Shown: positions 1 through 64,000 of the stretch, piece after piece | Numbering within the stretch: position 1 is the first letter of the stretch | Layout of the letters: every line of letters starts with the position of its first letter | Origin: a virus | Taxonomy: Duplodnaviria; Caudoviricetes | Length of the DNA: 64,000 nt | IMG/VR virus record: IMGVR_UViG_3300035180_001680 | Reading direction: 5' to 3' (one strand) | Program-made: the position numbers and the translations under genes | The notes under the pieces: model-generated | Database searches by the model: none | What the model saw: the letters and a program-made list of their open reading frames with translations, nothing else | Told to the model about the DNA's origin: nothing

Positions 1-317
1 CTATTAATCTTTTGGAACTATCGTAACATTCGTAATCCTAAATTCTTCTTTAATTATTCCAGATGATTGTCCTGTTGGGCCATCAACGATATACCCAACT
101 CCGGTTGGTTGACATTCAGTGGGTACATTCTCAATCAGTGTTTTGACTTTAATTCCTTCTGGTGTATCCAAAGTTTCAAGCGTTGCGATTAATTCATCAC
201 CAATAAGTTCAAGACCAACTATTTGATGAGACACCTTTTCTGAAAACAAATCTTTAATTGAAGACGCTAGTATCGATAAATTTATAGATATGGAAGGTTT
301 AGTTATTTTTGTGTAGG

Positions 318-392
318 TGCCACATCGGGGACTTGAACCCAACGTATCTCCTGATTACGAAACAGGCGCATTACCAGTTATGCTTATGTGGC
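318..392 (-). tRNA. tRNA-Thr(CGT)
   Basis: GCCACAT/ATGTGGC acceptor stem; anticodon arm CCTGT-TTCGTAA-TCAGG; T-loop TTCAAGT. Confidence 0.85.
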
Positions 393-418
393 TTTTAAGA
401 TAGAAACAGTTTTTGTAA

Positions 419-787
419 TTAATGTTTTGACTTACGTGCTAGACGTTTTTCTAAATTTTCAGTAGGAGTAAGCCACTGAAGATTTTTTGATTTGTTATTT
501 CTGGTGTTATTATCTTTATGGTCTACGTGCATATTATGATCTGGTGGTGGTCCAACAAAAGCATGTGCAACTAACCTGTTCACTCTAAAGTGTTTTTTGA
601 CTCCATTTTGTGACAAGTAAACTCTCATATACGGAGATTTTTTGTCGTTACCGTAGTGTTCTTCTTGGGCCAAAACTTTATTTGTTTTAGTCGAACGAAC
701 TTGTCCTGTGTTAGAAACTTCATAGTTTGACCAACCGTCAATTGGCTTCCAAACAACCGAACCTTCCATTAACTCTTCAAGCTTCAT
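419..787 (-). CDS. NUMOD4-HNH homing endonuclease
   Basis: WKPIDGWSNYEVSNTGQVRS (NUMOD4); VNRLVAHAF...VDHKDNNTRNNKSKNLQW (HNH). Confidence 0.85.
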   Translation of the reverse strand: MKLEELMEGSVVWKPIDGWSNYEVSNTGQVRSTKTNKVLAQEEHYGNDKKSPYMRVYLSQNGVKKHFRVNRLVAHAFVGPPPDHNMHVDHKDNNTRNNKSKNLQWLTPTENLEKRLARKSKH

Positions 788-821
788 AGTTCTTTAATCT
801 CATCATAATTAATTCAATTAA

Positions 822-1868
822 TTATACATTAGAAAATAATTTTTTCCACACGCTTAAACTATTTTCTGAATAAGAATGCAATTTCAAGAAGTTGAGATAT
901 CTATTCGTTCTTGGACAATGATATGCTCTACTTAACCCACGTTCGATGGAATCTTGGTCTACTGGACTTGCACCAAAAAATCCTACTGCCCATGGAATTT
1001 CACTTGAAGAAACAACTGGAATCCCTTGATTTATAAGGTCCGCCCCAACAATATTAAACGTTTCACTAAAAGACACCTGCATTCCAATATCCATTTGCCC
1101 ACACAATTCCAAAAATTCTTCTCTTGGTTGCCATGCGTGTTCGACTAATTTATGACCATGTTTTTTCTGACGGTCAAACATTCTTCGTAAATTGTGGAGA
1201 ATTGGTTCCCCTTTCATTTCAAGTCTGTTAGCGTTAATGTGAAAATTAAGTTTTTTGTTTTCTTTGTCAGCAAAGTGAATTGCTGCTAGTGCTTGGTGTA
1301 TATGATTTTTCAATGGTCTAACAGCCCCAAAGCATCCAATGTTGAGTTCCTCTGATTTATAATCAGGAACTTTTGTTTTTGTGTTTAAAATTGGATAATA
1401 GTTTGGCATAAACAAAAACTTATCTTCAGCCCCCTCACTATTCAAATGAAGGTTTATTAAACTTTTAACCATTCTTAGTGAATTGACACCAACGTAAACG
1501 TTTTTATATTTTAAATAGTCAGTAATCCAAGCGAATGCAATTCCTTCTTGAGCCATAAACGGAACTTCACTGTGAAGTCTTACAATCCAACGAATATTAG
1601 GATGAAGTTTTTGAAGAATTTCAAATTTTTCTGGAACAACCCACAAAGCTTCTATAATCACAACGGAAGGTTTGTGTTGTGTTACAATCCTATCAATACA
1701 ATTATTATCGACAGCAATTTCAATCTCTGATGAAATTCCAATACTGTTTAACATATCACTTACATATGACGCTGAATTTAGTAAACCCGTTGACAATCCT
1801 CTTGGTTCATGGAAATTAGCCACACCGTAATTTTCTTTTCGCTTCAATATAAATAGAACCTTTGACAT
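822..1868 (-). CDS. glycosyltransferase-like protein (GT-B/GT4-like)
   Basis: 348 aa; GCFGAVRPLKN and SFSETFNIVGAD resemble GT4 C-terminal motifs. Confidence 0.55.
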   Translation of the reverse strand: MSKVLFILKRKENYGVANFHEPRGLSTGLLNSASYVSDMLNSIGISSEIEIAVDNNCIDRIVTQHKPSVVIIEALWVVPEKFEILQKLHPNIRWIVRLHSEVPFMAQEGIAFAWITDYLKYKNVYVGVNSLRMVKSLINLHLNSEGAEDKFLFMPNYYPILNTKTKVPDYKSEELNIGCFGAVRPLKNHIHQALAAIHFADKENKKLNFHINANRLEMKGEPILHNLRRMFDRQKKHGHKLVEHAWQPREEFLELCGQMDIGMQVSFSETFNIVGADLINQGIPVVSSSEIPWAVGFFGASPVDQDSIERGLSRAYHCPRTNRYLNFLKLHSYSENSLSVWKKLFSNV

Positions 1869-1960
1869 TTGATTTCCTTTGGGTCGATATTGTAGTACTA
1901 TTTATCAAACCTGTTTATATTTATCAAACCAGTTTAGAGGAAATTTGAATTTAATGTTCC

Positions 1961-2200
1961 TTACCAATTGAAAGCGATTAGTTGTTTTAACCTTGAAATT
2001 ACTTCGTTTGCATACACCTTATCGTACACATCAACGAGAGCATATTCAATTTTTGTTATTGTTGATTTTATGTTCCACCCGTGCTCAATCGACACAGTTA
2101 AAAACTCCAACCAATTTACAACACAGTTGTTTTCTTTAATATGGTCAATTATAAGTTCGAGGGGGATACCAAGAGTTTCTGTGTGTTTGAATACATCCAA
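1961..2200 (-). CDS. small protein resembling an alanyl-tRNA synthetase segment; probably frameshifted near its true start (~2290)
   Basis: VFKHTETLGIPLELI resembles AlaRS FKLYDTYGFPLDL; the reading frame stays open upstream to a strong AAGGAGG RBS whose ATG is one base out of frame. Confidence 0.45.
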   Translation of the reverse strand: MDVFKHTETLGIPLELIIDHIKENNCVVNWLEFLTVSIEHGWNIKSTITKIEYALVDVYDKVYANEVISRLKQLIAFNW

Positions 2201-2325
2201 ACCACTGATAACTGGTTTGTTGTCGGTAGTTATTCCTACTTGTCTTAGACCGAAGTGTTTCTTCCATTTTTGTTTGCGTTTAGCATTTCCCTACCCTCCT
2301 TATTTTAGTTACTATTTTTGTGAAC

Positions 2326-2380
2326 AAGACACGTTTAGTTTCATTAGCATAGAAAGTTTTTGAGTTGCTGTTAGTGTCTT
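2326..2380 (-). ncRNA. structured RNA motif copy 1 (AAGACAC-TAACAGCAA...GTGTCTT)
   Basis: 7-bp closing stem plus conserved ACAGCAA; recurs at 16516-16577 and 17055-17206. Confidence 0.55.
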
Positions 2381-2424
2381 AAAACTAATTTTACAGATTT
2401 ATTATAAAAAGTCAACGATTGAAT

Positions 2425-2500
2425 TGGGGTGACCAGTGGGAAATTGAACCCACTCCTCCTCGTTCACAGCAAGGAATGCTACCTTTACACTATGGTCACC
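2425..2500 (-). tRNA. tRNA-His(GTG)
   Basis: G-1 present, CCTTG-CTGTGAA-CGAGG, C73, encoded CCA. Confidence 0.9.
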
Positions 2501-2594
2501 ATTGTTAATTGATTGATACGGAACCGAACCGTCTACCAGAGTCACTCCAGCTATTCCAACTCGGTTGCTTGCAAGTCAAATTTTACAATCAATT

Positions 2595-2668
2595 TGGAGC
2601 CGCCTGTCAGAATCGAACTGACGTATCAACGTTACAAAGGTTGTGTAATACCATTATACGAAGGCGGC
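2595..2668 (-). tRNA. tRNA-Thr(TGT)
   Basis: GCCGCCT acceptor; CAACC-TTTGTAA-CGTTG; CCA. Confidence 0.85.
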
Positions 2669-2673
2669 GTTTG

Positions 2674-3318
2674 TTACCAGTTGGATGTTAACATAAAATG
2701 TTTATCTGTTGTCAAACCCAGTTCTTCAGCAGTTCTTGCGATTGGTGTCCCACAAGAATCAGAACCACACAATTTTCCAAAATCATTTTTGCTAAAAATC
2801 AACAATTCGTTGTGGTCTATCATTTTATTAAAAACAAAAGAAAATAACTGCTTGTCATACTTTGAACCAAGTCTTTTTTCAACATACTTATTAAAGAGTT
2901 GACTTAGATGGGGGTTTATCTTGTTTGTGTCATATGAATATACAGAATGGAGTCCAATTATACCATAAGATATTCTATCTGTTCCGGCTAAAAACATAAT
3001 TACGCAGGAACTTTCACAAAACCCAGAAACAATATGAGCTCTCGGTCTTGCTTCAAATAATGGAAGCAACTCTAAAGTCGTTCCAGCATCTCCTCCAGTT
3101 ACACCATCAAACACAACTGTATCTATTTGATTTGTCAGATATTTTGGCATTTCGGTTAAATCTTTTTTCGTGATATCACCCGACAATATCAGTCTCTGAT
3201 TTACAATGGAATAACTAAGAGCGTAAACATGTGTTGAAACAACCAGCATCATTAAAAACATAAAATTTTTGATCATGTTAATTTTTCCAATAGGTGGTAT
3301 ATTTATTCGAAAACGCAA
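2674..3318 (-). CDS. exported hypothetical protein, possible ClpP/crotonase-like fold
   Basis: signal-peptide-like N-terminus; GGD...CESSCVIMFLAG...IGLH pattern. Confidence 0.45.
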   Translation of the reverse strand: MRFRINIPPIGKINMIKNFMFLMMLVVSTHVYALSYSIVNQRLILSGDITKKDLTEMPKYLTNQIDTVVFDGVTGGDAGTTLELLPLFEARPRAHIVSGFCESSCVIMFLAGTDRISYGIIGLHSVYSYDTNKINPHLSQLFNKYVEKRLGSKYDKQLFSFVFNKMIDHNELLIFSKNDFGKLCGSDSCGTPIARTAEELGLTTDKHFMLTSNW

Positions 3319-3403
3319 ATATAATGTTAATTATACTCTTAGTATACTAGAAAATCAAGATTTAATTCAGTGGACACTATGTCAAATGTCTAGTATCCGT
3401 TGT

Positions 3404-3479
3404 TGGTTACTCGTAGGGAATCGAACCCTGTCTAGAATTTTCACCGTTTTGTAAAACTCAATGAAACCTCAGCCGAGAT
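3404..3479 (-). pseudogene. degenerate tRNA-like element
   Basis: T-arm AGGG-TTCGATT-CCCT and ACCA end; poor acceptor and anticodon pairing. Confidence 0.4.
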
Positions 3480-3534
3480 TTCAATCTTGTTTTTTAACGA
3501 TAGGCTTACCCACAGCACTTGTTGGAGCGTTGTT

Positions 3535-3610
3535 TGGTGCCGCCACTCCGTAACGATCGGAGATCCTCGGATTTTCAGTCCGTCGCATAGACCATCTTTG
3601 CTATAGCGGC
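3535..3610 (-). tRNA. tRNA-Phe(GAA)
   Basis: ACGGA-CTGAAAA-TCCGA; GCCGCTA acceptor; CCA. Confidence 0.9.
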
Positions 3611-3639
3611 ATTATAACGAATTTGTAAGTAAATTCGTT

Positions 3640-3717
3640 TGGTGTAACCAGCAGGATTCGTACCCGCAACACTTTGCTTTTCAGATAAATGCTCTGCACG
3701 ATTGGAGATACAGTTAC
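3640..3717 (-). tRNA. tRNA-Phe(GAA), divergent
   Basis: GTAACTG/TGGTTAC acceptor; loop CTGAAAA; imperfect anticodon stem; CCA. Confidence 0.6.
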
Positions 3718-3788
3718 GTTAATCGTTTCACTTGTCATCTTAGTTGATCAGACCATTAATGAAAGAGTAGCTTGCTCTCTAGTTGTCG

Positions 3789-3860
3789 TATTCAGGTGGG
3801 AATCGAACCACACTCTAACCCACCAACGCGGGTCGTGCTAACCATTACACTATACTGAAA
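3789..3860 (-). pseudogene. degenerate tRNA, anticodon unclear (possibly TTG)
   Basis: D-arm GTGT-AATGGTTA-GCAC and TTCGATT T-loop; atypical anticodon loop; no CCA. Confidence 0.4.
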
Positions 3861-3880
3861 GTTGTCTTACTTGTGAAATT

Positions 3881-3967
3881 TGGAGCACGGAACGGGACTC
3901 GAACCCGCAAACGGTTTTCACCTGCCACCTTGAAAGGGTGGTGTCCAATCCATCTGACTTCCCGTGC
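3881..3967 (-). tRNA. tRNA-Glu(TTC) with long variable arm
   Basis: CCACC-CTTTCAA-GGTGG; variable arm GGT-GAAA-ACC; CCA. Confidence 0.8.
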
Positions 3968-4002
3968 ATTTTTTAGTTTTAGCACACTCTAATTACAAAC
4001 TT

Positions 4003-4060
4003 TGGTGGACGATACGAGAATCGAACTCGTATTGCCCGTCAGCAGCAACCATCATGCCCC
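4003..4060 (-). ncRNA. D-armless tRNA-like RNA ending in CCA
   Basis: bulged acceptor, GTTGCT/GGCAAT arm, T-arm ACGAG-TTCGATT-CTCGT, ACCA; about 58 nt. Confidence 0.45.
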
Positions 4061-4092
4061 ATTAAAAGAACTTCAACATTTAAAAGTTCTTT

Positions 4093-4172
4093 TGGTGGAG
4101 CTACTCGGATTTGAACCGAGCTGTTTTTCCGCATTGCAAGTGCGGCGACCACGCCAAGCAGTCCCTAACCCC
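4093..4172 (-). tRNA. tRNA-Ala(TGC)
   Basis: GGGGTTA acceptor; CCGCA-CTTGCAA-TGCGG; CCA. Confidence 0.9.
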
Positions 4173-4179
4173 ATTCGTT

Positions 4180-4255
4180 TGGTCTCCATGCAAGGATTTG
4201 AACCTTGATCGCCTGGCTCCGGACCAGCTATGCTACCAGATTGCACCACACAGAG
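4180..4255 (-). tRNA. tRNA-Pro(CGG)
   Basis: CTCTGTG/CATGGAG acceptor; loop TCCGGAG; CCA. Confidence 0.75.
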
Positions 4256-4283
4256 ATAATATTTTTTGTTTAGAATTCGTTTG

Positions 4284-4357
4284 TCAGGATGACTGGATTT
4301 GAACCAGTGGTCTCGAGTTTCCAAAACTCGCGGATTACCAAACTTTCCCACACCCTG
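4284..4357 (-). tRNA. tRNA-Pro(TGG)
   Basis: CAGGGTG/CATCCTG acceptor; CGAGT-TTTGGAA-ACTCG; no encoded CCA. Confidence 0.85.
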
Positions 4358-4419
4358 ACAAACGAATCCAAATTGTTAATGAACAGTTTAAAACATTTAC
4401 TACAAAATCAACAAACAAT

Positions 4420-4451
4420 AAAAAAGGGCGCTTTTTCGGAGCGCCCTTTTT
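4420..4451 (-). terminator. intrinsic terminator of attenuator 1
   Basis: AAAAAGGGCGCT-CCGAAAA-AGCGCCCTTTTTT just upstream of the tRNA cluster. Confidence 0.85.
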
Positions 4452-4469
4452 AGAATTTCTGGAAACTTT

Positions 4470-4568
4470 TTAGTTTTTCCAACCTTCCTCAAGAGCGCAC
4501 ACAGCCATCTCTGGGGCATGCCATGCCTCAGGGGTTGTAAACGCTGTAAAGAAAGTCGTAAAAATCAT
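4470..4568 (-). CDS. putative attenuator leader peptide 1: MIFTTFFTAFTTPEAWHAPEMAVCALEEGWKN
   Basis: GGAG RBS, 32 codons; 21/32 residues are F,T,A,P,E,H, the isotypes of the downstream tRNAs; followed by a terminator. Confidence 0.75.
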   Translation of the reverse strand: MIFTTFFTAFTTPEAWHAPEMAVCALEEGWKN

Positions 4569-4622
4569 TTGTAAATCTCCATTAATTAAATTTATTGAGT
4601 ACTTTGCTCAACTGTTGATACA

Positions 4623-4652
4623 AGTATATATGACTTATTTATAAAAGTCAAC
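4623..4652 (-). promoter_or_regulatory. sigma70-like promoter of tRNA operon 1
   Basis: TTGACT-TTTATAAATAAGTCATA(17)-TATACT, identical to 28373-28402. Confidence 0.8.
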
Positions 4653-4656
4653 AAAA

Positions 4657-4908
4657 AAGTTTAAATTTGGAAGCTTTCCACTTCCTTGCCAGGTTTGAGC
4701 CCGTCTTCGTCGGCTTCACACTATCGCATCCTTGGCAACAGGTTCTTAACCCACAATATCCAAGGTTTCCTGTTACTTCAGGAGGTCCTTACGGCTAGTG
4801 TATGTATCAACGTTTAGCGCCTACCACTACACATACACCGTTTCTGAGGTCCACTGGACTATTTTCGTGGTGTCTTTACCATAAAGGGATTCGGGCACCA
4901 CGAATCAA
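4657..4908 (-). ncRNA. candidate structured ncRNA (~250 nt)
   Basis: own TTGACT-17-TATAAT promoter (4915-4943); helices TTCGTGGTG/CACCACGAA, GTGTATGT/ACATACAC, CCTTGG/CCAAGG; no ORF of 60 aa or more. Confidence 0.5.
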
Positions 4909-4986
4909 TAAAATATTATATATCTTTTTAATCAAAGAGTCAACTTGATACATCCGTTGATATCCAGTTCACTATAATAATATAAG

Positions 4987-5538
4987 TTACAGGTTGTACT
5001 TCTTTATAAATGTAGGATAAGTCATACTGTCCAAATCTTTTTTAACTTGAGCTTCTAATTTTTTATCTGTTCCAACAAGATCTCTCAGTCTCTTAGTATC
5101 ATACACACATTCTTCAGGAAAATTCTTCATGGCTCCTCTTGCAGTCTCGTCATTAATACTAGCTCCTAATTTCCATCCACTAACCCGTTTTGGATTTTCT
5201 TTTAGGGCACGTTCGAACATTCCTGATGGTAAACGTGATGGCCCTGTGATTGAATCTGGATCTTTTGAACGAAGATCGTTTCGTTCCATAAAAGCTTCAT
5301 ATTCGTTATCAAAAATTTCCATCTCTTTAAATTTGCAATTATCAATTCCACCTGCTGCGTTCACATATTTTGCTTCTGTTCTATCGGCAGCGTTCCGATT
5401 AGCACCAGCTAAGAACGTCTGTCTTAAATTACCCTTTCCATACCCATAATAAGTGCTGTGGTTGTTAGAGTTGGTAACTTTATACACAACCCAGTCTGTA
5501 GTATTTTCTGTTAGAGGAATTAGGTCTTTTAATTTCAT
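4987..5538 (-). CDS. hypothetical protein with GIY-YIG-like N-terminal motif
   Basis: MKLKDL start; VVYKVTNSNNHSTYYGYG. Confidence 0.5.
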   Translation of the reverse strand: MKLKDLIPLTENTTDWVVYKVTNSNNHSTYYGYGKGNLRQTFLAGANRNAADRTEAKYVNAAGGIDNCKFKEMEIFDNEYEAFMERNDLRSKDPDSITGPSRLPSGMFERALKENPKRVSGWKLGASINDETARGAMKNFPEECVYDTKRLRDLVGTDKKLEAQVKKDLDSMTYPTFIKKYNL

Positions 5539-5810
5539 TTGATTGTTCCTTTTAAGTTTGTTGTTTATACCTTTATATTTATTATTAAGTTTTAAGAAAA
5601 ATACATCATGCCAGCAATAAACACAACCCCACTCCAAACATTTGGTACTATTCCAACATATACATCCGTATCCAGATATTATGTTAATGGGACACCATCG
5701 GTCGTTTTTGCTGTGTACCGTAGGGTCAATTACCACATCTGGATTTAGGGTATTGCATTATGAAAATCAAGTAACAACCGACGCCGGTCCAAGGTCTTCA
5801 TTCTTGGTGT

Positions 5811-6188
5811 TCAGTTAACATTAAATTGTTGTAACGCTCTTTCAGTTCCCACACCAATAAGATATTTTGTATCTCTATAGTGTGGGTTCTTTTCGAGTAA
5901 TTCTGTTGTTTCTTCACGCGCCGTATTTAATACAGCCACAATATCATCAATAAGGTATTGCGCGTGAACTTCACCGTTTTCATTTAAAATATCAAAAGCC
6001 CAAATTGTGTTATCAAATTTGGTGTCTGCTAATGAACACCTTGCAGACCAGTTTTCTGGATACAGATATACTATAGCCGTTAAAATAACGGTTCGTGCTT
6101 TGTTAAATGCTTGTATAAAACGTTGAATGTTTAAATCTATATCTTCGACGTTTTCGGTATTCAAATTTTGTTCAAGAATATCAGACAC
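5811..6188 (-). CDS. hypothetical protein
   Basis: 125-aa ORF. Confidence 0.6.
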   Translation of the reverse strand: MSDILEQNLNTENVEDIDLNIQRFIQAFNKARTVILTAIVYLYPENWSARCSLADTKFDNTIWAFDILNENGEVHAQYLIDDIVAVLNTAREETTELLEKNPHYRDTKYLIGVGTERALQQFNVN

Positions 6189-6248
6189 ATCAATTCGGTC
6201 CTATAAAATTTTTAATATTGTACTCGTTTTATAGTTATCTGTCAACGA

Positions 6249-6884
6249 TTAATTTTTGGAAGGTCCAAGAACTTGTCTCTTGAATTCTGTCAAATGTTGT
6301 TTATCTTTTGGAGAGTTGGTTTTTACATGGTGTCCGGTTTTAAAATCTCTCCATGCGTATCCGTATTTTTTTCCAAGAAATTTAAAATCTCCTTCTCGAG
6401 CCATCAACGCAAAAAGATATTGTTCTGTACGAAATTCTAACCCACGTTCTAAATATTCGTCTTTCACTTTATCGAACACAGAACGTCTCATTATGCATAA
6501 TTGATGAACAGGGATTGGTGTTTGAATGTGATACTCTCTTGTCCACTCTGTTGTTTCACTGTAAAATTGTCTTCTTATGTTTTTATACGGATTGACTATA
6601 AAAGAGTTAGTATATACACCTGAAAGTGTTTTATCTTTTTCCATTTCTTCCAAACACGCATGAAATGCTTCTGGAAACACATAATCGTCGTGGTCTACGT
6701 GACAAATGTATTCAGCCGAACCTGTACCATAGCCTACGCATCGGGCTTTTTTGAGAGGTGATATATCATCAACGAAATGTATGTTTATTAAATGTGAAGC
6801 AGGTTCTATAGATTTTAGACACTGTTCATATAGTTTTTTATCATAATCACCAAACCTACATATGTGAACGTCTATTTTATTCAT
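6249..6884 (-). CDS. glycosyltransferase family 2
   Basis: ARCVGYGTGSAEYICHVDHDDYV (DxD motif). Confidence 0.75.
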   Translation of the reverse strand: MNKIDVHICRFGDYDKKLYEQCLKSIEPASHLINIHFVDDISPLKKARCVGYGTGSAEYICHVDHDDYVFPEAFHACLEEMEKDKTLSGVYTNSFIVNPYKNIRRQFYSETTEWTREYHIQTPIPVHQLCIMRRSVFDKVKDEYLERGLEFRTEQYLFALMAREGDFKFLGKKYGYAWRDFKTGHHVKTNSPKDKQHLTEFKRQVLGPSKN

Positions 6885-6885
6885 T

Positions 6886-7206
6886 TTATTTTTTACCTTT
6901 TAAATAAGAACATGTTTGGCAGTATGGAGGAATAACATTAACGTTAAATGTGCTCGTATGAGTTTCATAATTAACATATTGGGTTCTATCTTTCATAAAT
7001 GGACAAGGATATTTATGTCCGTTTCCGTATGCAATAGAACTATATGTACTTGCAACAGGTAACCCAGATTGTGTCCAATTTATTCCATCAGGACTTACAG
7101 CTGAAACTTTTGTTGCTCCATAACCAACAGTTACAAATTTTCCATTTCCATAAACAATAGAAAACTTTGTTCCAAAGTTCACCACATGTTCCTGATTTTC
7201 CCCCAA
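6886..7206 (-). CDS. short protein with tail-fibre-type SIxYGNG repeats (possible fragment)
   Basis: SIVYGNGKFVTVG, DGINWTQSGLP, SIAYGNG. Confidence 0.5.
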   Translation of the reverse strand: MGENQEHVVNFGTKFSIVYGNGKFVTVGYGATKVSAVSPDGINWTQSGLPVASTYSSIAYGNGHKYPCPFMKDRTQYVNYETHTSTFNVNVIPPYCQTCSYLKGKK

Positions 7207-7228
7207 AGTGATACAAAAATTCCAGGTA

Positions 7229-8071
7229 TCATTTTATATCATTCAGAATTTGACAAATTGCAAAATTTCCTGATGGACTTACCATATAACTCAACACATC
7301 AACTGCGTTTGCTGTTGGTGTTAACGTTGGAGCAATACCACCAGCAAACTTCCAGTATGAATTAAAGGTTAAAGTTCTCGGAGTTGTTCCATTTTGAATT
7401 ACGATTATTCCACCCTGACCAGCACTAGAATTAACAGGAGAGTTGAGTGTTGAATTTTCTGTCATAACAACGGAGAAGTTGTTTCCTGAATCCATATCTA
7501 GACCGATAATTCCTCCAGAAGAAAACAAATAAACATATTGTCCACGTTGGCCTGCTGTCCATATATTAGATTGAGACGTTATCAAACTACTTGGATTTGC
7601 CCAATATTGATGTCCACCTGAATCAGATATTATAACTGTGTTTGGAGGACTTGTTGTATTTGTTCCAAAATTAATACCAGTAGTAACATTCAATTTATTA
7701 GTGCTTATAATTCCTGAATTGGTTATATTAGTAGATGTTATATTATCAGAAGTTAAAGTTCCATTAACAATAGTTGAAGAGTTAATTGTATCAACGGTTA
7801 ATGTATAAACCGTTGAAGAGAAAGGTAAAGTGTCAATCTCTAATGTGCTATATTGAGAAGAATCAATTGAATATGAGACTGCTGAAGGAGTTACAAAGGT
7901 TGTAGGTCCCGATGCTACAGCTGTTAATAACCACTCTTCACCCGATATTAATGAATTTATGTTATTGGAAAGTAGTGTATCTACACTTGTTTCAATAAAA
8001 TCATCTGGTAAAATGTGAAAAGAGCAAAAATTAAAAGATCCTACTATTGTACTTGTTGTTGGTGTTGGCAC
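7229..8071 (-). CDS. tail-fibre-related structural protein
   Basis: T/S-rich; C-terminal WKFAGGIAPTLTPTANAVDVLSY. Confidence 0.6.
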   Translation of the reverse strand: MPTPTTSTIVGSFNFCSFHILPDDFIETSVDTLLSNNINSLISGEEWLLTAVASGPTTFVTPSAVSYSIDSSQYSTLEIDTLPFSSTVYTLTVDTINSSTIVNGTLTSDNITSTNITNSGIISTNKLNVTTGINFGTNTTSPPNTVIISDSGGHQYWANPSSLITSQSNIWTAGQRGQYVYLFSSGGIIGLDMDSGNNFSVVMTENSTLNSPVNSSAGQGGIIVIQNGTTPRTLTFNSYWKFAGGIAPTLTPTANAVDVLSYMVSPSGNFAICQILNDIK

Positions 8072-8085
8072 TTGTCATTCTCCTT

Positions 8086-11000
8086 TTATAGATATCCACC
8101 GCCACCAACCGCACAATTCCCCACAGAAAATAGTACGTTGGCAACCGGTATTTTTACAGTCATCATTTGGCTAGTATTTGTTCCTGCTCCATTTTGGTGC
8201 GTGTATCCTGTAACTGCTATTTGATTATTACGAACATCCAAACAACGATTTGAGAAATTCCACAACAAACCTTCTGGACTTGCAAAACCTATATCGGAAG
8301 ACCAATCAAGAGTTAGACTTGGAAGACTTATTTTTAGTATTGACCAGTCACTACCAAATGTATTCGTTTGAGGATTTCCAACAGCTATTAATTCAGTTGG
8401 AGTTGCCACAATTTCATAGAGTTGACTATAATTTCCATGAGAATTGTCATATGTTCGAGATGTCACCAACTCACCTATCGTAGCTGTTATTCCTGCACCT
8501 TGTGTGGCAATATATTCACATATACAGAAGTTGGTCGATCTTTGAGTGAAAGCTTGTCCACACACATAAATTGAAGTTCCCCCAGAGTTGTGTAATGTAC
8601 TTCCAATCCCAAGAGTTATACCCGAAAATGTCTTATAGTTAACTAAGTTACCAGCCGCATCATACGCTTGATCATTTATGTGAGTAGCGTCTCCAGATAC
8701 ATCACTTAAGCTAATCCACTGTCTATTTCCTGCCGAATCATAAGCTGCAACAAAACCGTTGTTACTGGAATTGGACAATGAATCCTTAGTAAATAAATTT
8801 CCACACACATATATCTGATTCAGAGAAGGATTATATGTTATTCCTGTTAAACGACAATCACCCCTCGATGATGTTGAATCTTGAATCAACTGTTGCCATA
8901 TAACGGAACCATCGACACCCGACAGTTTTACAATTAAACCAGCGTTCATTTGAAGTCCTGTATTGTCTGGATTTTTAATTATTAAAAATCCACCAGCGTA
9001 AACGTCATTTACGGAATCGACTACAATGTCTGTGATTTGGGGTTGATACGTTCCTGGAGAAGAATTTATATCAATGTTTTGAGTAATACCCACCTGCCAC
9101 AAGACGTCACCATTTGAATTTAATTTGAGTATGGGTTGCGTATTCGATGTACCATAAGAATTAACATTTACTGCCATAATTATGTTATCTTGAGAGTCAA
9201 TCGCACTAGCATCTGCTGTTGCTGTTGATCCAGATGTCCCATTATTATCACTTATAAGTTGTTGCCATACAGTATTTCCTGCAGAATCGACCTTAATTAC
9301 CAATACACTTGTAAGAAAACCTTGATTTACAGAACCAAGAGTTATAATGTTTCCCAAACTGTCAATTTTTACAGTTGAACCTTCAGTTCCGTACGATGTC
9401 AATGCTCCACTTTCAACAACAGATACCCAAGAATCTGGTGTTCCACTGAAAAACCGAATATGTCTTGTATCAGTTGTCATAACGAGTCTACCATCAACAA
9501 CGTATGACATAGTTCCATTAGTTCCAGAATCTGTAATCGTTAATGATGTATCCTCTTGAAAAATCATGTTACTTGCACCGGATGAAAGTGTCCAAGTTCC
9601 TGGTCCGGTTTTTGTTAATACACCTGTTGTTCCAGTTGCGAGATTGGAAATTGCTGTTAAATTAACGTTGAGTGGTTGACCGTCGGTTATCCCATAACCA
9701 GCAAGAGTTGTAGGTTTCCATAATACAGAAGTCCAATCAGGAGTAATTGTAATAGGGGTTCCAGTTGCTGTTACACGTCCTTTCGCGTCGACGGTAAATG
9801 GGGTAGAAGTTAGAGCACTGTTGTTATATGTTCCAGCTGCAACTCCGCTGTTTGAAAGAGTAGTTGTAATACCACTTGTACCCGAACCACTAATATCACC
9901 CGACAAGGTAATTGTTTGATTAGCAGCACTATCGACGTACTGTTTTGTAGCAGCTTGTAGATTAGCAACTGGGTTTGCATTCAAAGTCAAGAAACCCGTC
10001 ATCGTGTCGCCAGATTTAGAGACCTTATCAGAGAGGTCTGACATAATTAGAGTTAACGTTGTATCTAAGGGGGTTCCTTGATAGAAAACATCAGTTGATT
10101 GGTGTGTGTGAGCCAGTGGTGTTCTCGCATCCGACATTCTTGGGTCATTATCTCCAACAGCGATTGGAGTGTTTAAATTAAGTGGATCTAGAGATAATTC
10201 AGTGATACCAATAACAGAACCAGAAGCTTTTTGAGTTACGACAGTATTGGTTACAGCACCCGCATCATTGAAATATCCTTGACCAAATATAATTGAGGTT
10301 GGTGATATCACTCTGGCAATTGGCTGTTGAAAACCTCTCGTAGGGGTGGCTATCCCGGGATTTACGTCAGTTAGTTGACCGTTAGAGTCAATCCATATTT
10401 TTGCATTTGGTGTTTGCCAATCCCAAGCAGGATTAGTAATCATTCCTTGGATTGTAACAAATAAACTTTCTCCGTATGTTGCACTATCAATAGCCATACC
10501 TATAAACCCAGCTGTTGTGTCTTCATAGTTAGCCAAATAATAATCATTGAAATATTCTAACTTCACTGCTGAATAAGAAGGAATACTTTCTCTTGCAATC
10601 CCGACAACAATAGAAGTTTCAAGTTCTGCCGTCCGAACATCAGAATTTTCTATAAAAAACCTATCTTCTGATGTGACGAAAGTCTTGTTAGCTTTTTTAA
10701 TTGGAGTTCCAGTACCGTCTCGTAAAATGCGTCCTGATTTAATAGGAGACGCAACCCCCACTTGTGTTCCAGTAGGATATGGAACAATGATAGAACCATT
10801 TTCAATTTTTGCAGCAAATACTCTAATCTTTGGAGTCCAAGACGAACCACTCCATACCTTCATTGTCATTGAAGAAGTATCAAACCAATGTTGTCCAGTT
10901 GCTGGAATTGTTGGGAACGGGATAGTGGTTTGAAATGGGTCAATAGGACCGAACACGGGAGCTACTGTCGTGAAACCATACGTTACGAGAGCTGTAAGAT

Positions 11001-11238
11001 TATCTATGTCCCAAAAAATCCAAAAATCGGAACTGTTTGAAACAGGAAGACCAGTCCAACGTACAGTCGCATTCTGGCCCAACGGTTCAACGAGAAAATA
11101 TTCTGAACTTTGTTGAGAAAATGTTACGGTTACAGGTTTGTTCGTTGTCGAAAGAGAGATACTATCACTTCCAACAGATGACCAAGATAAAAAATTTGAT
11201 TGATATTGAACCAACCCCTGTCTAAAAGATAACTGCAT
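8086..11238 (-). CDS. large tail fibre / virion structural protein
   Basis: 1050 aa; ATKQYVD and TTLAGYGITDG fibre motifs; C-terminal beta-propeller-like repeats; TATAAATA late motif upstream (~11272). Confidence 0.7.
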   Translation of the reverse strand: MQLSFRQGLVQYQSNFLSWSSVGSDSISLSTTNKPVTVTFSQQSSEYFLVEPLGQNATVRWTGLPVSNSSDFWIFWDIDNLTALVTYGFTTVAPVFGPIDPFQTTIPFPTIPATGQHWFDTSSMTMKVWSGSSWTPKIRVFAAKIENGSIIVPYPTGTQVGVASPIKSGRILRDGTGTPIKKANKTFVTSEDRFFIENSDVRTAELETSIVVGIARESIPSYSAVKLEYFNDYYLANYEDTTAGFIGMAIDSATYGESLFVTIQGMITNPAWDWQTPNAKIWIDSNGQLTDVNPGIATPTRGFQQPIARVISPTSIIFGQGYFNDAGAVTNTVVTQKASGSVIGITELSLDPLNLNTPIAVGDNDPRMSDARTPLAHTHQSTDVFYQGTPLDTTLTLIMSDLSDKVSKSGDTMTGFLTLNANPVANLQAATKQYVDSAANQTITLSGDISGSGTSGITTTLSNSGVAAGTYNNSALTSTPFTVDAKGRVTATGTPITITPDWTSVLWKPTTLAGYGITDGQPLNVNLTAISNLATGTTGVLTKTGPGTWTLSSGASNMIFQEDTSLTITDSGTNGTMSYVVDGRLVMTTDTRHIRFFSGTPDSWVSVVESGALTSYGTEGSTVKIDSLGNIITLGSVNQGFLTSVLVIKVDSAGNTVWQQLISDNNGTSGSTATADASAIDSQDNIIMAVNVNSYGTSNTQPILKLNSNGDVLWQVGITQNIDINSSPGTYQPQITDIVVDSVNDVYAGGFLIIKNPDNTGLQMNAGLIVKLSGVDGSVIWQQLIQDSTSSRGDCRLTGITYNPSLNQIYVCGNLFTKDSLSNSSNNGFVAAYDSAGNRQWISLSDVSGDATHINDQAYDAAGNLVNYKTFSGITLGIGSTLHNSGGTSIYVCGQAFTQRSTNFCICEYIATQGAGITATIGELVTSRTYDNSHGNYSQLYEIVATPTELIAVGNPQTNTFGSDWSILKISLPSLTLDWSSDIGFASPEGLLWNFSNRCLDVRNNQIAVTGYTHQNGAGTNTSQMMTVKIPVANVLFSVGNCAVGGGGYL

Positions 11239-11335
11239 ATACGGCTCCTAATCATTATACTTCACATAAGATATTTATAAAATTATGTTGACGTTTTAAT
11301 TTATATGTTTTATCATTTAATTTGACATTTAGGAG

Positions 11336-11692
11336 TTGTGTATGGCTAGACCAAAAGGTAGCAAGAACAGAAATAAAGAAAATGTTATCGAAGCAGTTCA
11401 AACAGAAAAACGTCCTCGGGGGCGTCCTCGTAAAATACCAACAGAGTTAGTTGAAGTTAAAGAAAAGCGTCCTCGAGGACGTCCTCGTAAGAATCAAATT
11501 AATTCAAAAGTTCAACCTAATACAAATTTAGAAGAATTCCCTGAAAAGAGTATATCAAAAAATTCTTTACCTGAAATAGAAGAAGATTATAGTTCCGTGA
11601 TGGATAGTTATTCAACAACTCGTTGGACGTCTGATGATTGGAGTGGAAGTAATTTTGATAATTTTTCGATTGGTTCTGATTACATGTATTAA
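11336..11692 (+). CDS. AT-hook DNA-binding protein
   Basis: two KRPRGRPRK motifs plus ARPKGSKN; acidic tail. Confidence 0.65.
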   Translation: MCMARPKGSKNRNKENVIEAVQTEKRPRGRPRKIPTELVEVKEKRPRGRPRKNQINSKVQPNTNLEEFPEKSISKNSLPEIEEDYSSVMDSYSTTRWTSDDWSGSNFDNFSIGSDYMY

Positions 11693-11877
11693 CCGTGTTT
11701 GGTTTTCATGTTATAACTATCAAGTAAAGCAATAGGGACTGGTGAAACCAGTCCCTTTCTATGTAAAAAACATATTTGGTTAAGAAAATCAGAGTAATAC
11801 GTTGGATGAAGAGCAATTCCCTTCGCGAGGTATAGCTGTAAAATATCACAACTTACCCTATCCCGCATATAAACTCC

Positions 11878-12114
11878 TTAATGAATAGAATCGTAGTATC
11901 GTTTCTTTATGTTAGAAATACATTTCTTTTGAGCAGATGTAGATAGGTGTTCGAATTTAGGATCATTGTCAAGCATTACGTCTATCGCTTCGTCGAAGGA
12001 CATTTTATCATTCTCGATCATGTCCGCTAATGTCTCGACCCATAACTTATAGTCTGCTTCTGATACATTTGAGTATTCATCTTTGGTGGTTTCGAGGAGT
12101 TGGTTTAATTTCAT
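11878..12114 (-). CDS. hypothetical protein (MKLNQLLE start)
   Basis: 79 codons. Confidence 0.55.
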   Translation of the reverse strand: MKLNQLLETTKDEYSNVSEADYKLWVETLADMIENDKMSFDEAIDVMLDNDPKFEHLSTSAQKKCISNIKKRYYDSIH

Positions 12115-12200
12115 TTTGTTTCCAGTATAGAGAGTGAACGTATTTATACTAAAGTCAAACAGTTGTTTAAAATAAATCCACTCTCCAACATAACGCTTGG

Positions 12201-12686
12201 TTACGTTTGTGTTTCGGGTGTTGGATCCACGCTGCGCCAAACCATTAAAACACCTTCCTGTTTTCGAACGTTTACGTGCCCTGGAAGTCCTGTTTTATCA
12301 AACCGTTTGAATTGGCGAAGAACAGGCATCGAAATTCCATATTTTTCGATGAATTGTTCTGCAGGAACAGGAGTTTCGGTGATGGCTAAGAACGCTGTTT
12401 GAATTTTATCACCCTTACGCCCGCGCTTTTTTTCGGTAGTCGTGGAAGCTATGTTTTTGATTTTTGGTTTATTGGAACTTACACGCCCAAACAAAACTCC
12501 ATAAGGTTCAACGTTTAAAGTTGTATCTACTTGAAAAACGCCCTTTGAAATTAGTGCTTTTGCAGTATTAAGTTCTTGAGAAGTAACCCCAAGAACCGTA
12601 CACGCTTGATCGTCAGATGGATGGTATGCGTTAATTAGGGCAAAACGCTGACCCCAAGAGAGATTTGTAATTGAAATGTTCGTCAT
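12201..12686 (-). CDS. hypothetical protein
   Basis: 161-aa ORF; sigma70-like promoter upstream. Confidence 0.65.
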   Translation of the reverse strand: MTNISITNLSWGQRFALINAYHPSDDQACTVLGVTSQELNTAKALISKGVFQVDTTLNVEPYGVLFGRVSSNKPKIKNIASTTTEKKRGRKGDKIQTAFLAITETPVPAEQFIEKYGISMPVLRQFKRFDKTGLPGHVNVRKQEGVLMVWRSVDPTPETQT

Positions 12687-12778
12687 AATTTGTTTTCCTT
12701 TCGTTGCTGGTTAAATGAGGTTAGTTCTCATTGTTAATATAATATATCAAAAAATATTTAAGGTCAACACAGTGATCA

Positions 12779-12806
12779 ACAAAAAAGGCGCCAAAGCGCC
12801 TTTTTT
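12779..12806. terminator. bidirectional intrinsic terminator
   Basis: AAAAAAGGCGC-CAAA-GCGCCTTTTTT. Confidence 0.75.
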
Positions 12807-12825
12807 GTGTGAGTAATGTTATATT

Positions 12826-13420
12826 TTATTTGGTTATTGTCCACAAATCGCTTGCTAAATTTCGATCTACCACGTATTGATATGGCATTGTAAAGTATCC
12901 ACCCTGCCCCCCAACTTGCCCCCCAAAAAATTGCGGACGATTACTCGTTGAGTAGTATTATCATATCCCACCATAAGAACAGCGTGTCCTCCTTGACATT
13001 GTTCACCATCAACAGGCATTATTCAGTATTCCCGTTTGGGCTACTTGATCACTTTCAAAACTACCGAAAACTGTAAACCCGAATATGATAGGATAACCTG
13101 AAGTCAAAACTTGTTTAATACCGTTTACACCGTTTGAACGATCTACACGAGCATAAGCTGAAATTTTTTCTTGAGAGTGCATCAGAATAAGCGGAATCAA
13201 CAGGTTTAATGGCGAAACGATAAGTTAAGTATGGACAAACATCTTCTGAACACACACCAAATGTTGCTAACGTTTGGATTCCACCACAAATTCTTGCACC
13301 AGCATCTTTAGTAATTGTTCCTTCCATGTTGCGTTCATTGTAATAAACAAATAACCTACTTAAGTCAGCAAATTTATTATTTAATTCAAATTCGTTTGTC
13401 TTATTTTCAAGAAACTCCAT
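12826..13420 (-). pseudogene. papain-like (C1) cysteine peptidase, frameshifted and N-terminally truncated
   Basis: LSRLFVYYNER, GVCSE..CPY, GGHAVLMVGYD and GYFTMPY split over several frames; catalytic-Cys region absent. Confidence 0.75.
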
Positions 13421-13455
13421 AAAAAATTACATTTTAAACTAACACCGCAAACCTT

Positions 13456-14244
13456 TCAACGATTGATTGAGTAATCATATAAGGCTGAAAATATTTTTGA
13501 TACGTTATGATTGTAAAAACCTGATGAGTTAATACAGTTAAATTCTATAACCTTTATTTTGTCATCGACAAGAGCTGTGTCCATAACACAACACGGACTT
13601 GGTACCCACTTATCGGCGAATTTTTGTGCTTCTTTTATAACGCCAGTTTCCGTTTCATGATTTTTAATTAATCGTCCATTTGCACGGTACATGGAACCGT
13701 CAACAATTTCCCCTCCAACAACAAACCAACGCCATTCAGCTTGAATCGTCTGTGGTTCAGCAAGAACAATCATCGTTTCCGGTTCCATTTTATAAGTACC
13801 AGACATGTCACATTCCATTGCATCTTTGAGCCATTCTCTACATTCTTTCGCTTCAATAATTTGTCCAGAAAATTGTTTCAGATCTTCTGAAGGACGAATA
13901 AACCAAAGTTCGTTATCTGGTCTCGTGTGTAAAAACTCAATCGTCACGTTCAATGGTTTAATGAACTGTGCATTCATCATATCGTCACGGTTGGATGCAG
14001 CAGCTTCGTAATTGAATTTAGCTAAATCAAAATAGAGACCTTCCCATTTTAATTCATAATCAAGGTTTGTTAATAGTGTTGAACCATAAGGAATGTATTT
14101 GGTTCCTGTTAATGGTTCGGTTGAAGTTATTTCTCGAGAGAAAGGAATTAATCCAACAAATTCATGTGGGTAGTGTTCAACAGCAGCTTTTGTTAACTGA
14201 AGTTGTTCTTTATCCATTAAATTGTGTTGAATAAGAAATTTCAT
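13456..14244 (-). CDS. ATP-grasp domain protein (DUF4343-like)
   Basis: FIRPSEDLKQFSG, EWRWFVVGGEIV, KVIEFNCINSSGFY. Confidence 0.75.
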   Translation of the reverse strand: MKFLIQHNLMDKEQLQLTKAAVEHYPHEFVGLIPFSREITSTEPLTGTKYIPYGSTLLTNLDYELKWEGLYFDLAKFNYEAAASNRDDMMNAQFIKPLNVTIEFLHTRPDNELWFIRPSEDLKQFSGQIIEAKECREWLKDAMECDMSGTYKMEPETMIVLAEPQTIQAEWRWFVVGGEIVDGSMYRANGRLIKNHETETGVIKEAQKFADKWVPSPCCVMDTALVDDKIKVIEFNCINSSGFYNHNVSKIFSALYDYSINR

Positions 14245-14450
14245 TTATTTAACTCCTCTCACTATAATATAACCAATCGCGCCGTCCGCACACATCACAT
14301 TTATACCCTTCTGTGTCCATGTCTTTATCTTTTGGGTCTCTTTTCATATTTGGACAATCGTGAATTTCGTATCCAGGGCGAATTTTGTCTTTGTTGATAC
14401 ATCAAGGACGACAATCTTGATTTATTTGCACGATTTACTTCTATTGTGTT

Positions 14451-14538
14451 TGGCGGAAGTAGTAGGATTTGAACCCACGTGCCCTTTCGGACCATCTGCT
14501 TTCAAGGCAGCGCCAATAAACCGCTCTGGCATACTTCC
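14451..14538 (-). tRNA. tRNA-Ser(TGA)
   Basis: GCTGC-CTTGAAA-GCAGA; long variable arm; G73; CCA. Confidence 0.92.
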
Positions 14539-14626
14539 AATACTATTTACTCGAACAACTTTGTCCCCAATAACAAATTCTTTCTCCAACACACCGACCA
14601 GTTTCTTTCCAAACCAATCTCCCTCT

Positions 14627-14992
14627 TTAACTCGTTACAACATCGCTGTCTCCTGTTACAGGAATAATTTCCATTAAAGTTTTGTTCGTTGAGTTTTGTT
14701 CATTTGCTTCTCGAATCTGTTCCGCAAATGACGCATACACACTACCCATTAAACCACTCATACGTTCAGACCCCTTATAACAAACATACACGGAACCAGA
14801 AGAATTTGTAAATTCATAACGGTCATCGAATTCTTCTTGTTGTGTAATACCTGAACTTAACTTCCAACTGTCACCATTAAGGTATCCACCATACCAACCT
14901 GCAAAAATCTTTTCTATTTCTCCAAATTCATCATTTGTGAATTTGACCTTAACCCAACAATCTGGTGTATATTTACTCATATTATATTCCAA
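14627..14992 (-). CDS. hypothetical phage protein
   Basis: YTPDCW...GWYGGYLNGDSWKLSSGIT. Confidence 0.7.
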   Translation of the reverse strand: MEYNMSKYTPDCWVKVKFTNDEFGEIEKIFAGWYGGYLNGDSWKLSSGITQQEEFDDRYEFTNSSGSVYVCYKGSERMSGLMGSVYASFAEQIREANEQNSTNKTLMEIIPVTGDSDVVTS

Positions 14993-14995
14993 AAG

Positions 14996-16498
14996 TTAAA
15001 TTGTAACGAGTTGATAACGTTCACTGTTAATAACATCAAGCATCAAATCATAAGCAGACAAAAATTCTCCACCTATTGTATGCTTAAAGATAGACGGACT
15101 ACATCCACTAACCATTTGAAAACCACGCTCATCCATACTCATTGGAAACTGTTGGTTCTGAGCATCAACATTCCAAAACACCAAATTGGGCATTGTATAT
15201 CCACACTCACCAAATTCTTTAGAAATTGTTTGGAATAATTTTTCGTCAACCATACCCCGACCTTGATGCTCATAAGAATATCTAGCGTTGCTTGTAGCGG
15301 CATCAAATTCCATGTCAGAAATGATATACAACTTCTGTGGTAATTCAGATTGTGCTAACTTGTTTTGTTTGGCAACAGTAAGAATCAAACGGAACACAGC
15401 TTGAATATCTGTATTCATTTCCCATGCAGAACTATTCATATTGGCTATTTTTTCAACAAGGTCAGCTCCCTGAATTTTAAGTAGTTGAGGTGTAGAGCTA
15501 AAAGTAATGAACTTGTTATGATAAGCTTCACAAGTGTTACGTTCAGCCAAATACATTCCAACCGAAATGGCAACTTCCAATGGAAGACCAGCCATAGAAC
15601 CAGACACATCAACTACAGCAAGAGCATTTTCTTGTTTATCTCCAATATAGTTTGGAAGAGCGTCCCACAACGCATCCATGAGTTGGCGTTCGTGTTGTGG
15701 TGTGTTCCTGCCCATCGTAAATGCTTTGCGGACGATTTCATATGGAAAAAGAACACTCGCATTGATTTTCTTTTCGCCAGTCTTTAAAGAATCCAAGAAT
15801 TTCTTACGGCGTTCAGCATCGTGCGCGAAAAAAGCTTTCCCATATAACAAGTTAGCTTGAGAGGGAACGGCACTGTATTCAATACTATCCCACTGATTGG
15901 CAGACACCAACCGTTCAACAATGTTAATTTTCTTACGAAGAGTGCTCAACATCAAGCGATATGCTTTGGATCTTAATTTAAGACCCTTACGAGTTTTTGT
16001 TGCAAGTCGTTTCGTTTCTTTTGAAGAAGCGTTTTCACTTTTCAACCATTTTGCAAGCAACGAGGGATGTTCAGATGCCACGTCTTCGGTAATCTGTGTA
16101 AAGATTAGTGCAATCGCATCTGTTTCAAGTTCTGTATCAAATAACACATACAAATCATCCCAACGTCCAAAGTATGGAATAAGTTTAATGTTTTTACGGA
16201 CAGCGTCAGGGTTAACGTTAATCAACCACTTTAATTGCTTTCTAAACGTATCACGTTCACCTTGACCACCACGAGCGTCCCTGAAATAGAACATAGCACG
16301 AGTGGCTAACAATGCATTTTCTGCATAAGCTTTTGAAAACAAATGAAGAATTTCATCATCATCACGATTGCGGAGTGCACCACCCTGTGCAAACAAATCC
16401 AACATAGCTGATTTGGTTGTATCAAATGCAACAGCACCATTTTCCGTGTGTGCTACATTGGTTGTAATAGAAAGGGCATCCACAAATTCTTTGCTCAC
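14996..16498 (-). CDS. DUF2828 / TROVE-VWA (Ro60-like) protein
   Basis: TENGA, FYFRDARGGQGER, FGRWDDL, AKWL; VWA motif VVDVSGSM; ISDMEFD. Confidence 0.85.
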   Translation of the reverse strand: MSKEFVDALSITTNVAHTENGAVAFDTTKSAMLDLFAQGGALRNRDDDEILHLFSKAYAENALLATRAMFYFRDARGGQGERDTFRKQLKWLINVNPDAVRKNIKLIPYFGRWDDLYVLFDTELETDAIALIFTQITEDVASEHPSLLAKWLKSENASSKETKRLATKTRKGLKLRSKAYRLMLSTLRKKINIVERLVSANQWDSIEYSAVPSQANLLYGKAFFAHDAERRKKFLDSLKTGEKKINASVLFPYEIVRKAFTMGRNTPQHERQLMDALWDALPNYIGDKQENALAVVDVSGSMAGLPLEVAISVGMYLAERNTCEAYHNKFITFSSTPQLLKIQGADLVEKIANMNSSAWEMNTDIQAVFRLILTVAKQNKLAQSELPQKLYIISDMEFDAATSNARYSYEHQGRGMVDEKLFQTISKEFGECGYTMPNLVFWNVDAQNQQFPMSMDERGFQMVSGCSPSIFKHTIGGEFLSAYDLMLDVINSERYQLVTI

Positions 16499-16515
16499 TT
16501 GTTTCTCCTTTTATC

Positions 16516-16577
16516 AAGACACATTTTACTGGTTAGATTAAATGTCTAGTGTATTATGCGATTGCTGTTAGTGTCTT
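16516..16577 (-). ncRNA. structured RNA motif copy 2, directly upstream of the TROVE gene RBS
   Basis: AAGACAC-TAACAGCAA...GTGTCTT. Confidence 0.55.
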
Positions 16578-16584
16578 TAAACTA

Positions 16585-16809
16585 TTAAAGATTTCTTATA
16601 ACTTGAAATTCATATTGTGGTGGAACTATAACTGCTTTTACGTCTTTAGGCAACGCTTTGTCAAGTGCGTTCGAAATTTCTATTATTTTACTCTTCTTAA
16701 ATAGAGAATCGTCATGAACTTTTATGACTAAAACATCACCTGGATTAAGTTCCAGTTTTGAAATTTCCACCAATACGGTGTTAAAATTAATAACTGGTTG
16801 AGAATCCAT
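16585..16809 (-). CDS. hypothetical protein
   Basis: 74 aa; LELNPGDVLVIK. Confidence 0.6.
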   Translation of the reverse strand: MDSQPVINFNTVLVEISKLELNPGDVLVIKVHDDSLFKKSKIIEISNALDKALPKDVKAVIVPPQYEFQVIRNL

Positions 16810-17030
16810 TATTCGTCTTTACTAGTATCAGTTCGTTCAACACGCTTCTTTTTGTTTGCTTGGTATGTCAATTCAGCTGAAATCATAGCACGTTTGTATG
16901 CATCACGTGCATGCTTATCTTCAATTGAAGCCATCATACGCTTAATTGATCCCGGTAACTTAAAATGCCGGTTGGGTTTTCCAATAATCACTGCAACCGC
17001 TTGATCTTTCTTTGCTTTTTTGGTAGTCAT
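16809..17030 (-). CDS. small basic hypothetical protein
   Basis: 73 aa; RBS present. Confidence 0.6.
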   Translation of the reverse strand: MTTKKAKKDQAVAVIIGKPNRHFKLPGSIKRMMASIEDKHARDAYKRAMISAELTYQANKKKRVERTDTSKDE

Positions 17031-17054
17031 TTTGGTCCTTTTCGTTAATTTAAC

Positions 17055-17206
17055 AAGACGCCAACCGAAGCTCGGTCAACACCTACCGTATTGAAACACG
17101 GTAGCACGTTTTTGTTGTAGTCTCCATTGGGAAGCTTCACAAGAGCAATCTCCTCCACTTCCCAGATTCTCCACAACTCAAGTCAAAAGATTGCTGTGTG
17201 CGTCTT
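17055..17206 (-). ncRNA. structured RNA motif copy 3 (expanded interior)
   Basis: AAGACGC-ACACAGCAA...GCGTCTT, compensatory change in the stem. Confidence 0.55.
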
Positions 17207-17289
17207 AAACTTCAATAAAGACATTTTACGGTGATTAAAATCAAAAATCAACGATATTATTCGCAGTTATCGGAAAATTTTTCCCAATG

Positions 17290-18375
17290 GTCTGGCCCAT
17301 TGACACGATTTATCAAGAGCGTGTACTCTCTTTTTTCAAAGTGACAGTTCACAAGTATGCTTTAAACAATCTGCATTACCAACTCTCTAACCCCTTTTAC
17401 AAGGGAGGTTCTACACAGATTGTTTAAAGCAGACACCTCAATCGAGGCATTTACTTTGTATAAGGTTGAGATTAAACCTATACTATTGATACCTTCGAGA
17501 CATTATCTCATCACCTGCTACAGCTAGAGTTCTTCTCTTATCCACATAATCAGCTTTCGCACAACTATGTCTATCAACATGACTGCATTTTTTAAGTGGT
17601 TGCTTTTCCACCAACATGTAAAGCTACTCGATTATCTGTCTACCGCCAACCTTGCGAGCTGTACAAGAGCGCTAACTCTCTGCGTGCGACTTTCTTTCAA
17701 CATCCTCGACCTTGCGAGTTTTGGACGCCTTCATTACCTTGCGGCTGAAGGATTAAGCCATTTTCACTTTACACTGGAAACGTCTTTGCGTTTTATGTAA
17801 TATAATCCAAATTTATATGGGCTGTTAACCCTAACATTGTTAAACCTACCAAGAAGTGCGTTTCCAGTGGATTTCATACCTTTTGAGTATAAAAATACCA
17901 CACTCCTCATGTTTTTCATCTGCCGACTACTCAACCAGTTTTCAGGAATCGTGACACCCTATTACAGGTACCAAAACCCCCTCAACTTGCACAACAGCCC
18001 TTACTTGCGGGTTCGGACCACTGTACTACCCTTTACCTTTTGAGATGGCTAGTTTGTGTAGGCGTGAGGTCGGCACAACCCGTTACTCTCCAAATGCCCA
18101 AGTTCCCTGCAGAGCAGGCTTGTAAACATTCGTTCTTTCCACACCCCTAACTTCCCTCATATGACTACCGTTGGCGATAATCAGCTCCTTTCGGAGTAGG
18201 TCAGGCTTGCTTGTTTGTACCCCTTACAGGGCGCGGTAGTTGTAGGACCTACCGCTTTCACAACATCGCTGTTGGTTACTTTGCACAAGCGCGTAATTCT
18301 TTATCTTTTAAATTGTTTCTGATGAAACGTTCTGAATTCACAGAACTAATTAAAAGAGTGACTTTCTTAATACTA
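17290..18375 (-). ncRNA. large ornate ncRNA, GOLLD-like candidate
   Basis: ~1 kb with no credible CDS; many GCAA/GAAA-capped helices; long inverted repeats; own TTGACT-17-TAAAGT promoter; next to tRNAs. Confidence 0.55.
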
Positions 18376-18657
18376 TCTGTATACTTTATACTAACTTCTT
18401 CATTAAGTCAACAGATATTTAAATTATTTTTGTTGTATTGTTTACTCCTCATGTAACCACCTTGCCTTCTCCTGGTTGATTTCGAAGAACAATCCAAACC
18501 AACCTGGGTGAGCTCCTTGCGAGAGCACAACACAACAAAAACAACTCAAAGTCTATTTTACTACTTTTATTTCGTATCGTCAACAACTAATTTTGTACTA
18601 ACTTCAAAATCACATTCAGTACAAAACACCTTCTTTGACCGCCTAACAATATAATCT

Positions 18658-18733
18658 TGGTAGCGGGGGTCAGACTTGCACTGACCTATTTCGGCTTATG
18701 AGACCGGTGATGAACTACCTCCTCTACCCCGCA
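18658..18733 (-). tRNA. tRNA-Met(CAT), 1:72 mismatch (initiator-like)
   Basis: CCGGT-CTCATAA-GCCGA; T1:T72; CCA. Confidence 0.75.
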
Positions 18734-18907
18734 ATTAATACAAAAGTGTAGACGGTCTGTTTTTCACTAAAGAATGGCGTACCAGTCCTGATCATTGATG
18801 TTATCTCCAATTTACTACACTTTTAATCATCGTTAGAAACGCTCGGTCCTTTATAGAGCTTCGGATCCCTTCCTGTGGAATTGAACCACACCCTTTTCTA
18901 ACTTCTC

Positions 18908-18981
18908 GGTGCCCAATGTCGGAATCGAACCGACGGTCAAGTGTTTTAGAAGCACCTGCTTTACCATTAAGCCAATTGAGC
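18908..18981 (-). tRNA. amber suppressor tRNA(CTA)
   Basis: GCTCAAT-TG-GCTT..AAGC-A-GGTGC-TT-CTA-AA-ACACT-TGACC-GTCGG-TTCGATT-CCGAC-ATTGGGC-A-CC. Confidence 0.75.
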
Positions 18982-19072
18982 AATCATTTGCTAATATTAC
19001 TTGTTCTTTTAAATAATGTCAACAAATGTTTCTCATTGAATTTATTTACTATAAACAAGGAGTTCGCTGACT

Positions 19073-19327
19073 TTAAATACCAATTCCCGCATGAATAGTG
19101 GGTTCATTTTTGGAAAAATTAAACTCGTTTTTCATGTAATAGTCAGCCAATTTTTCTGTAATCATGCGGATTACATCCGAATAGGAACGTTCCAACACAA
19201 AACGAACATTTGTGTGCCGCCAGGATTTCGTTCGTAAAAATTCATAAACAATTGTCCTATGTTCACGATTAGAAGGGTCGAATATGGTATATTGAGCCGC
19301 AAATTTAAAAATTTCTGTATTCATCAT
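19073..19327 (-). CDS. hypothetical phage protein
   Basis: FDPSNREHR..VYEFLRTKSW. Confidence 0.6.
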   Translation of the reverse strand: MMNTEIFKFAAQYTIFDPSNREHRTIVYEFLRTKSWRHTNVRFVLERSYSDVIRMITEKLADYYMKNEFNFSKNEPTIHAGIGI

Positions 19328-19328
19328 A

Positions 19329-19835
19329 TTAGACCCTATTAAAAGCAATACAACTGTTAGTGTATTGGTGGTCGTTCGTAACTTCTTCACCGACCCAATC
19401 TGGTAAAATTAAACTATCAATTTCTAGCTGAGATTTGTTTTGATTAAACTCGATTTCGGCTACGATAAGCCCCTCGTGTTTTCCCCCAAACACATCAACT
19501 TCCCACAAGTGATAATTATTTTTAACAATGTAACGAACCTTCTCTATGGAATTATGTTCAAAAGCTGAAAATAACTCTTTAGCTAACGTTGGTTCGATAT
19601 CAAATTCGAATTCCTCCCGCCTCAACATATCACCAGTGTCTTTTTTAATAGTCATTCTGTACCAAGACAGGACCTGGGGAACAGATTCAGTCTTTATCCG
19701 AACTCGAGTATTCGGAGCAATGTATGCTTGTTTAATATGAAAAGTTCGAACGATATTGTTCCTCCAATTATCGTTTTTTACTAGAAACTTTCGTTCGATT
19801 TCAAGATTCATTTTTGTTTCTTTGTTTATAATCAA
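19329..19835 (-). CDS. CYTH-domain protein (triphosphate tunnel metalloenzyme)
   Basis: EIERKFLV; WEVDVF...LIVAEIE. Confidence 0.9.
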   Translation of the reverse strand: MIINKETKMNLEIERKFLVKNDNWRNNIVRTFHIKQAYIAPNTRVRIKTESVPQVLSWYRMTIKKDTGDMLRREEFEFDIEPTLAKELFSAFEHNSIEKVRYIVKNNYHLWEVDVFGGKHEGLIVAEIEFNQNKSQLEIDSLILPDWVGEEVTNDHQYTNSCIAFNRV

Positions 19836-20262
19836 TCGTTAACACTACTTCATCTTTTCCAGTCCAAACTTCACAAAGTCCGTGTTCACCCCATTCACTC
19901 AACACACTCATTTCACCATCACGCCAAAGCTCAGGACTAGCACAAACATAACCTCTTGGAGTAGTAACGCTAGTTTTGTTTGTCCAGGGGTGACCATAAT
20001 CTGTCCATCGCCAGAAACAGTTACAACAACAGCGATCGTGCCACTCTTCTTTCATACATTTGTGATTAATCATCATTAGTTCATCATTCATTAAATGAAA
20101 TTTGTCGTCAGGACAAATTGCTTCAACGGGAACAACCTCGACGTTTGTATACCACTGGGGGTGTTGTTGAATAATACCTAACTTTGTCGTTAGCGAGTTT
20201 GGAGTTTGTGTAAAGGTGAGCATCTTGGCGGTTCTCTGATGAACCCTTACCAATAGACTCAT
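19801..20262 (-). CDS. hypothetical Cys-rich protein
   Basis: 153-aa ORF; start uncertain. Confidence 0.45.
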   Translation of the reverse strand: MSLLVRVHQRTAKMLTFTQTPNSLTTKLGIIQQHPQWYTNVEVVPVEAICPDDKFHLMNDELMMINHKCMKEEWHDRCCCNCFWRWTDYGHPWTNKTSVTTPRGYVCASPELWRDGEMSVLSEWGEHGLCEVWTGKDEVVLTIDYKQRNKNES

Positions 20263-20453
20263 AACAAATCTTATTTGAGGAAGTGTGCGTATATTGAACG
20301 GCGTAACGAATCATCAGATTATCTCTGTAATTTTGAACATAACTGAATTTTACACTTAAATTACTGTGATGTCAACAGATAACAAAAAACGGACCGAAGC
20401 CCGTTTAAAGTCAACCCACCACTTAATGTTTATCTCCATTAAGAAAGAATTTT

Positions 20454-20530
20454 TGGAGCGGGAAAAGAGACTTGAACTCTCGACCTCAACTTTGGCAAAG
20501 TTGCGCTCTAACCAACTGAGCTACTCCCGC
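20454..20530 (-). tRNA. tRNA-Gly(GCC)
   Basis: GCGGGAG acceptor; CAACT-TTGCCAA-AGTTG; U73; CCA. Confidence 0.95.
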
Positions 20531-20696
20531 ATGTTAGTGTATTTATAAACCCACTCAAACAATCTAACAATCAACACCAAGGGTAATAGAATCGTTCGAA
20601 TCGTTTGTCCCCAAATCCAATATAACCAAGGCGGCCAGTTATACATTGAAACTGTTATATTACTTTGTACGAAATATCAAAAATATTGCTTTTTAT

Positions 20697-22033
20697 CAAT
20701 CTCTCAACTAAGAAAACCCCAGATGCTTCAACATCGGGGATGAATTAGTTGATCTCTCTTCTAACTTCCCCCATAAATACTCTTATACAAAGGGAGAACA
20801 CCACTTGCATAAAGCATACACGTTCCGATTAAATCCGACAACAGATCAGGAAACCGCGCTGAAACAGACAGGTGGATCAGTTCGTTGGTTGTGGAACCAA
20901 ATGTTAAAAGCAAATATTGACAAATATGCTGCTGAGGGGAAGTTTAATTTTCAGTTCGATATGAACCGGATGACAACGAAGTTGAGGGCCGAGATTCCGT
21001 GGCTTGAAGAGGTGAATAGCCAGGTTTTGCAGCAGAAAAACAGGGATTTAGATAAATCAATCAAAGCAAAAATCGCAAGGAAAACCAAACAGACTGGATT
21101 TCCTAAATTTAAGAAAAAGACAGAAAACAATGATTCATTTCGAGTTCCTGGTGGTTTTAAGTTATCGAATAAAGGCGTAAAATTGCCTAAAATCGGATGG
21201 ATTTCGTGGAAAATCAATAGAAAACTTCAGGGGAAAGCGAAAAATATTACATTTAAACAAGTAGGTGATAAGTGGAACGCAGTTGTTTTGTGCGAGATTG
21301 CTGATGTAGAACCAAGAACATTGTTTTCTGATGCCGAAGTTATCGGAATTGATGTTGGAATTAAAGATTTTGCTGTGTTGAGCAATGGAAAGAAGATTGC
21401 TAATCCCAAGGACCTTGAGAAGAGTTCTCGGTTGTTAAAGAGAAAACAACAATCACTCTCTAAGAAGGTTAAAGGATCTTCCAATCGAATCAAAGCAAGA
21501 AAATCTGTTGCTAAGTTGCACAGATCTGTAGCAAATAAAAGAAAAGACTTCCAGTGGAAACTAGTTGATTTGATAACCAAAAATCACTCAGTTGTTTGCA
21601 TGGAAGACCTGAATATTAGCGGAATGGTCAAGAACAGAAAGTTGGCTAAATCAATCGAATCTGCTGGATGGAGAATGTTTAAAGAAAAACTTAAACATAA
21701 ACTAGCAGAGACAGGTGGTTTGGTTGTCAATATCCCTAGATTTGCTCCATCTTCTAAAATGTGCTCATCGTGTGGAGCATTAAATCATTCTCTGACTCTA
21801 AAAGATAGAGAGTGGAAATGTGATTGCAATGCTGAACACGATAGAGACATTAACGCTGCGATTAATATTCGGAATATTGGTTTAAATACGCTGGGAACTA
21901 GCGGAATTTACGCCTGTGGAGTTGCCTCTGATGGGGATATAGCATATGATATATCTAGTTATGCAATGATGAAGCAGGAAAATCTGGGCGTTGGCCTGGA
22001 AGCCCCAAATGCTTTAGCATTGGGGTAGTTCAC
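20697..22033 (+). mobile_element. IS200/IS605-family (TnpB-only) insertion element
   Basis: preceded by TTTAT; left-end hairpin; right end ...GGGGTAGTTCAC; removing it restores the flanking gene frame; no target duplication. Confidence 0.85.
20805..22028 (+). CDS. tnpB: TnpB RNA-guided endonuclease
   Basis: HKAYTFRLNP HTH; RuvC GIDVG, MEDL, DRDINAA; Zn ribbon SKMCSSCG. Confidence 0.93.
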   Translation: MHKAYTFRLNPTTDQETALKQTGGSVRWLWNQMLKANIDKYAAEGKFNFQFDMNRMTTKLRAEIPWLEEVNSQVLQQKNRDLDKSIKAKIARKTKQTGFPKFKKKTENNDSFRVPGGFKLSNKGVKLPKIGWISWKINRKLQGKAKNITFKQVGDKWNAVVLCEIADVEPRTLFSDAEVIGIDVGIKDFAVLSNGKKIANPKDLEKSSRLLKRKQQSLSKKVKGSSNRIKARKSVAKLHRSVANKRKDFQWKLVDLITKNHSVVCMEDLNISGMVKNRKLAKSIESAGWRMFKEKLKHKLAETGGLVVNIPRFAPSSKMCSSCGALNHSLTLKDREWKCDCNAEHDRDINAAINIRNIGLNTLGTSGIYACGVASDGDIAYDISSYAMMKQENLGVGLEAPNALALG

Positions 22034-22456
22034 AACTCGGTAGTCTTCATTGCTTACATTTGCAACCAGATAATCACCTGGAATACTTTCCAAAACACTA
22101 CCATTCCAAATAGAACACCTAAATGTGTCTTCTTTGAATTGTTTGGAAAGATAAATCGCAGTATCTCTTTTTGTTGCTGTTCCAGGGTTTGTTCCATTCG
22201 AATCGTTCATAATTTCATATTTGTCAAAAGAGCTTTGGCCAACAGGATAACCGGTCATCGTATTAAAATCGTCAAACATAACGACACAATCATCAACAAC
22301 TGTTTGAACACCTTCAAGTGAAATTACTGTAGTTCCGTATAGGCGAATATAATCACGACCCCGCATGAACTGTCGAACAATGGGGAGTGCTTCGGTTAAT
22401 TTAAAGCCGTTTGATATTGAAACTTCGATTGGTGAGCCATCTTTCATTTCAAGCAT
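21959..22456 (-). pseudogene. PGDYG-like protein interrupted by the TnpB element
   Basis: PGDYLVANVSNEDYRV joins IKSNIFDISYKVI* on the far side of the element (ending ~20658). Confidence 0.7.
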
Positions 22457-22465
22457 GATTTTCCT

Positions 22466-22798
22466 TTACTGTTTTGTGTTGTCAACAACAATCCTTAATC
22501 TTGACTGTTCTACATTGGAGCGAATTTCCCCACTAAACACTTGCAGCTCATACTGAAACGCATAGAATTGGGTCCAAAATATAGATTGAACCTTATTGAA
22601 CCGTTCTGTTGAATCATGAATACGGTCTAATCGGAGGTTCATGTTGAATATTTTAGCTTCCATTTGTTTCTGTTTATCGGGGTCTTCTTGCCACCTCATA
22701 ACAGCATCATGAATTGCTTCATTACGTTGTTTGTTGAACTCTGTTGGATTATCCTTGAATAGATTCATCCAATAGTCAAAGGTTTTTTCTTCATTCAT
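22466..22798 (-). CDS. hypothetical protein (DUF3135-like)
   Basis: FDYWMNLFKDNPTEFNKQR. Confidence 0.55.
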   Translation of the reverse strand: MNEEKTFDYWMNLFKDNPTEFNKQRNEAIHDAVMRWQEDPDKQKQMEAKIFNMNLRLDRIHDSTERFNKVQSIFWTQFYAFQYELQVFSGEIRSNVEQSRLRIVVDNTKQ

Positions 22799-22804
22799 CA
22801 GAAT

Positions 22805-23074
22805 TCAGTGTGAAAGCCACTGGAGTGCCATATCAATATCGTTATCTAATATATCAACAAGACGTTTTTCCCAGTCATAAGTTGAACTAATATTTACCAT
22901 TCCTGGGACGTTTATATCCATTGGTTCAAATAACACAATAGCCATTTCACAATCAGAAACAAAATCAACGAAACCGACGATTTTATCATCAGAATCGTCT
23001 AGGACGAAACATCCAGGATATCCATGCTCAATATTCTCTTGAGTTGCTTTTATTTTGTAATATTGAGTTATCAT
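22805..23074 (-). CDS. hypothetical protein
   Basis: ATGA overlap with neighbouring gene. Confidence 0.6.
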   Translation of the reverse strand: MITQYYKIKATQENIEHGYPGCFVLDDSDDKIVGFVDFVSDCEMAIVLFEPMDINVPGMVNISSTYDWEKRLVDILDNDIDMALQWLSH

Positions 23075-23520
23075 TGTTTTAGTAATCCTTTAATAATATC
23101 AGATGCAACTTTCCCGTCATACATGCCCCCGTGTGTATTTTTTAGATATTGCATAATAAGACCTGTTCCGTTTGATGTTGCAATCCCACCATTTAAAATA
23201 AATTTAGTAATAACAGAAGTCAATTCTTCAACGGAAAGTTGTTTCGGAAGGTAATATTCCAAAATTTCTCGTTCAATTTCTAACGCGTCACGCCAGTCAG
23301 CATCCTGTCGGTCACCAGCGTAAGATATATTTTCGTTGACACCTTTAAGGAATTTTTTAATTGTGTTTATAACTTCTGCATCGGTTGGGTCTCTAGGTGG
23401 TGTAGCATTTTTTCCAACCATCAACGCTTCACTGTAAAGTGTGGTCAACAAACTTACAGCGTCGGATTTAGATTTACGTGCAACAATTTGGTCAGTTTTA
23501 ATTTGTTCAATAAGAGACAT
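23071..23520 (-). CDS. YqeY/GatB-domain protein
   Basis: TDAEVINTIKK, EREILEYYLPKQLS, MYDGKVAS. Confidence 0.88.
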   Translation of the reverse strand: MSLIEQIKTDQIVARKSKSDAVSLLTTLYSEALMVGKNATPPRDPTDAEVINTIKKFLKGVNENISYAGDRQDADWRDALEIEREILEYYLPKQLSVEELTSVITKFILNGGIATSNGTGLIMQYLKNTHGGMYDGKVASDIIKGLLKQ

Positions 23521-23631
23521 TTATTTTTACCTTTAAAGTTAAGAATTCTTGCTCGTGGTTTGGTGAACCTTTGTGTTTTGTGAACACATGGAACAAAAGA
23601 TATCCCATTATCTATTAAACATCAGTTGGTG

Positions 23632-23876
23632 TCAACATTTATTATTAATTTTCACTTTAGCCGTTTCAGCATCAGTGTCGATAATAATAGTTAAATATTC
23701 TCCATATCTAACCCACTGTGATATGATATCATAAAGTTCTTCACTTCGGTCATCACGTATTGATTCAATTTCTTGTGACGAAAGACCTGTTACGTCTACC
23801 ATACTCTGTTTAACAGCGTTAGCAATACTTTCAGATACACCATCGGGGGGTCTTTAAATGTTAAATTAAATTTCAT
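23632..23876 (-). pseudogene. small phage protein frameshifted in a G6 tract (23845-23850)
   Basis: MKFNLTFKDP then DGVSESIA...YGEYLTIIIDTD in a shifted frame. Confidence 0.6.
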
Positions 23877-23994
23877 GATTATTCCCCATTAGTTGGAGTC
23901 TTCAAATTGCCCACAGCAGACTGATATATACGTTCATACACCTGCCTGAACACTGTGTGGTCAGATTAACTTAAAAGTGAATAAACGTCAATAA

Positions 23995-24624
23995 CTATTT
24001 AAATAAAGAGGGTAATGCAACTGAACCACGTTGAACAACAACTGCGTCATCATTATTATCAGCATAAAAAAAGTATTGAGAGTTATCAGCATACACAATT
24101 TTCCAATATCCAGACGGAATTGGAAGACCATTAATTGTTTGTTTGTTTTCGTATACTGCTATCGTTACAACATAAACATCTGTTTTTGAAGAATCAAAAA
24201 TACTTCTTACTTTTTCTTCTAGTAACTTCCACTCAACTCTATTTAAAGTTGGAGATTGTGGAGTCATATTTGTCAATAAAAAAGTTTCTTTCATTTCTTC
24301 TAAAGAAGATGCATCATCAGCAGGTGCCATATGACCTTTGTCATAATGTGTTTTTAAATATTGGCGGTTGTTAGGAACAAAACCAACCCTATCATCAGAA
24401 TGAAAATTGTTTGTTCGTTTTACTGACCCTACTGGGGAATTGTGTTTCAATAATTCTGATACAGCAATTACCTTGTGGTTGATAGTGTCATAATCCGATA
24501 CGTAAAAACTATTACAAAGTTCAGTAGTATTAGGAATGTTAAACGGTTTATGATCTGGGTATAGTTGAGGACAGTCTGCAAACGCGAAAGAAGAAACTAA
24601 AAGAAGCCCAAATAGAAATTTCAT
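23995..24624 (-). CDS. DNA/RNA non-specific endonuclease (NucA-like), exported
   Basis: signal peptide; YDKGHMAPA, TFLLTNMTPQ, LNRVEWKLLE. Confidence 0.9.
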   Translation of the reverse strand: MKFLFGLLLVSSFAFADCPQLYPDHKPFNIPNTTELCNSFYVSDYDTINHKVIAVSELLKHNSPVGSVKRTNNFHSDDRVGFVPNNRQYLKTHYDKGHMAPADDASSLEEMKETFLLTNMTPQSPTLNRVEWKLLEEKVRSIFDSSKTDVYVVTIAVYENKQTINGLPIPSGYWKIVYADNSQYFFYADNNDDAVVVQRGSVALPSLFK

Positions 24625-24983
24625 ACAATAACTCCAAAAAGGGTATTTATATTTTTGGCTTTATTGAGTTGGTCCTGTGTAATTAATTTGCCCAATATTT
24701 GTTTTTTGTGTTGTTGAACTGATTTAACTAGTCTATGAACCCCATCTAATACTACCAATTTACCTTTCGATTTGATAACAATTATAGGATGTGAAGTATC
24801 TGCCTTGATTGTTCGCTGTTTTTCTGTTTTAGTGTATGGGGGAATCCAAATTAAATCAGATACTTCAAACTCTTGGGGCTTGACGTTTTTAATTATTCAT
24901 AATAATTTATTAACGCTATAATCATTTCCTTCAGAGCGAATAATGCTCGAATCTTCTTCTTGATATTGTTCCCATAATAACAT
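24621..24983 (-). pseudogene. ParB/Srx-like protein with in-frame TGA at 24897-24899
   Basis: ADTSHPIIV...VLDGVHRL; single open frame except for one TGA. Confidence 0.6.
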
Positions 24984-24984
24984 A

Positions 24985-25236
24985 TTATTCCATTGAACTT
25001 ATTACACGTTGAAGTGCAGAACGGATTTTATTCATATTAGATAGAACAGCAGAGGCGTGTTTCTTCTTATCTACGGGGTTTTTCATCTTGTTAACAATTC
25101 CCAAACCACGTTTTGCAGCATCCATCATTGATGCAATTTGGTCCAAAGAAACGTTATCAGGAATCTCGACTGCTTCAATAAGCATTTCCGATTGACCAAT
25201 TCCAGCGAGTTCCATGAGTCTTGATGTTGTTGTCAT
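24985..25236 (-). CDS. hypothetical, possible virion head protein
   Basis: RLMELAGI motif. Confidence 0.55.
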   Translation of the reverse strand: MTTTSRLMELAGIGQSEMLIEAVEIPDNVSLDQIASMMDAAKRGLGIVNKMKNPVDKKKHASAVLSNMNKIRSALQRVISSME

Positions 25237-25240
25237 AATA

Positions 25241-25516
25241 TTATCCTTTAATTGTTGTAGTATTTATCCAAAGACTGTACGGATGTTCATATTTACAACT
25301 AAACATTACAGAATTAAAGGATTTTCCGGGGAACTCTTCAAGAAAGATATTTGTATGATAATCACTTATAATCATATATGATAGTGTATACTCTCCACCT
25401 TCAACCAATCCAAGTTTTCTAGCTTGAATGCGATTATAATCAAGACCGTGTTCATCAAGAAACCTTACTTTCGTTCCTGGTGGAGCATATAATAAATCAG
25501 TATGAGTCATATTCAA
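25241..25516 (-). CDS. hypothetical protein
   Basis: 91 aa; GKSFNSVMF. Confidence 0.6.
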   Translation of the reverse strand: MNMTHTDLLYAPPGTKVRFLDEHGLDYNRIQARKLGLVEGGEYTLSYMIISDYHTNIFLEEFPGKSFNSVMFSCKYEHPYSLWINTTTIKG

Positions 25517-25730
25517 TCCTGTTTTTAATTTAAGTCCAAAAGAACGGGGTTTCCCCCTGTCCTATTACTTATAGCTGCAAGTTCTGCGCAACACTGTATT
25601 AGGTTGTAATCAACAAACTGGTTTGCGATTTTTCGAAGTTCTTTATAATCACGTTCCGACACAGTTCACCTTATCAACAAACATTTAAAGTAAAGATACT
25701 TTACACTAATGGAGAGTAAAAGTCAACAAT

Positions 25731-25853
25731 TGGTTGTTGTGGTAGGACTCGAACCTACACAAGCTGCTGGAAGGGTTACTATTTTAGTCTGTCTTCACAG
25801 AGCTCCCCACTATGATTCCACCGCCGGGGTATACCAATCCCCCTCACACAACA
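25731..25853 (-). ncRNA. tRNA-like RNA with expanded anticodon domain
   Basis: TGTTGTG/CACAACA acceptor, Leu-like D-arm, T-arm GTAGG-TTCGAGT-CCTAC, ACCA; 123 nt. Confidence 0.5.
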
Positions 25854-25856
25854 ATT

Positions 25857-25905
25857 TGGTAGTCCTGGTGGGTAACGCTCCCACTACTTGCCCTCATCTA
25901 GGACC
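25857..25905 (-). ncRNA. minimal tRNA-like RNA (acceptor + T-arm + CCA only)
   Basis: GGTCCT/AGGACT stem, GTGGG-AGCGTTA-CCCAC, ACCA. Confidence 0.4.
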
Positions 25906-25957
25906 TTGGATGTTTATAAATCATCTTGTTTTCTTTAAACTACAGGACCAATTTGTT

Positions 25958-26042
25958 TGGTGTCTCGAGGGAGACTCGAACTCCCACCTTTCGGTCAATT
26001 GTTTTTGAAACAATTCAGTCTACCAATTCCCTGCACCGAGAC
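25958..26042 (-). tRNA. tRNA-Leu(CAA)
   Basis: ATTGT-TTCAAAA-ACAAT; variable arm CC-GAAA-GG; CCA. Confidence 0.85.
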
Positions 26043-26061
26043 AAATTTAAAACTTTAAAAC

Positions 26062-26152
26062 TGGCGGAAGGTACAGGAATCGAACCAGCGGCTCTACTTA
26101 GATGCCGGCGACTGCTTTCAAAACAGTTTGTCTGCCATAGACACTACCTTCC
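26062..26152 (-). tRNA. tRNA-Ser(TGA)
   Basis: ACTGT-TTTGAAA-GCAGT; long variable arm; G73; CCA. Confidence 0.88.
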
Positions 26153-26157
26153 ATATA

Positions 26158-26661
26158 TCACTTTCTGTGTTTAATACACCGAGTTGAAATCCAACCCCGG
26201 CCACCCACAGTTCCTCGTGCACCACACACTTCACAAATCATTTTACTTTGATATTCAGCAAACTGAATTGCTGAATATTGTTCTTCGGTTGCGTTAGAAA
26301 CATAAAACCGAAGAGTTCCAAATTTTTCTTTCACTTGCCGAGCAACAGGAATCGAAAGTTCTGCATCATCCATCCTTACTTTGGTTGCGGCAATCAACTC
26401 AGTTGTGATAATAGGGTTAAAATCACTTTCAGGACTACCTGGATACAAAAGTTGACCAAGGTTAGGCACCATACGATCGTATGTGTATTTCTCATAGATC
26501 CAATCGCTGCACAAAAATTCAGACAATTGATTAATAAGATTAAACCAACCATCTCCACAAGTAACCCCCCAACACATACAAGTTTCACTCATCGGAAGAG
26601 TGTGTTCTTTATATAGAGCAGGATACTTCTTAAAAAGATAATTTTGATAATGTCTGTTCAT
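26158..26661 (-). CDS. hypothetical phage protein inside tRNA cluster
   Basis: CGDGWFNLI, QVKEKFGTLRFY, CEVCG. Confidence 0.75.
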   Translation of the reverse strand: MNRHYQNYLFKKYPALYKEHTLPMSETCMCWGVTCGDGWFNLINQLSEFLCSDWIYEKYTYDRMVPNLGQLLYPGSPESDFNPIITTELIAATKVRMDDAELSIPVARQVKEKFGTLRFYVSNATEEQYSAIQFAEYQSKMICEVCGARGTVGGRGWISTRCIKHRK

Positions 26662-26718
26662 TTTTAGTCTCTCATCATATATTAAATGATATTTTAAAAT
26701 GACGAAAATGTCAACACA

Positions 26719-26805
26719 GGTCCGAGTGACCGGATTCGAACCGGTACGACCTTTCGGCCGGCAGGGTTTAAGCCTGCTGCATCTACCTAATTACACCACA
26801 CTCGT
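26719..26805 (-). tRNA. tRNA-Leu(TAA)
   Basis: GCAGG-CTTAAAC-CCTGC; long variable arm. Confidence 0.8.
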
Positions 26806-26810
26806 AATTT

Positions 26811-26894
26811 TGGTGCCCCAGACGGGAGTCAAACCCGTAAAAACCTGCGTTCTTAGCGCAGTATCTGTACCAATTTGCATTTGTCACCGGGGGC
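26811..26894 (-). tRNA. tRNA-Leu(AAG), copy 2
   Basis: CTGCG-CTAAGAA-CGCAG; near-duplicate of 27545-27627. Confidence 0.75.
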
Positions 26895-26906
26895 AATTTA
26901 ACTGTC

Positions 26907-26990
26907 TGGTCCGCAGGGAGGGATTCGAACCCACAAAAGCACTACCGTTTGAAGATAGGGGCTGTACCAATTTACCTAAGCCACCTGCGG
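26907..26990 (-). tRNA. tRNA-Leu(CAA)
   Basis: CTATC-TTCAAAC-GGTAG; CCA. Confidence 0.75.
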
Positions 26991-26995
26991 AAATA

Positions 26996-27086
26996 TGGCG
27001 GAGAGTACAGGAATCGAACCAGCGGCTCTACTTAGATGCCGGCGACTGCTTTCTAGGCAGTTTGTCCACCATGGACGCTACTCTCC
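26996..27086 (-). tRNA. tRNA-Ser(AGA)
   Basis: ACTGC-CTAGAAA-GCAGT; paralog of 26062-26152; G73; CCA. Confidence 0.85.
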
Positions 27087-27092
27087 AATATT

Positions 27093-27178
27093 TGGTCGGC
27101 AAGGGGGGATTCGAACCCAACCAAGAGCACTGGAACTTAAATCCAGGGGCTGTACCAATTTACCTAAGCCACTTGCCG
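27093..27178 (-). tRNA. tRNA-Leu(TAA)
   Basis: CTGGA-TTTAAGT-TCCAG; CCA. Confidence 0.75.
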
Positions 27179-27246
27179 AATAGTACCTAATGAGGGATTC
27201 AAACCCTCGCTCACCTTGTCATATAGATTAATGAGACAAACGTGGT

Positions 27247-27348
27247 TGGTGGCCACAGGATGGGAATTTAACCCACTTATCCAGAGGAATGGGAGCTACG
27301 CCTCGAGGAATCTCCCACAGTGCTGTTTCAACTACACCTATCTGCGCC
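27247..27348 (-). ncRNA. Tyr-like tRNA mimic with enlarged anticodon loop
   Basis: GTGGGAG/CTCCCAT arm enclosing 16 nt including CCTCGAGG; T-arm and ACCA. Confidence 0.45.
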
Positions 27349-27357
27349 ATAATATTT

Positions 27358-27430
27358 TGGAGCGGGCTATGAGATTCGAACTCACCTCTTTCGGCTTGGA
27401 AGGCCAAACGTACACCACTTGACAACCCGC
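27358..27430 (-). tRNA. tRNA-Gly(TCC)
   Basis: TTGGC-CTTCCAA-GCCGA; U73; CCA. Confidence 0.85.
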
Positions 27431-27439
27431 ATTAAATTT

Positions 27440-27535
27440 TGGAACCGTATTGCAGTCACGCTCTGCCTGTGTTGCACCTGGACTCCAAGTACAACTCTTA
27501 TTGATTCTTACCAGCACCTACTGGAATGATACGGT
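27440..27535 (-). ncRNA. tRNA mimic with CCA end and no usable anticodon loop
   Basis: ACCGTAT/ATACGGT-T-CCA; 11-bp arm with a 3-nt loop; GCAG-AGCGTGA-CTGC T-arm variant. Confidence 0.45.
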
Positions 27536-27544
27536 AATATTTTT

Positions 27545-27627
27545 TGGTGCCCCAGACGGGAGTCGAACCCGTAAAAACCTGCGTTCTTAGCGCAGTAGCT
27601 GTACCAATTTGCATTTGTCACCAGGGC
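27545..27627 (-). tRNA. tRNA-Leu(AAG), copy 1
   Basis: CTGCG-CTAAGAA-CGCAG; T-arm ACGGG-TTCGACT-CCCGT; CCA. Confidence 0.78.
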
Positions 27628-27760
27628 AATATATCATGTTTTAATCTTTATAAATGTTCACGTTCTAACTGTTTTCTTGTGTATCGAATTGTGGTTCGTT
27701 TAAATAACCAGATACCACCAACAAAGCGATTGTTCCAAATAACACACAACAGGACAAACT

Positions 27761-27837
27761 TGGTACCCAACCTCAGATTCGAACTGAGAACCACAACGTT
27801 CTAAGCGTTGCCGCGTTACCAATTAGCGTAGAAGGGT
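27761..27837 (-). tRNA. tRNA-Leu(TAG) with short variable loop
   Basis: CAACG-CTTAGAA-CGTTG; CCA. Confidence 0.75.
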
Positions 27838-27846
27838 ATTAAATTT

Positions 27847-27936
27847 TGGTGGGGAGAGGACAGAATCGAACTTCTTGCCACGAGGGACAGGGGCTACAAC
27901 CCTGCGCCAGGACCACCTAGCCTTATTTCACTCCCC
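27847..27936 (-). tRNA. tRNA-Tyr(GTA), divergent D-arm
   Basis: CAGGG-TTGTAGC-CCCTG; Tyr-type variable arm; CCA. Confidence 0.65.
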
Positions 27937-27943
27937 TTTATTT

Positions 27944-28029
27944 TGGAACGCTAGGTAGGATTTGCACCCACGTGGGCTTTCACCATCTGCTTTGCAGGCA
28001 GTTCCGTTCGTCTACTCCGGCACTAGCGC
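27944..28029 (-). tRNA. tRNA-Cys(GCA) with long variable arm
   Basis: ACTGC-CTGCAAA-GCAGA; U73; CCA. Confidence 0.8.
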
Positions 28030-28035
28030 ATAAAT

Positions 28036-28154
28036 TGGTGGGCATGGTAGGAATCGAACCTACTCACCACGAGGGAACGGATTTAGTCGAGAACACTGGA
28101 AAACCAATGCTCTCTAGTCAGTCCGCCGCGACTCTCCAACTTCGCCGCATGCCC
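28036..28154 (-). tRNA. tRNA-Tyr body with 33-nt hairpin insertion in the anticodon loop
   Basis: GCGGA/TCCGT stem encloses 40 nt; GAGAGCATTGG-TTTT-CCAGTGTTCTC hairpin; removing 28086-28118 gives CT-GTA-AA. Confidence 0.7.
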
Positions 28155-28190
28155 CAAAATATTTCAAATTTTTAAATAACAGTTTACAAC

Positions 28191-28222
28191 AAAAAAGCCT
28201 GGGTCTTTCGAGCCAGGCTTTC
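28191..28222 (-). terminator. intrinsic terminator of attenuator 2
   Basis: AAAGCCTGG-CTCGAAAGAC-CCAGGCTTTTTT. Confidence 0.85.
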
Positions 28223-28240
28223 TTTTGGGATTTTTTCTCT

Positions 28241-28336
28241 TTACATCTTGGTAATTCCCCAAACGGCGACCTGGCTCTTATCCAATATGGATAAAGACCC
28301 GAGTGATAGACAATAACCTAATCCGTTTGTGTTCAT
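28241..28336 (-). CDS. putative attenuator leader peptide 2: MNTNGLGYCLSLGSLSILDKSQVAVWGITKM
   Basis: AAAGGA RBS; residues 5-18 are 13/14 G,L,Y,C,S, the isotypes of the downstream tRNAs. Confidence 0.78.
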   Translation of the reverse strand: MNTNGLGYCLSLGSLSILDKSQVAVWGITKM

Positions 28337-28372
28337 TTTGTAAATCCTTTAAGTAATTAATTCAGTGTTATA

Positions 28373-28402
28373 AGTATATATGACTTATTTATAAAAGTCA
28401 AC
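28373..28402 (-). promoter_or_regulatory. sigma70-like promoter of tRNA operon 2
   Basis: TTGACT-TTTATAAATAAGTCATA-TATACT, identical to 4623-4652. Confidence 0.8.
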
Positions 28403-28485
28403 GAATCATTCTATTCCATCAGAAATACCACCAACAAATTTCTGACATTCCGTGTTATTATCGATTAATTGTTCAATGATATCAT

Positions 28486-28567
28486 GTGAACTACCCAATT
28501 GTTTTAGCAATCGGGTAGTTCACCCCCGGTGCTGAAGCATCTGAGGGTTTTCTTAGTTGAGAGATTG
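28486..28567 (-). mobile_element. miniature non-autonomous derivative of the TnpB element (both ends, no ORF)
   Basis: TTTAT then CAATCTCTCAACTAAGAAAACCC...GAAGCATC matches the element left end, fused to GGGTAGTTCAC right end. Confidence 0.75.
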
Positions 28568-28574
28568 ATAAATG

Positions 28575-28862
28575 TCATTCGTCTTCCTCCGCGTCTGATA
28601 AACCCAAATCATACTTTTCGATATCAAAAGTTGCTCCACAGTGGGCACAATAATACCAAGTTGTTCCCAACCCATTATCCCAAAACTTCCCACGAACATG
28701 TCCAAGTTTTCCACATTCTTCTTGGAGAGATTTCATATCCTGTTGATATTGTTTATATTCAGGTGTATTGTGATATTGGTACATCCACCCTTTTCGTAAT
28801 TCTCTTTCATGTGTATCAAGGTTCGTACGACGTTTCCAAATTGTGTTTTCTTCACTCATCAT
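28575..28862 (-). CDS. hypothetical Zn-ribbon protein
   Basis: CGKLGH...YCAHCG. Confidence 0.6.
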   Translation of the reverse strand: MMSEENTIWKRRTNLDTHERELRKGWMYQYHNTPEYKQYQQDMKSLQEECGKLGHVRGKFWDNGLGTTWYYCAHCGATFDIEKYDLGLSDAEEDE

Positions 28863-29193
28863 TTACCACCTTTATTAATTTATAGTTGTACGCATCAACA
28901 TATCCAGTTTCCCAGTCATGACTTTCGTTACAAATAACTACTTCGTAAATTCCATCAGAACAACTGTTAAGGTTTGTGATATCAGAAACAACGAACTCAG
29001 GTCCAATATTACTAACATCTTCTTCTAAAATATTAAAACCAAAACTTTTTCTTCGGAGATACGTGATATCTTTTTTAATATGAATACCACGACTATCGTT
29101 CCATACAGATGTCTTTAAACGCACAACACACTTAGACGTTGGTTCAGATGATTGTGGATTCAGATTAAAATCAAACATTCTCGCCAACACCAA
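28852..29193 (-). CDS. hypothetical phage protein
   Basis: DGIYEV...SHDWETGYVD. Confidence 0.65.
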   Translation of the reverse strand: MVLARMFDFNLNPQSSEPTSKCVVRLKTSVWNDSRGIHIKKDITYLRRKSFGFNILEEDVSNIGPEFVVSDITNLNSCSDGIYEVVICNESHDWETGYVDAYNYKLIKVVNDE

Positions 29194-29352
29194 TTCGTTC
29201 CAACGTGTTTTTCATGTCTGTCATTACTGTACCCAACATATGTTTCCACATAAACAAACCTGGTTGTGGGTCTTTGGTTAAATTATAAAGTTTGAAACTA
29301 AGTTCAGACAATATTTTCATATCTTCATCAAATGGGGTCATTTGTATCTTTT

Positions 29353-29856
29353 TTATCGGTTTTTTTCATTAACAAGTTCAGTAATTATTTGTTGTTGCGT
29401 CTGAAGCAATTTGAGTATTTTATCGTGCGAAGACACTGGGTTAGACTTAACAGGCTCCACTTTAATAGGTTCAGTGGAATCTATCTTCATGGGGTGTTCA
29501 GCTTGTTTTCCGAGAACTTCAATATCTGTCAAAAAGTGATTGTCGGAATCAGAACGACACAAAGTCATAGCTTCAGTTCGGTATGTGATTTTGACTTCTT
29601 GTTGAGAATCCATAAGTTCAGCAACTTTTTTAACCAGTTCAGGATTATTTTCGACAGTAAATTCGAATGGAGCTCCCATTACACCAGAACCATTACTAAA
29701 TCCACCACGAATGAGTTGACCTTCCCATGTTTTACAGAAAACTCCTTCCTGGGCTAACTTTGTGACTGAACCAACCTTATTGCCATTACCAGTATCAACA
29801 CAACCAGACAACATAACACCAACGGTTAAACCTATCACAACAGAATGTATTTTCAT
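29353..29856 (-). CDS. putative lipoprotein
   Basis: lipobox-like LSGC; GSVTKLAQEGVFCKTWEGQL. Confidence 0.65.
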   Translation of the reverse strand: MKIHSVVIGLTVGVMLSGCVDTGNGNKVGSVTKLAQEGVFCKTWEGQLIRGGFSNGSGVMGAPFEFTVENNPELVKKVAELMDSQQEVKITYRTEAMTLCRSDSDNHFLTDIEVLGKQAEHPMKIDSTEPIKVEPVKSNPVSSHDKILKLLQTQQQIITELVNEKNR

Positions 29857-30066
29857 TGTGTGTTTCCTTTAAAATATTCAGAGTGAAATTATTATAAAAG
29901 TATTCAATGCTTTTAACAACTACTTTTTGATTATAATACCACTGTGATCCTCTACTATTTCGTATTCTTCAAGTTGAAACCATATGTGTCTGTTGACTCT
30001 ACCCATATGATCAATGGGAATATAGCAGACAAACAAAAAATCAAAATCACTGTTCCAACTAAAACA

Positions 30067-30492
30067 TCATTGCTGCTTATCACTTCTGTTGCTCCTTTTT
30101 TGTTGTGCTTCCATTTTTACCTGTTTGATTTGATTTAGAGACGCTTGAAGAGCATCAATGTAATCTTGGATAGCTTCTTCACCATTAAAAATAAAATCAT
30201 AAGACAATTTATTATATCCCTTGAATACACACTCCAATCGGAATTTAACACTTGCCCAAACGTCCTTAAACCAACCAAAAAATCCTGTTTGGTGGTTCCA
30301 ATAATTTGGAGTCCATGTTTTAAAATACAACGTCAAAGACAACAAATCAAACTCGTCATCATAATCGATAATCAATTCGTGTTGGTGTTCATCGCTATGA
30401 CATTGACACTGTGCATTCAGTGCTACCCAGTCGTGCATCCGTCCATTTCTAAAACGATGTGTGTAACTAATATTATTTGCTGGTAATGTCAT
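30067..30492 (-). CDS. hypothetical protein
   Basis: 141 aa; CQCHSDEH. Confidence 0.55.
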   Translation of the reverse strand: MTLPANNISYTHRFRNGRMHDWVALNAQCQCHSDEHQHELIIDYDDEFDLLSLTLYFKTWTPNYWNHQTGFFGWFKDVWASVKFRLECVFKGYNKLSYDFIFNGEEAIQDYIDALQASLNQIKQVKMEAQQKRSNRSDKQQ

Positions 30493-30496
30493 TGTG

Positions 30497-30805
30497 TTAT
30501 TCCTCTAATTCAAAAAAGCCTTTGGGGTAAAAATCATCATACTTCCACTTTGTAAGTTCCCATATCATTTTATCAGCCGAATAACTACGAAACTTATCCC
30601 ACCTTTTATTCATACGGAGTTCCAACTCCCGAATGTCTCTTTGTGTATAACCAACATTAGCGTAAGTATTGTCAACGTCTTCGTGGTTCATCTCACTGAC
30701 TTTATCTATCGCTTGATCTCGATAACGATAAGCAACATTCAACCGATAATTATTAAAGAAAAAGAACCCATTAATTAAAATAACAATGGGAATAATATAA
30801 CACAT
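30497..30805 (-). CDS. hypothetical membrane-anchored protein
   Basis: hydrophobic N-terminus. Confidence 0.55.
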   Translation of the reverse strand: MCYIIPIVILINGFFFFNNYRLNVAYRYRDQAIDKVSEMNHEDVDNTYANVGYTQRDIRELELRMNKRWDKFRSYSADKMIWELTKWKYDDFYPKGFFELEE

Positions 30806-30892
30806 TTGTTTCTCCAGTATGTTGTAAAGATAATTTAAGTTACGTATAGTATAATTAATAATTACATAAAAGACAACACAAAAGGGGATAAA

Positions 30893-33151
30893 ATGAGAAT
30901 AGTAGAGGATGTTAAATTGGATTTTGGTGATGTGCTACTTATTCCAAAAAGGTCATCACTAACTTCACGCAAAGACGTGTCTCTTGAAAGGTCGTTCACA
31001 TTCAAATACTCTCACCAACAATGGACTGGTATTCCAATTATAGCGTCAAATATGGATGGAGTTGGAACTTTTGAAATGGCGGAACGATTTGCTGAATTTA
31101 AAATGATGGTAGCATTACATAAACATTATCCAGTAGTTCAACTTGTAGATTTTTATAAAAACAATCCCTCAATTGAACAATATATTTTTTATTCAGTTGG
31201 AACGTCTCAAAGTGACCTCGATAAGCTTGAACACTTCATCAAAATGTTTGGCAGACCTCCTTTAAATGTGTGTGTTGACGTTGCTAATGGGTATACAGAA
31301 ACTTTTGTGTCTACTGTAACTAAATTACGAGACAAATATCCAAACACAACTCTTCTTGTTGGTAACGTTGTTACACCTGAAATGGCAGAACAATTAGTAT
31401 TATCTGGTGCAGATATCATCAAGGTTGGAGTAGGCAGTGGGTGTTTAACGGGTGATGCTCGAATTTTAATGTCCAGTGGTGTTTATAAAAATATCAAAGA
31501 TGTTCGACCTGGGGATCGTATAATTACGAGTACTGGAGAACCAGCAACTGTGTTATCCGCTTATACCACAGGATATAAGAAAACAACACAGATAAAACAC
31601 GATCACTTCAACCTTCCGTTGAGACTAACTCCTGACCATCATTGTTACGTAGGTGATCTAAATTCTATTAGTATTACAACACTACAAAGCAAAGGGTATA
31701 AAAAGGCGCTGGAGGTTCCTACTCGTTTGGGAGAGGAAAAAATAAAATGGAAACCGGTGAGTGAAATACGACAAGATGTAGCTTTACTTCCCATCAATAT
31801 TAATTGGGAAACACCAGATAGTTTTCATATCGATATTTCAAGTTATTTTATACGAGAAGAGCATTTGGATAATTATAACACTATTGTTAAATCTGATTAC
31901 AACACTGGTTATGTGTTTGGTTTTTTTCTTGGAGATGGTACTTCAAGAAAAACAAAAGGAACCAACAGCAGAGGATTTTCAAGTTTTTCTGGAGGTGTTG
32001 AGTGGTATATAAACTCAAGAGATCAACATCATGTAGTTAAATTAATGTCTGCTATTGAGATGGTTACGGGTAAAATCCCAGTATGTTCTAATAAACGGAA
32101 AACGTTGACCACGATCACCTTGTATAGTAAACAGTGGGGAGAATTTTTCCAACAGTTTGGAAAGTTCCATGAAAAACATCTTCCAGACCAATTCATGTGC
32201 ACCAACACAGAATATTTGCAGGGATTGTATGATGGATTAGTTGATAGTGACGGCCACATTACAAAAGAAGGCCAGGTTAATTTTAACAACACGTCACAAC
32301 AACTCATGGAACTATTCAGCTGGATTACGTTTAACATATATGGGAGTTTCCCAAATATGTCAAACAACGGGAAACGGTCTTCATATCCTGTGCAACACCC
32401 CCGAAAAGATGGATATCGAAGTTTTCTGGCGACCTCTCACAAAAAAAGACATCTTTCACATTATCAGGTTATAAAAATACTTGAAATTGAAAACCCAACA
32501 GAGTGTGAGGTTCCCGTCTACGATTTAGAAATTGATCACCCAACCCATAGTTTCATTGCAAACAACATGATTGTTCACAATTCAGTTTGTACCACAAGGT
32601 TAGTGTCTGGAATTGGTTTTCCCCAGTTAAGTGCAATTATAGAATGTGCTGATGCTGTTCATGGATTAGGCGGAAGGTTGTGTTCCGATGGGGGATGTAA
32701 TACTCCTGGAGACTTTGCAAAAGCATTTGCAGGTGGCGCTGATTTTGTAATGAGTGGTGGAATGTTCGCTGGACACGACGAAGGTGGAGGTGAAGTAAGT
32801 TCGAAGTGGTATAAAACTAACGAAGTTGTAAAAGATATTGATGGTTCTTCTCTTGAGTGTTTAGAAGTAGAGCGTAAGTTTGTCCAATTCTATGGGATGA
32901 GTTCATCTACAGCAATGGAAGCTCACAGTGGAGGTTTGGCTGAATATCGCTCAAGTGAAGGACGAACAATCGAACTTCCATATCGAGGACCAGTTAAAGA
33001 TACAATTAACCATATTCTTGGTGGGGTTCGGAGTACGTGTACATATACAGGAAGTAAAACACTAAAGGAACTTTCAAAACGTGCAACGTTTATTAGAGTG
33101 AATAGCACTCACAATCGGGTGTATGAAGACATAACAACAAAGGTGAGATAA
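30893..33151 (+). CDS. guaC: GMP reductase containing an intein
   Basis: LDFGDVLLIPKRS, PIIASNMDGVG, CVDVANGY, KVGVGSG|SVCTTR, FYGMSS, LGGVRSTCTYTG. Confidence 0.9.
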   Translation: MRIVEDVKLDFGDVLLIPKRSSLTSRKDVSLERSFTFKYSHQQWTGIPIIASNMDGVGTFEMAERFAEFKMMVALHKHYPVVQLVDFYKNNPSIEQYIFYSVGTSQSDLDKLEHFIKMFGRPPLNVCVDVANGYTETFVSTVTKLRDKYPNTTLLVGNVVTPEMAEQLVLSGADIIKVGVGSGCLTGDARILMSSGVYKNIKDVRPGDRIITSTGEPATVLSAYTTGYKKTTQIKHDHFNLPLRLTPDHHCYVGDLNSISITTLQSKGYKKALEVPTRLGEEKIKWKPVSEIRQDVALLPININWETPDSFHIDISSYFIREEHLDNYNTIVKSDYNTGYVFGFFLGDGTSRKTKGTNSRGFSSFSGGVEWYINSRDQHHVVKLMSAIEMVTGKIPVCSNKRKTLTTITLYSKQWGEFFQQFGKFHEKHLPDQFMCTNTEYLQGLYDGLVDSDGHITKEGQVNFNNTSQQLMELFSWITFNIYGSFPNMSNNGKRSSYPVQHPRKDGYRSFLATSHKKRHLSHYQVIKILEIENPTECEVPVYDLEIDHPTHSFIANNMIVHNSVCTTRLVSGIGFPQLSAIIECADAVHGLGGRLCSDGGCNTPGDFAKAFAGGADFVMSGGMFAGHDEGGGEVSSKWYKTNEVVKDIDGSSLECLEVERKFVQFYGMSSSTAMEAHSGGLAEYRSSEGRTIELPYRGPVKDTINHILGGVRSTCTYTGSKTLKELSKRATFIRVNSTHNRVYEDITTKVR
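31442..32581 (+). mobile_element. intein with LAGLIDADG homing endonuclease (380 aa)
   Basis: starts CLTGDARILM, ends IVHN before Ser; LAGLIDADG-like FGFFLGDG and YDGLVDSDG. Confidence 0.92.
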
Positions 33152-33174
33152 CGGAAAACAATTTTGGACCATCA

Positions 33175-33363
33175 ATGACAATTACATATCACTGTAAAGG
33201 ATGTACTTAATTAATAACTGAGTACTACTGTAATACGCCAGAAGAATATGACCGAGGAATACAAGTAGTCTGTGGAGTTAACAATAAAATAATTTCAAAT
33301 TGTTGGTATGAAAGAGATAGAGCACCTGAGTGGTGCCCTGCTCTTCTAGCAGTTTCAAATTAA
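33175..33363 (+). pseudogene. small Cys-rich ORF with internal TAA (33208-33210)
   Basis: MTITYHCKGCT*LITEYYC...RAPEWCPAL. Confidence 0.45.
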
Positions 33364-33368
33364 ATATT

Positions 33369-33866
33369 TTAAACTTTAATAATTTCCGCAAAACCTTCAC
33401 TTTTTGTTGGCTCTTGGTATGCTTCTCTCATACTCTTGATTACGGAAGAAGGAATACGTTTTCCAGTTTCTTTTTCTCTATTATCCAATCGACGCTGAAG
33501 TTCTGCTGAATCCACACTAAACACCACAGCAATCTTCGTATAACTGTTCGGAACAAGTCCTAACTTCCGACTACGAGACCCAACTGTCATGTTCGTTTGG
33601 TCAATAATAATATTCTGTTTTTTGTTGATAGCTTGTCTCAAATGTATAAACATTTTCTTTTCTGATTCTTTGTAATAACTGTTGAAAGCATCCGAATAAC
33701 TAATACCAGAGTCTTTCGCAATTTGTTCCAAAATATCATCTGTTGAGATAACAACATAATTCTTATGTTTTTTTAACTGAGCGATATATGTGGATTTGCC
33801 TGAACCAGGAAGTCCTACCAACATAACCATCTCAGGTTGAGTTTCTGTGATTTCATTCAATTTCAT
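33369..33866 (-). CDS. P-loop kinase (AAA_33 / polynucleotide-kinase-like)
   Basis: LVGLPGSGKST, IIIDQTN. Confidence 0.8.
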   Translation of the reverse strand: MKLNEITETQPEMVMLVGLPGSGKSTYIAQLKKHKNYVVISTDDILEQIAKDSGISYSDAFNSYYKESEKKMFIHLRQAINKKQNIIIDQTNMTVGSRSRKLGLVPNSYTKIAVVFSVDSAELQRRLDNREKETGKRIPSSVIKSMREAYQEPTKSEGFAEIIKV

Positions 33867-34070
33867 TTTATTTTCCTTGTTTTAAACGGTGTCTTATTTT
33901 ATCTGGCAATCCACCATATGAAAAATAATCTTCCCCTGTGAATCCATCCAATATCCACGCTTCATCACTCCAACAAAAGATTAACTCGTGAGGGTTAAGC
34001 AACAATTTTAACCTCCACTAGAACGTAGGACGAACTATAACGGTTGTCCATTTGTTAGTTGTTTGGATAT

Positions 34071-34541
34071 TCATTCGGTGACATTTACTAATTCCTCAAT
34101 CTTTTCAACAGCATCCCGAACTACAACAGAATGTAATTGTCTACCGTCACTTAAATATTGTTCCAGTGTCATCCAAACAGTTGCTTTTGTTTCTGTTGAA
34201 TCAAAATCATCAAAGTCAGTTGGATCTTTAATTTGCCCAATATAAAACATAATTGTAGAATACTGACCAATCGGTTCAATGCGTGATAAATTAGAACGTT
34301 TAAGTCCTAATTCTTCAGATGCTTCACGAATTGCTGAAAGTAAGACCATTTCACCTGGCTCAATCCGACCCTTACTAATTTGAGGGATACTTTCTACCCA
34401 CTCATTTTCAATTGGAATCATGAACATCATTTGTATATTGTTTTTGTCATCCACATAAAACGGAATGAGACCCGCTCTATTGAGAATACTTGGGTTGTCT
34501 GTGCGTTGCATTATTGTGTTCCTTAGAAATATTATAGGCAT
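34071..34541 (-). CDS. NUDIX hydrolase
   Basis: KGRIEPGEMVLLSAIREASEELGL. Confidence 0.85.
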   Translation of the reverse strand: MPIIFLRNTIMQRTDNPSILNRAGLIPFYVDDKNNIQMMFMIPIENEWVESIPQISKGRIEPGEMVLLSAIREASEELGLKRSNLSRIEPIGQYSTIMFYIGQIKDPTDFDDFDSTETKATVWMTLEQYLSDGRQLHSVVVRDAVEKIEELVNVTE

Positions 34542-34587
34542 TTAACCTTTGTGGATAATTATCCTACATTCTAAAGTTTATGTCAAC

Positions 34588-35082
34588 TCAAGCGGTTTTA
34601 TTATATGTGTTGTAATTATTAACAAACTCTTGAATTGTTCCAGCACCTTTTGGTGTGTTATACCATTGTTTCCAATATGCCGCCAAACCATTAACATCGT
34701 TGTTCGGTAATGCTGCTGGAACACGCATATATCGTACTCTACACATTGCTGTGGCATAGTATAAGTTTCCAATCATTTCATTTGCTGAAATAGAGTTGAT
34801 TGTGTTTGGATGAACAGAACTAATAGACATTGTTAACCCATGAAGAAGTCGAGCTAAATCAGGGTGGTAATTGATATAATTGGACCATGTATCGTCGTGT
34901 GTAAATGGTTCCATTTGAAATATTCCAACTGCTGGACCACCACCAACTTGTTTTAAGTATGTGGCGTGGGACTCTTGAATGGCTGTCCCAATCACCAAAT
35001 TTTCAGCCACATCACTCCACATATTAAGATATGTAAGGACTGGACGGACTACATAAACACGAAGTTGTCCTATATCAATCAT
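34588..35082 (-). CDS. lysozyme-like/transglycosylase-fold protein
   Basis: GTAIQES, GPAVGIFQMEP, YWKQWYNT. Confidence 0.6.
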   Translation of the reverse strand: MIDIGQLRVYVVRPVLTYLNMWSDVAENLVIGTAIQESHATYLKQVGGGPAVGIFQMEPFTHDDTWSNYINYHPDLARLLHGLTMSISSVHPNTINSISANEMIGNLYYATAMCRVRYMRVPAALPNNDVNGLAAYWKQWYNTPKGAGTIQEFVNNYNTYNKTA

Positions 35083-35453
35083 TTGGAATCTTTTTTATAT
35101 AATTTAATTTCGCCAACAAATTCTTGTTCATATTCGGAATATTTTCCACCTGAAGGTTTCTTCGCTAAATGAATTTCGGTACGAAATTTGTTTTTAAATT
35201 CTGTGTTAATAGAATTTAAAACATTGTTGGCTTGTGTAATACTGGATGCAAAATGAGTCCACGCTTGAGATGGTGTCATTCTACGATATGTTAAATCGAA
35301 CCCTACACCAATGAAATCATTAGTTCCAAACACTTGCCAAACAACTGGTCCAACTTCTTTATCCTGATATTTGCTTTTTAATTTATATCTTACGGAGTCA
35401 AAAGAATCGTCCAATGACTCCGTAATTTGAGAGAGTAAACTAAATTTTGACAT
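35079..35453 (-). CDS. hypothetical protein
   Basis: 124 aa. Confidence 0.6.
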   Translation of the reverse strand: MSKFSLLSQITESLDDSFDSVRYKLKSKYQDKEVGPVVWQVFGTNDFIGVGFDLTYRRMTPSQAWTHFASSITQANNVLNSINTEFKNKFRTEIHLAKKPSGGKYSEYEQEFVGEIKLYKKDSK

Positions 35454-36088
35454 TATTTTGATTTGTATCCACGTGAAACTGCTTTTTTGTATTTTTTCAT
35501 AATCTGTTTTGCGTCTTCTGCTTTATGAAAAACACCAATGACAGTTGGAGACTTTTTGGATTCAAAAACGATGAAAGTATCAGACTCTTCTTCCATAGAT
35601 TCAATGATTGGGTCGATTTCAATTCCAGCAGCTCGACGGATGTCAGACATAAAACTTTCTTCTACGTCATCTTTATCATCTTTATCTTCATCTTCATCTT
35701 CATCTTCATCTTCATCTTCTTTTTTGTCTTTCTTTTCTTCGTCCTTATTTTCTTCTTTTTTGTCTTTTTTATCATCCTTGTCTGTATCTTCAGCATCTGC
35801 TTCTTCAGCGGCTTCTAAAATTCGAACAATGTCTTCATCGGAGTAATCAATACCCTCTTTAGCCATTTTCTTCCACATAACGGCTGCAGCAACTTTCTTA
35901 CCCGCTTCTTCAGAGCCATAACGAGCAGCAGCTTTCTTTTCGATTTTCTTAAAGTTTTTTCCTTTAGAACCAAGGTCTTCACCTTTCTTTGCTTTGCTTA
36001 CAACTTCTGACTTTTCTCCCTTAGACATACCAGAAGAAGGTGCTGATTCCATTATACCTGCAAGATTTTTTAAACGTCCGATGTCCAT
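35453..36088 (-). CDS. acidic low-complexity probable head/internal virion protein
   Basis: RLKNLAGIMES; D/E/K tract encoded by a (TCA/TCT)n run at ~35670-35790. Confidence 0.6.
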   Translation of the reverse strand: MDIGRLKNLAGIMESAPSSGMSKGEKSEVVSKAKKGEDLGSKGKNFKKIEKKAAARYGSEEAGKKVAAAVMWKKMAKEGIDYSDEDIVRILEAAEEADAEDTDKDDKKDKKEENKDEEKKDKKEDEDEDEDEDEDKDDKDDVEESFMSDIRRAAGIEIDPIIESMEEESDTFIVFESKKSPTVIGVFHKAEDAKQIMKKYKKAVSRGYKSK

Positions 36089-36187
36089 AATAAACTCCTA
36101 TAAAATGTATATTATGAATCTATTTATGTAAAATAAGACAAACGTTGGTTTTCCAGGATAAATATTATCAACTTTCACATTTTAATT

Positions 36188-37144
36188 ATGTCAGAAAACA
36201 AAGAACCATTTGATTTTATGAAAGTAAGAAACAATAATGGACAACCCAAAAAAGATTTTATACCATATCAAGACGCAAAAGTGTGGGTAAATCGTTTGGG
36301 ATTTGAGAACTATCGTCAGTGGTTAAAATTTGCAAAACTACGATATAAGAAGGGTCCACTTAAAGGACGTTTGATTCGTCCAAAGTTTATTCCAGCCAAT
36401 CCCCAGTGTTCATATGCAATACGCGGAGAGTGGAAATCTGATACTGACTTTTTGGGAACAAGACCCATTCCATACCTATCTTATGAAGACGCGAAACAGT
36501 TTGCTTTGAAATTAGAACTTGGTTCTAGTCATCAATGGAGGGCTTGGCACAAAGAGACAAATACCTGTTTTATTCCACGATATCCAGAATTCGTTTATCC
36601 GGAATGGACGATATGGAAAGATTTTTTAGGTTCAAAGTATATCCACTATTCTAAACAAACAAAACCAAGACTTTCATTAGAAGAAACAATGAAGTTTGTT
36701 CATTCTTTAAACTTGTCTTCGCCAGAGGAATATAAGTTATGGGTCCGAGAACATCCACAGTTGAATATTCCTCTTTCTCCAGAAGGTGTGTTTGAGAATT
36801 GGCCTGGGTGGAGAATGTTCCTTGGAAAATCTATCTCCGATAAAATAGAAGTGGTTCAGAATATAGACGTGTCTGTTTTGTATATCGCTCACTATAATCA
36901 CGACCCATCTAATGTTTTTGAAATTAGACTAGAACAAGGAGGAAAGTTGGCTGTAAACGAAAAACGTCAACGAACCAACTTTAAAATTGTTAAAATGTTT
37001 TTTGTTAATTCATCGGAAATATCCGCAGCGAATCAAATAGTTACATCGAATTGTTCACCGTGGTGGGAAGATTCAAGTAAACAACTTGTGACTAATATTC
37101 ACGAACTGACGTTTCAATTAAGCGTGTTACTATTAATTGCTTAA
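36188..37144 (+). CDS. protein with three tandem integrase-repeat-like units (possible DNA-binding/nuclease)
   Basis: repeated YEDAK.F..L...W...IP..PE.VY.EW..W.DFLG. Confidence 0.55.
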   Translation: MSENKEPFDFMKVRNNNGQPKKDFIPYQDAKVWVNRLGFENYRQWLKFAKLRYKKGPLKGRLIRPKFIPANPQCSYAIRGEWKSDTDFLGTRPIPYLSYEDAKQFALKLELGSSHQWRAWHKETNTCFIPRYPEFVYPEWTIWKDFLGSKYIHYSKQTKPRLSLEETMKFVHSLNLSSPEEYKLWVREHPQLNIPLSPEGVFENWPGWRMFLGKSISDKIEVVQNIDVSVLYIAHYNHDPSNVFEIRLEQGGKLAVNEKRQRTNFKIVKMFFVNSSEISAANQIVTSNCSPWWEDSSKQLVTNIHELTFQLSVLLLIA

Positions 37145-37951
37145 TTGTAGAGTTAAACATTTACACCCACCACCACTTTTAATGAACTCACTCATTGGTG
37201 TTGTGATGACTTCAAATCCTCGTGTGATTAACTTCATCCTTAACTCATCACTTACATAATTAGTAATTACTTGTTTGTCAACGTTAACTGCATTACAAGC
37301 GAAGTTTAAAGCATCTTCTTCACTAACTTCAATGATATTGTCTTTACCGAATATTGTTTCTATGTGTTTGAAACTGTTATCTCCCAACGCAGGACGATAT
37401 AACATAACACTTCCATCATTCAAAGGACAGAAACACGTATCAAGATGGTAAAATCTGTCGTCTACCAACTCAATGGGCACGACTTGTTTATTATACCACC
37501 ACGTTAAAACATTTTGAAGGTGGACGGCAGCACCTCTTGATGTTCTAAACCCATACCCACACCAATATATTTTATTCCCTAACAGACAATCCCCAGCACC
37601 CTCGAACACAATTTGATTATTAATTGGAACAACTTCAAAGTTGTTACATTTAAACCACTTACGGAAATGAGGTGTTTCCCCTTTTCGTTCTTTATTTTTA
37701 AATTGAGACACAACTACACTGTTTCCTACAACCAAACCAGCATTAGCAGTAAACACCATATCTGGTAATCCTTGTTGACCAGATATAACTTGAACTGTCG
37801 CATGTTGTTCAAGTATTCGTTTAAAGTCTGTCCATTGTTTGTGTGCTAAATCAGTATCTACGCAATCAACATTCCCATTCATCCAACAATTAATCTCATA
37901 ATCAACTGAATAGTGAGTTGGTTCACACATTAAGATGTTTGCCTTATTCAC
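37133..37951 (-). CDS. amidinotransferase-superfamily hydrolase (DDAH/arginine deiminase-like)
   Basis: PDMVFTANAG, FEGAGD, FYHLDTCF, KSGGGCKCLTL. Confidence 0.85.
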   Translation of the reverse strand: MNKANILMCEPTHYSVDYEINCWMNGNVDCVDTDLAHKQWTDFKRILEQHATVQVISGQQGLPDMVFTANAGLVVGNSVVVSQFKNKERKGETPHFRKWFKCNNFEVVPINNQIVFEGAGDCLLGNKIYWCGYGFRTSRGAAVHLQNVLTWWYNKQVVPIELVDDRFYHLDTCFCPLNDGSVMLYRPALGDNSFKHIETIFGKDNIIEVSEEDALNFACNAVNVDKQVITNYVSDELRMKLITRGFEVITTPMSEFIKSGGGCKCLTLQLSN

Positions 37952-38038
37952 AACAGAACCCCTTTAAATTTACTATATTTATCAAACATAGAAAAGGGGG
38001 AAGATTATCTTCCCCCTTTTTCGTGTTAAAACAAAGAG

Positions 38039-38698
38039 TTAGAAGTTGTACTTGGCACCAACTGTCCACCTCTTACCAGGCGTAAGAGTTAGGTTGTTAC
38101 TGTCAACCCAAGCAAGCTCTCCAACGATATTCTTGGTGAACTGCTTATTAAGTCCAAGTTTGTAGTCATTTGCTTTGTTGGAAGTACCATCAAGGTCAAG
38201 ATGTCCAACGTGACCAACACCAATCAACCCATAAGGAAGTTGATATGTTCCATTAACTTCTGTATAAAAAGAATGTTTTCCAGAACCAAAATAGTCAGAA
38301 GAATAAGACGTTTTCAACTGTGTTGTGACATTATCAAACTTCAAATTTCCAGCAACACTATACTCTGTGGTTTGGAGAGATGAAACACCAGGAAAGTTGT
38401 AACTAATAGCACCCACATCAACTGAAACATCTTTGGTTACAGGAATGTTATAGTTAATCATGGCGTCCAGTTCAACGTCGTCGCCTGAATTCTTTACAGA
38501 AGTTGCGGTTGCGCCAACTGTCAAATTATTAAGAGTGTATTTAACGTTACCCTGAATACTCGGGTCGTTGTTTGAAAGTGAAGCACCACGGAAAACATAG
38601 TCAGATGCAACACCAACACTACCTGATAAACCACCCGCAAAAGCGGACGACGCAACAACAGAACCCAAAAGTAAAGCAATAAGCATTGAATTTTTCAT
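38039..38698 (-). CDS. TorF-like outer-membrane beta-barrel protein
   Basis: signal peptide; SDYVFRGASLSNNDPSIQG; C-terminal GAKYNF. Confidence 0.75.
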   Translation of the reverse strand: MKNSMLIALLLGSVVASSAFAGGLSGSVGVASDYVFRGASLSNNDPSIQGNVKYTLNNLTVGATATSVKNSGDDVELDAMINYNIPVTKDVSVDVGAISYNFPGVSSLQTTEYSVAGNLKFDNVTTQLKTSYSSDYFGSGKHSFYTEVNGTYQLPYGLIGVGHVGHLDLDGTSNKANDYKLGLNKQFTKNIVGELAWVDSNNLTLTPGKRWTVGAKYNF

Positions 38699-38860
38699 AT
38701 TTTTAAATCTCCTTAGGTTATGTGATTTCTTTATCACCATTCTATATTACTATAGAAGAACACTATTTAGCAACGAAACACAACAGGGTTATTTAAATTA
38801 TTTTTCAAAGTATGGCTTTTCAGCAAATATCTAAATAAGTTAAACGATGGAGTATTAATT

Positions 38861-39082
38861 ATGAATATAACAGGTCAGGTAAAAGATGTACTAAATCTTT
38901 TGATTGATAAAACATTGTATCTTTCATTAATAGATGGGACATCACTGGTGGGAACAATTGAATTATATGATGAAGTTTTTGTGGCTATTAAAACAGAGGA
39001 ACGTCAAAGGTTTACGACAAACCCAATAGAACAAACGATTATCGTTCCTATTAATTCTATCGTGAAGATTAAGTTAGTTTAA
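38861..39082 (+). CDS. Sm/Hfq-like small protein
   Basis: LIDGTSLVGTIELYDEVFVAI...IVPINSIVKI. Confidence 0.5.
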   Translation: MNITGQVKDVLNLLIDKTLYLSLIDGTSLVGTIELYDEVFVAIKTEERQRFTTNPIEQTIIVPINSIVKIKLV

Positions 39083-39303
39083 TCTATATCGCGTTGCCAA
39101 ATCATTCTTGCCCCATACACTTTACCTGTTTTCGTATTTTTGACAAGTAGTTTTTCTCTTTTGGGTTTAGTATCTTTCCCATAGTCATGTTTATCGTAAA
39201 CAGAAGGGAATGTCATCTCTTTAGCTTTGTGGTCAATTGAATTTTGAGCATCAAAATCGTTATCTTTTTCAAACAAGTCTGCTAATTTCATTATCATTTC
39301 CAT
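39079..39303 (-). CDS. hypothetical protein (MKLADLFE)
   Basis: 74 aa. Confidence 0.5.
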   Translation of the reverse strand: MEMIMKLADLFEKDNDFDAQNSIDHKAKEMTFPSVYDKHDYGKDTKPKREKLLVKNTKTGKVYGARMIWQRDID

Positions 39304-39563
39304 TTGGATTTAATATTTATGAAAAATGATTTCCACCATGAAGTTAGTTTCTGTGTTAAAGTGGATTCAACTTTGGTGTCAGGTGTTGGTGTTTTTGGTT
39401 CGAATAACTGCCCCTTCAGTCCACATTCTCCAAAACTCAACCGCATTACTGAACATGACGTATCAGGCTTACCATTAACCAACGACAGACGTAGGTCACA
39501 ATATGATATAACCCAAATTTTAAATTCATGTTTACAATTAATACACAATGGAGCATCATTCAT
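39294..39563 (-). CDS. hypothetical Cys-rich protein
   Basis: LCINCKH...CG. Confidence 0.55.
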   Translation of the reverse strand: MNDAPLCINCKHEFKIWVISYCDLRLSLVNGKPDTSCSVMRLSFGECGLKGQLFEPKTPTPDTKVESTLTQKLTSWWKSFFINIKSKWK

Positions 39564-39925
39564 TTTTCATTTACATTTGATTCAGCAAGCGCCAACAACA
39601 TAGTCCACATTTCATCAACAGTAAATTCTTCACACCTCAACATTATCTCTCTCATCTTTGGTGTCATCTGTCTTGAAACTCTTGAAGTTTTACCATCTAC
39701 TGGATAGAGTTCGTATTCAACCATTTCAACGTCTATACATCCATAATGGTACTTTTTTATATCTTTTACTCTGTTCTCTGCTACACCTTTTTTTGTATAC
39801 ATAAACGCTGAATCTTCCTTTTCAGACGTTCCACCATTGAGAGTAACCCATTTAGTTGTCTGTGTGTTAGCATTAGTGTATTTTACTACCCATCGTTTCA
39901 TAATATATCGCCCCTCAAAAAACAC
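39560..39925 (-). CDS. hypothetical protein
   Basis: 121 aa. Confidence 0.55.
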   Translation of the reverse strand: MFFEGRYIMKRWVVKYTNANTQTTKWVTLNGGTSEKEDSAFMYTKKGVAENRVKDIKKYHYGCIDVEMVEYELYPVDGKTSRVSRQMTPKMREIMLRCEEFTVDEMWTMLLALAESNVNEK

Positions 39926-40026
39926 ATTTTATACTATTTTAATAAAAATACAACATTGCCTGTTGATAAATTTTGGTGAAGCATGTGTAATATCTTTTAG
40001 TTTAAATTTATTTTAGGGAATTATAT

Positions 40027-40773
40027 ATGAAAATTAAACAATTGTCAGACCTCCACCTTGAAGGATATGACATGAAGTATTCTTACGACGGAGAAGATGT
40101 ACTCATTCTGTCTGGTGATATACATACTAGGAACCGACTTGATAAGTTTTTAATTCAAATTCCTTCTAGTGTTAAAATTTTGTATGTAATAGGGAACCAT
40201 GAATTTTACCATTCATTGGTAGATGATGTTATTTCTTATCACACAGAATTAGAAACCAAATTTCCGAACTTTCATTTTCTCAATAACTCTTCAACGAAGA
40301 TTGATGATATTAACTTCTTTGGCGGAACAATGTTTACTCAATTCACATTGTATGGAACCACAAACGTATTGGCCCAACATCATGCGGAACGGGGAATCAA
40401 TGATTTTATTTTAATTCGGGTATCGGATGACCCTCGTATTCTTTGGAAAACACAAAACCATATCGAACAACATGAAATCTTTCGTCGGGAATTGGCTCGT
40501 TGGATTAAAGAAACTGAAGGGCAGAAACGAGTTGTAATTTCTCATTTTGCTCCTCACCCCATAACCGTGGACCCGAAATATGGTTCGAGTGTTTTAAATT
40601 CGTATTTCACTGAAAACATGGAGGAGTTTATGGGTTGGGAAGGTATATGGTTCTATGGACACACTCACAGCAATTTTGATGGAATGATTGGGAAAACGCG
40701 AATTATTTCAAACCAAAAGGGATATGGAAATGAAAGTGTATTGTTTAATCCAAACTTCATAGTGGAGGTTTGA
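40027..40773 (+). CDS. calcineurin-like metallophosphoesterase
   Basis: SDLHLE, SGDI, GNHEFY, SHFAP, GHTH. Confidence 0.9.
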   Translation: MKIKQLSDLHLEGYDMKYSYDGEDVLILSGDIHTRNRLDKFLIQIPSSVKILYVIGNHEFYHSLVDDVISYHTELETKFPNFHFLNNSSTKIDDINFFGGTMFTQFTLYGTTNVLAQHHAERGINDFILIRVSDDPRILWKTQNHIEQHEIFRRELARWIKETEGQKRVVISHFAPHPITVDPKYGSSVLNSYFTENMEEFMGWEGIWFYGHTHSNFDGMIGKTRIISNQKGYGNESVLFNPNFIVEV

Positions 40774-40774
40774 T

Positions 40775-41107
40775 ATGATTGTGTACACGAAGTCTTCATT
40801 TAAACGGAAAAAGAAATCATCAGCGAAACAAAAGGCCGATAAGGCGATGACGGATTACATTAACCAGAAATGGAAATATAATCCAGATTCTCCTCCTCCA
40901 AAATCAACATATAAATTAGGAATCCCTGAAGACAGACTACCACCTCCAATTAATAGTCACAAACCAACGATTGGAGATACAGCAAAAATTCCATCACCCG
41001 TCTATACAGGTGATAAGATTGTAGGGATTAGTACAATGCACAAGAGTAACGCTATTCCAGTTTTCTCTCAAGAAGAAGCAGAAGACATTGCAAAAATGAG
41101 GAGATAG
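40775..41107 (+). CDS. hypothetical phage protein
   Basis: YTGDKIVGISTMHKSNAIPVF. Confidence 0.7.
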   Translation: MIVYTKSSFKRKKKSSAKQKADKAMTDYINQKWKYNPDSPPPKSTYKLGIPEDRLPPPINSHKPTIGDTAKIPSPVYTGDKIVGISTMHKSNAIPVFSQEEAEDIAKMRR

Positions 41108-41419
41108 TTATTCTTCATTTCAGACCATTTATTAGAACACCCACACCTCAAAATAAAAAGAGGTGATTGTTCTGTATATACGATAATCTACACAAAACGT
41201 TCCCCAGTTAAATTTCTGTTAATACTTTATCGTCTTTTGTATATAATTACCTATATTTTACACAATAAGTAAACATCACAATAAGTTGCACTCTTCACGT
41301 TAAAGTTCTAAACAATATAAACAAAACCAAAAATTGAGTTTTGTGGAGAATATCCCATACCCAACATCAAACGACACGAGAAACTGACCGTTTAATACGA
41401 AACCATCAATATTATTTTA

Positions 41420-41974
41420 TCATGATGTTGCATTTGCGACGTTCAATGTAAAATTGTCACCTGAATATGTTGCTGCCCCTGGATTAACTGTTCGTTTGAT
41501 CCAAAACATTCTATAATACGCAGGTTGAAGTGTTCCAAGCAACAGTGAATTTGTTATGGTTCCGGTATAATTTGCAAATGTTACACCAGATGGTGTAACG
41601 AAACGACTTGCAATTCTCGGTTCTATAATAGTAGTATTGTTTCCAGTAGACCACGTAACTATTCCACTGGTTCCAATTCCCAGTTGAATAGATGTGTCGG
41701 GTGATGTTGAATCAGCAGATAACCATACTCTTGTATTATCGGAAATTGACGCTGCGTTGGTGTTTATCACCCCTACGCAAAAATAGTCTATTTGTCCATT
41801 AGCAGCTTGAGTAAGTGTAACTTCTGGGAACACAGCGTTAAGAGTAGAGCTTAACAGAGATCTATAAGTTCCTGAAGACGCTCCATAGAAACAATTCCCA
41901 CCTAACATATCACCAAGAGTTGAACTATTACTTCCAGTCGTTATAATTTTTAGATCGGTTCCAATTAATGCCAT
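41420..41974 (-). CDS. probable virion structural protein
   Basis: T/S/G-rich; FWIKRTVNPGA. Confidence 0.55.
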   Translation of the reverse strand: MALIGTDLKIITTGSNSSTLGDMLGGNCFYGASSGTYRSLLSSTLNAVFPEVTLTQAANGQIDYFCVGVINTNAASISDNTRVWLSADSTSPDTSIQLGIGTSGIVTWSTGNNTTIIEPRIASRFVTPSGVTFANYTGTITNSLLLGTLQPAYYRMFWIKRTVNPGAATYSGDNFTLNVANATS

Positions 41975-41991
41975 AAGTGTTTTCCTTTATA

Positions 41992-42219
41992 TTAATCTAC
42001 GTTCCATATTAAATTAACAGAGTTCGTTTGTTGAGTTGCTGAAACATCCCAGCTTAAATTAACAGAGTTCGTTTGTTGAGTTGCTGAAACATCCCATATT
42101 AAATTAACAGTGTTCTTTTGTTGAGTTGCTGAAACATCCCATTTTAAATTAACAGAGTTTGTTACAATAGCATGAATTGAAACACCTTTAAAAAAGGAAA
42201 CATATCCACCTGGAATCAT
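41992..42219 (-). CDS. small repeat protein (VNLxWDVSATQQ x3)
   Basis: 42-bp tandem repeats at ~42003-42165. Confidence 0.55.
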   Translation of the reverse strand: MIPGGYVSFFKGVSIHAIVTNSVNLKWDVSATQQKNTVNLIWDVSATQQTNSVNLSWDVSATQQTNSVNLIWNVD

Positions 42220-42509
42220 TAGTTGGTTACTCCATTAATATATTGTATTTATTAATGAGGTGATTACAACATGTTTACATATCTAAACCTACATATATGT
42301 CTTCAACTGAAGCATCGTCCCAATCATACTCCGAAAGACCCAAAATACTCAAATCAAAATCATCTGGGAACGTTAGTGTTGTAATCTGAACCCCATCACC
42401 CGAACCCCAATATTTATTCGTAGTCACCAGACACTCCATCCAAGTTTTTAACTTTCAATCGGAGTGTCTTTAAATCAATGTAACGAACTAGAACCATCTA
42501 TAAACTTCT

Positions 42510-42977
42510 TTAGTCATCTTTGTTCTCCTTTGATTTCCAATCATCACTGATTCCATTGTCAACAATAAAGTCAACAAAATCGTGCAACATCTTTCTTGTA
42601 GTTTCACGACCCATACATTCCGTGTCAAACGTTAGTGGTTCGTTGACCCCAATTTTTTCAAAAGACATTTGACCGAACCCTATTCCTAAACAGTTCCAAT
42701 CAAAATGCGCTGTTAAATAGTGGATGTCTTGTGTATCAAATTCAAATTTCATAGGAATTGCTATACTCTTAACGTTAGGATATAGTTTAAGGACATCCTT
42801 AAATTCCATTCCAACAACTGTCCAATCAGCTGACGTCCACTCACATTCGTGTATAAGTTGATTTTCCACAAGGAGCAAATCATCTTTAGTTACAAGATAT
42901 GTTGCAGTTTCTTTCCGTGGGTTGAAGAACATTGATTCTCCAACATATCCATCTGGGGGTCGAATGCTTTCACTCAT
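42510..42977 (-). CDS. hypothetical protein
   Basis: 155 aa; IGFGQMSF...DTECMG. Confidence 0.6.
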   Translation of the reverse strand: MSESIRPPDGYVGESMFFNPRKETATYLVTKDDLLLVENQLIHECEWTSADWTVVGMEFKDVLKLYPNVKSIAIPMKFEFDTQDIHYLTAHFDWNCLGIGFGQMSFEKIGVNEPLTFDTECMGRETTRKMLHDFVDFIVDNGISDDWKSKENKDD

Positions 42978-43376
42978 TTAACTTCCTTTCCAATTTCTGC
43001 CGCAGCTCTAACAATTGCTCATCTGGTAGATGCAATGTTGTTATCACCAATCGTTTCTGAACATCCTGTCCATCTTTTAATATCCCACCACTCTCCTGAT
43101 ACGAGAACAACTTTACCCCAATAAGCCTGAGCATCTTGGTGTCCACAACCCTCCATATAAAATAAATTGTTTGTCTATGTAAGACCAGTAACCTATCTTA
43201 ATTCATCAATCACCTGGACAATCCATTTCACTCGAAAGTAAAATATTTGTACCGTTCAGAGGATCTGTACTAATCGGCTGCTATTCTTGTTCAACTCAAC
43301 TGCTGCTAATAAACGATCTGCAAATTCTATAAACACCAAATCCATCACAATAAAAGTAGCGATTTGTCTTTGTTGA

Positions 43377-43658
43377 TCATTCATTTGTATTTTCTCTAAA
43401 TTTATCAAGCCAACGTTCATACGTTTCTCTAGAACCCCAACATTCGGCAGGAAGTTCATTGTATACATACACAACAAGAGCTGGAAGATTATTTTGATTA
43501 TAGGAGTCGGCTCTACTGACTGCACTAACTAAATCATTAGACACGACTGCTTCTAAAAAGCCTCCCAACGGGACTCCATTAAACGCATATCGACGTAGTT
43601 CATCAATTGTGTTTTGGGGAACGTAATACCCAAGATGTCGATAACCAGTTTCAGTCAT
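43377..43658 (-). CDS. hypothetical phage protein
   Basis: GGFLEAVVSNDL...RAD...CWGS. Confidence 0.65.
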   Translation of the reverse strand: MTETGYRHLGYYVPQNTIDELRRYAFNGVPLGGFLEAVVSNDLVSAVSRADSYNQNNLPALVVYVYNELPAECWGSRETYERWLDKFRENTNE

Positions 43659-44445
43659 TTCGTGAACCCAACTCTTTGTTTAAATTAATATTCATTTCAC
43701 ATTTTCTCCTGTTATTAAATAAAGAAGGTTAATCAATGTATTATATCTCTGCTTTCCTGTGTGATGTTACAAAATACCTTATTGGTGGTGATACAGGAAC
43801 TAACACGGGCCACTACTAGTATCCCAAATCTTATCCCACTTTCGAATCAAGTCCATTCGCTATTGTTGCCTGATTAAAATACGAATTAGGCTTAATTGCT
43901 TCTTTGTTGATATCCATCTATTGTACCACGCTCATACCATTCATTGTAGACTTGTTGTTCTTTAGATGAATACTCTAATGTGATATAAGTTAAAATTTTT
44001 TCAAGCAGTTCACCAATTAAAAATTATTTAAAGGGTTATCTACTTTTTACAAAAGTTCATGATGTCACAAATGAATGAAGTATTTGTTTTATACTTTTTG
44101 TTATGATATCAATATATTATTAACGTTATTGTATATTAGTGTGGGGAATATGTCAACACACAGATAATCTGTTGTTTTAACAGAAGAAATAACCCGCGGC
44201 AATACAGGGGTTTGATGGATTGAAAACCCGCATGAATACACGGTTGGTACAATGTAACTAGGTTTTTGTGACTTTAATGGTAGTTGGGACAATTTTATAT
44301 CCTCGAATAAACAAAGAGTTAAAAGGAAATTGGAGAAAATACTTATTTGTTTACTAGTAAACTTATCTTAACAAAGAAGAAAACAATAATTTGACATATT
44401 TTTTGAAATGATTTATTGTTTACTAGTAAACAATAAGAGAACAAA

Positions 44446-44790
44446 ATGGATTATTCTTTGAAAAGTTTGATTGGTATACCAATAATGATGAACTATGATA
44501 CAAACAACGATAATAGTATTCAATGTGTTGGTATTATCCACGATATTACAGATGGTTTGATAGTGTTCCAACCTATTGAAGTTGTTAATGTTGTAATATC
44601 CAATGATCCTCACACTTCTGTTGTTACTGTATGTGATTCATATTCAACAGTATCTGCTTATAGTGTATATCGTATCATCTCTATACATAAAGTTACATAT
44701 GATTATCTTGTTAACCCTGGTGAAACGGTTATTCTTACTGATGTTTATCGCTATAGTACATCTCATACTAATAATCATCCTGTTAAATAG
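44446..44790 (+). CDS. hypothetical protein
   Basis: 114 aa in a low-complexity AT-rich region. Confidence 0.35.
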   Translation: MDYSLKSLIGIPIMMNYDTNNDNSIQCVGIIHDITDGLIVFQPIEVVNVVISNDPHTSVVTVCDSYSTVSAYSVYRIISIHKVTYDYLVNPGETVILTDVYRYSTSHTNNHPVK

Positions 44791-44996
44791 TATTTGATTT
44801 TGGTTTTGATTTTGGTTTTGGTTTGAAAAGGAGAGGGGGTATTAGGGTAAAGTCAACAAACGACTCGGTTACCCTTTTTATAGTTTGTAATAGGGTCGTC
44901 CAGTTCCAAACTATAACCTATCATTATCCCACATTTTTCCAAGGAAATCAACGTTTGGTTCGGATCAACGTTGTTCCAAAACGGTTTTGGACGATC

Positions 44997-45230
44997 GTCA
45001 AACCCCACTGTTCATGCGGGGTTTGAGTGTGTCTGAACCCACGATTCATGCGGGGTTTGAAGCGCATCAAACCCCACTGTTCATGCGGTGTTTGAAGCGC
45101 GTCAAACCCCACTATTCATGCGGTGTTTGAAGCGCGTCAAACCCCACTATTCATGCGGTGTTTTGGTGTGTCTGAACCCACTATTGATGCGCGATTTGAA
45201 GCGCGTCAAACCCCACTATTCATGCGAAGG
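44997..45230. repeat. tandem array of 7 x 34-35 bp quasi-palindromic units
   Basis: consensus GTCAAACCCCACTATTCATGCGGTGTTTGAAGCGC. Confidence 0.9.
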
Positions 45231-45706
45231 TTGACACAAAGAACCACCCCGTCAATAGTGGGTTGACGAGTGCCCATTATACTGTGGAACACCTTGTTGT
45301 GAGCATTGAATGTTTTGATGTGCTGATAGAAAGAATTTTGTTGACTGCTGAATTGCTCTAAAATAAGAGTTGTATACCTCCCTACTGACCCCTGATGTCA
45401 TGTAAGTATTATCTCATATCGTTACCCTAAAGTCAACAAAAAGTTCACCAAAGGTATACCTTTGGTTTCCCGTTGTAACTCTTTGATTATAAACAATATT
45501 TATTTTTAGTAAGAATTGAAGGAAAAATAATTTGGTGTTTTTCCATGAAAAAATGAAATCATAACTCTTTGATTATAAAGAGATTGTTGAAAAAATTGGA
45601 ACGTAGTTAGTTGATTATACAGGAGATTTTTTTACGAACTTTTTGTAATAGGGTAAAAGATATGTTGTTAAGTTGTGACCCTATTAGGATTTTGAATTTT
45701 TCAATT

Positions 45707-45751
45707 CCGCATGAATAGTGGAGTTTGTTTAGTTTGAGACCGGTGTAGAGT
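45707..45751 (+). repeat. 45-bp direct repeat, copy 1 (copy 2 at 46071-46115)
   Basis: CCGCATGAATAGTGGARTTTGTTTAGTTTGAGACCGGYGTAGAGT. Confidence 0.85.
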
Positions 45752-46070
45752 CGATTTTTACAAAAAGAAAGAGCCTGGGAAGGCGGACACCTGCCCCAAG
45801 CTCTATTCTCTGTCATACGGCTTCTCATGGACGTCCGCCCACTTACACCTCTATTTTCATAGCGCCGTCCAAAATTCTGGAACCGTCTCCCGGCCTCTCA
45901 ACACCACAAGCAACGCGGCCGAAATGTGTGCTTACTATTACACCACTTGGCATATTAACAAAGTGAGGACTCGAACTCCTTACCTATCAATGAATGCCCA
46001 TCACTCAACTCACTAAAGACTATTATACCCAATTACTGAAGAAAGTCGACTGATTTTCGTTTTTAATGAT

Positions 46071-46115
46071 CCGCATGAATAGTGGAATTTGTTTAGTTTG
46101 AGACCGGCGTAGAGT
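46071..46115 (+). repeat. 45-bp direct repeat, copy 2
   Basis: 43/45 identical to 45707-45751. Confidence 0.85.
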
Positions 46116-46119
46116 AAAA

Positions 46120-46416
46120 TTACATACTCCAAAATCGTTCCGTGGATGGGTCAACACATGAATCAACATCTGATGCTCTAATTTGAACAGGTGCCCCGGT
46201 CATTAAACTTTTAACTTCGACCATTGGTTCAATAGATCGGAAATGGTCATATGTAGTTACGGCCCAATGTTCTGGAATGAACCATTGATTCTCTTCTTGC
46301 TGTTTGATGAGCTTCGTTAGAGCCCCCTTTGCGCTACGTTCTGTTGAATACGTCTTTGCGGAATAATTGGGCCGATAAAGAGAAAAATTTGTTGTGTTGT
46401 AGATTATAAAAGACAT
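46120..46416 (-). CDS. hypothetical protein
   Basis: DPSTERFWSM C-terminus. Confidence 0.65.
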   Translation of the reverse strand: MSFIIYNTTNFSLYRPNYSAKTYSTERSAKGALTKLIKQQEENQWFIPEHWAVTTYDHFRSIEPMVEVKSLMTGAPVQIRASDVDSCVDPSTERFWSM

Positions 46417-46823
46417 TAGAGTTCCTCCGATGGGCTATCTTGGATTGTGAATTTGATCATACTGAATGTGTATAGCGGAACGTTCTCGTTGTTCATACAT
46501 GTAACAACAGGGAGTCCATTAACAGGACGTTGGTAGATGATAGTTGATTCTTCACTCGATTGTTGGAGAATTTCCTGTTGGAGAATTTCCATCGTACGAA
46601 TCATGAAGTTCAAACATTTGGTCTTATTGAAGAATATATTGTCACTGGCTTCTGATGAGAGAAGCGTTGAGGAAATATTGAAACCATACATATTGTGTTT
46701 TGTTTTCATGATCTTACAATTTCTTGTGAACAACCAAATTCGAATAAATCAAAATTCATAATATGAAATGACATCTGTGTTCTCCTTAACTTGATGTGAA
46801 CATTATCTCACAAATGTGACAGA

Positions 46824-46889
46824 AGATCAACCGTTGACCTGGTAGGTTGGCCTAATAAGATCAACTGTTGACCTGGTAGGTTGGCCTAA
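46824..46889. repeat. 2 x 34-bp tandem repeat
   Basis: AGATCAACYGTTGACCTGGTAGGTTGGCCTAA twice. Confidence 0.8.
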
Positions 46890-47097
46890 AACGTTAGTTC
46901 TATACCTCCCCACTGACCCCTGATGTCATGTAAGTATTATACCTTTTTGTTACCCTAAAGACAACAGATAAAAAGAGGGCCCCATTGCAGGGCCCTATAA
47001 AGGTTTGTGCTGCGGTACGAGCAACCCGATCGCTTCTACTGTGATGTTTCTAGTAGTCCTGACCTGTTATGTCGTCTGAACACAAACGGTAAAGAGA

Positions 47098-47382
47098 CTA
47101 TACATCCCTTACGTATTCTTCGGCAACGGATCCAATCGTTATTTTTGCAGTTTCAAGAAAATTCTTTGAATATACATCACGCAGTAAATCCTCTGCTTCG
47201 AGACACAGCTGGCTCGAATTTGATAACACCTTCCGATATATCATTTTTGTAGTATCGTCTGAAGAACTGATCATCTGCTTCGCAAAGGACTGCTCTTCAT
47301 TCAGGATAAACCACGCAAGCAATTCTGCCATTTCATCATATGATATCTCTTCAGCAAGCTCGATAAGGTTAATTGAATTCAT
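47098..47382 (-). CDS. hypothetical protein
   Basis: 94 aa. Confidence 0.55.
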   Translation of the reverse strand: MNSINLIELAEEISYDEMAELLAWFILNEEQSFAKQMISSSDDTTKMIYRKVLSNSSQLCLEAEDLLRDVYSKNFLETAKITIGSVAEEYVRDV

Positions 47383-48379
47383 TTGATTTTATCTGTTTGA
47401 GCAGTAAGTGTGAACACTATACCACATTTGACCCAAACATACAACAGAAAAAGAAAAAGCCTGGGAGTTCCAGGCTTTGTGTGTTGTATGTTTGGGTTGT
47501 TAACGAATACCGTCGTCAATCTTGTCGTATCGACCTGAAGGTAAATATCCGGGGTGGCGGCGTTTAGCTTCTTCAGCTACGTTACCGATACCTGAAGCTC
47601 GAATGTATTCAGTAATTTGAGTTGGTCCTTCTGTGCATGCCCCCATCTTAATCATCGTTACCTTGTAAAGGGGATACATATTGAGATTTACAAAAGAATT
47701 GTTCATTTTACTTCCTTTCCTTATACACATTGAAAAATAGTACCATCAGGAAGATTATAAACAGGCCATCCCCCGATGAAGAATAGATTCGCTGGATCTT
47801 TAATGAGACCCATTGTTCTAACAAGTTTGCAGTATTGGGTGTAATTGAGTTCGGCGTTCATTGATGGAATATACATCCGAACGTTGTATGGATTCGGTTT
47901 TTCCATATGAGCGTAATTGGTCATTTGCATTTTAGTGTATCACTTCTGTATCTTTAAAAAGGAATACCCCATCATCCCCGAATTTAGGGAAAAGTTCAAC
48001 GCTGGAGATTTCGAGTGGGGAAGTATAAGAGTCTATGAACTCAAACGTCGCATTAACATCGTATCCGAAATTGAGTGCAAATCTTGTCAAAGCATCCGTT
48101 GATGCGTCGTCGAAGGAATCAAAGGTCTTCTCTGACCCTTCGTATATTAATTTGGTCTTCTTATCGACGATGCTTACTTTGTACATCAGTTGACCCTATA
48201 TGAGAAGTTTGTCGGAGGTGCAACAAAGAAGTTGTAATCTTTGGTGGACCTTACGACGAGATCGTCATAGAAAGTTGTCAAAACTTCTGCTGCAAACATC
48301 AGTTGTTGAATTTCATCATTGGTTAATTCAGGTGTTGAATCACCATTGTCAAAAATCTGTTGAGTCATTTGTTGGTCCT

Positions 48380-48739
48380 TCATGATAGATCCTTTTTATA
48401 AACACTAAACATTTTGGAGTTGAAATTGTTGAATGAAATCCAATCAGCATCTTCCAATCCACGAAGTTTGAATATTAAATACAAACCACGATCTTCAGGG
48501 TCACATCTTGGATCAATGATGTCAGCTAGGCTGACTGCATCAACATATTCTGTCCCAAACATGATCACTGTATTCTGGTTGGGTTTGTAATGTTCCAACG
48601 TTTCATCAGAATTCGCGTACGCGCTTACGAAATGTAGATTCGATAATAACCGAATAATCGAATCACTAACAGCAAACTGTGTCATTTCAACTCCTTCAAC
48701 GGTATAATGTATTGTATACCAAAAGGGTGAAGAAGTCAA
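48380..48739 (-). CDS. hypothetical protein
   Basis: 119 aa; last of a run of tightly coupled small ORFs at 47500-48739. Confidence 0.55.
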   Translation of the reverse strand: MTSSPFWYTIHYTVEGVEMTQFAVSDSIIRLLSNLHFVSAYANSDETLEHYKPNQNTVIMFGTEYVDAVSLADIIDPRCDPEDRGLYLIFKLRGLEDADWISFNNFNSKMFSVYKKDLS

Positions 48740-48758
48740 CCCTCTTCACCCTTATTGT

Positions 48759-49871
48759 TTACTGCATTACACCATAAAAAGCTTGAGTTGGGTCCAAAAA
48801 TGCATTTGGAACACGAGTATCACGTTCAACATTCAACAGCCTCTTATTACGTTGTTCACCTTCAAGCAATAACGAATTTGCCATCCGTTGAAGACCAATG
48901 TCGGAAGAGTTGGTCGATGCGGTCGTGTGTGAATACATTTCAGTCACCAAATTCCAAGCATCAAAAGATGACAAGTGACCGACAACTCGTTGTGCAACTG
49001 AACGATCATCAAACACGTTTGGAAGATAGATATCAGCCAAATGGATCTGTGGATTAGCGATGTTACTGATTGTACGAAGACGATGAAGTTCATCTGGATG
49101 TATGTCGTGCATCTGTTTAATCCGAAGATTGGCGTGGTCAGTGATAGCAAGTAACTCACCAACTGTTGCACGTTCTTGACCCATTTCAAGAATCCGAGCT
49201 TTGACACGACTCTGGACTTTGTTTTGGATCTGGGTGTACGAGATGTCCATATGTTCTTCCCATCGATTGATCATAGGAATTTTTGCGTTAAAGAATTCAG
49301 TAAGACCAACCATACCGTTCGTGCAGATCTGGCGAATCAGTTCAAATACACCACGAATATGTTGACTGAACGGAGACCAGCTGTAACTCAACTGTGACGT
49401 GAATAATCCACCTTGTTGGTACTCGGTGATGTCGAGAGTTTGTTCACCCCATGGATTGGACAACAAAATATCACTTTGAGTGGTATCAACTTTGATCGCC
49501 CGAGCCAAAGGATTGACTTTAGCAACACCGATTGTATCGATCAGTTGCTGGATCGCAGTGTTATCTTGAATAAAACCGTTGTACGATCCATCACGGAAAT
49601 CAACGAGTGTGTTGTTGATGGTGAAGAACTTTCCACCGACCATTCGTTTAGCCAAAGCTTCTGGAGGAGTAAAAGAGAGTGATTGAGATACACGTGACGT
49701 TGGTTTGAATTGGTGAATGATTTCACCGTCATTGATGGAGATTATTGCAGAAGTCTTTTTTTCGGACTTCAGTTCAGAGATTTCAACTTTTTGGGCTTGA
49801 ACTACTGCCCAATCATTCACCTCGAGATGTTGATGTTGTTTGGGGGTAAGAACACGTTGTCCGAGTTGCAT
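48759..49871 (-). CDS. hypothetical protein (DUF932-like region possible)
   Basis: 370 aa; IRQICTNGMVG. Confidence 0.6.
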   Translation of the reverse strand: MQLGQRVLTPKQHQHLEVNDWAVVQAQKVEISELKSEKKTSAIISINDGEIIHQFKPTSRVSQSLSFTPPEALAKRMVGGKFFTINNTLVDFRDGSYNGFIQDNTAIQQLIDTIGVAKVNPLARAIKVDTTQSDILLSNPWGEQTLDITEYQQGGLFTSQLSYSWSPFSQHIRGVFELIRQICTNGMVGLTEFFNAKIPMINRWEEHMDISYTQIQNKVQSRVKARILEMGQERATVGELLAITDHANLRIKQMHDIHPDELHRLRTISNIANPQIHLADIYLPNVFDDRSVAQRVVGHLSSFDAWNLVTEMYSHTTASTNSSDIGLQRMANSLLLEGEQRNKRLLNVERDTRVPNAFLDPTQAFYGVMQ

Positions 49872-49925
49872 TTTGTGACCTTTCGTTTCAAAGGATTAGT
49901 AAAGTTTTGATGCGTTTGTTGTGAT

Positions 49926-51077
49926 CTACACAACAGAGACATTATCTACTATCTTTGGGGAACTCACAACGAAACTTTCATTATATCTCGTCTCCAATTC
50001 TTGAACTGACAGTAGGGGAATTGCAGTTTTGGATGTATCACGGATAATTGATTTCCGTTTTGTTTTGTCTTTCCAAAAATGACCTTTCGACATCAAGTAC
50101 TTAATAATCTGACGAAGAGCAAAGATTTGATTAGGAGTGGTAGCATTGTACTGCATTCCCAATAACCACGACAGTGCATGTGTGAATTTCAAACCAATAT
50201 CAGTTGTTGCCTTGACCTCTTTCGGAAGTCTTGGAATGTTCACTGTCTTCAGTTGAATCATCATTTTTGGGAGTTGGAGTGGTTGAATACTCTCGTAATC
50301 AAATTGATCAGTGAGTTCTTTTGCTGACCGAAGAGCAAAGTTCAAATTAACAGCAATTTGTTTGTCAACACCTTTCAGAGATGAAACCAAAGATGCTGGT
50401 TTTCCACTATCTGACTCCACGTCTGATGAATGCAAGATTCGTGCATTTTCAGTTCCAAGCGTCTTCCATATTGGAGCAGAGATACTGAATGTGTCCAAAT
50501 TCGGAAGAATTGCAACACACGCACGACTTTCTTGTTCTGCAGGTTTGAAATTCAGATAAGTGAAATGAATCGCTTCACAAGGAACTGAACGAAATAGTCC
50601 ATGTTCATCAATCTGTTTACTTGACTTTACCAAATCAAGCATTGTTTGGTTTTCCCAATGTACTCCAAAGTTATAGACGTATAGTCCATCAAAGAACCAA
50701 TCAACATTGGAATTATCAAAGAAAGTACTGACTGCATTACGAAAATGAATTTCCGCGTTTGAAGTCCAAACACGTTCAGTTCCATCAATAGATTCAATTA
50801 CCCGACTGTTTTCATTGGCTTTTTCGATCGTTATAACTTTGTCACCGTACCACATGATTAGACCTTCATGTGGGACGAAGAACTGGGACATTCCATATTT
50901 CACTTTGAACATACGAGCAAGAGATAAAGGAATATCAATTTTGATGAATTTCTCTTTGCCAGTATCAGCAAACACCTTTTCATCGAGTATGGACATTGAA
51001 CCACCAAGAGCTGTGGACACACGTTTGATTTTGACATTTTGGAACCGAACTTTTGAATGATCAAAAGGTAGAATCAT
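49926..51077 (-). CDS. hypothetical protein
   Basis: 383-aa ORF. Confidence 0.7.
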   Translation of the reverse strand: MILPFDHSKVRFQNVKIKRVSTALGGSMSILDEKVFADTGKEKFIKIDIPLSLARMFKVKYGMSQFFVPHEGLIMWYGDKVITIEKANENSRVIESIDGTERVWTSNAEIHFRNAVSTFFDNSNVDWFFDGLYVYNFGVHWENQTMLDLVKSSKQIDEHGLFRSVPCEAIHFTYLNFKPAEQESRACVAILPNLDTFSISAPIWKTLGTENARILHSSDVESDSGKPASLVSSLKGVDKQIAVNLNFALRSAKELTDQFDYESIQPLQLPKMMIQLKTVNIPRLPKEVKATTDIGLKFTHALSWLLGMQYNATTPNQIFALRQIIKYLMSKGHFWKDKTKRKSIIRDTSKTAIPLLSVQELETRYNESFVVSSPKIVDNVSVV

Positions 51078-51178
51078 TTACTTCTCCATGTGCTGATTGA
51101 CAGAACACAACCATTATAAATGAAAATGAGGGGAAAGTCAACTACTTTTCCCCTCAAAACATGGTCTTTGGTGGACCT

Positions 51179-51847
51179 TTAGTCGAAATTAATGTGCATC
51201 TTGATTGTTCGTTTTGCTTCGAATTTCACTGGATTTTTGAGAATTAGTTTATCAATCTGGTCAAGAACACCAACACGAAAATCTTCTATTATATCGTTTG
51301 CGTAGTCCTTTGCCATATTTGCCACATCTTGTGAGTTAGGGATTGATTGAGTTGGGTAATCTTCGTACATCAAAACAACAGACTCTGCCATCATTTCAAT
51401 CGCGAATTTTGCAAAAGCAGATTCAGTTTTGAATGTTCCAAACTCTTTTACAAAGTTCGAGAGGTCACTAGTTGTTTGCGTTGGTGTGACAGTAGGAGTG
51501 ACCACTGGAATATTTGGAGCATTTTTTGGAATTGCTGATGCAACACCACTGAATACAATTTTCAAGTGTCCACCAACCATATAGCTGGTATATGCTGGCT
51601 TGAGTTGTTTGGAAATGTAGACCTTTTCAACACCAGGAATCTTCATCAAATCAGGAATACATTTTTCCCGTTCTTTGTGAGTCAGTCCATCGGAATATCG
51701 TTCAATTTTGTATACAACATTCTTGGTTCGTGGGCGGGTACCTTTATGTCCACGCATGTTGGAAGATGGACCATCTGCATAATATGTGAAGTTGGGGTTA
51801 CCACCATGATCAACGATTACTGCACGGATATCACCAATTCGAGACAT
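51179..51847 (-). CDS. hypothetical protein
   Basis: 222 aa. Confidence 0.6.
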   Translation of the reverse strand: MSRIGDIRAVIVDHGGNPNFTYYADGPSSNMRGHKGTRPRTKNVVYKIERYSDGLTHKEREKCIPDLMKIPGVEKVYISKQLKPAYTSYMVGGHLKIVFSGVASAIPKNAPNIPVVTPTVTPTQTTSDLSNFVKEFGTFKTESAFAKFAIEMMAESVVLMYEDYPTQSIPNSQDVANMAKDYANDIIEDFRVGVLDQIDKLILKNPVKFEAKRTIKMHINFD

Positions 51848-51920
51848 TTATTACTCCTTACGTTTTAACAGAGACATTGTCTCATATTTTACCCTGAATG
51901 TCAACACGACTATTACCTTT

Positions 51921-52034
51921 TTAGCGGTTTTCCGTTCGAGGTATTATCCGTAAATTGGACATACAAAGTAAGCCGCACACTTCATTACTGTTTAGTGGTT
52001 CGATGTGGTCAACTCCATATCGCTCCATAAGCAT
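51921..52034 (-). pseudogene. HNH endonuclease C-terminal remnant
   Basis: VDHIEPLNSNEVCGLLCMSNLRIIPRTENR. Confidence 0.55.
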
Positions 52035-52068
52035 TATACCTACAGGAGTGTTTAATCCAGGTTTACTT

Positions 52069-53157
52069 TTACACAGTAGTGTAATCGAACTGCTCTTCAA
52101 ACCACTTGCCGTTTTTGCGGTAAGACAGAATATGGATTTCAGGTTCTCCAACAATCGCTGTTGTTTCCAAGTTATAACCCGATAGCGGATTGATAATTTC
52201 CCATACCCTGCAGTCACTGTCAGGTCTTGCTGCTCTTCCAATGACTTGATTTAGAAGGGGGTAACTTGCAAACGTTCGTCCTAGTAGGACACTCTCACAT
52301 TTTTTAACATCAACCCCCTCACTTATACGTGAACAGTTGACCACGAAGTTGTATTGACCTGCACTAAAGTCGTCGAGGATCTGGTCAAGCTCACGACTGG
52401 GTTGGCTGTCAACGAAAACAGACTTGTAACCGAGAGATTGGATATAATGATGAATCTCACTGGCTTCTTTCTTCGTTCTCATGAAAACCATTGTCTGACC
52501 CATCAGATGGATGTAGCCATCGAGAATGTCTTTGACCACACGAGTTTTATTCTTTTCAGGAGCGTCAACAAATGAATAGATTTTAGTCGGAGCAAGAAAA
52601 CCTTCTTCAACTGCCTGTTGACGAGAGATTGGTTCAATGATCTCTTCAAATTTGATCAAACAACCATCAGCTCGGTCAGGTGTAGCCGTCAAACCAATAA
52701 TCACTTTATCACCAACCTTTTCAAGTTGATACTGAATGGACATCATTGCTTCGTGGTGCGCTTCATCGAGACAAGCAATATCCCACTGTAAGTCTTTGGG
52801 AATATCAGAGAACGCTGATTGGGTTATGATTTCAACATTCTCTGCTGCAGCATATGTAAGTTCCGCTTGAGACAACAAACGACGTTTGTGAGCAATGAAT
52901 AACAACCGAAGTTTCCGACCATTTTCAATGTTTAGGACTTTACGAATTCGAGGTGACGTAAAAATCAAACCTGAAGTGACAGTCTTACCAGCACCAGTGG
53001 GAAGGACTACGAGAATCCTCTTTTTATTTTGTTCCATAGCCATCTCGACAGCATGCAGAGCGGCAAGTTGAAACCAACGACTTTTCTTTTCACCAAAGAA
53101 AATTTCTTCGTTAAACTCTTCTTCGTTTGTTACTTCATCATTTTCGAAGACAGACAT
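52069..53157 (-). CDS. superfamily 2 (DEAH-box) helicase
   Basis: LPTGAGKT, DEAHH, GLTATPDR, SEGVD, QVIGRAAR. Confidence 0.92.
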   Translation of the reverse strand: MSVFENDEVTNEEEFNEEIFFGEKKSRWFQLAALHAVEMAMEQNKKRILVVLPTGAGKTVTSGLIFTSPRIRKVLNIENGRKLRLLFIAHKRRLLSQAELTYAAAENVEIITQSAFSDIPKDLQWDIACLDEAHHEAMMSIQYQLEKVGDKVIIGLTATPDRADGCLIKFEEIIEPISRQQAVEEGFLAPTKIYSFVDAPEKNKTRVVKDILDGYIHLMGQTMVFMRTKKEASEIHHYIQSLGYKSVFVDSQPSRELDQILDDFSAGQYNFVVNCSRISEGVDVKKCESVLLGRTFASYPLLNQVIGRAARPDSDCRVWEIINPLSGYNLETTAIVGEPEIHILSYRKNGKWFEEQFDYTTV

Positions 53158-53278
53158 AAATTACTCCGTTGGTTGAACAGAAGACATTGTCCCATACATT
53201 GACGAAAAAATCAACTCATGAATCTTGGTTCCTTACAATCAGGGGAGGGCTACTAGTAGCCCTCCCCTTCAAGTTGCA

Positions 53279-53668
53279 TTACGCAGTCAGACCGAACAGG
53301 CCCATTACACGCTTGATACCAGCTTCACGGTTGGCAAACTTCTTGACAGGCTTTTCAGCTTTGCCGTTGTAGGTCGCGACCAGAGTCTTGGTGTCCATGG
53401 CGGCGATAGCTTCAGCAGTCATTGCGTTCTTCTTGGCACGAGGGGCCTTGGGCGTCTTGGGGGCCTTCACAGCCTTTTCCTTGACATCGGAACCGTCCAG
53501 CTTCCACTTACCACTTGCCACGTTGGACAGGTAGGTGGATGCACAAGCGACCGAAATACCCACTTCCTTGGCCAATTCAGCAACCACTTGACCACGCTTG
53601 GCATCCTTGAAAGCCGAATTGCTCTTCAGGGCCACATACTTTACAACGAAATCATTCTTCTTAGACAT
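53279..53668 (-). CDS. basic Lys/Ala-rich hypothetical (possible DNA-binding) protein
   Basis: KAVKAPKTPKAPRAKK. Confidence 0.6.
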   Translation of the reverse strand: MSKKNDFVVKYVALKSNSAFKDAKRGQVVAELAKEVGISVACASTYLSNVASGKWKLDGSDVKEKAVKAPKTPKAPRAKKNAMTAEAIAAMDTKTLVATYNGKAEKPVKKFANREAGIKRVMGLFGLTA

Positions 53669-53732
53669 TTGATTCTCCTTACGGTTTGGTTAACAACAAG
53701 AACATCTTACCCTATATCACAAACAACGTCAA

Positions 53733-54137
53733 CTACTTTTTACTACCTACTTCAAAATAATTCAGAACATCTTTCCAGGTGCCCGACACAACAGGGGCCT
53801 CAAAACCGTTGTCCCGACAATACACTTCGGACAGACCAATCTTCGAATTGTGACCATTCTTGGGACAGATGTTGTAGATCACATCACCAGTAATCACGTC
53901 ACTGATTCGAATATCGTCATATAACTTACCCATTACGGGACAGTTATTCTTGTACCACACATACATTGTATCAACATCAATTTTGGGTGACTTCGCAATC
54001 TTGCGAACCTTCGCATCAAGAGACTTCTGTTTTGCGACAAGGGCCTTGTCACTACAGAACCAATCGTAAAAATTGTTGCAGCGAGCGAAACTACTCGAAG
54101 AAGGATCTTCCAAATATTTTGCAAGTGTTGCAGTCAT
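53733..54137 (-). CDS. hypothetical phage protein
   Basis: FYDWFCSDKAL, FKNNCP-like motif, LYDDIRI. Confidence 0.7.
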   Translation of the reverse strand: MTATLAKYLEDPSSSSFARCNNFYDWFCSDKALVAKQKSLDAKVRKIAKSPKIDVDTMYVWYKNNCPVMGKLYDDIRISDVITGDVIYNICPKNGHNSKIGLSEVYCRDNGFEAPVVSGTWKDVLNYFEVGSKK

Positions 54138-54185
54138 TTTTGTTCCGTTTGTTTAGTCAGTAAGACTATTGTCTCACAATTGGGG

Positions 54186-54416
54186 TCATTTGTCAACATC
54201 TATACTACAATTGAGAAAAGAAACAAGAGCTTCCAAAATTTCAGTTACATGGAACACGGAACCGGCATCTGACCAGTTCAACTTATTCGGTTCTTCTTCA
54301 AGAGTAGCTTCAACTTGTTCCAATTCAATCTCGATTAACTGTATAGCTGCCCGAGATTCAGCAATACGAGTTCGAATCGCAGTTTCTAGTGAAACAGATT
54401 GGGGGAAATGTTTCAT
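54186..54416 (-). CDS. hypothetical protein
   Basis: LNWSDAGS. Confidence 0.55.
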   Translation of the reverse strand: MKHFPQSVSLETAIRTRIAESRAAIQLIEIELEQVEATLEEEPNKLNWSDAGSVFHVTEILEALVSFLNCSIDVDK

Positions 54417-54426
54417 TTTGGGTTCC

Positions 54427-54717
54427 TTAATCATTAAAGAGTAAAACAGTAACGCCCACCAGTTCTGGGTTTTGTCGAATTGAGTTTTCGGTTGGGACGA
54501 ATAACCAGTACAGTATATCGTTATCAACATCTCGAACTTCATCTTCTTCGACAAAGACAACTTGTTTGCCAGTCTTATCACTTACCATCGTGAACCCAAC
54601 ATCACAAGCGTCAGGGTAAACGCGTTCCATCCGGAAACCTTTACCCAAACTAGAGATTTCAGAGATAAATTGTTTATCACATTTGCGGTAGGTGAAACGA
54701 CTTGAGTTAACTAACAT
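54427..54717 (-). CDS. hypothetical protein
   Basis: YPDACDVGFTMVS. Confidence 0.65.
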   Translation of the reverse strand: MLVNSSRFTYRKCDKQFISEISSLGKGFRMERVYPDACDVGFTMVSDKTGKQVVFVEEDEVRDVDNDILYWLFVPTENSIRQNPELVGVTVLLFND

Positions 54718-54785
54718 TTTGATACCTTTGTTGATTTAGTGAGAACACTATACCACAAAAGGTAAAGGAATACAACAGAATAAAA

Positions 54786-54861
54786 TGGTGCTGTGTGTCG
54801 GATTTGAACTGACGACCTCATGCTTACAAGGCAAGTGCTCTACCAACTGAGCTAACACAGC
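54786..54861 (-). tRNA. tRNA-Thr(TGT)
   Basis: CTTGC-CTTGTAA-GCATG; canonical D and T arms; CCA. Confidence 0.92.
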
Positions 54862-54868
54862 ATAAATT

Positions 54869-54945
54869 TGGTCGGACATGTAGGATTCGAACCTACGACC
54901 CTTTGCTCCCAAAGCAAATGCGCTACCAGGCTGCGCTAATATCCG
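54869..54945 (-). tRNA. tRNA-Pro(TGG)
   Basis: TTTGC-TTTGGGA-GCAAA; CCA. Confidence 0.92.
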
Positions 54946-54964
54946 AATATCTAACTAATAAAAT

Positions 54965-55067
54965 ATAACTCAGAAATGATTGGCCTGTGTTTCCAATCCA
55001 CTATGGGTTTACCAGCGCTCTTTCGAGTTGGTTTCCACGTCTGCCAGCGCATGTCGTGCTGAGTTAT
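54965..55067 (-). ncRNA. candidate multibranch ncRNA
   Basis: closing stem ATAACTCAG/CTGAGTTAT; CTC-GAAA-GAG and GATTGG/CCAATC arms. Confidence 0.45.
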
Positions 55068-55233
55068 TAAAGCACCTTCATAGCGACCAGTCTGGAGGGT
55101 TCACCTCAACAAAAGGTTAGCCTCTTTCTCCTGCCAGAGCGAACGATTATTGAAATTCCATGGCAGTGGCTATATCGTTTATCGTTCCTTGTACTACTCT
55201 ATTATATCAGACCTTCGCTATAAAGGCACTTTA
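55068..55233 (-). ncRNA. candidate ncRNA with ~18-bp closing stem
   Basis: AAAGTGCCTTTATAGCGA pairs with TCGCTATGAAGGTGCTTT; inner GAACGAT/ATCGTTC; possible CTGCCA/TGGCAG pseudoknot. Confidence 0.5.
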
Positions 55234-55242
55234 ATTTTATTT

Positions 55243-55318
55243 TGGAGCGGTGTGTCGGTCTCGAACCGACGGCCTCGAACTTGGAAGGATCGCGCTCTAC
55301 CTACTGAGCTAACACCGC
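55243..55318 (-). tRNA. tRNA-Gly(TCC)
   Basis: CGATC-CTTCCAA-GTTCG; U73; CCA. Confidence 0.9.
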
Positions 55319-55332
55319 AATAATACTATTTA

Positions 55333-55405
55333 TGGAGCAGGAAAGTTGGGATTGAACCAACTTCTTTAAGGTGGACCCCTAACGCATTCAATATGCTATT
55401 CCCGC
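55333..55405 (-). tRNA. divergent tRNA-Gly-like (TCC?)
   Basis: GCGGGAA acceptor, U73, CCA; atypical anticodon loop GGTCCAC. Confidence 0.5.
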
Positions 55406-55482
55406 AAAAAGGTATTTCAGATTCGGGGCGATGTTCCCGATAAACGCCTCAAATGAGTTTCTGAAATACACAAAAATGTATT

Positions 55483-55618
55483 TAGTAAAGAATGTAAGAG
55501 GAATCGAAACCTCCAACAGCGACGGTGCGCTGCCTGTAGCCTTGGGTAATTCGACTGGCCAATCTTATTACCTCACATTAGTTCTGGATTGCAGCCCAAA
55601 ACCTAACATTCTTTACTA
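55483..55618 (-). ncRNA. tRNA-mimic / Y-RNA-like candidate
   Basis: 13-bp terminal stem TAGTAAAGAATGT/ACATTCTTTACTA next to a T-loop-like TTTCGATT arm; own TTGACT-17-TAAAAT promoter. Confidence 0.5.
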
Positions 55619-55687
55619 CATACACATTTTATAGCAATCTATTTATAAAGTCAACAAAAAGTTTTGGTCTCTATATCCGGTAATCTT

Positions 55688-55722
55688 GTGAACTACCCAA
55701 TTGTTCAATGGGGGTAGTTCAC
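55688..55722. mobile_element. palindromic IS-end remnant
   Basis: GTGAACTACCC-AATTGTTCAATGG-GGGTAGTTCAC, same ends as 28486-28523 and the TnpB right end. Confidence 0.65.
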
Positions 55723-55723
55723 C

Positions 55724-55828
55724 TTAGATCATATTAATGGAATAAATGATGATCATAGATTAGAGAACTTGAGAACAGTTTGTCCTAAATGTGATTCATT
55801 ATTACCAACTTTTTGTTGTAAAAACTAA
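55724..55828 (+). pseudogene. HNH endonuclease C-terminal remnant
   Basis: LDHINGINDDHRLENLRTVCPKCDSLLPTF*, with no 5-prime part. Confidence 0.7.
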
Positions 55829-55839
55829 AAGTTAAAAAA

Positions 55840-56159
55840 TGGTGCCCCGAGCCAGATTTGAACTGGCACGCTCGAAAGCGAGGGATTTTAAGCGGTTGTG
55901 TCTCGAAGTTTCCTTCAAGCCCGGACTATCTCTTTACCTTCAACATTATTTGGTCAGGTAATGGGCGTTCAAAGCTGGTTATTAAGAGGACTAAACCTCT
56001 CCAGTAGTCTCTACACCTTCAAGTGATGTATCACTTGCTTGGCTCGCGATTGCCATTTTAAAGGCTCTCCCGAATTAACCCATAGTTTACTCAAAGTTTC
56101 CAATTGAGGGGGACTAGCGTCATGCGATCCCTTGTGTCTACCAATTTCACCATCGGGGC
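55840..56159 (-). tRNA. tRNA-Leu(TAA) interrupted by a group I intron
   Basis: 5-prime exon GCCCCGATGGTGAAATTGGTAGACACAAGGGA; 3-prime exon CTTAAAATCCCTCGC...GGGGCACCA. Confidence 0.88.
55893..56127 (-). other. group I self-splicing intron (~235 nt, no ORF)
   Basis: core elements AATTCGGGAGAGCC (P), AATCGCGAGCCAAG (Q), GTAGAGACTA (R), AAGAGATAGTCC (S); P3 ATGGG/CCCAT; terminal G. Confidence 0.85.
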
Positions 56160-56275
56160 ATTAAATTATAAAAGAACAGTCACACCAAAAACATTTACTT
56201 CTGAGTCATTCTTCTAACTCCTTCTTTACTGGGAGACTATTATATATTAAGTATCCCATAAAGTCAACAAAAATT

Positions 56276-56351
56276 TGGTGGGCCTGGAGGATTACGATAC
56301 CTCGACCTTGGCGTTATGAGCACCCTGCTACTTCCTCTGAGCTACAGGCCC
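56276..56351 (-). tRNA. tRNA(CAT), Ile2- or Met-type
   Basis: GGGCCTG acceptor; GGGTG-CTCATAA-CGCCA; CCA. Confidence 0.75.
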
Positions 56352-56359
56352 AAACTTGT

Positions 56360-56590
56360 TTAGTGTTCCAAATAAGAACCTTCAGCTAGAGTACATATCT
56401 GATTGAACGGTTCCCTGTGAGTAGCTATATTGTCAGGTAACGCATACCTAAAGTTGTTCCAGAACTTACAAACTTCTTCCGGAGTTGTGGGTTCAGGTTC
56501 ACCTTTTTTACATACGTTGAACAAAGACACATAGTAATCATATGCATACACAGCTTCTACAGTTTCTTGATGAAGTTTCAAAACGTTCAT
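56360..56590 (-). CDS. hypothetical protein
   Basis: 76 aa; ATGA-coupled. Confidence 0.55.
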   Translation of the reverse strand: MNVLKLHQETVEAVYAYDYYVSLFNVCKKGEPEPTTPEEVCKFWNNFRYALPDNIATHREPFNQICTLAEGSYLEH

Positions 56591-56777
56591 TTGTTAAACC
56601 TTTCAAGTAAGTTTTGTGCCAATTCAACTCGGCCGACATCAACGCCACCACTGAAGGCATCATCGACGTTACCACCAGCATAATCATCAACAATGAAGTC
56701 TTCTTCATCTGTATCCCAGCATCCACCATCGATAATTTTTTGTAAAAAGTCCACTAATTCTTGTTGCATCATATGAT

Positions 56778-57158
56778 CTACTTGGTTTTGAAATTTTTGA
56801 TGTTCGCTTTAACGACACTGTGTTCCAACAATCCCTTCAAATACTTATACTCTTTTTTAGCAGCCTTAAAGTACCCCGGATCATCACCTTCGTCCGTGCT
56901 CATTACAGCTAAAGTGTAAGGAGTCCCTTCACAATACTGTTTCCCTGTATCAATACAGATAGGACAGTGTTTGCAATCATCAGAGCGATCCTGGCCTGTT
57001 GTCTGTGGAGAGTTAGAATATGTATTAAATTCTGCACACAAAGGACAGCTAGAAATTCCTCGGTCTAAATCTTGATTGCCGTTCTTAATCTTTTTCCATT
57101 TCTTGATAGATTTTTCGAGTGCTTTGTAAGTCTTCTTGTTCAACATAAACACTTTCAT
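56778..57158 (-). CDS. hypothetical Cys-rich protein
   Basis: SIKKWKKI, CPLC, CKHCPI. Confidence 0.6.
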   Translation of the reverse strand: MKVFMLNKKTYKALEKSIKKWKKIKNGNQDLDRGISSCPLCAEFNTYSNSPQTTGQDRSDDCKHCPICIDTGKQYCEGTPYTLAVMSTDEGDDPGYFKAAKKEYKYLKGLLEHSVVKANIKNFKTK

Positions 57159-57159
57159 T

Positions 57160-58167
57160 TTAACCTCTTCCGTATTTAAAAAGATATTCATTGCTGACAG
57201 CCTTCCAATGTTCTCGTCCATTAACTTGCTTGTATACTTCTCCTTCTCGGAGTTTACCAGTAAGTTTACTCGTTCCATCTGCCATTGACAACACATCTTG
57301 AACAGAAGTTTCAGGTGGAAACACATACTCTTCGTGAATTACAGGGACGTGCTTAAGTCCAAGGTCTTCACACAATTGACGCCGCTGGTTAGGGGAAAGA
57401 AAACATCCCAACTTAATGTCATATATCGCGAACACGTAGAAGTCTTGACCCTTCAACCCATAATGGTTACCCTGTATACCTTCTCCGATAATTTCACCCT
57501 GAATAATGATATCATCCAAGCCCGTTTCAATCAACCGCTGTTCGATGTTATACTTACGAGCTTGAGCCCACAAAGAGTTACCTTCAGTTTCTCTCAAGTT
57601 CAAGTTCCGAGAACATACGATGAACTCACCATCAATTCGACCGACAGACATCGAGCTACCCTCAAGCTTCTCAGTAACCTCATAAGTTAGTTGCTTCAAT
57701 TCTTCCCAGTTACTAGTGAGATTCTGAATTCGTTCTTCATCTGTCTTGGGAAATACAGATGGAAAAGCTCCCTTAACTACACCAGCCAGCTGAGCTGGGA
57801 TTGGAGGTTCGTACTTGACGATGCCAAGGAGGTCGGTGACATCTTCACCCTCATTGAACACCAACATGGATGTGGGGATGGGGAGAACAAGGCCCTGACT
57901 CAATTGCCCCCTCAATCGAACGGTGCGCAGACGTTCCCCAGAGATACCTTCGTATACAAAAGGAGTTTTATCACCTTTAGTCAGGAAAGGGGCAATGTCG
58001 TGTGGGATGAAGCTATCAACTTCACAGTATATTACAAGGTTACCAGGTTCAAATTCACCTTTTTTGACGACGACTTTCCATCCTCCAAGCAACGCAACTT
58101 CAATAGCGTCAGCATCAGGGATAGGTTGAATGTCATCGATTTTTCGAATAGTAGCAAGATGTCGCAT
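57160..58167 (-). CDS. RNA ligase, DRB0094-like family (N-terminal OB domain)
   Basis: IQPIPDADAIE, YCEVDSF, LRGQLSQGL, PKTDEERIQN, TEKLEGSS, REGEV. Confidence 0.9.
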   Translation of the reverse strand: MRHLATIRKIDDIQPIPDADAIEVALLGGWKVVVKKGEFEPGNLVIYCEVDSFIPHDIAPFLTKGDKTPFVYEGISGERLRTVRLRGQLSQGLVLPIPTSMLVFNEGEDVTDLLGIVKYEPPIPAQLAGVVKGAFPSVFPKTDEERIQNLTSNWEELKQLTYEVTEKLEGSSMSVGRIDGEFIVCSRNLNLRETEGNSLWAQARKYNIEQRLIETGLDDIIIQGEIIGEGIQGNHYGLKGQDFYVFAIYDIKLGCFLSPNQRRQLCEDLGLKHVPVIHEEYVFPPETSVQDVLSMADGTSKLTGKLREGEVYKQVNGREHWKAVSNEYLFKYGRG

Positions 58168-58280
58168 TAAAACTCTCTTCAGTTGAGTTAATGATTATCT
58201 ATCAACAGTAGATAATAGTCAACCCTCGTCTTCACTGTCGTCTTCAGGTAACCAGTCTTCGTCCGGGTGATATGACATAA

Positions 58281-58487
58281 TCATTTCACTGAAACGACGT
58301 AGCCGTCTTTAACGGTAGCTGTCGCATACCACTTGTGGGGTTCAGGGTAATGAGGACCTTCCAAAGAAACAGTCCCATTTTGGTTAACTGGAAAAGGACC
58401 AGGACTGAATACACCAATCTGCTTACCTGCAGCCAGTGCTTCTTTCAATGCTTTCTTCGTTTTGAAGTTAATAGTTGTGTATGCCAT
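58281..58487 (-). CDS. hypothetical phage protein
   Basis: NFKTKKALKEA...EGPHYPEPHKWYA. Confidence 0.7.
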   Translation of the reverse strand: MAYTTINFKTKKALKEALAAGKQIGVFSPGPFPVNQNGTVSLEGPHYPEPHKWYATATVKDGYVVSVK

Positions 58488-58734
58488 ATGTATCTCCTAG
58501 TAATCAAAAGTAATAACGACGAGTTCCATCAAACTCGGGATGAGAGGTATCTCGTGTATCCAAATATGCAAACCCTTTATAGTTTCCTGTTTGGAATAAG
58601 ACCTCCTCAAGAGCAAGCGATATCCCAAGGCGAACGTCTTTTGTGCCATTCCGATCCCCTTCAAGGTGACTATTCGCCCATGTTCGTACAAATTCTACTC
58701 CAATCGTTGAACGTGCCATAGTGTTTCCTAGTAG

Positions 58735-59364
58735 TTAACTTACAACTTTAGGTTTCCGACCTTTCTTGGTACCTTCAGTGATATCACCAGCAGCCTTTTT
58801 CATGTTATACAGATATGTGGTCGCACCTGCTTTGGACATATCAAGTTGACCAATGAACAAAGCAATGATTTCTTGATTGGACTTACCACGATTCGCTTCG
58901 TAGATCAGTTTGGCCGCTTCTTGTTTCAAACCTTTCTTTGGCTTGACCGTTTGGCCATTTACCTGTTTACGAGTAAGCAAAATCTCTTCAGTTGGAACGT
59001 TCAAGATCTCATCAGCAGTTGGAATGTCTTTGATCGTGCTCTCAACATTCGGGTCATACCAAGGAAAATTGATAAAGAATTCAACAACCTTTCGTTTGAC
59101 CACTTTCGTCAATTCTTCAGGGTCAACAACAAATCCATCAGCATGAAGTTTAACAGCTTCCGTGATCATATATCGAAGAGCAACATTGGCTTCTTCGTTG
59201 TTTTCCGTTGGAAATGTGACTCCAAACAATTTATGAATCTCTTTTTCAGCGATTTTTGGAGTTATGTGACGCTCTGTGTACTTGTCATTCACTTCACGAG
59301 CACACTTGAAGTATGAGTGGACATCATAACCAGCATCAATTAGATTCTGTATCACGGTTGACAT
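58735..59364 (-). CDS. hypothetical protein with HTH-like C-terminus
   Basis: LDMSKAGATTYLYNMKK. Confidence 0.65.
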   Translation of the reverse strand: MSTVIQNLIDAGYDVHSYFKCAREVNDKYTERHITPKIAEKEIHKLFGVTFPTENNEEANVALRYMITEAVKLHADGFVVDPEELTKVVKRKVVEFFINFPWYDPNVESTIKDIPTADEILNVPTEEILLTRKQVNGQTVKPKKGLKQEAAKLIYEANRGKSNQEIIALFIGQLDMSKAGATTYLYNMKKAAGDITEGTKKGRKPKVVS

Positions 59365-60056
59365 ATTGATTCCTTGTTTGAATTTCAGTAAACAATACCC
59401 TATTTTGAATTAGACGTCAACAGACTTAACTGCAATCTCCAACAATTCTTCAACGCGACGCATTTCACTTCCACTTCGTTTTGGAGGAGCTTCATAAGTT
59501 CGGTGTACCCGAAACCCCAAGCGACAAAACGTATCTTCAAACTGGTCTGTAAACGACCGACAACCCACAACCACTCTCACTACATTGGAAGTGTTTTTGG
59601 AATCCGATACATGGAGTACGTCCGTCTTTTGAATCATACACTATTCTTAAAAATCGTCACCGAAACAACCATAGTCTTCGTCCGTACCAAAGCCTGCTGA
59701 TGCCATCCCTGAATCAAAGTCGCCATCAAGGTCGTCATCAAATTCAGGTTCATGCTGCTCATCACAGCCCTCTTCATGATAGACATACCAATCGTTCATC
59801 AGTACACCATATTCATCGTCGACGAGATATTCTTCGTGTTCCATTTAGTGTTCCTTTCTTAAGTCAACAACAACATTATATAGTATTGTGGGGCAAAAGT
59901 CAACGAATCAATTAGGGTAATAAGAATTCCATACCCTTCCACTCCTGTCCCCCACCGGTAAGGCTATTATCTCACAAATAGGGTAAAAGAACAACAGTTG
60001 ATTTATTACACAAGATGAGAGACAATTGTTACATTGAATGAACAACAGAGAAAAAG

Positions 60057-60296
60057 ATGCCCAAACAACTCAACGATTATCTTGAACTCAATAGCATGTA
60101 TTCGTTTGAATCGGATTCGGGTGTCCGGCGATTCAAAAAGTTGATTCAAGAAGTGTGTGGTTATGGTTCTTTGGAAGAATTTCTTGCTGACAATCCAGGA
60201 GCTATTAATAGTTTGGTTGAGTTCATTGATGAATGGATTCCTCGGAACGACGAATGGCAAAACAATATAACGAATCTGACTACCTTCGAAGAATAG
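60057..60296 (+). CDS. hypothetical protein
   Basis: 79 aa; FLADNPGAI. Confidence 0.6.
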   Translation: MPKQLNDYLELNSMYSFESDSGVRRFKKLIQEVCGYGSLEEFLADNPGAINSLVEFIDEWIPRNDEWQNNITNLTTFEE

Positions 60297-60361
60297 TTGG
60301 TTGACTTTTGGGTTAAACGTAGTATAATTACTATATTGAAACGACAAACGGAGTAAACAAA

Positions 60362-60727
60362 ATGAACCTCTCTACTCTTAAAGTTGGTGATCGTGTCTCT
60401 GTTGCATACAACGGCAGTTGGTCAACTCGGTCTCAGGGGATTTATATCGTTACAAAGATCAACAAAGTTCGAATCACTCTTCAGCGTGAAGGTGATGGTC
60501 ATGAGCGTGAATTTAGTGTGAAGACTGGCACTGAGATAGGTTCTGACCGTTATCGTTCAGCATACATTGAGTCTATTCAGGACAAGGAAAATCGTGAAGC
60601 GGCAGTTCTTGCACGTAGTGAAGAACGACAAGCATGGGAGAATGCTGAATTGGCGGCAAAAAAGAAAGATATATCTGCTCTTCGTAAAGCACTTCGTGAT
60701 ATCGAAGAACGAGCTTGGTTGAAATAG
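60362..60727 (+). CDS. hypothetical protein
   Basis: LKVGDRV; TTGACT-17-TATAAT promoter upstream. Confidence 0.65.
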   Translation: MNLSTLKVGDRVSVAYNGSWSTRSQGIYIVTKINKVRITLQREGDGHEREFSVKTGTEIGSDRYRSAYIESIQDKENREAAVLARSEERQAWENAELAAKKKDISALRKALRDIEERAWLK

Positions 60728-60918
60728 GTTGACTCACCCCTCTAAAGGTATTAAATAATCGAACCAAGTGGGACCCAAACGATAACTTTGTAATCACTGT
60801 ACCTGAATTAAGGGTGAAGGGCACCGCAAGTTGTAGTTGACTTCTTTACTCTAATGTGTGATAATGTTCTTGTTGTAGAAGTACTTGAAGAACCCAATAA
60901 TCCTGAAAGGAAAATGAA

Positions 60919-61152
60919 ATGAAATTCAAAAACACCGCCAACAATTACGTCGAAGAAACAACTTTTCCGTTTGTGTGGACTCTTTTGTTTGGTTCGCTGT
61001 ATCTTTTGGTAAAGGGTCTTTGGGGTCACGCCATTATTAGTTTCATACTTGCACTGTTCACATTCGGTCTTTCTTGGTTGATTTATCCGTTTATTGCTCG
61101 TGGTCTCATTTACGAAAACTACCTGAAAAGGGGATGGGTACCAGTTGAGTAG
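60919..61152 (+). CDS. small membrane protein
   Basis: WTLLFGSLYLLVKGLWGHA...YLKRGW. Confidence 0.6.
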   Translation: MKFKNTANNYVEETTFPFVWTLLFGSLYLLVKGLWGHAIISFILALFTFGLSWLIYPFIARGLIYENYLKRGWVPVE

Positions 61153-61462
61153 ATTGAATACTCCGGATAACGTTCATACACTCGTCATCATCCAACACAA
61201 AGCATTCGCTATCCCCTCCGATCAACTCCAAGGGAACATACTTATACTGCTTCCATGTTCTCTTGATGTGTTGTTCAATCTTGAATGCTTCGTATAGTGT
61301 AGTAGCTCTCTCGTACCGGGAGGTAACTGAGTATACTTTTTTGGACTGAAACCTTTTAGTCACAGACCGCTTCGTAATCCCTATCTTCTGAAACCGCTCT
61401 GATCCTTTACTGAACTCAACGAAGTATACCAGCGCGCTGATGTCTTTGAGTTCGGGTTTCAT
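61106..61462 (-). CDS. GIY-YIG-like nuclease domain protein
   Basis: VYFVEF...FQKIGITKRSVTKRF, GGDSECF. Confidence 0.55.
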   Translation of the reverse strand: MKPELKDISALVYFVEFSKGSERFQKIGITKRSVTKRFQSKKVYSVTSRYERATTLYEAFKIEQHIKRTWKQYKYVPLELIGGDSECFVLDDDECMNVIRSIQSTQLVPIPFSGSFRK

Positions 61463-61535
61463 CTTGAACAGGTGTTCGGTGTACACCTCAACAACTTTTT
61501 GTAGTAATATAGCTAAAACTTCTAAGAGGATCACC

Positions 61536-62663
61536 ATGAACCAATACCAGACTCAGCTATTCACTGAACTGCAAGCGCTCATCGCTAGCAATGAAGCCTT
61601 TTACGCACAGACGTTCGAGTCGAATGGTCACATCTATAAGATATACAACTATCGGTTAGCCTCATATACCGACTTCCTCGCTCCTTCCGCTTTGGAATCA
61701 AGGGGTGTGATGTTTGAGGTTGACGCTTCCGACGACCCAGTTGAACTGAAAGTTCTCCCTCAACCCAAATTCTTTAACGCCTATGAGAATCCATTCACGA
61801 TGGATCTCGACTTCACTGCAGTTGATGCAATCTACGATAAGCTTGACGGCTCGTTGATGTCTACTTATATGGAAGACGGACAGTTGAAGTTGAAATCTAA
61901 AGGTTCAATCTCTTCTGAACAAGCACTTGCTGCGATGGATTGGTTGGATAATCCTGACCAGGCTATGCTGTATCATAACCTCGCGTCAGCCACAGAGAAG
62001 GGATGGACTATCAATTTGGAGTTCATGAGCCCCAACTATAGGATCGTATTGGGTTACATGAACACTCACTGTAAGGTGTTGAACGCTCGTAACCGTGAAG
62101 ATGGCTCGTTTGTTGAATACGACCTTCTCCAATCGACGTTCGGTGCTCATAACGTGGTCAGTCGAGTGATTGTGGATGATACCAAAACCTTCATTGATAA
62201 CATTCCTGGAATGCAGGATGACATTGAAGGCTATGTGGTTTGGTTGTCTGACGGTCGAGTGGTCAAAATTAAATTGACCAAATATTTAAGCCTGCACCAC
62301 GCGAAAGATTCTGTCAACAATCCTCGTCGATTGTTTGAGTGTATTCTTGATGAAGGTGTTGATGATCTTCGTGGAATGTTCTATACTGATGCTGTTGCAA
62401 TGATGATGATTGATCAAATGCAGGTGAAGGTTGATCATATGTTTAACAGCATGGTAAATGAAGTTGAGACGTTCTACGAAATGAACAAACACCTTGACCG
62501 AAAAGACTACGCTGTTAAAGGTCAGGCTGAAGTTTCACCGATGTATTTCTCTCGTGCAATGAATTTGTATCTTGGGAAGAGTCCTGACTACAAACAGTTC
62601 ATGAAGAGTAAGTGGAAAGAATTGGGATTTAAAGATATGAAAATTGAAGAGACTGGAGAATGA
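61536..62663 (+). CDS. T4 RnlA-like RNA ligase 1
   Basis: IYNYRLASYTDF, ESRGVMFE, PKFFN, DKLDGSL, IEGYVV...VKIK. Confidence 0.9.
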   Translation: MNQYQTQLFTELQALIASNEAFYAQTFESNGHIYKIYNYRLASYTDFLAPSALESRGVMFEVDASDDPVELKVLPQPKFFNAYENPFTMDLDFTAVDAIYDKLDGSLMSTYMEDGQLKLKSKGSISSEQALAAMDWLDNPDQAMLYHNLASATEKGWTINLEFMSPNYRIVLGYMNTHCKVLNARNREDGSFVEYDLLQSTFGAHNVVSRVIVDDTKTFIDNIPGMQDDIEGYVVWLSDGRVVKIKLTKYLSLHHAKDSVNNPRRLFECILDEGVDDLRGMFYTDAVAMMMIDQMQVKVDHMFNSMVNEVETFYEMNKHLDRKDYAVKGQAEVSPMYFSRAMNLYLGKSPDYKQFMKSKWKELGFKDMKIEETGE

Positions 62664-62664
62664 A

Positions 62665-63006
62665 ATGTTTATCGGATATGTAATTGTTGGAATTGACAAA
62701 AACTACGGAAATGATATATTTGCGTTGGTTGATCATGGTACAGGTGGACACCCTTATTGGTCGCCGCAAATGAACACCACCGGAATTCACAGTACATGTC
62801 CAAACATAGAAGAGATGTTTCAGGGTTGTGACTACATGTACGAAAAAGTTTCTGGAATTGGAATTGGAATTGCAGAAGTTGAATATAAAATAGACAAGTT
62901 TATTCCAGTCTCGGAACTTAAACAAGTGATCACAATTAACCAAAAGAAACGTCGAGCGATCCAAGTTCAAATAGAACAACTTCAGCGTGAGTTGGACGAA
63001 ATCTAA
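62665..63006 (+). CDS. hypothetical protein
   Basis: GGHPYWS. Confidence 0.55.
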   Translation: MFIGYVIVGIDKNYGNDIFALVDHGTGGHPYWSPQMNTTGIHSTCPNIEEMFQGCDYMYEKVSGIGIGIAEVEYKIDKFIPVSELKQVITINQKKRRAIQVQIEQLQRELDEI

Positions 63007-63007
63007 C

Positions 63008-63370
63008 ATGGTAGTAAAACTTCGTGACATTGAAGACTCAACAATGGCATACGAGAAGGGTAACAAACAAATCAAGGCAATCCAAGCTCAGAACCAAAGT
63101 TTAACCTTTAAAACTCTGTTCTCCGAACAAGAGATTGCGTTTGGAGATGTCGTTCGCGCTAAAGTGAAGCGTGTGTTCGGTAGCTGTAAAATATATCTTG
63201 ATTATCACAAGACTTATATTAAAATCAAGGTGGACAAACCTCGAACAGAAGATTTGAAGTCGGATAGGTATGAAGAGTTGAAAAACTTTTGTGAATTGAC
63301 TAATATAGCGATTCGTGAACGAACATCTTTGGATGAAGTTCGTTCTTTAATCTTCCGTATTGAGAAATAG
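63008..63370 (+). CDS. hypothetical protein
   Basis: 120 aa. Confidence 0.55.
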   Translation: MVVKLRDIEDSTMAYEKGNKQIKAIQAQNQSLTFKTLFSEQEIAFGDVVRAKVKRVFGSCKIYLDYHKTYIKIKVDKPRTEDLKSDRYEELKNFCELTNIAIRERTSLDEVRSLIFRIEK

Positions 63371-63626
63371 AGAACTGTTATGAATATGACTGAAATGCCC
63401 ATCGAGCAATGGAAAGATCTTGTTAAACTGAGTTCCCATGTTCTTCCTGGTGAGACTGTTCGATTTTCTGATGTAGCAGGGGATGGGGTAGTCCGTGCTA
63501 ACGTATCTATCAACAATCCAAAATTTGAAGGTCACTCAATCTTCATTGGAGCATATTTCACGAAACCTCTGACTAACCCTACTGTAAAAGCAGGTTGTGG
63601 TTGGTTCTACGATTAAAGAAAACAAA

Positions 63627-63800
63627 ATGCATTTTCATACGGACGAGGATGGATTTCTTGTAAAGTGTTATCACGAGACCAAAAGTCAACTGAAATCATT
63701 ATCCTTCTGGGTAGGAATCACAATTTCCTTCCCATTTGAGCATTTTTTGTGGGAAAAAGTTCCAGGTTTTAGTTATATCACTCACTTATTAGGATTATAA
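63627..63800 (+). CDS. small membrane-associated phage protein
   Basis: LVKCYH...SFPFEHFLWEKV. Confidence 0.6.
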   Translation: MHFHTDEDGFLVKCYHETKSQLKSLSFWVGITISFPFEHFLWEKVPGFSYITHLLGL

Positions 63801-64000
63801 TGAAACTTCTGTTTTGTCCACATTGTAATGATGTGTTTAGCCTTAACACTAAAGGGCGGCGTAGTTGTTCCTGTGGTCTAACGTACGGTGAGTACACTGA
63901 CGACATCAATGCAACAATCAGTTCAACTGGGGTTGCTTTAGGGTTTGCTAATGGAAGTTTCACAAATGCTCTCCGTGAACACATTCGTAACCCTAAAGGG
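63800..64000 (+). CDS. Zn-binding hypothetical protein (truncated by window end)
   Basis: MKLLFCPHCNDVF...SCSCG. Confidence 0.55.
   Translation, partial: MKLLFCPHCNDVFSLNTKGRRSCSCGLTYGEYTDDINATISSTGVALGFANGSFTNALREHIRNPKG

Follow-up and report, generated by a model that had tools for sequence, protein, structure and literature searches.

Two tRNA clusters in the window (64,000 nucleotides of a giant uncultured Caudoviricetes phage, IMG/VR record IMGVR_UViG_3300035180_001680, analysed as a whole) each lie behind a unit that, judged from sequence and folding models, is probably a ribosome-mediated (leader-peptide) transcription attenuator set between a strong sigma-70-type promoter and the tRNA genes, and would exert feedback on tRNA supply. 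Sequence and computation directly show which parts are present and how they are ordered, how they can pair in alternative ways, that codons and anticodons match, and that all this is conserved and co-varies in relatives; coordinates are given in Table 1. Both units are on the minus strand and run in the order promoter, RBS, ORF of 31-32 codons, intrinsic terminator and tRNAs, all the elements that a preliminary description had listed for each cluster, and two further units lie on the same phage contig outside the window, making four in total. The promoter common to both clusters, given as 30 bp in that description, is a block of 31 bp (GTTGACTTTTATAAATAAGTCATATATACTT, TTGACT-17-TATACT) of which the two copies are identical; in shuffled sequence such a repeat was matched in 0/100 cases. 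The four paralogous units have this promoter and the RBS context in common (GGAG, AGGA or AAGA, 8-10 nt before the ATG, in conserved context TTTACAAATG) and their ORF bodies, of 31-33 codons, are unrelated, as had been said of the two leaders. A palindrome in the promoter (TGACTT-N8-AAGTCA) was considered as an operator and dropped because it is not kept in the related contig G001, which has AACTCA.

Table 1. Coordinates of the two attenuator units and their tRNA clusters in the window.
Feature	Coordinates	Strand	Details
Unit 1 promoter	4622..4652	-	TTGACT-17-TATACT in 31-bp block common to all four units
Unit 1 Shine-Dalgarno	4577..4580	-	GGAG, 9 nt upstream of ORF; conserved context GGAGATTTACAAATG
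Leader ORF 1	4470..4568	-	MIFTTFFTAFTTPEAWHAPEMAVCALEEGWKN; 32 codons + TAA; homologues in G001, G002, G003
Leader 1 control codons 3-22	4503..4562	-	F, T, A, P, E, W, H, M
Unit 1 region 2	4491..4498	-	GCGCUCUU; codons 24-26
Unit 1 region 3 core	4441-4448	-	AAGGGCGC
Unit 1 intrinsic terminator	4415..4451	-	Regions 3 and 4 + U-run; -17.8 kcal/mol, z -4.7
Unit 1 post-terminator motif	4368..4383	-	TTCATTAACAATTTGG; conserved, just 5' of first tRNA
Cluster 1 proximal tRNAs	3535..4357	-	Pro(UGG), Pro(CGG), Ala(UGC), Glu(UUC), weak Phe-like gene, Phe(GAA)
Cluster 1 distal tRNAs, among ORFs	316..2668	-	Thr(UGU), His(GUG), Thr(CGU)
Unit 2 promoter	28372..28402	-	Block identical to unit 1
Unit 2 Shine-Dalgarno	28345..28348	-	AGGA; AGGATTTACAAAATG
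Leader ORF 2	28241..28336	-	MNTNGLGYCLSLGSLSILDKSQVAVWGITKM; 31 codons + TAA; homologues in G001, G003
Leader 2 control codons 5-18	28283..28324	-	GGA TTA GGT TAT TGT CTA TCA CTC GGG TCT TTA TCC ATA TTG
Unit 2 region 2	28270..28277	-	GAGCCAGG; codons 20-23
Unit 2 region 3 core	28210-28217	-	CCUGGCUC
Unit 2 intrinsic terminator	28188..28224	-	Followed by U-run; -19.4 kcal/mol, z -4.7
Unit 2 post-terminator motif	28164..28179	-	TTATTTAAAAATTTGA; conserved
Cluster 2 proximal tRNAs, first part	25857..28154	-	Tyr(GUA, 33-nt insertion), Cys, Leu(UAG), Leu(AAG), Gly(UCC), Ser(AGA)
Cluster 2 proximal tRNAs, rest	25857..28154	-	Leu(CAA), Leu(UAA), Ser(UGA), Leu(CAA), weak candidate Ile(UAU)
Distal same-strand tRNAs	14451..20530	-	Gly(GCC) 20454-20530, tRNA(CUA) 18908-18981, Ser(UGA) 14451-14538

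The composition of the leaders follows that of the clusters beyond chance. Stall-sensitive codons readable by the unit's own cluster number 13/15, 13/16, 22/24 and 8/17 in the four units, the last being a weak match, while the other clusters read 0-4 (0-1/15 for the control codons of leader 1). Every control codon of leader 2 can be read by a cluster 2 tRNA and the distinct anticodons are sampled 11/11, a full match that draws in part on two tRNAs re-read by hand and on one weak Ile(UAU) candidate. When all leaders were set against all clusters, the true pairing ranked first of the 24 permutations (3.07, with 1.97 as the highest score among the remaining 23), as the claimed match of each leader to its own cluster predicts, and the chance calculation that the preliminary description had called for, made against the phage's own codon usage, gave binomial p values of 6e-6, 3e-5, 2e-12 and 4e-3 for the four units. 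The enrichment of control codons that is expected of leader-peptide attenuators is found only in the stretch upstream of region 2, the remainder of each ORF being near background. The match extends to isoacceptors (AGT with Ser(GCU), ATA with Ile(UAU), CTC with Leu(AAG)), and the choice among synonymous codons carries a modest signal, both in anticodons covered (33 vs 29.1 expected, P=0.026) and in decodable codons (61 vs 55.6 expected, P=0.011). Jointly the four units span all 20 amino acids.

The tRNA list of the preliminary description stands except for two entries that need qualification: the second Phe gene (3643-3717) is weak, with 32.6 bits in Rfam and no call by ARAGORN, and detection of tRNA-Tyr (28036-28154) requires that its anticodon loop be allowed to contain an insertion of 33 nt. 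In cluster 2 the Leu(CAA) between Ser(AGA) and Leu(UAA) is labelled 'Lys' by ARAGORN; the Leu-AAG and Leu-CAA identities come from manual re-reading, and the candidate Ile(UAU) scores low. Cluster 1 runs past the start of the window with Trp, Met, Thr(GGU) and Ala. The distal tRNAs at 14451-20530 are separated from leader 2 by ORFs and a GOLLD RNA and possibly belong to the cluster 2 read-through transcript; as ORFs and promoter-like sites intervene after the leaders, not all distal tRNAs need be under attenuator control. The gap between terminator and first tRNA is 25-65 nt, with the conserved motif ending 0-15 nt from the tRNA 5' end, and by its length is too small for a promoter. This motif was considered as a second or late promoter and rejected, as it is confined to the four units and sits too near the tRNA 5' ends. 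A further tRNA cluster of the phage (54786-56351), which has no leader and comes straight after protein genes, served as a negative control.

All four units of the contig hold 8 nt within the ORF that pair with the 5' arm of the terminator (in unit 2, GAGCCAGG with the arm core CCUGGCUC), so that the complementary segment claimed earlier for both leaders is indeed there, at a level above shuffled sequence. A test for perfect Watson-Crick complements was replaced by duplex energies, as it gave too low a score to unit 1, where one of the pairs is G.U. With RNAduplex the complementary segment was found in 11/11 units, including those of the relatives described below (p 0.0003-0.037 per unit against shuffles), and in the units first tested the duplexes beat nucleotide shuffles in 7/7 (Fisher 6e-11). 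The paired sequences themselves vary between units (compare GAGCCAGG/CCUGGCUC with AACCAGGC/GCCUGGUU), a divergence that would amount to compensatory change. Region 2 of unit 1 has two alternative partners, control codons 8-10 (1:2) or the terminator 5' arm (2:3). In fold simulations a ribosome whose A site was at a control codon brought the probability of the 2:3 pairing to about 1, and a ribosome covering region 2 brought it to about 0; in unit 1 an A site at codons 2-16 left region 2 free. The fold predicted for unit 1 without a ribosome is 1:2 plus terminator, whereas that of units 2-4 at equilibrium is the antiterminator, so that termination in the latter would need the right timing, a 1:2 pairing that acts as a kinetic trap, or a ribosome at the stop codon that sterically excludes the 2:3 pairing; in units 2 and 4 this codon lies 27-29 nt beyond region 2. 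The 1:2 pairing is clear in units 1-3 of the phage and in rel_L2, and weak in its unit 4, rel_L1 and rel_L3; at equilibrium 2:3 is the stronger in 6/7 units. The units combine a promoter-proximal ORF with RBS, an intrinsic terminator and a mutually exclusive antiterminator, which are features of the attenuator class.

Three related viral contigs, with 55-76% protein identity, carry seven homologous units in which the ORFs are kept, the antiterminators show compensatory changes and the leaders co-vary with tRNA content. The leader ORFs stay open in 11 units from 4 genomes. Over 10 units of the 4 genomes, 176/216 codons upstream of region 2 have a tRNA of the cognate class in their own cluster and 65/69 of the tRNA classes present are sampled by their own leader, figures in which orthologous units are non-independent samples. 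Co-variation in relatives had been proposed as a check, and it extends to tRNAs that have moved between clusters: in G003, cluster 2 holds Lys and Ser(GCU) tRNAs and leader 2 has AAG, AAA, AAA and AGT, cluster 3 holds Asn and Met tRNAs and leader 3 has AAT, ATG and AAT, while in G000 and G001 it is cluster 3 that holds Ser(GCU), and leader 3 has three and two AGT codons, respectively. Homologous loci without ORFs or co-variation had been named as evidence against the idea; in those found, the ORFs are open and the codons follow the tRNAs. An unrelated group of phages, in which a similar promoter and a 67-aa ORF precede tRNAs, served as a further negative control and shows no match (30-39% for 6-8 amino acids).

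The mechanism that we infer, with regard to translation of the leader, to the sign and magnitude of the response and to its natural trigger, would operate as follows. RNA polymerase would transcribe the leader and a ribosome begin to translate it. Fast decoding of the leader's first two thirds, where the codons are those read by the tRNAs encoded downstream, would take the ribosome onto or past region 2, which would then be covered, re-paired with region 1 behind the ribosome or kept from region 3 by a ribosome enclosed in the loop. With region 2 unavailable the terminator (3:4) would form and the tRNAs would not be transcribed. Where charged tRNA was scarce, a slow codon would stall the ribosome upstream of region 2, and free region 2 would pair with the terminator 5' arm (2:3), letting the polymerase read into the tRNA genes. 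As the products are the tRNAs whose shortage is sensed, the circuit would be a negative feedback by which the tRNA pool is replenished as needed; and as the leaders are spelled in the codons of the downstream tRNAs, the phage probably makes these tRNAs only when decoding is slow. The stalling attenuators matched to their own clusters of the preliminary description are supported by the in silico tests, including those on the two units outside the window and on the relatives.

The same attenuators might respond to a shortage of amino acids (uncharged tRNA) or to translation becoming slower in general, and not to how large the tRNA pool is, in which case stress would simply up-regulate the tRNA genes. 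Classical attenuators answer the level of charged tRNA whatever its cause, charging and abundance are inseparable by sequence, and units 2-4, which default to read-through without a ribosome, would also open on global translation arrest. We consider this explanation unlikely, since extra tRNA gives no relief from starvation, leaving a codon-for-anticodon match without selective benefit, and the match at isoacceptor level better fits a loop that senses its product.

In two other explanations the leader has little or no part in sensing. That a trans-acting factor (an RNA-binding protein of phage or host, or an sRNA) sets termination through the 5' hairpin or the post-terminator motif, with the leader ORF having a minor role in sensing or none, seems very improbable: the conserved elements are identical in all units and so cannot account for the match of each leader to its own cluster. 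The ribosome model nevertheless leaves these elements unexplained (5' hairpin UUGAGCAAAGUACUCAA, motif TGTTCWTTAAAAATTTGA and the whole block of 31 bp at the promoter), and they may add a common layer (timing, stability, processing) without replacing the codon-specific one. Most improbable is that the small ORFs are ordinary short or non-functional genes with terminators of their own, that the tRNAs are transcribed from other promoters and that the match is coincidence or local sequence bias. Against this, 11 units from 4 genomes show the match, which follows the relocation of tRNAs, the antiterminator complement is significant in every unit, and the control ORF before tRNAs in another phage group has no such match. 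Promoter-like hexamers do occur inside the clusters (for example at 3877-3849 and 3358-3330), in favour of this explanation, but their number is not above shuffle expectation and none fits between terminator and first tRNA.

For the feedback on tRNA supply that we favour, uncharged or cleaved host tRNAs, for example those produced by anticodon nucleases, are by analogy a plausible trigger, because the tRNA-Lys of T5 rescues infection from the PARIS nuclease (PMC11464382). In phages such as T5, as proposed here, phage-borne tRNAs substitute for host tRNAs (PMC11464382), but no leader-peptide gating is described for such clusters, and the leaderless cluster of the present phage is similar in this respect. 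As far as the sequence goes, a defence-nuclease trigger and plain supply-and-demand feedback fit equally well; host shut-off and codon demand are further candidate triggers. A broader reading, which we put forward tentatively and to which we give slightly less than even weight, is a four-channel self-correcting tRNA homeostat in which the leaders split the 20 amino acids between them and each checks off nearly every anticodon of its own cluster, so that loss of a host tRNA would turn the matching operon on and recovery of decoding would turn it off. Host tRNAs could be lost in this sense to defences of the anticodon-nuclease or PARIS type, to decay of host RNA induced by the phage or through a mismatch in codon usage, and the circuit, if real, would be an evolvable, modular means of counter-defence and translational autonomy.

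Among known systems the units resemble the multivalent attenuators of enterobacteria (thrL for Thr+Ile; ilvL/ivbL for Ile, Leu and Val; hisL, trpL, pheL, leuL), which likewise have a promoter-proximal short ORF with RBS, control codons for more than one amino acid, and mutually exclusive 2:3 and 3:4 pairings with an intrinsic terminator, to which is added a 1:2 pairing that is weak in some of the phage units; the fold is chosen by ribosome position, as predicted for the phage units. They differ in that the enterobacterial attenuators regulate biosynthetic enzymes with leaders that survey 1-3 amino acids, whereas the phage units precede tRNA genes, survey 3-9 amino acids (up to 11 anticodons) each, have a product that would feed back directly on the sensor, are viral, occur in four parallel copies and lack sequence homology to the former. 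Sub-threshold Rfam matches in 3/4 of the phage's units, to His_leader (RF00514, 29.8 bits against a gathering threshold of 49) or Thr_leader (RF00506, 27.1 and 25.6 against 55; E 0.2-0.7), reflect architectural resemblance only. The pheM attenuator of pheST in E. coli also controls a component of the translation apparatus through a leader peptide and the level of charged cognate tRNA, but there the component is a synthetase (phenylalanyl-tRNA synthetase), a single amino acid is involved and the gene is cellular. T-box riboswitches are leader RNAs in which the state of tRNA likewise decides whether a terminator or an antiterminator forms, but they bind uncharged tRNA directly (by specifier codon and T-box sequence) without translation, whereas the phage units would sense it through the translating ribosome; the T-box covariance model (RF00230) gave no match at E<=1 in either search.

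Why phages carry and express tRNAs is an old question, to which the current answers are that they compensate for codon usage, replace host tRNAs that have been degraded, or help to evade defences that cleave tRNA. In the openly available full-text literature searched, no description of leader-peptide attenuation of tRNA genes was found; the papers of the 1980s that sequenced the T5 tRNA region, available by subscription only, reportedly mention short ORFs among the tRNA genes. On the best reading, classical ribosome-mediated attenuation would here be turned to tRNA genes as a feedback sensor of tRNA supply. If correct, it would place phage tRNAs under demand-driven control in which decoding speed is read codon by codon, make the competing answers directly testable through the channel that each kind of depletion opens, carry leader-peptide attenuation beyond metabolism into the decoding machinery itself, with a tRNA product acting directly on its own sensor, and offer synthetic biology compact, orthogonal, codon-specific sensors of tRNA availability.

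Other searches returned little: blastn of a phage collection with leader 1 gave tRNA-Pro matches only, scans of viral contigs with promoter or leader fragments gave G001 as the sole find, a metagenome scan with TTGACTT-N11-TCATATATACTT was dominated by an unrelated gut promoter with no relatives among the matches listed, and tblastn with the DUF2828 and QueE-like proteins gave no close cultured relative (identity <48%). One variant of the locus has three changes, too few to weigh, each of which falls in the C-terminal part of leader 2, outside the sensor. The locus is present in DNA contigs of four sediment or microbial-mat studies, and the public runs that hold it are all DNA.

A 31-bp block, GTTGACTTTTATAAATAAGTCATATATACTT (TTGACT-17-TATACT), occurs as two exact copies in the window and nowhere else in it, and the whole contig carries four. 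The window corresponds, in reverse orientation, to bases 1549-65548 of a 178,796-bp IMG/VR virus record estimated by CheckV to be about 52% complete, so that at this size the record represents only part of a very large phage genome; the metagenomes containing its DNA are from sediment and microbial mat. All 23 tRNA genes located in the window by ARAGORN lie on the minus strand. Downstream (3') of each window copy of the block follow, in order, a Shine-Dalgarno sequence in a context common to both units (TTTACAAATG), a short ORF, a hairpin with a U-run and, 25-65 nt beyond this terminator, the first tRNA gene. The preliminary description had listed these same parts (promoter, RBS, ORF, terminator and tRNAs) for both units and was accurate, with two caveats: its second tRNA-Phe is a weak tRNA match, and the tRNA-Tyr is recognized only if a 33-nt insertion in the anticodon loop is allowed. 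Units 3 and 4, elsewhere on the contig, have the same layout; leader 3 is MFVTRQQQSISIIRRRQVRRDSDIIMSGGWV, ending in TAG, and leader 4 is MFDSTKPIFINNVNVNNKRSHAEALTVEIKLII. Two further elements were noted. A 5'-terminal hairpin is conserved where the leader transcript of unit 1 begins, at the same position in unit 3 (whose 5' UTR also contains some 150 nt of additional structured sequence) and in all units of the relatives G002 and G003. All four units and most units of the relatives also share a motif, (C)TGTTCWTTAAAAATTTGA, in the stretch from terminator to first tRNA; it is found nowhere else in the contig and may serve as a signal for processing or pausing.

Coordinates of the leader units, tRNA genes and neighbouring features (window positions unless stated; L153 is a stretch of the same contig, L164 and L165 belong to G003)
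Feature	Position	Strand	Details
Promoter copies	4622-4652; 28372-28402		GTTGACTTTTATAAATAAGTCATATATACTT
5'-terminal hairpin	4592-4612	-	UUGAGCAAAGUACUCAA
Leader ORF 1	4470-4568	-	32 codons
Leader ORF 2	28241-28336	-	31 codons
Terminator, unit 1	4415-4451	-	strong hairpin then U-run, -17.8 kcal/mol, z = -4.7
Terminator, unit 2	28188-28224	-	strong hairpin then U-run, -19.4 kcal/mol, z = -4.7
Motif (C)TGTTCWTTAAAAATTTGA	4368-4383; 28164-28179	-	
Motif (C)TGTTCWTTAAAAATTTGA	L153 8999-9014; 14830-14845		
Units 3 and 4	contig 74194; 80154 (promoter copies)		
Second tRNA-Phe	3643-3717		32.6 bits
tRNA-Tyr	28036-28154	-	
tRNA-Leu-AAG	27545-27627		
tRNA-Leu-CAA	26907-26990		'Lys' in ARAGORN
Other tRNA-insertion sites	contig 66175-66290; L164/L165		
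tRNA(CUA)	18908-18981	-	Rfam tRNA, 63.9 bits
Leaderless cluster	54786-56351		
Group I intron	55902-56183	-	RF00028, 61.5 bits
Tandem promoters, G003 unit 1	L165 313-423		
GOLLD RNA	17463-17908	-	RF02032, 198.8 bits
DUF2828/DUF7788 ORF	14996-16498	-	TROVE/Ro-like
Transposase-like ORF	20805-22028	+	phrog_506, E 1.5e-112
R2K-clade ATP-grasp protein	13456-14244	-	PF14243/PF18299
QueE-like gene	contig 67125-67997		L153 1577-2449

The tRNA clusters were compared with the leaders that precede them. Cluster 1 runs beyond the window edge (Trp, Met, Thr(GGU), Ala), and the Trp and Met genes there account for the W and M codons of leader 1. Cluster 3 comprises Gln, Gln, Asp, Gln, Arg, Val, Ile, Asp, Arg, Ser(GCU), Arg and Arg, and cluster 4 Val, Asn and three Lys; jointly the four clusters cover 20/20 amino acids with hardly any overlap. 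A fifth cluster, directly 3' of protein genes, has no leader. Two Leu tRNAs (AAG and CAA) were re-read manually, using their clean 5-bp anticodon stems, and Ile(UAU) is represented by a low-scoring candidate only. At the amino-acid level the matrix of leaders against clusters was strongly diagonal (0.57, 0.77, 0.67 and 0.34 for units 1-4), the true assignment ranking first among the 24 permutations. When standard wobble rules were applied to the stall-sensitive stretch of each leader, the leader's own cluster could decode 13/15, 13/16, 22/24 and 8/17 codons and any other cluster 0-4 (binomial p against phage codon usage 6e-6, 3e-5, 2e-12 and 4e-3); in the remainder of the ORFs the match was near background. 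Resampling of synonymous codons gave a modest additional signal at the isoacceptor level (33 anticodons covered vs 29.1 expected, P = 0.026; 61 decodable codons vs 55.6 expected, P = 0.011). Leader 2 samples all 11 of the distinct anticodons of its cluster, counting the two re-read Leu tRNAs and the low-scoring Ile(UAU). As a negative control, an unrelated phage group (IMG/VR contigs L005 and L007-L012) in which tRNAs follow a 67-aa ORF and a terminator showed no composition enrichment; a near-identical promoter layout, TTGACTTTCCTTAGAAAGTCATATATACT, drives the 67-aa ORF of this group.

In every unit a segment of 7-9 nt within the ORF or at its end (region 2) can pair with the GC-rich core of the 5' arm of the terminator (region 3). 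The energies of this 2:3 duplex were better than those of nucleotide shuffles in each of the first seven units (p 0.0003-0.037, Fisher 6e-11) and in four units found later (p 0.002-0.013). Folding was simulated for successive ribosome positions on transcripts cut before the 3' arm of the terminator (region 4), and the predicted probability of the 2:3 antiterminator was about 1 with the A site in the control codons (codons 2-16, 2-17, 2-25 and 2-18 in units 1-4), falling to about 0 once the ribosome footprint covered region 2. Until region 3 has been transcribed, region 2 is predicted, in units 1-3, to pair with region 1, which consists of control codons, and the ribosome-free transcript of unit 1 is predicted to adopt this 1:2 pairing together with the terminator, as in the trp attenuator. 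The opposite polarity, in which translation raises read-through, is unlikely since the terminator is out of reach of a ribosome at the stop codon. The stop codon lies in a small hairpin enclosed by the 2:3 helix, and a ribosome reaching the stop would sit inside the loop that 2:3 must close, a steric effect outside the simulation.

Three relatives were found by pattern scans and by searching with the conserved QueE-like protein: G001 (56 kb, 45-78% protein identity, three homologous units), G002 (122 kb, 63% identity, one unit) and G003 (257 kb, 55% identity, three units). In all of their units the promoter is nearly unchanged, the ORF is open, the terminator is kept and the complement between regions 2 and 3 is kept with the sequence altered on both sides (unit 2: GAGCCAGG/CCUGGCUC, AACCAGGC/GCCUGGUU or GAGGCGA-type; unit 3: CUGGGU/ACCCAG, AACCGGG/CCCGGUU or GGGUUU/AAACCC). 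The most telling of the comparisons is that leader content follows tRNA content, and the co-variation with isotype that the preliminary description had proposed to look for was found as shifts of Lys, Ser(GCU), Asn and Met. G003 has no fourth unit; the genes for Lys(CUU), Lys(UUU) and Ser(GCU) are found in its cluster 2, preceded by a leader 2 that reads ...AAG TCA AAA AGT...AAA..., and those for Asn and Met in its cluster 3, preceded by a leader 3 with AAT, ATG and AAT. In the present phage Lys and Asn have the separate unit 4, with a leader rich in N, K and V. Ser(GCU) lies in cluster 3 of both this phage and G001, with AGT three times and twice in the respective leaders. The G001 leaders matched their own clusters at 14/20 (other 0/20) and 20/24 (other 2/24) codons, and the G003 matrix was best on the diagonal. 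Over 10 units, the leader's own cluster supplies a cognate-class tRNA for 176/216 of the codons that precede region 2, and 65/69 of the tRNA classes in the clusters have codons in their own leader (odds ratio 55, the cells not being independent). In unit 1 of G003 the promoter block is present in two tandem copies, 80 nt apart.

Classical ribosome-mediated attenuation is the best-supported reading of these units, and the preliminary description, which had proposed ribosome stalling, is supported in silico by the codon match, the alternative folds and the co-variation in relatives. The parts and their order, the pairings, and the codon match with its evolution are demonstrated here; early transcription from the promoter by the host polymerase, translation of the leaders, the polarity and dynamic range of the response, and its trigger are inferred. 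As the output tRNAs are what the sensor measures, the circuit would exert negative feedback on decoding capacity. The trigger envisaged earlier, tRNA-cleaving defences, is a reasonable one among several possible; the tRNA-Lys of T5 neutralizes the PARIS nuclease (PMC11464382). In units 2-4 read-through is predicted when no ribosome arrives, so globally impaired translation would likewise turn on their tRNAs. The units would work like the multivalent thrL and ilvL leaders and like pheM-pheST. Matches to Rfam His_leader/Thr_leader in three units are sub-threshold (25.6-29.8 bits vs gathering scores of 49-55), which shows likeness of architecture and not family membership, and an Rfam search found no T-box in the units. 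The new features are tRNA genes as the target, direct product feedback, a viral, multi-copy setting and a breadth that reaches nine amino acids and eleven anticodons in a single leader; no published description of leader attenuation of tRNA genes was found in the openly searchable full-text literature.

Several other features of the tRNA region were recorded. In several phage tRNAs (Tyr in the window, candidate Ser, Leu and Trp elsewhere) the anticodon loop is enlarged by a hairpin-forming insertion that, at 27-33 nt, is much too small to be a group I intron. A group I intron splits the tRNA-Leu(UAA) of the leaderless cluster. One tRNA has the anticodon CUA, of amber-suppressor type (labelled 'Pyl' by ARAGORN); as leader 3 ends in TAG, this codon still appears to be in use as a stop, at least there. 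The CUA gene and a TROVE/Ro-like ORF flank a full-length GOLLD RNA inside the tRNA region. A transposase-like ORF is inserted, in opposite orientation, amid the distal cluster 2 tRNAs, and an R2K-clade ATP-grasp protein gene adjoins tRNA-Ser(UGA). Between clusters 1 and 3 lies a QueE-like radical-SAM gene, whose product shares 47% identity with its counterparts in Stenotrophomonas phages and which suggests a 7-deazaguanine pathway.

Follow-up and report, generated by a model that had tools for sequence, protein, structure and literature searches.

A likely ribosome-mediated leader-peptide attenuator in front of a phage tRNA operon, with three paralogous cassettes in the same genome

Why would a phage place a very short open reading frame (ORF) and an intrinsic terminator between a promoter and a long array of tRNA genes? 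To our knowledge, next to nothing is known about how phages regulate these genes. Recent studies have dealt with what such tRNAs are for, and regard them as substitutes for host tRNAs that are lost to defence nucleases or in the course of infection (PMC10264068, PMC11464382, PMC11555353). The locus considered here, named A1, lies in a stretch of 64,000 nucleotides (hereafter, the window), which corresponds to the minus strand of a viral record of 178.8 kb whose completeness is put at about 52%. In the initial annotation, made from the letters alone, A1 was described as an attenuator upstream of a Pro-Ala-Glu-Phe-Thr-His tRNA run. This description stood in our analysis with one amendment, since the leader also samples Trp and Met, whose tRNAs, together with Thr(GGT) and Ala tRNAs, continue the run just beyond the window start. 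The feature is real and is one of four paralogous cassettes covering 20 amino acids, and we consider it very likely that A1 is a ribosome-mediated leader-peptide attenuator gating a phage tRNA operon.

On the minus strand, from position 4652 downwards, the parts of A1 follow one another in the order promoter, Shine-Dalgarno sequence, ORF, terminator, boxA-like site and tRNA genes (Table 1). The leader had been placed at 4568-4470, and a minus-strand ORF of 32 codons is indeed found there. It is preceded by a 5' UTR of 48 nt, counted from the predicted start site, which holds a small hairpin. The terminator, a strong one that begins 18 nt past the stop codon, has a 12-bp stem with 6 G-C pairs and then a T run, and the leader RNA as a whole is far more folded than its shuffled versions (z=-5.6). 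No promoter-like site was found in the sequence between this terminator and the first tRNA of the operon, Pro(TGG), at 4357. One member of the first tRNA block, the Phe-like tRNA at 3717-3643, was detected by Rfam only. ORFs and promoter-like sites (e.g. 3358-3330) also occur inside the A1 run, so the distal tRNAs may have other inputs. As far as can be judged from the sequence, the presence at A1 of all the hallmarks of a leader-peptide attenuator (promoter, Shine-Dalgarno sequence with a short ORF, cognate codons, terminator and an antiterminator inside the ORF) is supported.

Table 1. Parts of cassette A1, location of cassette A4 in the window, tRNA content of the four arrays, and antiterminator pairs of the four cassettes
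Feature	Positions	Strand	Details
Promoter block	4622..4652	-	sigma-70; -35 TTGACT 4651-4646, 17-nt spacer, -10 TATACT 4628-4623
Shine-Dalgarno GGAG	4577..4580	-	8 nt before ATG, inside the conserved GGAGATTTACAA-ATG start context
Leader ORF A1	4470..4568	-	32 codons + TAA
Regulatory run, codons 3-22	4503..4562	-	all 20 successive residues (F,T,A,P,E,W,H,M) have downstream tRNA genes
Region 1, codons 4-11	4536..4558	-	5' strand of the predicted protector helix, cassette 1
Apical hairpin (CUG/GGCAU ... AUGCC/CAG)	4511..4531	-	predicted; contains CCUGAGGCA; 19-nt core identical in relative
Region 2, codons 22-30	4480..4503	-	putative antiterminator core GCGCUCUU at 4498-4491
Intrinsic terminator A1	4419..4451	-	5' arm 4451-4440 (region 3), loop 4439-4433, 3' arm 4432-4421 (region 4), T run
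boxA-like GTTCATTAACAATTT	4370..4384	-	13/15 positions as in E. coli rrsH leader boxA GCTCTTTAACAATTT
First contiguous tRNA block, A1	3535..4357	-	Pro(TGG), Pro(CGG), Ala(TGC), Glu(TTC), Phe-like, Phe(GAA) + tRNA-like pieces
Distal part, same co-directional run	316..2668	-	Thr(TGT) 2668-2595, His 2499-2425, Thr(CGT) 392-316; ORFs between
Cassette A4	28166..28405	-	same promoter; ORF 28336-28241 (run GLGYCLSLGSLSIL), region 2 28277-28269, terminator 28221-28194, boxA-like 28180-28166
Array A1			Pro, Ala, Glu, Phe, Thr, His, Trp, Met
Array A2			Gln, Asp, Arg, Val, Ile, Ser(GCT)
Array A3			Val, Asn, Lys
Array A4			Tyr, Cys, Leu, Gly, Ser, Ile(TAT)
Region 2 / 5' arm, A1			GCGCUCUU / AAGGGCGC
Region 2 / 5' arm, A2			GAGGCUGGGU / ACCCAGUUUC
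Region 2 / 5' arm, A3			GCCGAGGC / GCCUCGGC
Region 2 / 5' arm, A4			GAGCCAGGU / GCCUGGCUC

The same organization is repeated in the genome. The 30-bp promoter block occurs in four copies, all on the same strand, three of them identical and one with a single change in the spacer. Behind each copy there is an ORF of 31-33 codons with the start context ...TTTACAA(A)ATG, an intrinsic terminator 18-23 nt past the stop codon, a boxA-like motif and a tRNA array. Two of these cassettes, A1 and A4, are located in the window, and the other two, A2 and A3, outside it. Combined, the four arrays hold tRNAs for all 20 amino acids, and 35 of the 42 tRNAs predicted by ARAGORN with default settings sit behind a cassette. 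No leader cassette was found at the fifth tRNA cluster (54786-56351), which follows a protein gene, or at the single tRNAs outside the arrays, which have promoters of their own; that of the suppressor tRNA(CTA) (18908-18981), for instance, lies directly upstream.

The composition of the A1 leader was the most striking element of the initial annotation, according to which F, T, A, P, E and H account for 17 of the first 20 residues, and all four Thr codons, all four Ala codons and both codons for Phe and for Glu are used, as if the leader sampled every decoding tRNA. Our counts agree with these figures; the three other residues are M1, I2 and W16, and Thr is encoded by ACG, ACT, ACA (twice) and ACC. 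The idea of sampling survived only in part. The use of all eight codons by five Thr and five Ala residues has a probability of P=0.008 under phage codon usage, which is suggestive for these two amino acids in leader 1 only. When all four leaders were considered, a readable codon was present in the own leader for 31 of the 34 distinct anticodons, against 28.9 by random synonymous choice (P=0.16), and the exact Watson-Crick codons for the array anticodons gave P=0.05 against the same kind of choice. Since the coverage at the level of codons is not significant, the robust signal is the one at the level of amino acids.

To quantify that signal we counted the leader residues, excluding the start Met, that have a tRNA in the array, and took the background from the phage's own 117 long ORFs. 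The A1 leader matches its own array at 24 of 31 residues (background 0.33, P=5e-7). Even when only the first contiguous block (P, A, E, F) is counted there are 15 matches in 31 (P=3e-4), so the A1 match is independent of the distal tRNAs. Matches to the own array were also found for A2 (20-24 of 30, P from 8e-6 to 6e-7), A3 (11 of 32, P=0.03) and A4 (14-17 of 30, P about 0.01), and when each leader was compared with the arrays of the other cassettes, 12 of 12 combinations were at or below background. The uninterrupted matched runs comprise 20, 21, 8 and 14 residues in A1, A2, A3 and A4, respectively, and matched runs of the same length were present in none of about 33,500 windows taken from the phage's own long ORFs. 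Furthermore, every array amino acid is found in its own leader (23/23), including W, H, M, C and Y. The sequences of the paralogous leader peptides are not conserved, only their array-matched composition is. In the tRNA array of the unrelated 595-kb huge phage LR756511 no codon-matched mini-ORFs were detected, and therefore the match is not a general by-product of tRNA arrays.

With respect to the switch, it had been proposed that GCGCUCUU (codons 24-26) forms an antiterminator with the 5' arm of the terminator. We could reproduce this pairing, which involves AAGGGCGC (4448-4441) and amounts to 8 bp with -11.2 kcal/mol. Shuffled A1 ORFs equal it in 2.4% (duplex energy) to 9% (run length) of the trials, so that on A1 alone it is only modestly above chance; across the four cassettes it is convincing. 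In each of the four ORFs, 8-10 nt located 2-4 codons past the regulatory run (region 2) are complementary to the 5' arm of the own terminator, and the sequences of the four terminators are unrelated to each other. The duplex-energy shuffle test gave P=0.024 for A1, 0.001 for A2, <0.0005 for A3 and 0.002 for A4 (Fisher-combined 7e-8), and the best partner of every arm among the four ORFs is its own ORF. The complementarity between region 2 and the arm, which is a computed one only, is present in 7 of 7 cassettes when three orthologs from a related contig are added to the four paralogs.

A further claim, that CCUGAGGCA (codons 13-15) sequesters GCGCUCUU as a protector helix, did not hold. This pairing reaches only -7.9 kcal/mol in an irregular register, and in the minimum-energy fold CCUGAGGCA lies in an apical hairpin. 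We dropped it, as codons 4-11 (4558-4536) are predicted to pair with codons 22-30 (4503-4480) at -23.4 kcal/mol. In our folding predictions a protector helix appears for A1 only, with none in A2-A4 or in the three orthologs, and to judge by them it is peculiar to A1 and not a conserved part of the system.

To represent the ribosome, each transcript was folded up to its terminator loop with a 30-nt stretch forced to be single-stranded. In the A1 folds without a ribosome, the protector forms, the 5' arm stays free and the terminator can form. When the A site is at codons 2-16 the antiterminator forms, with 8-9 bases of the arm paired, whereas from codon 17 to codon 29 this structure mostly disappears (0 to 7 paired bases in the arm); on this model, codons 17-22 may be too near region 2 to signal. 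The untranslated leaders of A2-A4 and of the three orthologs are predicted to fold into the antiterminator by default, and only a ribosome on region 2 prevents it. In A1, A3 and A4 there are 21-31 nt from the last base of region 2 to the end of the stop codon, and so a ribosome waiting at that codon would leave region 2 uncovered. It is inferred from this that termination after smooth translation relies either on timing, with the ribosome being on region 2 as the arm emerges, or on the steric exclusion of a helix that would enclose the ribosome.

A scan of viral contigs with the promoter pattern provided the sole relative found, IMGVR_UViG_3300020048_000168 (56 kb), in which A1, A2 and A4 all have orthologs; these share the promoter, and the block is nearly identical in its three copies. 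The search with the 19-nt leader-hairpin pattern led to the same relative only. BLAST of the cassette against 50,697 phage records showed similarity at tRNA-Pro only, a 17-nt tRNA-Pro pattern gave just chance matches in protein genes, and scans of metagenome and genome contigs yielded no relatives. Neither did the protein of the gene upstream of A1 (4987-5736) have any relative among the viral contigs. All 22 tRNA matches of the related contig are on one strand, behind the A1-like and A2-like cassettes, and its arrays are equivalent to those of this phage. The ortholog ORFs were kept despite many substitutions, with 32, 33 and 34 codons, and the two A1 ORFs are distinguished by an indel of 3 nt that keeps the frame. 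In the regulatory run of the A1 ortholog, five of the six replacements stay within the tRNA set (e.g. A>F, F>E, T>H). The two ortholog leaders that could be tested match their own array at 21 of 31 (P=4e-5) and 24 of 32 residues (P=4e-6), versus 4 and 5 matches with the other array.

The complementarity between region 2 and the arm is kept in the three orthologs as well (P=0.010-0.017 each). In the A2 ortholog the arm carries an A>G change, and the two sequences with which it can pair, region 2 and the 3' arm, both have a compensating T>C. In the A4 ortholog a C>T change falls in a part of the arm that does not belong to the terminator stem, and region 2 has the compensating G>A. The A1 ortholog shows a double change from G-C to A-T in the terminator stem, and in region 2 a U.G pair turned into C-G and a longer U run. 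It should be noted that there is a single relative only, and thus the covariation rests on few events. Near-identical variants were present in four DNA metagenomes from sediment and microbial mat; their ORF is unchanged, the terminator loop has one change, and several more fall in the 5' UTR and further upstream, a variation too slight to be informative. As the hallmarks of A1 recur in three paralogous and three orthologous cassettes, with a cassette-specific match and compensatory changes, the interpretation of the initial annotation is supported.

While the anatomy, the leader/array match, and the complementarity with its covariation are results of sequence and computation, the translation of the leader, the stall-dependent switch, the function of the boxA-like site and the physiological signal are inferred, as there are no expression or biochemical data, and no RNA run is listed for this DNA. 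The proposed mechanism would start with transcription from the conserved promoter and translation of the 32-codon leader. As long as decoding is fast at all codons for Phe, Thr, Ala, Pro, Glu, Trp, His and Met, the ribosome would cross region 2 to the stop codon, the terminator would form, and the polymerase would halt before the tRNAs. Without any ribosome, region 1 of A1 would sequester region 2, with the terminator forming again. If decoding is slow at any one of these codons, its tRNA being scarce, damaged or uncharged, the ribosome would stall within codons 2-16 and leave region 2 free. The freed GCGCUCUU would then pair with the 5' arm of the emerging terminator, which could no longer form, and the polymerase would pass the boxA-like site and go on to transcribe the long tRNA array. 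The new tRNAs would relieve the stall and the switch would shut again. In this scheme the tRNAs are probably made only when ribosomes read their codons slowly.

The motif shared by the cassettes at the boxA-like site has exactly two matches in the 64-kb window, those of A1 and A4, each just past the attenuator terminator. In the comparison with the rrsH boxA, where the A1 site agrees at 13 of 15 positions, the site of the A1 ortholog, GTTCTTTAACAATTT, agrees at 14 of 15. In rrn operons, boxA antitermination operates via NusB/NusE/NusA/NusG/SuhB. By analogy, the phage site probably recruits the host Nus/rrn antitermination factors, which is an inference without binding data; Nus loading would let the polymerase cross kilobases of untranslated, hairpin-rich tRNA genes and embedded ORFs. 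The two cases share a boxA-like motif at the start of a long untranslated stable-RNA operon, and they differ in that the phage motif sits downstream of a conditional terminator.

Other explanations of the same anatomy have to be considered. The attenuator might report general translation capacity, such as ribosome availability, coupling or the shut-off during infection, with an untranslated leader antiterminating and the tRNAs being made. The absence of a protector in A2-A4 and in the three orthologs, for which an untranslated leader is predicted to antiterminate, is in favour of such a role. However, in A1 the protector gives termination without translation, and a general sensor leaves unexplained both why the amino acids that make up each leader are exactly those of the array behind it rather than those of any other, and why the substitutions of the relative stay within the tRNA set; we regard it as unlikely. 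It could also be argued that the mini-ORF and the terminator are a separate small gene, or a small RNA that ends at a constitutive terminator of its own, that the tRNAs are expressed through a fixed leaky read-through or from other promoters, and that the match is coincidental. No expression data exist that would contradict this, the antiterminator complementarity of A1 alone reaches only P=0.02-0.09, and internal promoter-like sites are present further down the array. A coincidence would nevertheless have to recur in four paralogs and two testable orthologs without cross-matches, and it would have to be accompanied by terminator-specific complementarity in all seven cassettes, compensatory changes included. 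In addition, it would not account for paralogous peptides that conserve nothing except their array-matched composition, and between the terminator and the first tRNA there is no promoter-like site. We find this explanation very improbable.

Finally, the logic might be the reverse, with smooth translation of the leader causing read-through and a stall causing termination, a positive feedback that would commit the cell to phage tRNAs. Only 18-23 nt lie between the arm and a ribosome that has reached the stop codon, and interference with the hairpin is conceivable if the ribosome advances or reads through the stop; the stop of leader 2 is TAG, and a tRNA(CTA) is among the tRNAs of the phage. Nevertheless, a 30-nt footprint at the stop codon reaches the G+C core of no terminator, and the complementarity that is conserved joins region 2 to the 5' arm, a pairing that stalling upstream would make available. 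The A2 ortholog ends in TAA, and there is no sign of TAG recoding, which found no support as an explanation of the leader 2 stop. We regard this alternative, too, as very improbable.

The reading of A1 as a leader-peptide attenuator that opens upon stalling invites the comparison with known systems. Multivalent leaders exist in enterobacteria, such as thrL (Thr and Ile) and those of ilvGMEDA and ilvBN (Ile/Leu/Val), besides trpL, hisL, pheL and leuL. Like them, the phage cassettes present a promoter, a short ORF, translated according to our proposal, with codons linked to the product of the operon, alternative hairpins that the ribosome would read, and a terminator before the first structural gene; A1 has, in addition, a predicted 1:2 protector, as trpL does. 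Unlike them, the phage cassettes would control tRNAs and not biosynthetic enzymes, a leader samples up to eight amino acids (20 across the four cassettes), most cassettes lack a protector, and a boxA-like site lies past the terminator. The Rfam models Thr_leader (RF00506) and His_leader (RF00514) gave 25.6-29.8 bits for A2-A4, versus thresholds of 49-55, and no match for A1. Though below threshold, these scores of three cassettes count in favour of an attenuator; the phage cassettes nevertheless belong to no Rfam leader family.

Among the nearest known examples, besides the thr and ilv leaders, is the pheM leader of E. coli pheST, where leader-peptide attenuation acts on an aminoacyl-tRNA synthetase. 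There, as proposed here, the regulated function is the decoding machinery and not amino-acid synthesis; the differences are that pheM controls a protein (PheRS), senses a single amino acid and belongs to a host gene. T-boxes are similar in that they respond to the condition of one particular tRNA by a choice between terminator and antiterminator upstream of translation-related genes. However, a T-box binds uncharged tRNA by RNA-RNA contact without translation, and the sensor in the phage would be the translating ribosome. No T-box or other riboswitch was matched by Rfam in the window at the gathering threshold, and T-boxes were also absent from the four cassette loci at E<=1. In the full-text literature we found no description of leader-peptide or attenuator control of tRNA genes, but coverage is incomplete, most subscription journals being outside it, and absence is not proven.

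If the proposal is true, the attenuation paradigm extends from the supply of amino acids to the supply of tRNAs, and the phage would possess a direct sensor of decoding speed, specific for a class of codons and with built-in negative feedback. The old question of whether, and when, phage tRNAs are needed becomes testable. With its sigma-70 promoter and a boxA like that of E. coli, the cassette could be transferred into a reporter, and such cassettes would offer synthetic biology natural, compact stall sensors for several codons. A rule for annotation also follows, namely that a mini-ORF with a terminator before a tRNA array predicts which tRNAs share a regulon.

More tentatively, the four cassettes together could constitute a surveillance of the tRNA pool, in which the complete tRNA set of the phage is divided into four regulons, each turned on only upon stalls at its own codons, and with Rnl1-like ligases they might form a self-limiting counter-defence module. 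This is a possibility that we would not yet favour. If it were true, the phage would detect and repair, class by class, the loss of tRNAs, whether anticodon nucleases of the host are responsible or the phage itself, through its destruction of host tRNAs. Apart from the arrays, the phage codes for an Rnl1-like RNA ligase, a second RNA ligase and a GOLLD RNA, which points to a heavy investment in tRNA and RNA biology.

In the predicted fold of the full-length leader RNA of A1 (the attenuator cassette at 4652-4419, - strand), the Shine-Dalgarno region UGGAGAUUU (4573-4581, - strand) and the sequence AAGUUUCCA (4460-4468, - strand), located immediately 3' of the leader stop codon, are paired over 9 bp. 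According to this model, the pairing could block re-initiation on the terminated A1 leader RNA. It is not kept in the relative, contig IMGVR_UViG_3300020048_000168. The paralogous cassette A2, outside the window, has a 5' UTR of 152 nt (genome record coordinates G000:C1:74230-74381), and the A1 5' UTR is duplicated in its first ~40 nt with 95% identity. In the A2 ortholog of the relative the UTR is 30 nt long.

Directly upstream of the A1 promoter there is a non-coding unit of ~250 nt (4657-4943, - strand), apparently independent of the attenuator. It has its own promoter and ends in a GGAAG/CTTCC hairpin followed by a U run. Its fold z-score was only -2.05 and no match was found in Rfam. The unit is missing in the relative, where the corresponding position is occupied by the end of a protein gene. 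The coordinates of this promoter and of the other features are collected below.

Features of the window and of locus L012
Feature	Position	Strand	Remarks
Promoter of the 4657-4943 unit	4943-4915	-	TTGACT-17-TATAAT
tRNA-like pieces in the A1 array	4003-4060, 3790-3859, 3400-3520	-	good T arms, CCA-like ends
Homing-endonuclease-like ORF (HNH motif)	419-787	-	embedded in tRNA run
Homing-endonuclease-like ORF (HNH motif)	L012:330-760		embedded in tRNA run
RNA-related protein	61440-62663	+	T4 Rnl1 C-terminal domain
RNA-related protein, second RNA ligase	57160-58167	-	RNA_ligase and PHA02142 OB fold
RNA-related protein	14996-16498	-	DUF2828/DUF7788
IMP dehydrogenase/GMP reductase domain protein	30893-33151	+	split by intein with LAGLIDADG-like domain
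TnpB/OrfB_IS605 (Cas12f-like) gene	20805-22028	+	
GOLLD RNA, full-length	17463-17908	-	198.8 bits (threshold 150); among tRNA genes
tRNA, amber-suppressor type	18908-18981	-	anticodon CTA; own promoter 19022-18994
Group I intron	55840-56183	-	Rfam, 61.5 bits

The three tRNA-like pieces of the A1 array were either not called by ARAGORN or called with a 2-nt anticodon; possibly these are tRNAs that have degenerated or are non-canonical. As for the HNH-motif ORFs, the relative carries one between the terminator and the boxA-like site of its cassette similar to A4 (the second cassette in the window), which shows that an insertion of 700 bp can be accommodated in this spacer.

Roles in tRNA repair or RNA handling are possible for the three RNA-related proteins; if real, they would be consistent with a phage concerned with tRNA damage.

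Regarding the amber-suppressor type tRNA, no sign of TAG recoding was found in the genome: reading through TAG gave the smallest gain in ORF length among the three stops, and TAG terminates 9 of the 132 long ORFs. Finally, the group I intron overlaps a tRNA-Leu(TAA) called by ARAGORN under relaxed settings, whose anticodon loop is split in this call by an intron of 235 nt, an arrangement known in cyanobacteria and plastids.

Follow-up and report, generated by a model that had tools for sequence, protein, structure and literature searches.

What is encoded by the stretch of about 1 kb that lies beside the tRNA genes of this phage and appears to hold no gene, and is it a known RNA or a new kind? 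The earlier note had proposed, by eye, a large ornate RNA resembling GOLLD on the minus strand between 17290 and 18420, furnished with a promoter of its own. The window, i.e. the whole 64,000-nucleotide stretch analyzed here, belongs to an IMG/VR virus record of 178,796 bases, the completeness of which is put at 52% by CheckV; by extrapolation, this implies a genome of roughly 340 kb and hence a jumbo phage. Besides 23 tRNA genes, the window encodes two RNA ligases, a helicase, a head-decoration protein and a TROVE/Ro-like RNA-binding protein. The longest open reading frame touching 17290-18420 is only 81 aa, and the region was thus rightly described as ORF-free.

By scanning the whole window against Rfam 15, we found a match to the GOLLD model (RF02032) within this region, with 198.8 bits (E 1.3e-54) against a gathering score of 150 bits. 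According to cmscan the match is untruncated and runs end to end through model positions 1-416 out of 416, which bears out the original guess. A permissive rescan of 16900-19100 with all 4227 Rfam families at E <= 1 returned only GOLLD and one tRNA; of the three models that the earlier note had named for a check, GOLLD was hence found above its threshold, while ROOL and OLE, as well as other large-RNA families, gave no match at that E-value. ROOL is likewise a large, ornate and phage-associated RNA found near tRNAs, and it also builds cages of RNA only (an 8-mer or 6-mer nanocage, PMC12286853), but its sequence and fold are unrelated to those of the GOLLD seen here. Several further traits of GOLLD, a family first cited to Weinberg et al. 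2009 in PMC12286853, are present as well. A 5' domain that is distinct and structured though less conserved, and a total length of about 700-830 nt, are matched by two domains totaling about 828 conserved nt, and the location in phages or prophages near tRNA genes by the tRNA island of this phage, so that size and location fit the family (as portrayed in PMC12286853) just as had been argued. We consider it highly likely that positions 18281-17454 of the minus strand encode an intact, full-length GOLLD RNA of an uncultured jumbo phage (Table 1). The ORF-free stretch is a further copy of a known family and not a new kind of RNA.

Table 1. Features of the GOLLD locus and its upstream tRNA genes, in window positions.
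Feature	Position	Strand	Basis
Conserved full-length GOLLD RNA, ~828 nt, 5' and 3' domains	17454..18281	-	nhmmer homology, alignment A3, covariation
GOLLD 5' domain, 373 nt	17909..18281	-	homology and covariation; outside Rfam model
GOLLD 3' domain	17463..17908	-	RF02032 match
Variable linker, 66 nt	17785..17850	-	A3 columns 502-606
Pseudoknot helix closing linker, 17869-17859 with 17782-17772	17772..17869	-	covariation
Lineage-specific 3' hairpin, 16-19-bp stem, no U-tract, directly after GOLLD	17358..17431	-	fold
Sigma-70-like promoter candidate, TTGACT-17-TAAAGT	18383..18411	-	consensus scan, 9/12
Non-canonical tRNA-Met(CAU)-like gene, ~380 nt upstream of GOLLD	18658..18733	-	ARAGORN -ps90 only
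tRNA, anticodon CUA (amber-suppressor type)	18908..18981	-	ARAGORN and Rfam tRNA, 63.9 bits

Relatives were collected by scanning viral contigs for a motif common to the window, its nearest relative and the Xanthomonas phage XacN1, namely AACGCAAAG followed after 55-85 bases by CTCGCAAGG. This yielded at least 119 GOLLD loci, many of them on contigs of 150-374 kb. Within the phage collection, megablast of 8000-20000 gave no match and blastn of 17000-18700 matched XacN1 only. The nearest relative found, the 257-kb viral contig IMGVR_UViG_3300024983_000001 (hereafter G001; locus L010, 1125-1953), was reached via its neighboring TROVE-like gene and carries a GOLLD scoring 215.8 bits. Its identity to the window is about 73% in the 5' domain and 85% in the linker, and 70% for the remainder of the 3' domain. 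Like the window, it has a linker of the tRNA-less type, a TROVE-like gene downstream and, at the position aligned to the promoter candidate, a promoter-like site. The two loci differ in that two tRNAs follow directly after the GOLLD of G001, where the window has a hairpin with a 16-bp stem, and in the distance to the TROVE-like gene, ~7 kb as opposed to ~1 kb in the window.

The Rfam model spans the 3' domain only and leaves out the 5' domain, and the limits of the RNA were consequently drawn from homology. With nhmmer, the 3' part was found to be homologous to 87 of the 119 viral GOLLD loci and, in a single-sequence search, the 5' part (~18271-17909) to 47 of them (E 1e-33 to 1e-9), whereas 18331-18700 and 17250-17462 had no homolog in the 119 loci; the conserved RNA is therefore placed at about 18281-17454. 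The span originally assigned does contain this RNA but is too wide, as homology stops at these limits, and on sequence comparison the 5' leader and the 16-bp hairpin are lineage-specific and not part of the conserved GOLLD. Every motif that had been picked out by eye is found where it was said to be, and most of these motifs correspond to conserved helices. All four GCAA loops were found on the minus strand, three of them (GCAA or CGCAA) capping 3'-domain hairpins at ~17739-17742, 17712-17716 and 17652-17656, and one in a 5'-domain hairpin near 18013-18003 (loop ~18006-18009). The CUCC-GAAA-GGAG hairpin lies at 18197-18184, also in the 5' domain, and GCGGUAG/CUACCGC at 18255-18233 corresponds to a conserved helix of 4 bp that is longer in the window. 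The 11-bp inverted repeat turned out to be the conserved, covarying pseudoknot helix, in which the segment right after the linker pairs with the bulge in the first hairpin of the 3' domain. Only the 16-bp repeat has to be set apart, for although it is real and perfect over 15-16 bp (17359-17373 / 17416-17430), it is located outside the conserved RNA.

Base pairing was assessed in an alignment of 36 full-length GOLLD members (A3), for which RNAalifold predicted 210 pairs, 166 of them with compensatory double changes. For the covariation count, the 5-bp core of the pseudoknot was added to this structure, giving 215 pairs, and the result was compared with column shuffles and with controls in which the 3' partners were slid by 1-3 columns. 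Standard pairs occupied 96.4% of the cells, against 75.3% in the column shuffles (none out of 500 reached the observed value) and 37-42% with slid partners. The number of pairs changed on both sides was 169, compared to a shuffle average of 117.7 and 67-96 in the slid controls, and the covariation scores were 0.621, 0.217 and 0.07-0.09, respectively. The helices of the 5' domain (A3 columns 14-439) are all at least 91% paired, and double changes occur in all of them except one two-pair helix. In the pseudoknot core (17866-17862 / 17779-17775), 94% of the cells are paired across the 36 sequences and three of the five pairs show compensatory changes, while the long-range helix that the Rfam consensus has in the 3' domain, enclosing the GNRA-capped hairpins (17774-17766 / 17624-17616 in the window), is 99.4% paired in the same set, has double changes in eight of its nine pairs and is canonical at all nine in the window. 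The two-domain secondary structure is maintained by compensatory evolution.

A GOLLD RNA would be expected to be expressed as a discrete species that rises during lytic growth. The promoter attributed to the RNA is the weakest item among the earlier proposals: the candidate at 18411-18383 agrees with the consensus at 9 of 12 positions, and this is a consensus match in a surrounding stretch where 12 promoter-like sites were counted against 4.5 expected from shuffles. G001 carries TTGACT-17-TATAAT at the position aligned to it. Transcription from this candidate would start near 18376, ~95 nt before the first conserved helix, and would thereby add a non-conserved leader (18376-18282, ~95 nt) with an unremarkable fold (z = -1.0). 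On the downstream side, the hairpin directly after the GOLLD is very stable (-40.4 kcal/mol, z = -7.4) and may be a 3'-end or processing hairpin. It has no homolog in the 119 GOLLD loci, and the idea that it is a repeated element was discarded, as it occurs a single time in the window and the 179-kb record. Another long, imperfect hairpin of ~126 nt (18425-18550, minus strand, -42 kcal/mol, z = -4.3), situated between the tRNA-Met-like gene and the promoter candidate, is likewise without homolog in the 119 loci.

The RNA may either start at the weak promoter or be excised from a longer transcript coming from the upstream tRNA genes. The latter is a possibility that we take seriously, even if we think it the less probable one, and it rivals only the own-promoter part of the interpretation. 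In that case, one long minus-strand transcript would extend from the tRNA with anticodon CUA via the tRNA-Met-like gene and the GOLLD toward two small ORFs and the TROVE-like gene. The GOLLD would be cut out of it by processing of the RNase P/Z type or of another kind, its 3' end being marked by the hairpin at 17358-17431. It is a live alternative because no terminator-like site was found on the minus strand in 16900-19100 and because all these neighbors have the same orientation as the GOLLD. Furthermore, better promoter matches exist upstream (19022-18994 and 18583-18555, both 10/12), tRNAs directly abut the 3' end of the GOLLD in G001, and a tRNA is adjacent on either side in 31 of the 87 loci, out of 119, that have full flanks. 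A separate start is favored, on the other hand, by the fact that the window and G001 each have a promoter-like site located ~95-130 nt upstream of where the conserved RNA begins, and by the hairpin at 18425-18550, which could end upstream transcripts.

Returning to the full-length GOLLD RNA itself, its most variable part is the linker, which in the window holds a small hairpin (GGG-UUAACAG-CCC) and, according to ARAGORN, no tRNA. That this linker (J13/15) can hold a tRNA has been described before (PMC12990946; PMC12286853), e.g. for the tRNA-Phe in Mycolicibacterium, which PMC12990946 cites from Morgado et al. 2020. The window shares with such tRNA-carrying GOLLDs the scaffold, the position of the linker and the enclosing covarying helix, and differs from them in having a linker without a tRNA or a detectable remnant of one. 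Among the sampled relatives, ARAGORN identified a tRNA in the linker of 51 out of 119 (43%) and none in the other 68. In 29 of the 36 aligned members, a tRNA-sized insert stands between the AAAACGCAAAG motif and the first hairpin of the 3' domain, the remaining type being a short tRNA-less linker of 45-66 nt, as in the window, the nearest relative, XacN1 and four others. We also considered, and rejected, that the window's linker arose from a tRNA by decay: a profile built from the embedded tRNAs matched only the shared AAAACGCAAA tail, and it revealed no tRNA remnant in this or the other short linkers. The identities of the embedded tRNAs (A3 columns 516-592; loci L013-L131) are diverse, including Asn-GUU (11), Lys-CUU (9), Lys-UUU (5) and Arg-UCU (4) as well as Thr, Ile, Met and more. 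In a few of them, ARAGORN saw an anticodon loop of 8 nt or the "stop" anticodon UUA. This diversity among close relatives suggests frequent swapping of the tRNA in the lumen, and such wide variation in content argues against a single fixed tRNA cargo.

The higher identity between the window and G001 in the linker than in either structured part is a hint, drawn from two sequences, that the linker sequence may matter in this lineage. One could go further and suppose that the lumen-facing linker is here a selected functional element instead of a spacer or tRNA carrier, because the tRNA was lost or never present and yet the identity exceeds that of the structured domains and the hairpin is kept; we deem this unlikely. 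If true, the linker would be a tethered internal bait or a cargo signal, and would offer a handle on what GOLLD cages enclose.

The absence of an embedded tRNA, which most of the aligned relatives carry, could also be read as a sign of decay, as could the 16 out of 207 consensus pairs (those with letters in the window) that are non-canonical, four of them in a single hairpin at 17528-17508. That the locus is a decaying, non-functional GOLLD remnant is nevertheless very improbable. Linkers without a tRNA are common in the family, the model match is full length, and the 191 pairs kept by the window amount to 92%, similar to the other members with their range of 88% to 99%. The mismatches are moreover clustered, either in the columns of the absent tRNA or in the one lineage-specific hairpin, which is common to the window, G001 and the loci L062 and L032 and appears to be folded differently in this sub-lineage, and the differences from G001 are largely compensatory. 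Least probable is that the stretch is protein-coding, e.g. by a short plus-strand ORF antisense to the GOLLD, or that it represents a different class of large RNA, e.g. ROOL or OLE: there are short ORFs of 50-81 aa, and an antisense ORF of ~109 aa recurs in 12 of the 119 loci, but the latter is expected from conserved RNA sequence alone and is missing from ~90% of the loci, the substitutions follow base-pair covariation and not codons, and no other Rfam family for such an RNA was detected at E <= 1.

The nearest canonical tRNA upstream is the one with anticodon CUA, ~630 nt from the GOLLD. The amber recoding that such a tRNA might hint at was rejected, as reading TAG as sense raises the ORF cover less than doing so with TGA or TAA. 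Closer by is the tRNA-Met-like gene, which has a U1.U72 mismatch, one mismatch in the D-stem, an unusual T-loop (UGCAAGU) and an encoded CCA, and which was missed by both default ARAGORN and the Rfam tRNA model at E <= 1; its 1:72 mismatch recalls initiator tRNA. Downstream of the GOLLD are the gene of the TROVE/Ro60-like RNA-binding protein (14996-16498, minus strand; DUF2828 and DUF7788; phrog_850, E 5e-136) and that of an R2K-clade ATP-grasp protein (13456-14244, minus strand). Homologs of the former are found beside tRNA arrays in other viral contigs as well. A functional link between GOLLD and TROVE-like proteins was not upheld as a general rule, since a tblastn search found a TROVE-like homolog in only one of the 119 GOLLD loci. 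PF25043 was absent from all 15 large GOLLD-bearing viral records examined, nine of which are at least 90% complete (positive control 3/3), and TROVE-bearing relatives were mostly without a GOLLD in the sequence examined. Neither was a family-wide protein partner found among the other neighbors, as the largest neighbor clusters reach only 16 of the 119 loci. The recurrent ones include a metallophosphoesterase, a DSP-type phosphatase, an AAA_33 kinase, an RNase H-like protein, a dCMP deaminase and an RF-1-domain protein, and look like synteny within one subclade with a flavor of RNA repair and translation. Elsewhere in the window, a group I intron match (RF00028, 61.5 bits, 55902-56183, minus strand) lies ~90 nt downstream of a same-strand tRNA-Met (56276-56351), and a TnpB gene (OrfB_IS605 / Cas12f-like TNB / RuvC; 20805-22028, plus strand) is oriented opposite to its neighbors inside the tRNA island.

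In GOLLD RNAs, the two half-shells are joined by self-complementary kissing loops, of which L21a carries the dinucleotide GC or CG, and L21b is conserved. The inner three-way junction of the 3' domain in the window has two adjacent hairpins, 17680-17665 and 17661-17647. The loop of the first, UUAGCG (17675-17670), contains GC, and the loop at this position in XacN1 contains CG; the loop of the second, CGCAA (17656-17652), is nearly invariant. We provisionally equate these hairpins with P21a and P21b, and their loops with L21a and L21b. By cryo-EM, GOLLD RNAs have been seen to form closed dihedral cages without protein (PMC12286853; PMC12990946). The env-38 GOLLD of 833 nt (PDB 9MEE, listed in PMC12990946) forms a D7 14-mer nanocage measuring 380 Å across (Kretsch et al. 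2025, PMC12286853), in which 5' domains make up the caps and 3' domains the rings, with a disordered linker inside (PMC12286853), while the 700-nt GOLLD of S. agalactiae (PDB 9L0R), in which several helices are missing, is a 12-mer (PMC12990946). The window copy is like env-38 in size (828 versus 833 nt), in its separate 5' and 3' domains, in the variable linker after the first 3'-domain hairpin and in its several GNRA-capped hairpins, and both reside in a phage tRNA island, env-38 downstream of a tRNA-Met and the window copy downstream of the tRNA-Met(CAU)-like gene. It differs in belonging to another phage lineage, with a linker sequence, 5' leader and 3' hairpin of its own.

From the match in size and the presence of both adjacent inner-junction hairpins, we infer by analogy that the window's GOLLD resembles the 14-mer env-38 form. 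Once transcribed in infected cells, the RNA would probably assemble by itself, without protein, into a closed dihedral cage of ~12-14 copies. In this cage, two caps would be built from the 5' domains and the equatorial rings from the 3' domains, and the lumen would receive the linker. As a matter of speculation, the role of the cage would most likely be a translation- or tRNA-related support of phage growth, e.g. by sequestering or scaffolding tRNA or ribosome-associated cargo. The surroundings of tRNA and RNA-repair genes in the window and in one subclade fit such a role without establishing it.

A GOLLD was also identified in the cultured jumbo phage XacN1, with 227.3 bits and unannotated in the record (L011:2887-3300, minus strand, corresponding to AP018399.1 ~38570-38983). 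A second match in the same record probably reflects the 66-kb terminal repeats. The XacN1 GOLLD occupies an ORF-free gap in a tRNA-rich region, beside tRNAs, a tmRNA-like gene (L011 4274-4693) and two suppressor tRNAs. It is not mentioned in the XacN1 genome paper (PMC5852040), and none of the papers listed in a literature search for XacN1 and GOLLD contains both terms.

Taken alone, the window copy is a routine annotation of a further GOLLD from an uncultured phage. Among the findings, only the GOLLD of XacN1 has a practical value that goes beyond annotation, as it offers a tractable system for knock-out and expression work. For the family as a whole, a covariation-backed alignment now covers the 5' domain omitted by the Rfam model, and the helix closing the linker, being conserved and covarying, supplies material for the question of cage function. 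To that same question, the window copy adds a full-length, tRNA-less GOLLD of env-38 size from a jumbo phage.

What the first reader, a model, noticed from the sequence alone, without database searches (positions are those of the whole stretch)
28036..28154. tRNA-Tyr with a 33-nt hairpin insert whose excision register sets the anticodon
The 40-nt loop reads CT-GACTA-[11-bp hairpin, TTTT loop]-GACTA-AA, with GACTA repeated on both sides. Removing 33 nt gives GTA (Tyr) if cut after position 34, CTA (amber) after 33, GAA after 35, or GAC after 36/37. The spacing resembles a bulge-helix-bulge (3-nt CTA and AAA bulges), but the central 4 nt are not Watson-Crick paired. It is too small to be a group I intron, so protein-assisted splicing would be needed. 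It is the first gene after attenuator 2.
Basis: partly seen in the sequence, partly recalled or inferred. Interest (0 to 1): 0.7.

Follow-up and report, generated by a model that had tools for sequence, protein, structure and literature searches.

The report
Hairpin intron splitting phage tRNA-Tyr anticodon
A giant bacterial virus carries a tyrosine tRNA gene whose anticodon is split by a 33-base hairpin too small to splice itself; a distantly related phage keeps the same split, so it is probably a true intron removed by enzymes not yet known in bacteria.

Summary
Window 28036-28154 (minus strand) is a bacterial-type class II tRNA-Tyr gene with a 33-nt insert between G34 and U35. It folds as a 5-bp anticodon stem, a symmetric 7x7 internal loop and an 11-bp hairpin with a UUUU loop.

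An intron-less Alishewanella phage tRNA-Tyr aligns with one exact 33-nt gap. At least 119 intron-less relatives exist in viral contigs, and most of those fetched have the loop CTGTAAA. One other phage contig (L083, 58% GC, few shared proteins) has a homologous 31-nt insert at the same bond. It shares the 7x7 loop and the AC...AC insert ends, but its 10-bp hairpin has diverged. Between the two genes all 21 cloverleaf pairs hold, three through compensatory double changes.

The most likely reading (about 0.5) is a protein-dependent intron. An unidentified endonuclease would cut it out, and the phage's T4 Rnl1-type ligase and polynucleotide kinase would reseal the loop. Archaeal BHB splicing and self-splicing are rejected. 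No support was found for a register-dependent anticodon, and no RNA data exist.

A diverged sister strain lacks the whole gene, and a degenerate second Tyr-like element lies nearby. Short "enigmatic" phage tRNA introns are already in print (Lak phages, 2019). This scan had also noted other phage tRNA introns on other DNA, so this is a new variant.

The parts
28036..28154 (-). Whole pre-tRNA-Tyr(GUA) gene, 119 nt: G1-C72, A73, 13-nt variable arm, encoded CCA
   Evidence: ARAGORN -i; alignment with annotated phage tRNA-Tyr
28119..28154 (-). 5' exon, tRNA nt 1-34 (ends ...C32 U33 G34)
   Evidence: One exact gap in the alignment with intron-less homologues. Contigs of an intron-less relative in runs X3 and X4 stop matching the window exactly at 28119 (table 7)
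28086..28118 (-). 33-nt insert (putative intron) in the GUA register: AC-UA, hairpin, G-AC
   Evidence: no second copy in this genome or in the L083 record
28089..28114 (-). 11-bp hairpin with UUUU loop inside the insert
   Evidence: MFE and centroid folds
28036..28085 (-). 3' exon, from U35 A36 A37 A38 to CCA
28192..28401 (-). Context: promoter-like site (28401-28373), 31-codon leader ORF (28336-28241, contains GLGYCLSLGSLS) and terminator hairpin with T-run just upstream of the tRNA
   Evidence: weak Thr-leader-like Rfam match; an earlier scan note on this attenuator
61440..62663 (+). Full-length homologue of T4 RNA ligase 1 (anticodon-loop repair ligase); candidate sealing enzyme
   Evidence: Pfam T4_Rnl1_C, E=8e-19; PDB 2C5U, E=7e-63 over residues 39-381
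33369..33866 (-). P-loop polynucleotide-kinase-like protein; candidate 5'-end healing enzyme
   Evidence: Pfam AAA_33, E=8e-27; best PDB match Pnkp1 4XRP, also the mammalian PNKP kinase domain
57160..58167 (-). Second RNA ligase, Naegleria NgrRnl-like (N-terminal OB fold plus nucleotidyltransferase)
   Evidence: Pfam RNA_ligase and PHA02142; PDB 5COT, E=1e-80
27852..27935 (-). Degenerate second tRNA-Tyr(GUA)-like element: good anticodon arm and a similar variable arm, but defective T stem and D arm. Qualifies the 'only tRNA-Tyr' statement
   Evidence: Regex hit; low-stringency ARAGORN and fold; Rfam gives only 23.5 bits, E=0.18

Best explanation
This is a genuine intron in a phage tRNA-Tyr(GUA) gene, and it needs proteins for its removal. 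The precursor is transcribed with the downstream tRNA array. Its anticodon arm carries a symmetric 7x7 internal loop capped by a 10-11-bp hairpin. An endonuclease, either phage- or host-encoded and not identified here, would cut after G34 and before U35. Each cut lies 3 nt downstream of one helix and 4 nt upstream of the other, a two-fold symmetric layout that would suit a dimeric enzyme. The two tRNA halves, held together by the cloverleaf, would then be healed and sealed in the anticodon loop by the phage's polynucleotide kinase and T4 Rnl1-type ligase, restoring the loop CUGUAAA. Shown: the gene, the insert, its fold, its homologue, and the ligase and kinase genes. Inferred: that excision happens at all, where the cuts fall, which enzymes act, and the end chemistry.
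For: (1) The insert falls at one bond of an otherwise normal bacterial-type tRNA-Tyr. Removing it restores the exact loop CTGTAAA found in 71 of 80 fetched intron-less relatives. (2) L083 comes from a 58% GC phage that shares only about six weakly similar proteins with this one. It has a homologous 31-nt insert at the same bond, with the same 7x7 loop, the same 4-nt and 3-nt flanks beginning and ending in AC, and a shared AGCAU...GUGYU core. Its hairpin differs in length and sequence: 10 bp with a UAAC loop against 11 bp with UUUU. (3) Between the two insert-bearing genes all 21 cloverleaf pairs are kept. All six stem substitutions form three compensatory double changes. The loop residues flanking the insert are identical. 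The tRNA body and the future anticodon loop have therefore stayed under selection while carrying the insert. (4) Both arms fold far better than shuffles: z = -3.9 and -4.65, with 0 of 200 shuffles as good. (5) ARAGORN finds tRNAs for all 20 amino acids in the contig, and this is the only well-formed Tyr gene. Tyr codons make up about 3.9% of ORF codons. (6) The leader ORF before the array contains a Tyr codon along with Gly, Leu, Cys and Ser codons. (7) A T4 Rnl1 homologue, a PNK-like kinase and a second RNA ligase are encoded in the window. T4 Rnl1 with Pnkp is the textbook system for resealing broken anticodon loops. (8) The insert-bearing gene is identical in contigs from four runs. (9) Short non-group-I introns in phage tRNAs, including tRNA-Tyr(GTA), are reported for Lak megaphages (PMC6784885).
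Against: No endonuclease was found. The held 52% of the genome has no match to tRNA_int_endo, RtcB, RNase III, PIN or PemK/MazF, and Pfam scans of about 50 window ORFs showed no RNA endonuclease. RNA repair kits are common in large phages whether or not they have introns (PMC7824862), so the ligase and kinase permit the model without pointing to it. Only two examples exist. A diverged sister strain in three runs lacks the whole gene, so it is dispensable there. A second, degenerate Tyr-like element lies 100 nt downstream. Other inserts in the two phages have different shapes and positions, so a single simple recognition rule is not evident.
Confidence: 0.5

Rival explanations
1. The unspliced RNA is the working product: a tRNA-shaped decoy, sponge or protected reservoir. 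It might be aimed at host nucleases that attack tRNA-Tyr, or at a tRNA-binding enzyme, and it would not serve as a decoder. The insert separates G34 from U35, the dinucleotide read by colicin-E5-type anticodon nucleases and by tRNA-guanine transglycosylase (from general knowledge).
For: A conserved cloverleaf with a conserved insert shape would also be expected for a structured decoy. tRNA-Tyr is a known target of anti-phage systems: Septu cleaves tRNA-Tyr (abstract of PMC13096335). No excision enzyme was found.
Against: Perfect conservation of CUG and UAAA on either side of the insert, which recreate a canonical loop only after excision, is not needed for a decoy. The gene sits in a normal decoding tRNA array behind a leader that contains a Tyr codon.
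Confidence: 0.17
2. The gene is dead or dying: a tRNA-Tyr inactivated by a chance hairpin insertion and now drifting.
For: A sister strain has lost the whole gene. The held contig is only about half the genome, so another tRNA-Tyr may exist. A second Tyr-like element is nearby. The host's own tRNA-Tyr could suffice.
Against: All stem changes between the two insert-bearing genes are compensatory, and there are no disabling changes. The insert keeps its architecture across a large sequence distance. The sequence is identical in four runs. The nearby intron-less element is the one that looks degenerate. The insert is not a repeated mobile element in either genome.
Confidence: 0.15
3. Ordinary tRNA end-processing enzymes excise the insert, followed by ligation. 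RNase P and RNase Z would treat the hairpin as an acceptor/T-arm minihelix, as this scan proposed for tRNA-shaped phage introns.
For: A 10-11-bp helix is close in length to the 12-bp acceptor/T stack. Earlier scan notes describe T-arm-bearing mini-introns in other phages, and I saw such inserts in L154 and L192.
Against: The hairpin has a 4-nt loop with no T-loop motif and no CCA-like tail. RNase P would cut at the helix base, leaving CUGACUA on the 5' exon. RNase Z would cut one nt past the helix, leaving ACUAAA on the 3' exon. A further 4 nt and 2 nt would then have to be trimmed precisely to restore CUGUAAA (read from the sequence). In L083 the four flanking positions cannot extend the helix.
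Confidence: 0.05
4. A BHB-type endonuclease of the archaeal kind splices it, cutting 6 nt into each strand of the 7x7 loop. The product would carry the anticodon GAC.
For: The 7+7 spacing equals 4-bp helix plus 3-nt bulge on each strand (PMC4090602). In L083 the product loop would be a well-formed CUGACAA.
Against: The four central positions cannot form Watson-Crick pairs in either phage: CUGA opposite GACU or CACU. There is no tRNA_int_endo match in the held genome. The tRNA is bacterial in type (class II Tyr, G1-C72), and its context is bacterial: a T4-like ligase, a sigma-70-like promoter and an intrinsic terminator. The product would be a Tyr body with a Val anticodon, and U37 in this window. 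All relatives have GUA.
Confidence: 0.03
5. Alternative excision registers yield different anticodons (GUA, CUA, GAA or GAC) from one gene.
For: The arithmetic is correct and the flanks that allow it (CUGAC...ACUAAA) are conserved in L083. The phage also carries a separate tRNA(CUA).
Against: Reading TAG as sense does not lengthen ORFs: 44 ORFs of 300 aa or more under either code. TAG ends 19 of 212 ORFs. No RNA evidence exists. The conserved AC ends are explained more simply as splice-site signals.
Confidence: 0.03

Closest known systems
'Enigmatic' introns in tRNAs of Lak megaphages (Devoto et al. 2019, Nat Microbiol, PMC6784885), including tRNA-Tyr(GTA)
   Same: Short, non-group-I inserts in the anticodon loops of tRNA genes in very large phages of bacteria, with no known splicing enzyme. 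Tyr(GTA) is one of the carriers. Some related genomes have the insert and others lack it.
   Different: The Lak Tyr intron is predicted at 37/38 and is 93 nt long (Table S6). One Lak intron (in tRNA-Thr) is predicted to be tRNA-like. Here the insert is 33 nt, a single plain hairpin, sits at 34/35, and is framed by a symmetric 7x7 loop. The host clade also differs: the nearest isolate gene is from an Alishewanella phage, whereas Lak phages infect Prevotella.
Archaeal and eukaryotic protein-spliced tRNA introns (BHB motif, EndA/Sen endonuclease, then RtcB or Trl1 ligase)
   Same: A small intron in the anticodon loop, two helices 7 nt apart on each strand, two-fold symmetric cut sites, and exons held together by the tRNA body. 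The yeast and plant ligase Trl1 combines an Rnl1-type ligase with a kinase, the same activities this phage encodes separately.
   Different: There is no central 4-bp helix and there are no 3-nt bulges. The required cuts lie 3 nt, not 6 nt, from the upstream helix. No EndA homologue was found. The tRNA and its context are bacterial.
T4 Pnkp/Rnl1 repair of tRNA-Lys cut by the PrrC anticodon nuclease
   Same: An Rnl1-type ligase plus a polynucleotide kinase reseal a break next to the wobble base (33/34 in T4, 34/35 needed here). The phage encodes clear homologues.
   Different: T4 repairs a single cut inflicted by the host. Here two programmed cuts must remove 33 nt first.
Group I introns in bacterial and phage tRNA anticodon loops (for example tRNA-Leu(UAA), Azoarcus tRNA-Ile)
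   Same: An intron in a bacterial-type tRNA anticodon loop.
   Different: Group I introns are roughly 200 nt or longer and have a catalytic core. This insert is 33 nt, and no Rfam ribozyme or intron family matches it.
tRNA-shaped mini-introns noted earlier in this scan in other jumbo phages (notes e1-3634531, e1-5367690, e1-5361248)
   Same: The same general phenomenon, sometimes splitting the anticodon itself. I also saw T-arm-bearing inserts in L154 and L192.
   Different: Those inserts are 48-68 nt with T-arm-like modules. This one has no T-loop motif, and its cut sites do not fit RNase P or RNase Z geometry.

Membership tests
tRNA (Rfam RF00005), bacterial class II tRNA-Tyr | Cloverleaf with a 7-bp acceptor stem, D arm, T arm with a GTTCGAWTC-type loop, and a 7-nt anticodon loop | tested here: met
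   All stems are present and the gene is homologous to an annotated phage tRNA-Tyr. The 7-nt loop exists only after the 33 nt are removed. The default tRNA finder and Rfam do not call the unspliced gene.
tRNA (Rfam RF00005), bacterial class II tRNA-Tyr | Bacterial Tyr identity set: G1-C72, A73, long variable arm, G34 U35 A36 | tested here: met
   G1-C72, A73, a 13-nt variable arm, and GUA in the register that matches 72 of 80 relatives. Actual charging cannot be tested here.
Group I self-splicing intron | Catalytic core (P3-P9, guanosine-binding site), usually 200 nt or more | tested here: not met
   The insert is a single 33-nt hairpin, and no Rfam intron or ribozyme matches at E<=1.
BHB (archaeal-type) tRNA intron | Central 4-bp helix flanked by two 3-nt bulges that carry the splice sites | tested here: not met
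   The spacing fits, but the four central positions are C-U, U-C, G-A and A-G (A-C in L083). Cuts at the BHB positions would give GAC, not GUA.
BHB (archaeal-type) tRNA intron | An EndA/Sen-family endonuclease is available | tested here: inconclusive
   No PF01974 match in the held contig, but the contig is about 52% complete and the host is unknown.
Heal-and-seal tRNA ligation (T4 Rnl1 + Pnkp; Trl1-like) | An Rnl1-family ligase with the tRNA-specific C-terminal domain | tested here: met
   Window 61440-62663: T4_Rnl1_C, E=8e-19; 2C5U, E=7e-63.
Heal-and-seal tRNA ligation (T4 Rnl1 + Pnkp; Trl1-like) | A 5'-kinase and a 2',3'-phosphate-removing activity | tested here: inconclusive
   A kinase-like protein is present. 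Only a generic metallophosphoesterase was found, with no PDB relative. No HAD or 2H phosphoesterase was searched for.
Phage tRNA 'enigmatic intron' class (Lak phages) | A short insert in a phage tRNA anticodon loop, absent from homologous genes, with no self-splicing core | tested here: met
   description in PMC6784885.
Repeated palindromic mobile element (REP, MITE or PATE-like) | Multiple copies per genome, target-site duplication | tested here: not met
   There is no other copy in G000 or G001: only chance matches of 12 nt or less. The GACTA repeat is not conserved in L083.

The most novel reading that the evidence does not exclude
Some large phages of bacteria run a protein-only tRNA splicing pathway unrelated to EndA. 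A so far unknown, probably dimeric, endonuclease recognises a symmetric 7x7 internal loop between the anticodon stem and an intron hairpin. It cuts 3 nt past each helix, and the phage's Rnl1 and PNK repair enzymes act as the splicing ligase. That would make tRNA splicing by cut-and-ligate a three-domain process and give phage 'RNA repair' genes a housekeeping role.
Probability: 0.4. Interest if true: 0.85.

Novelty: new variant of a known kind. Interest (0 to 1): 0.62.

Why it matters
Bacteria are thought to have only self-splicing (group I) tRNA introns, and no bacterial or phage tRNA-splicing endonuclease is known. Short phage tRNA introns were flagged as enigmatic in 2019 and, as far as my literature searches reached, remain unexplained. 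This case is unusually small and clean: a single hairpin, exact boundaries fixed by many intron-less relatives, and a homologue that shows which features are conserved. That makes it a convenient 119-nt substrate for finding the enzyme. If splicing is shown, phage RNA ligase and kinase genes, now read only as counter-defence, would gain a second role. Splitting G34 from U35 might also protect or time the supply of a tRNA that host defences are known to target.

Tried and rejected
**More insert-bearing relatives**
- Three pattern scans of viral contigs with progressively looser tRNA-Tyr patterns returned only L083. An exact 28-mer returned nothing.
- The single metagenome scan and the single genome-contig scan returned 60 loci. 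All were false positives: ordinary actinobacterial tRNA-Tyr genes whose acceptor stem matched the first pattern block.
- GenBank phages had no near match. In distant mode they gave only the intron-less Alishewanella phage genes.

**RNA evidence**
- No RNA holder is listed for this stretch, so expression and splicing could not be examined.

**Excision enzyme**
- Searches of the held contig for tRNA_int_endo, RtcB, RNase III, PIN and PemK/MazF found nothing.
- The PF09511 search was uninformative, because its control rang nowhere and it missed the Rnl1 homologue that other tools found.
- The L083 record (35 kb, about 10% complete) has no Rnl1 homologue in the held part, which says nothing either way.
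- Pfam scans of about 50 window ORFs showed no RNA endonuclease. A DNA/RNA non-specific nuclease (23995-24624) and a TnpB (20805-22028) are present, but nothing links them to the tRNA.

**Other ideas**
- Hammerhead and k-turn readings of the 7x7 loop, checked by eye, do not fit the consensus and are not conserved in L083.
- Stop-codon recoding was rejected.
- Phylogeny of 57 family members is unresolved with 87 columns. One origin of the insert is neither shown nor rejected (p-AU 0.39).
- An ARAGORN 'Tyr with 120-nt intron' in L175 is a false call.
- The sister strain's sequence could not be retrieved, so I could not see whether its version of the second Tyr-like element is intact.

Full report
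**1. What is there**

On the minus strand, window 28154 to 28036 encodes a 119-nt RNA. The default ARAGORN run lists 23 tRNAs in the window but not this one. With intron search it reports tRNA-Tyr(GTA), 86 nt plus a 33-nt intron, at exactly these coordinates.

The body is a bacterial-type class II tRNA-Tyr:
- acceptor stem GGGCATG/CATGCCC, with G1-C72
- discriminator A73 and an encoded CCA
- D stem GCGA/TCGC
- a 13-nt variable arm
- T arm GTAGG-TTCGATT-CCTAC

The MFE and centroid folds give a cloverleaf whose anticodon arm is a 5-bp stem, a symmetric 7x7 internal loop and the hairpin. For the arm alone the z-score is -3.9, and none of 200 shuffles folds as well. Rfam finds no intron or ribozyme family here. 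It gives only a meaningless 13-bit tmRNA match.

**2. It is an interrupted tRNA-Tyr, and the interruption lies between G34 and U35**

The only GenBank phage match is the annotated 86-nt tRNA-Tyr of Alishewanella phages Slicko01 and Slickus01. Aligned with the window gene, it shows a single exact 33-nt gap. On either side the sequence is conserved: GCGGA-YTG before the gap and TAAA-TCCGT after it.

Of the 80 fetched, 72 have the loop YTGTAAA, and 71 of these have CTGTAAA. The spliced window sequence is 90.7% identical to the nearest of them, L153.

Contigs of yet another intron-less relative occur in two of the runs that hold this phage. They stop matching the window exactly at 28119, the exon boundary (table 7).

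The register that restores the family's loop is therefore CUG|UAAA. In that register the insert is window 28118-28086.

**3. The insert is real and conserved, not noise**

Contigs from four public DNA runs (sediment and microbial-mat metagenomes, four studies, one of which may be the source of this DNA) carry the gene with no difference across 28036-28154.

One other contig in all the searched collections carries an insert: L083, IMG/VR contig 3300048831_000083, 35 kb, 58% GC. Its phage shares only about six weakly similar proteins with this one. Its tRNA-Tyr is 89.5% identical in the exons and has a 31-nt insert at the same bond. The L083 arm folds as a 5-bp stem, a 7x7 loop and a 10-bp hairpin with a UAAC loop. 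Its z-score is -4.65, with 0 of 200 shuffles as good.

The two inserts compare as follows:
- Shared: the first two nucleotides (AC) and the last two (AC).
- Shared: the 4-nt and 3-nt single-stranded flanks.
- Shared: a core AGCAU...GUGYU in the stem.
- Different: the rest of the stem and the loop, which have changed by substitutions and indels.

The window's GACTA direct repeat is not conserved, since L083 has GACAC...CACTA. It is therefore a by-product of the AC ends, not a target-site duplication. The insert has no other copy in either genome.

Between the two insert-bearing genes all 21 cloverleaf pairs are standard pairs. All six stem substitutions form three compensatory double changes (5:68, 12:23, 13:22). 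Sliding the 3' partners drops pairing to 36-52%. With only two sequences the shuffle control is weak (54 of 500), but not one stem position is broken.

A tree of 57 family members is unresolved. A single origin of the insert is neither shown nor rejected (p-AU 0.39).

**4. Context**

The window is part of a 178.8-kb IMG/VR contig estimated to be 52% complete. The contig has 44 ARAGORN tRNA calls covering all 20 amino acids, and this gene is the only well-formed tRNA-Tyr.

That statement needs a qualification. About 100 nt downstream, at 27852-27935 (minus strand), lies a second element. It has a good CAGGG-UUGUAGC-CCCUG arm and a similar variable arm, but a defective T stem and D arm. Rfam gives it 23.5 bits (E=0.18), and ARAGORN finds it only at low stringency.

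The gene is the first after a promoter-like site, a 31-codon leader ORF containing GLGYCLSLGSLS, and a terminator hairpin.

The code is standard. Reading TAG as sense does not lengthen ORFs. TAG ends 19 of 212 ORFs, and Tyr codons make up about 3.9% of ORF codons.

In three runs a contig of a diverged sister strain, some 10-15% different in the aligned flanks, joins 28035 directly to 28162. The sister strain therefore lacks the whole tRNA-Tyr gene, and its version of the second Tyr-like element is too diverged to align (tables 5 and 8). The gene thus behaves as an accessory cassette. This fits its presence in the unrelated L083 phage.

**5. How it most likely works**

Self-splicing is excluded by size and by the Rfam result.

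Archaeal BHB splicing is rejected for four reasons:
- The 7+7 spacing does equal 4-bp helix plus 3-nt bulge per strand (PMC4090602). But the four central positions cannot pair in either phage.
- BHB cuts would give GAC on a Tyr body.
- No EndA homologue is present in the held contig.
- The tRNA and its surroundings are bacterial in type.

RNase P and RNase Z acting on the hairpin as a minihelix would leave 4 and 2 extra nucleotides on the exons. The hairpin also has neither a T loop nor a CCA-like tail.

What remains is a cut-and-ligate pathway with an unknown endonuclease. In the GUA register each cut lies 3 nt after one helix and 4 nt before the other. The two cuts lie immediately 5' of the two central nucleotides (A and U35) of the symmetric loop. 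That layout would suit a dimeric enzyme. The conserved AC at both insert ends may be part of the signal. All of this is inference.

The sealing half is well provided for in the window:
- a full-length T4 RNA ligase 1 homologue with the tRNA-specific C-terminal domain (61440-62663; 2C5U, E=7e-63)
- a polynucleotide-kinase-like protein (33369-33866; best PDB match Pnkp1)
- a second, NgrRnl-type RNA ligase (57160-58167)
- a metallophosphoesterase of unclear role

Such kits are common in large phages as a counter-measure to anticodon nucleases (PMC7824862). They make the model feasible but are not specific evidence for it.

No RtcB, RNase III, PIN or MazF homologue and no other RNA endonuclease was found in the held half of the genome.

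**6. Rivals**

The RNA may act unspliced, as a decoy or protected reservoir. tRNA-Tyr is a known defence target (PMC13096335 abstract), and the insert separates G34 from U35.

The gene may instead be decaying. The sister strain lacks it and half the genome is unseen.

Against both rivals stand the intact, compensated cloverleaf and the untouched CUG/UAAA flanks, which make sense only if the loop is rebuilt.

**7. Relation to what is known**

Devoto et al. 2019 (PMC6784885) reported introns in Lak megaphage tRNAs, called them enigmatic, and listed one in tRNA-Tyr(GTA), 93 nt long and predicted at 37/38. Earlier notes of this scan describe tRNA-shaped mini-introns of 48-68 nt in other jumbo phages, and I saw such inserts in L154 and L192.

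The general phenomenon is therefore in print and has been met before in this scan on other DNA. The present type is distinct: a plain 33-nt hairpin at 34/35 inside a symmetric 7x7 loop, with AC...AC ends. Four full-text searches did not find it described, nor any mechanism for phage tRNA introns.

I rate it a new variant of a known, unexplained kind. Confidence that it is a spliced intron is about 0.5, and interest is 0.62.

Noticed in passing
G000:C1:66175-66290 (+), about 630 nt outside the window: A second insert-bearing tRNA in the same phage. ARAGORN calls it Ser(CGA) with a 31-nt insert. Here the insert is a hairpin stacked directly on the anticodon stem at or near 37/38, a different geometry from the Tyr insert, with no AC ends. 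The gene has A73 and no encoded CCA, so its identity is uncertain.
   Followed up: partly
L083:13139-13262 (+): The other carrier phage also has a tRNA called Thr(UGU) with a 34-nt insert made of two small hairpins at about 36/37. Both carriers of the Tyr insert thus have at least two differently shaped tRNA inserts.
   Followed up: partly
window 27852-27935 (-): A degenerate tRNA-Tyr(GUA)-like element between tRNA-Cys and tRNA-Leu: a good anticodon arm and a Tyr-like variable arm, but a broken T stem and an odd D arm. In the sister strain this stretch has the same length but is too diverged to align.
   Followed up: partly
window 28036-28161, seen in runs X1-X3: A sister strain, some 10-15% diverged in the aligned flanks, lacks the entire tRNA-Tyr gene and joins the leader/terminator directly to tRNA-Cys. 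The gene is a clean presence/absence cassette.
   Followed up: partly
window 18908-18981 (-): A tRNA with a CUA (amber-reading) anticodon, although the ORFs give no sign that TAG is read as sense. TAG is simply the rarest stop, ending 19 of 212 ORFs.
   Followed up: partly
whole contig, e.g. window 27944-28029, 3881-3967, 26907-26990 (-): Several tRNAs that are normally class I carry long variable arms in this phage: Cys 86 nt, Glu 87 nt, Lys 84 nt, and outside the window Ile 85 nt and Asn 86 nt.
   Followed up: no
window 28346-28413: Summed contig depth rises 4- to 7-fold over this roughly 60-bp stretch, which holds the promoter-like site, and several unrelated contigs end or begin there. It looks like a short element repeated across the phage genome or population.
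   Followed up: no
window 20805-22028 (+): An IS605 OrfB/TnpB (Cas12f-like) gene sits among the tRNA arrays, on the strand opposite to most genes.
   Followed up: no
window 30893-33151 (+): An IMP dehydrogenase / GMP reductase-family gene is interrupted by an intein with a LAGLIDADG-like segment.
   Followed up: no
window 14996-16498 (-) and 13456-14244 (-): A DUF2828/DUF7788 protein and an R2K-clade ATP-grasp protein lie next to a tRNA-Ser gene. Their functions are unknown and could relate to RNA handling.
   Followed up: no
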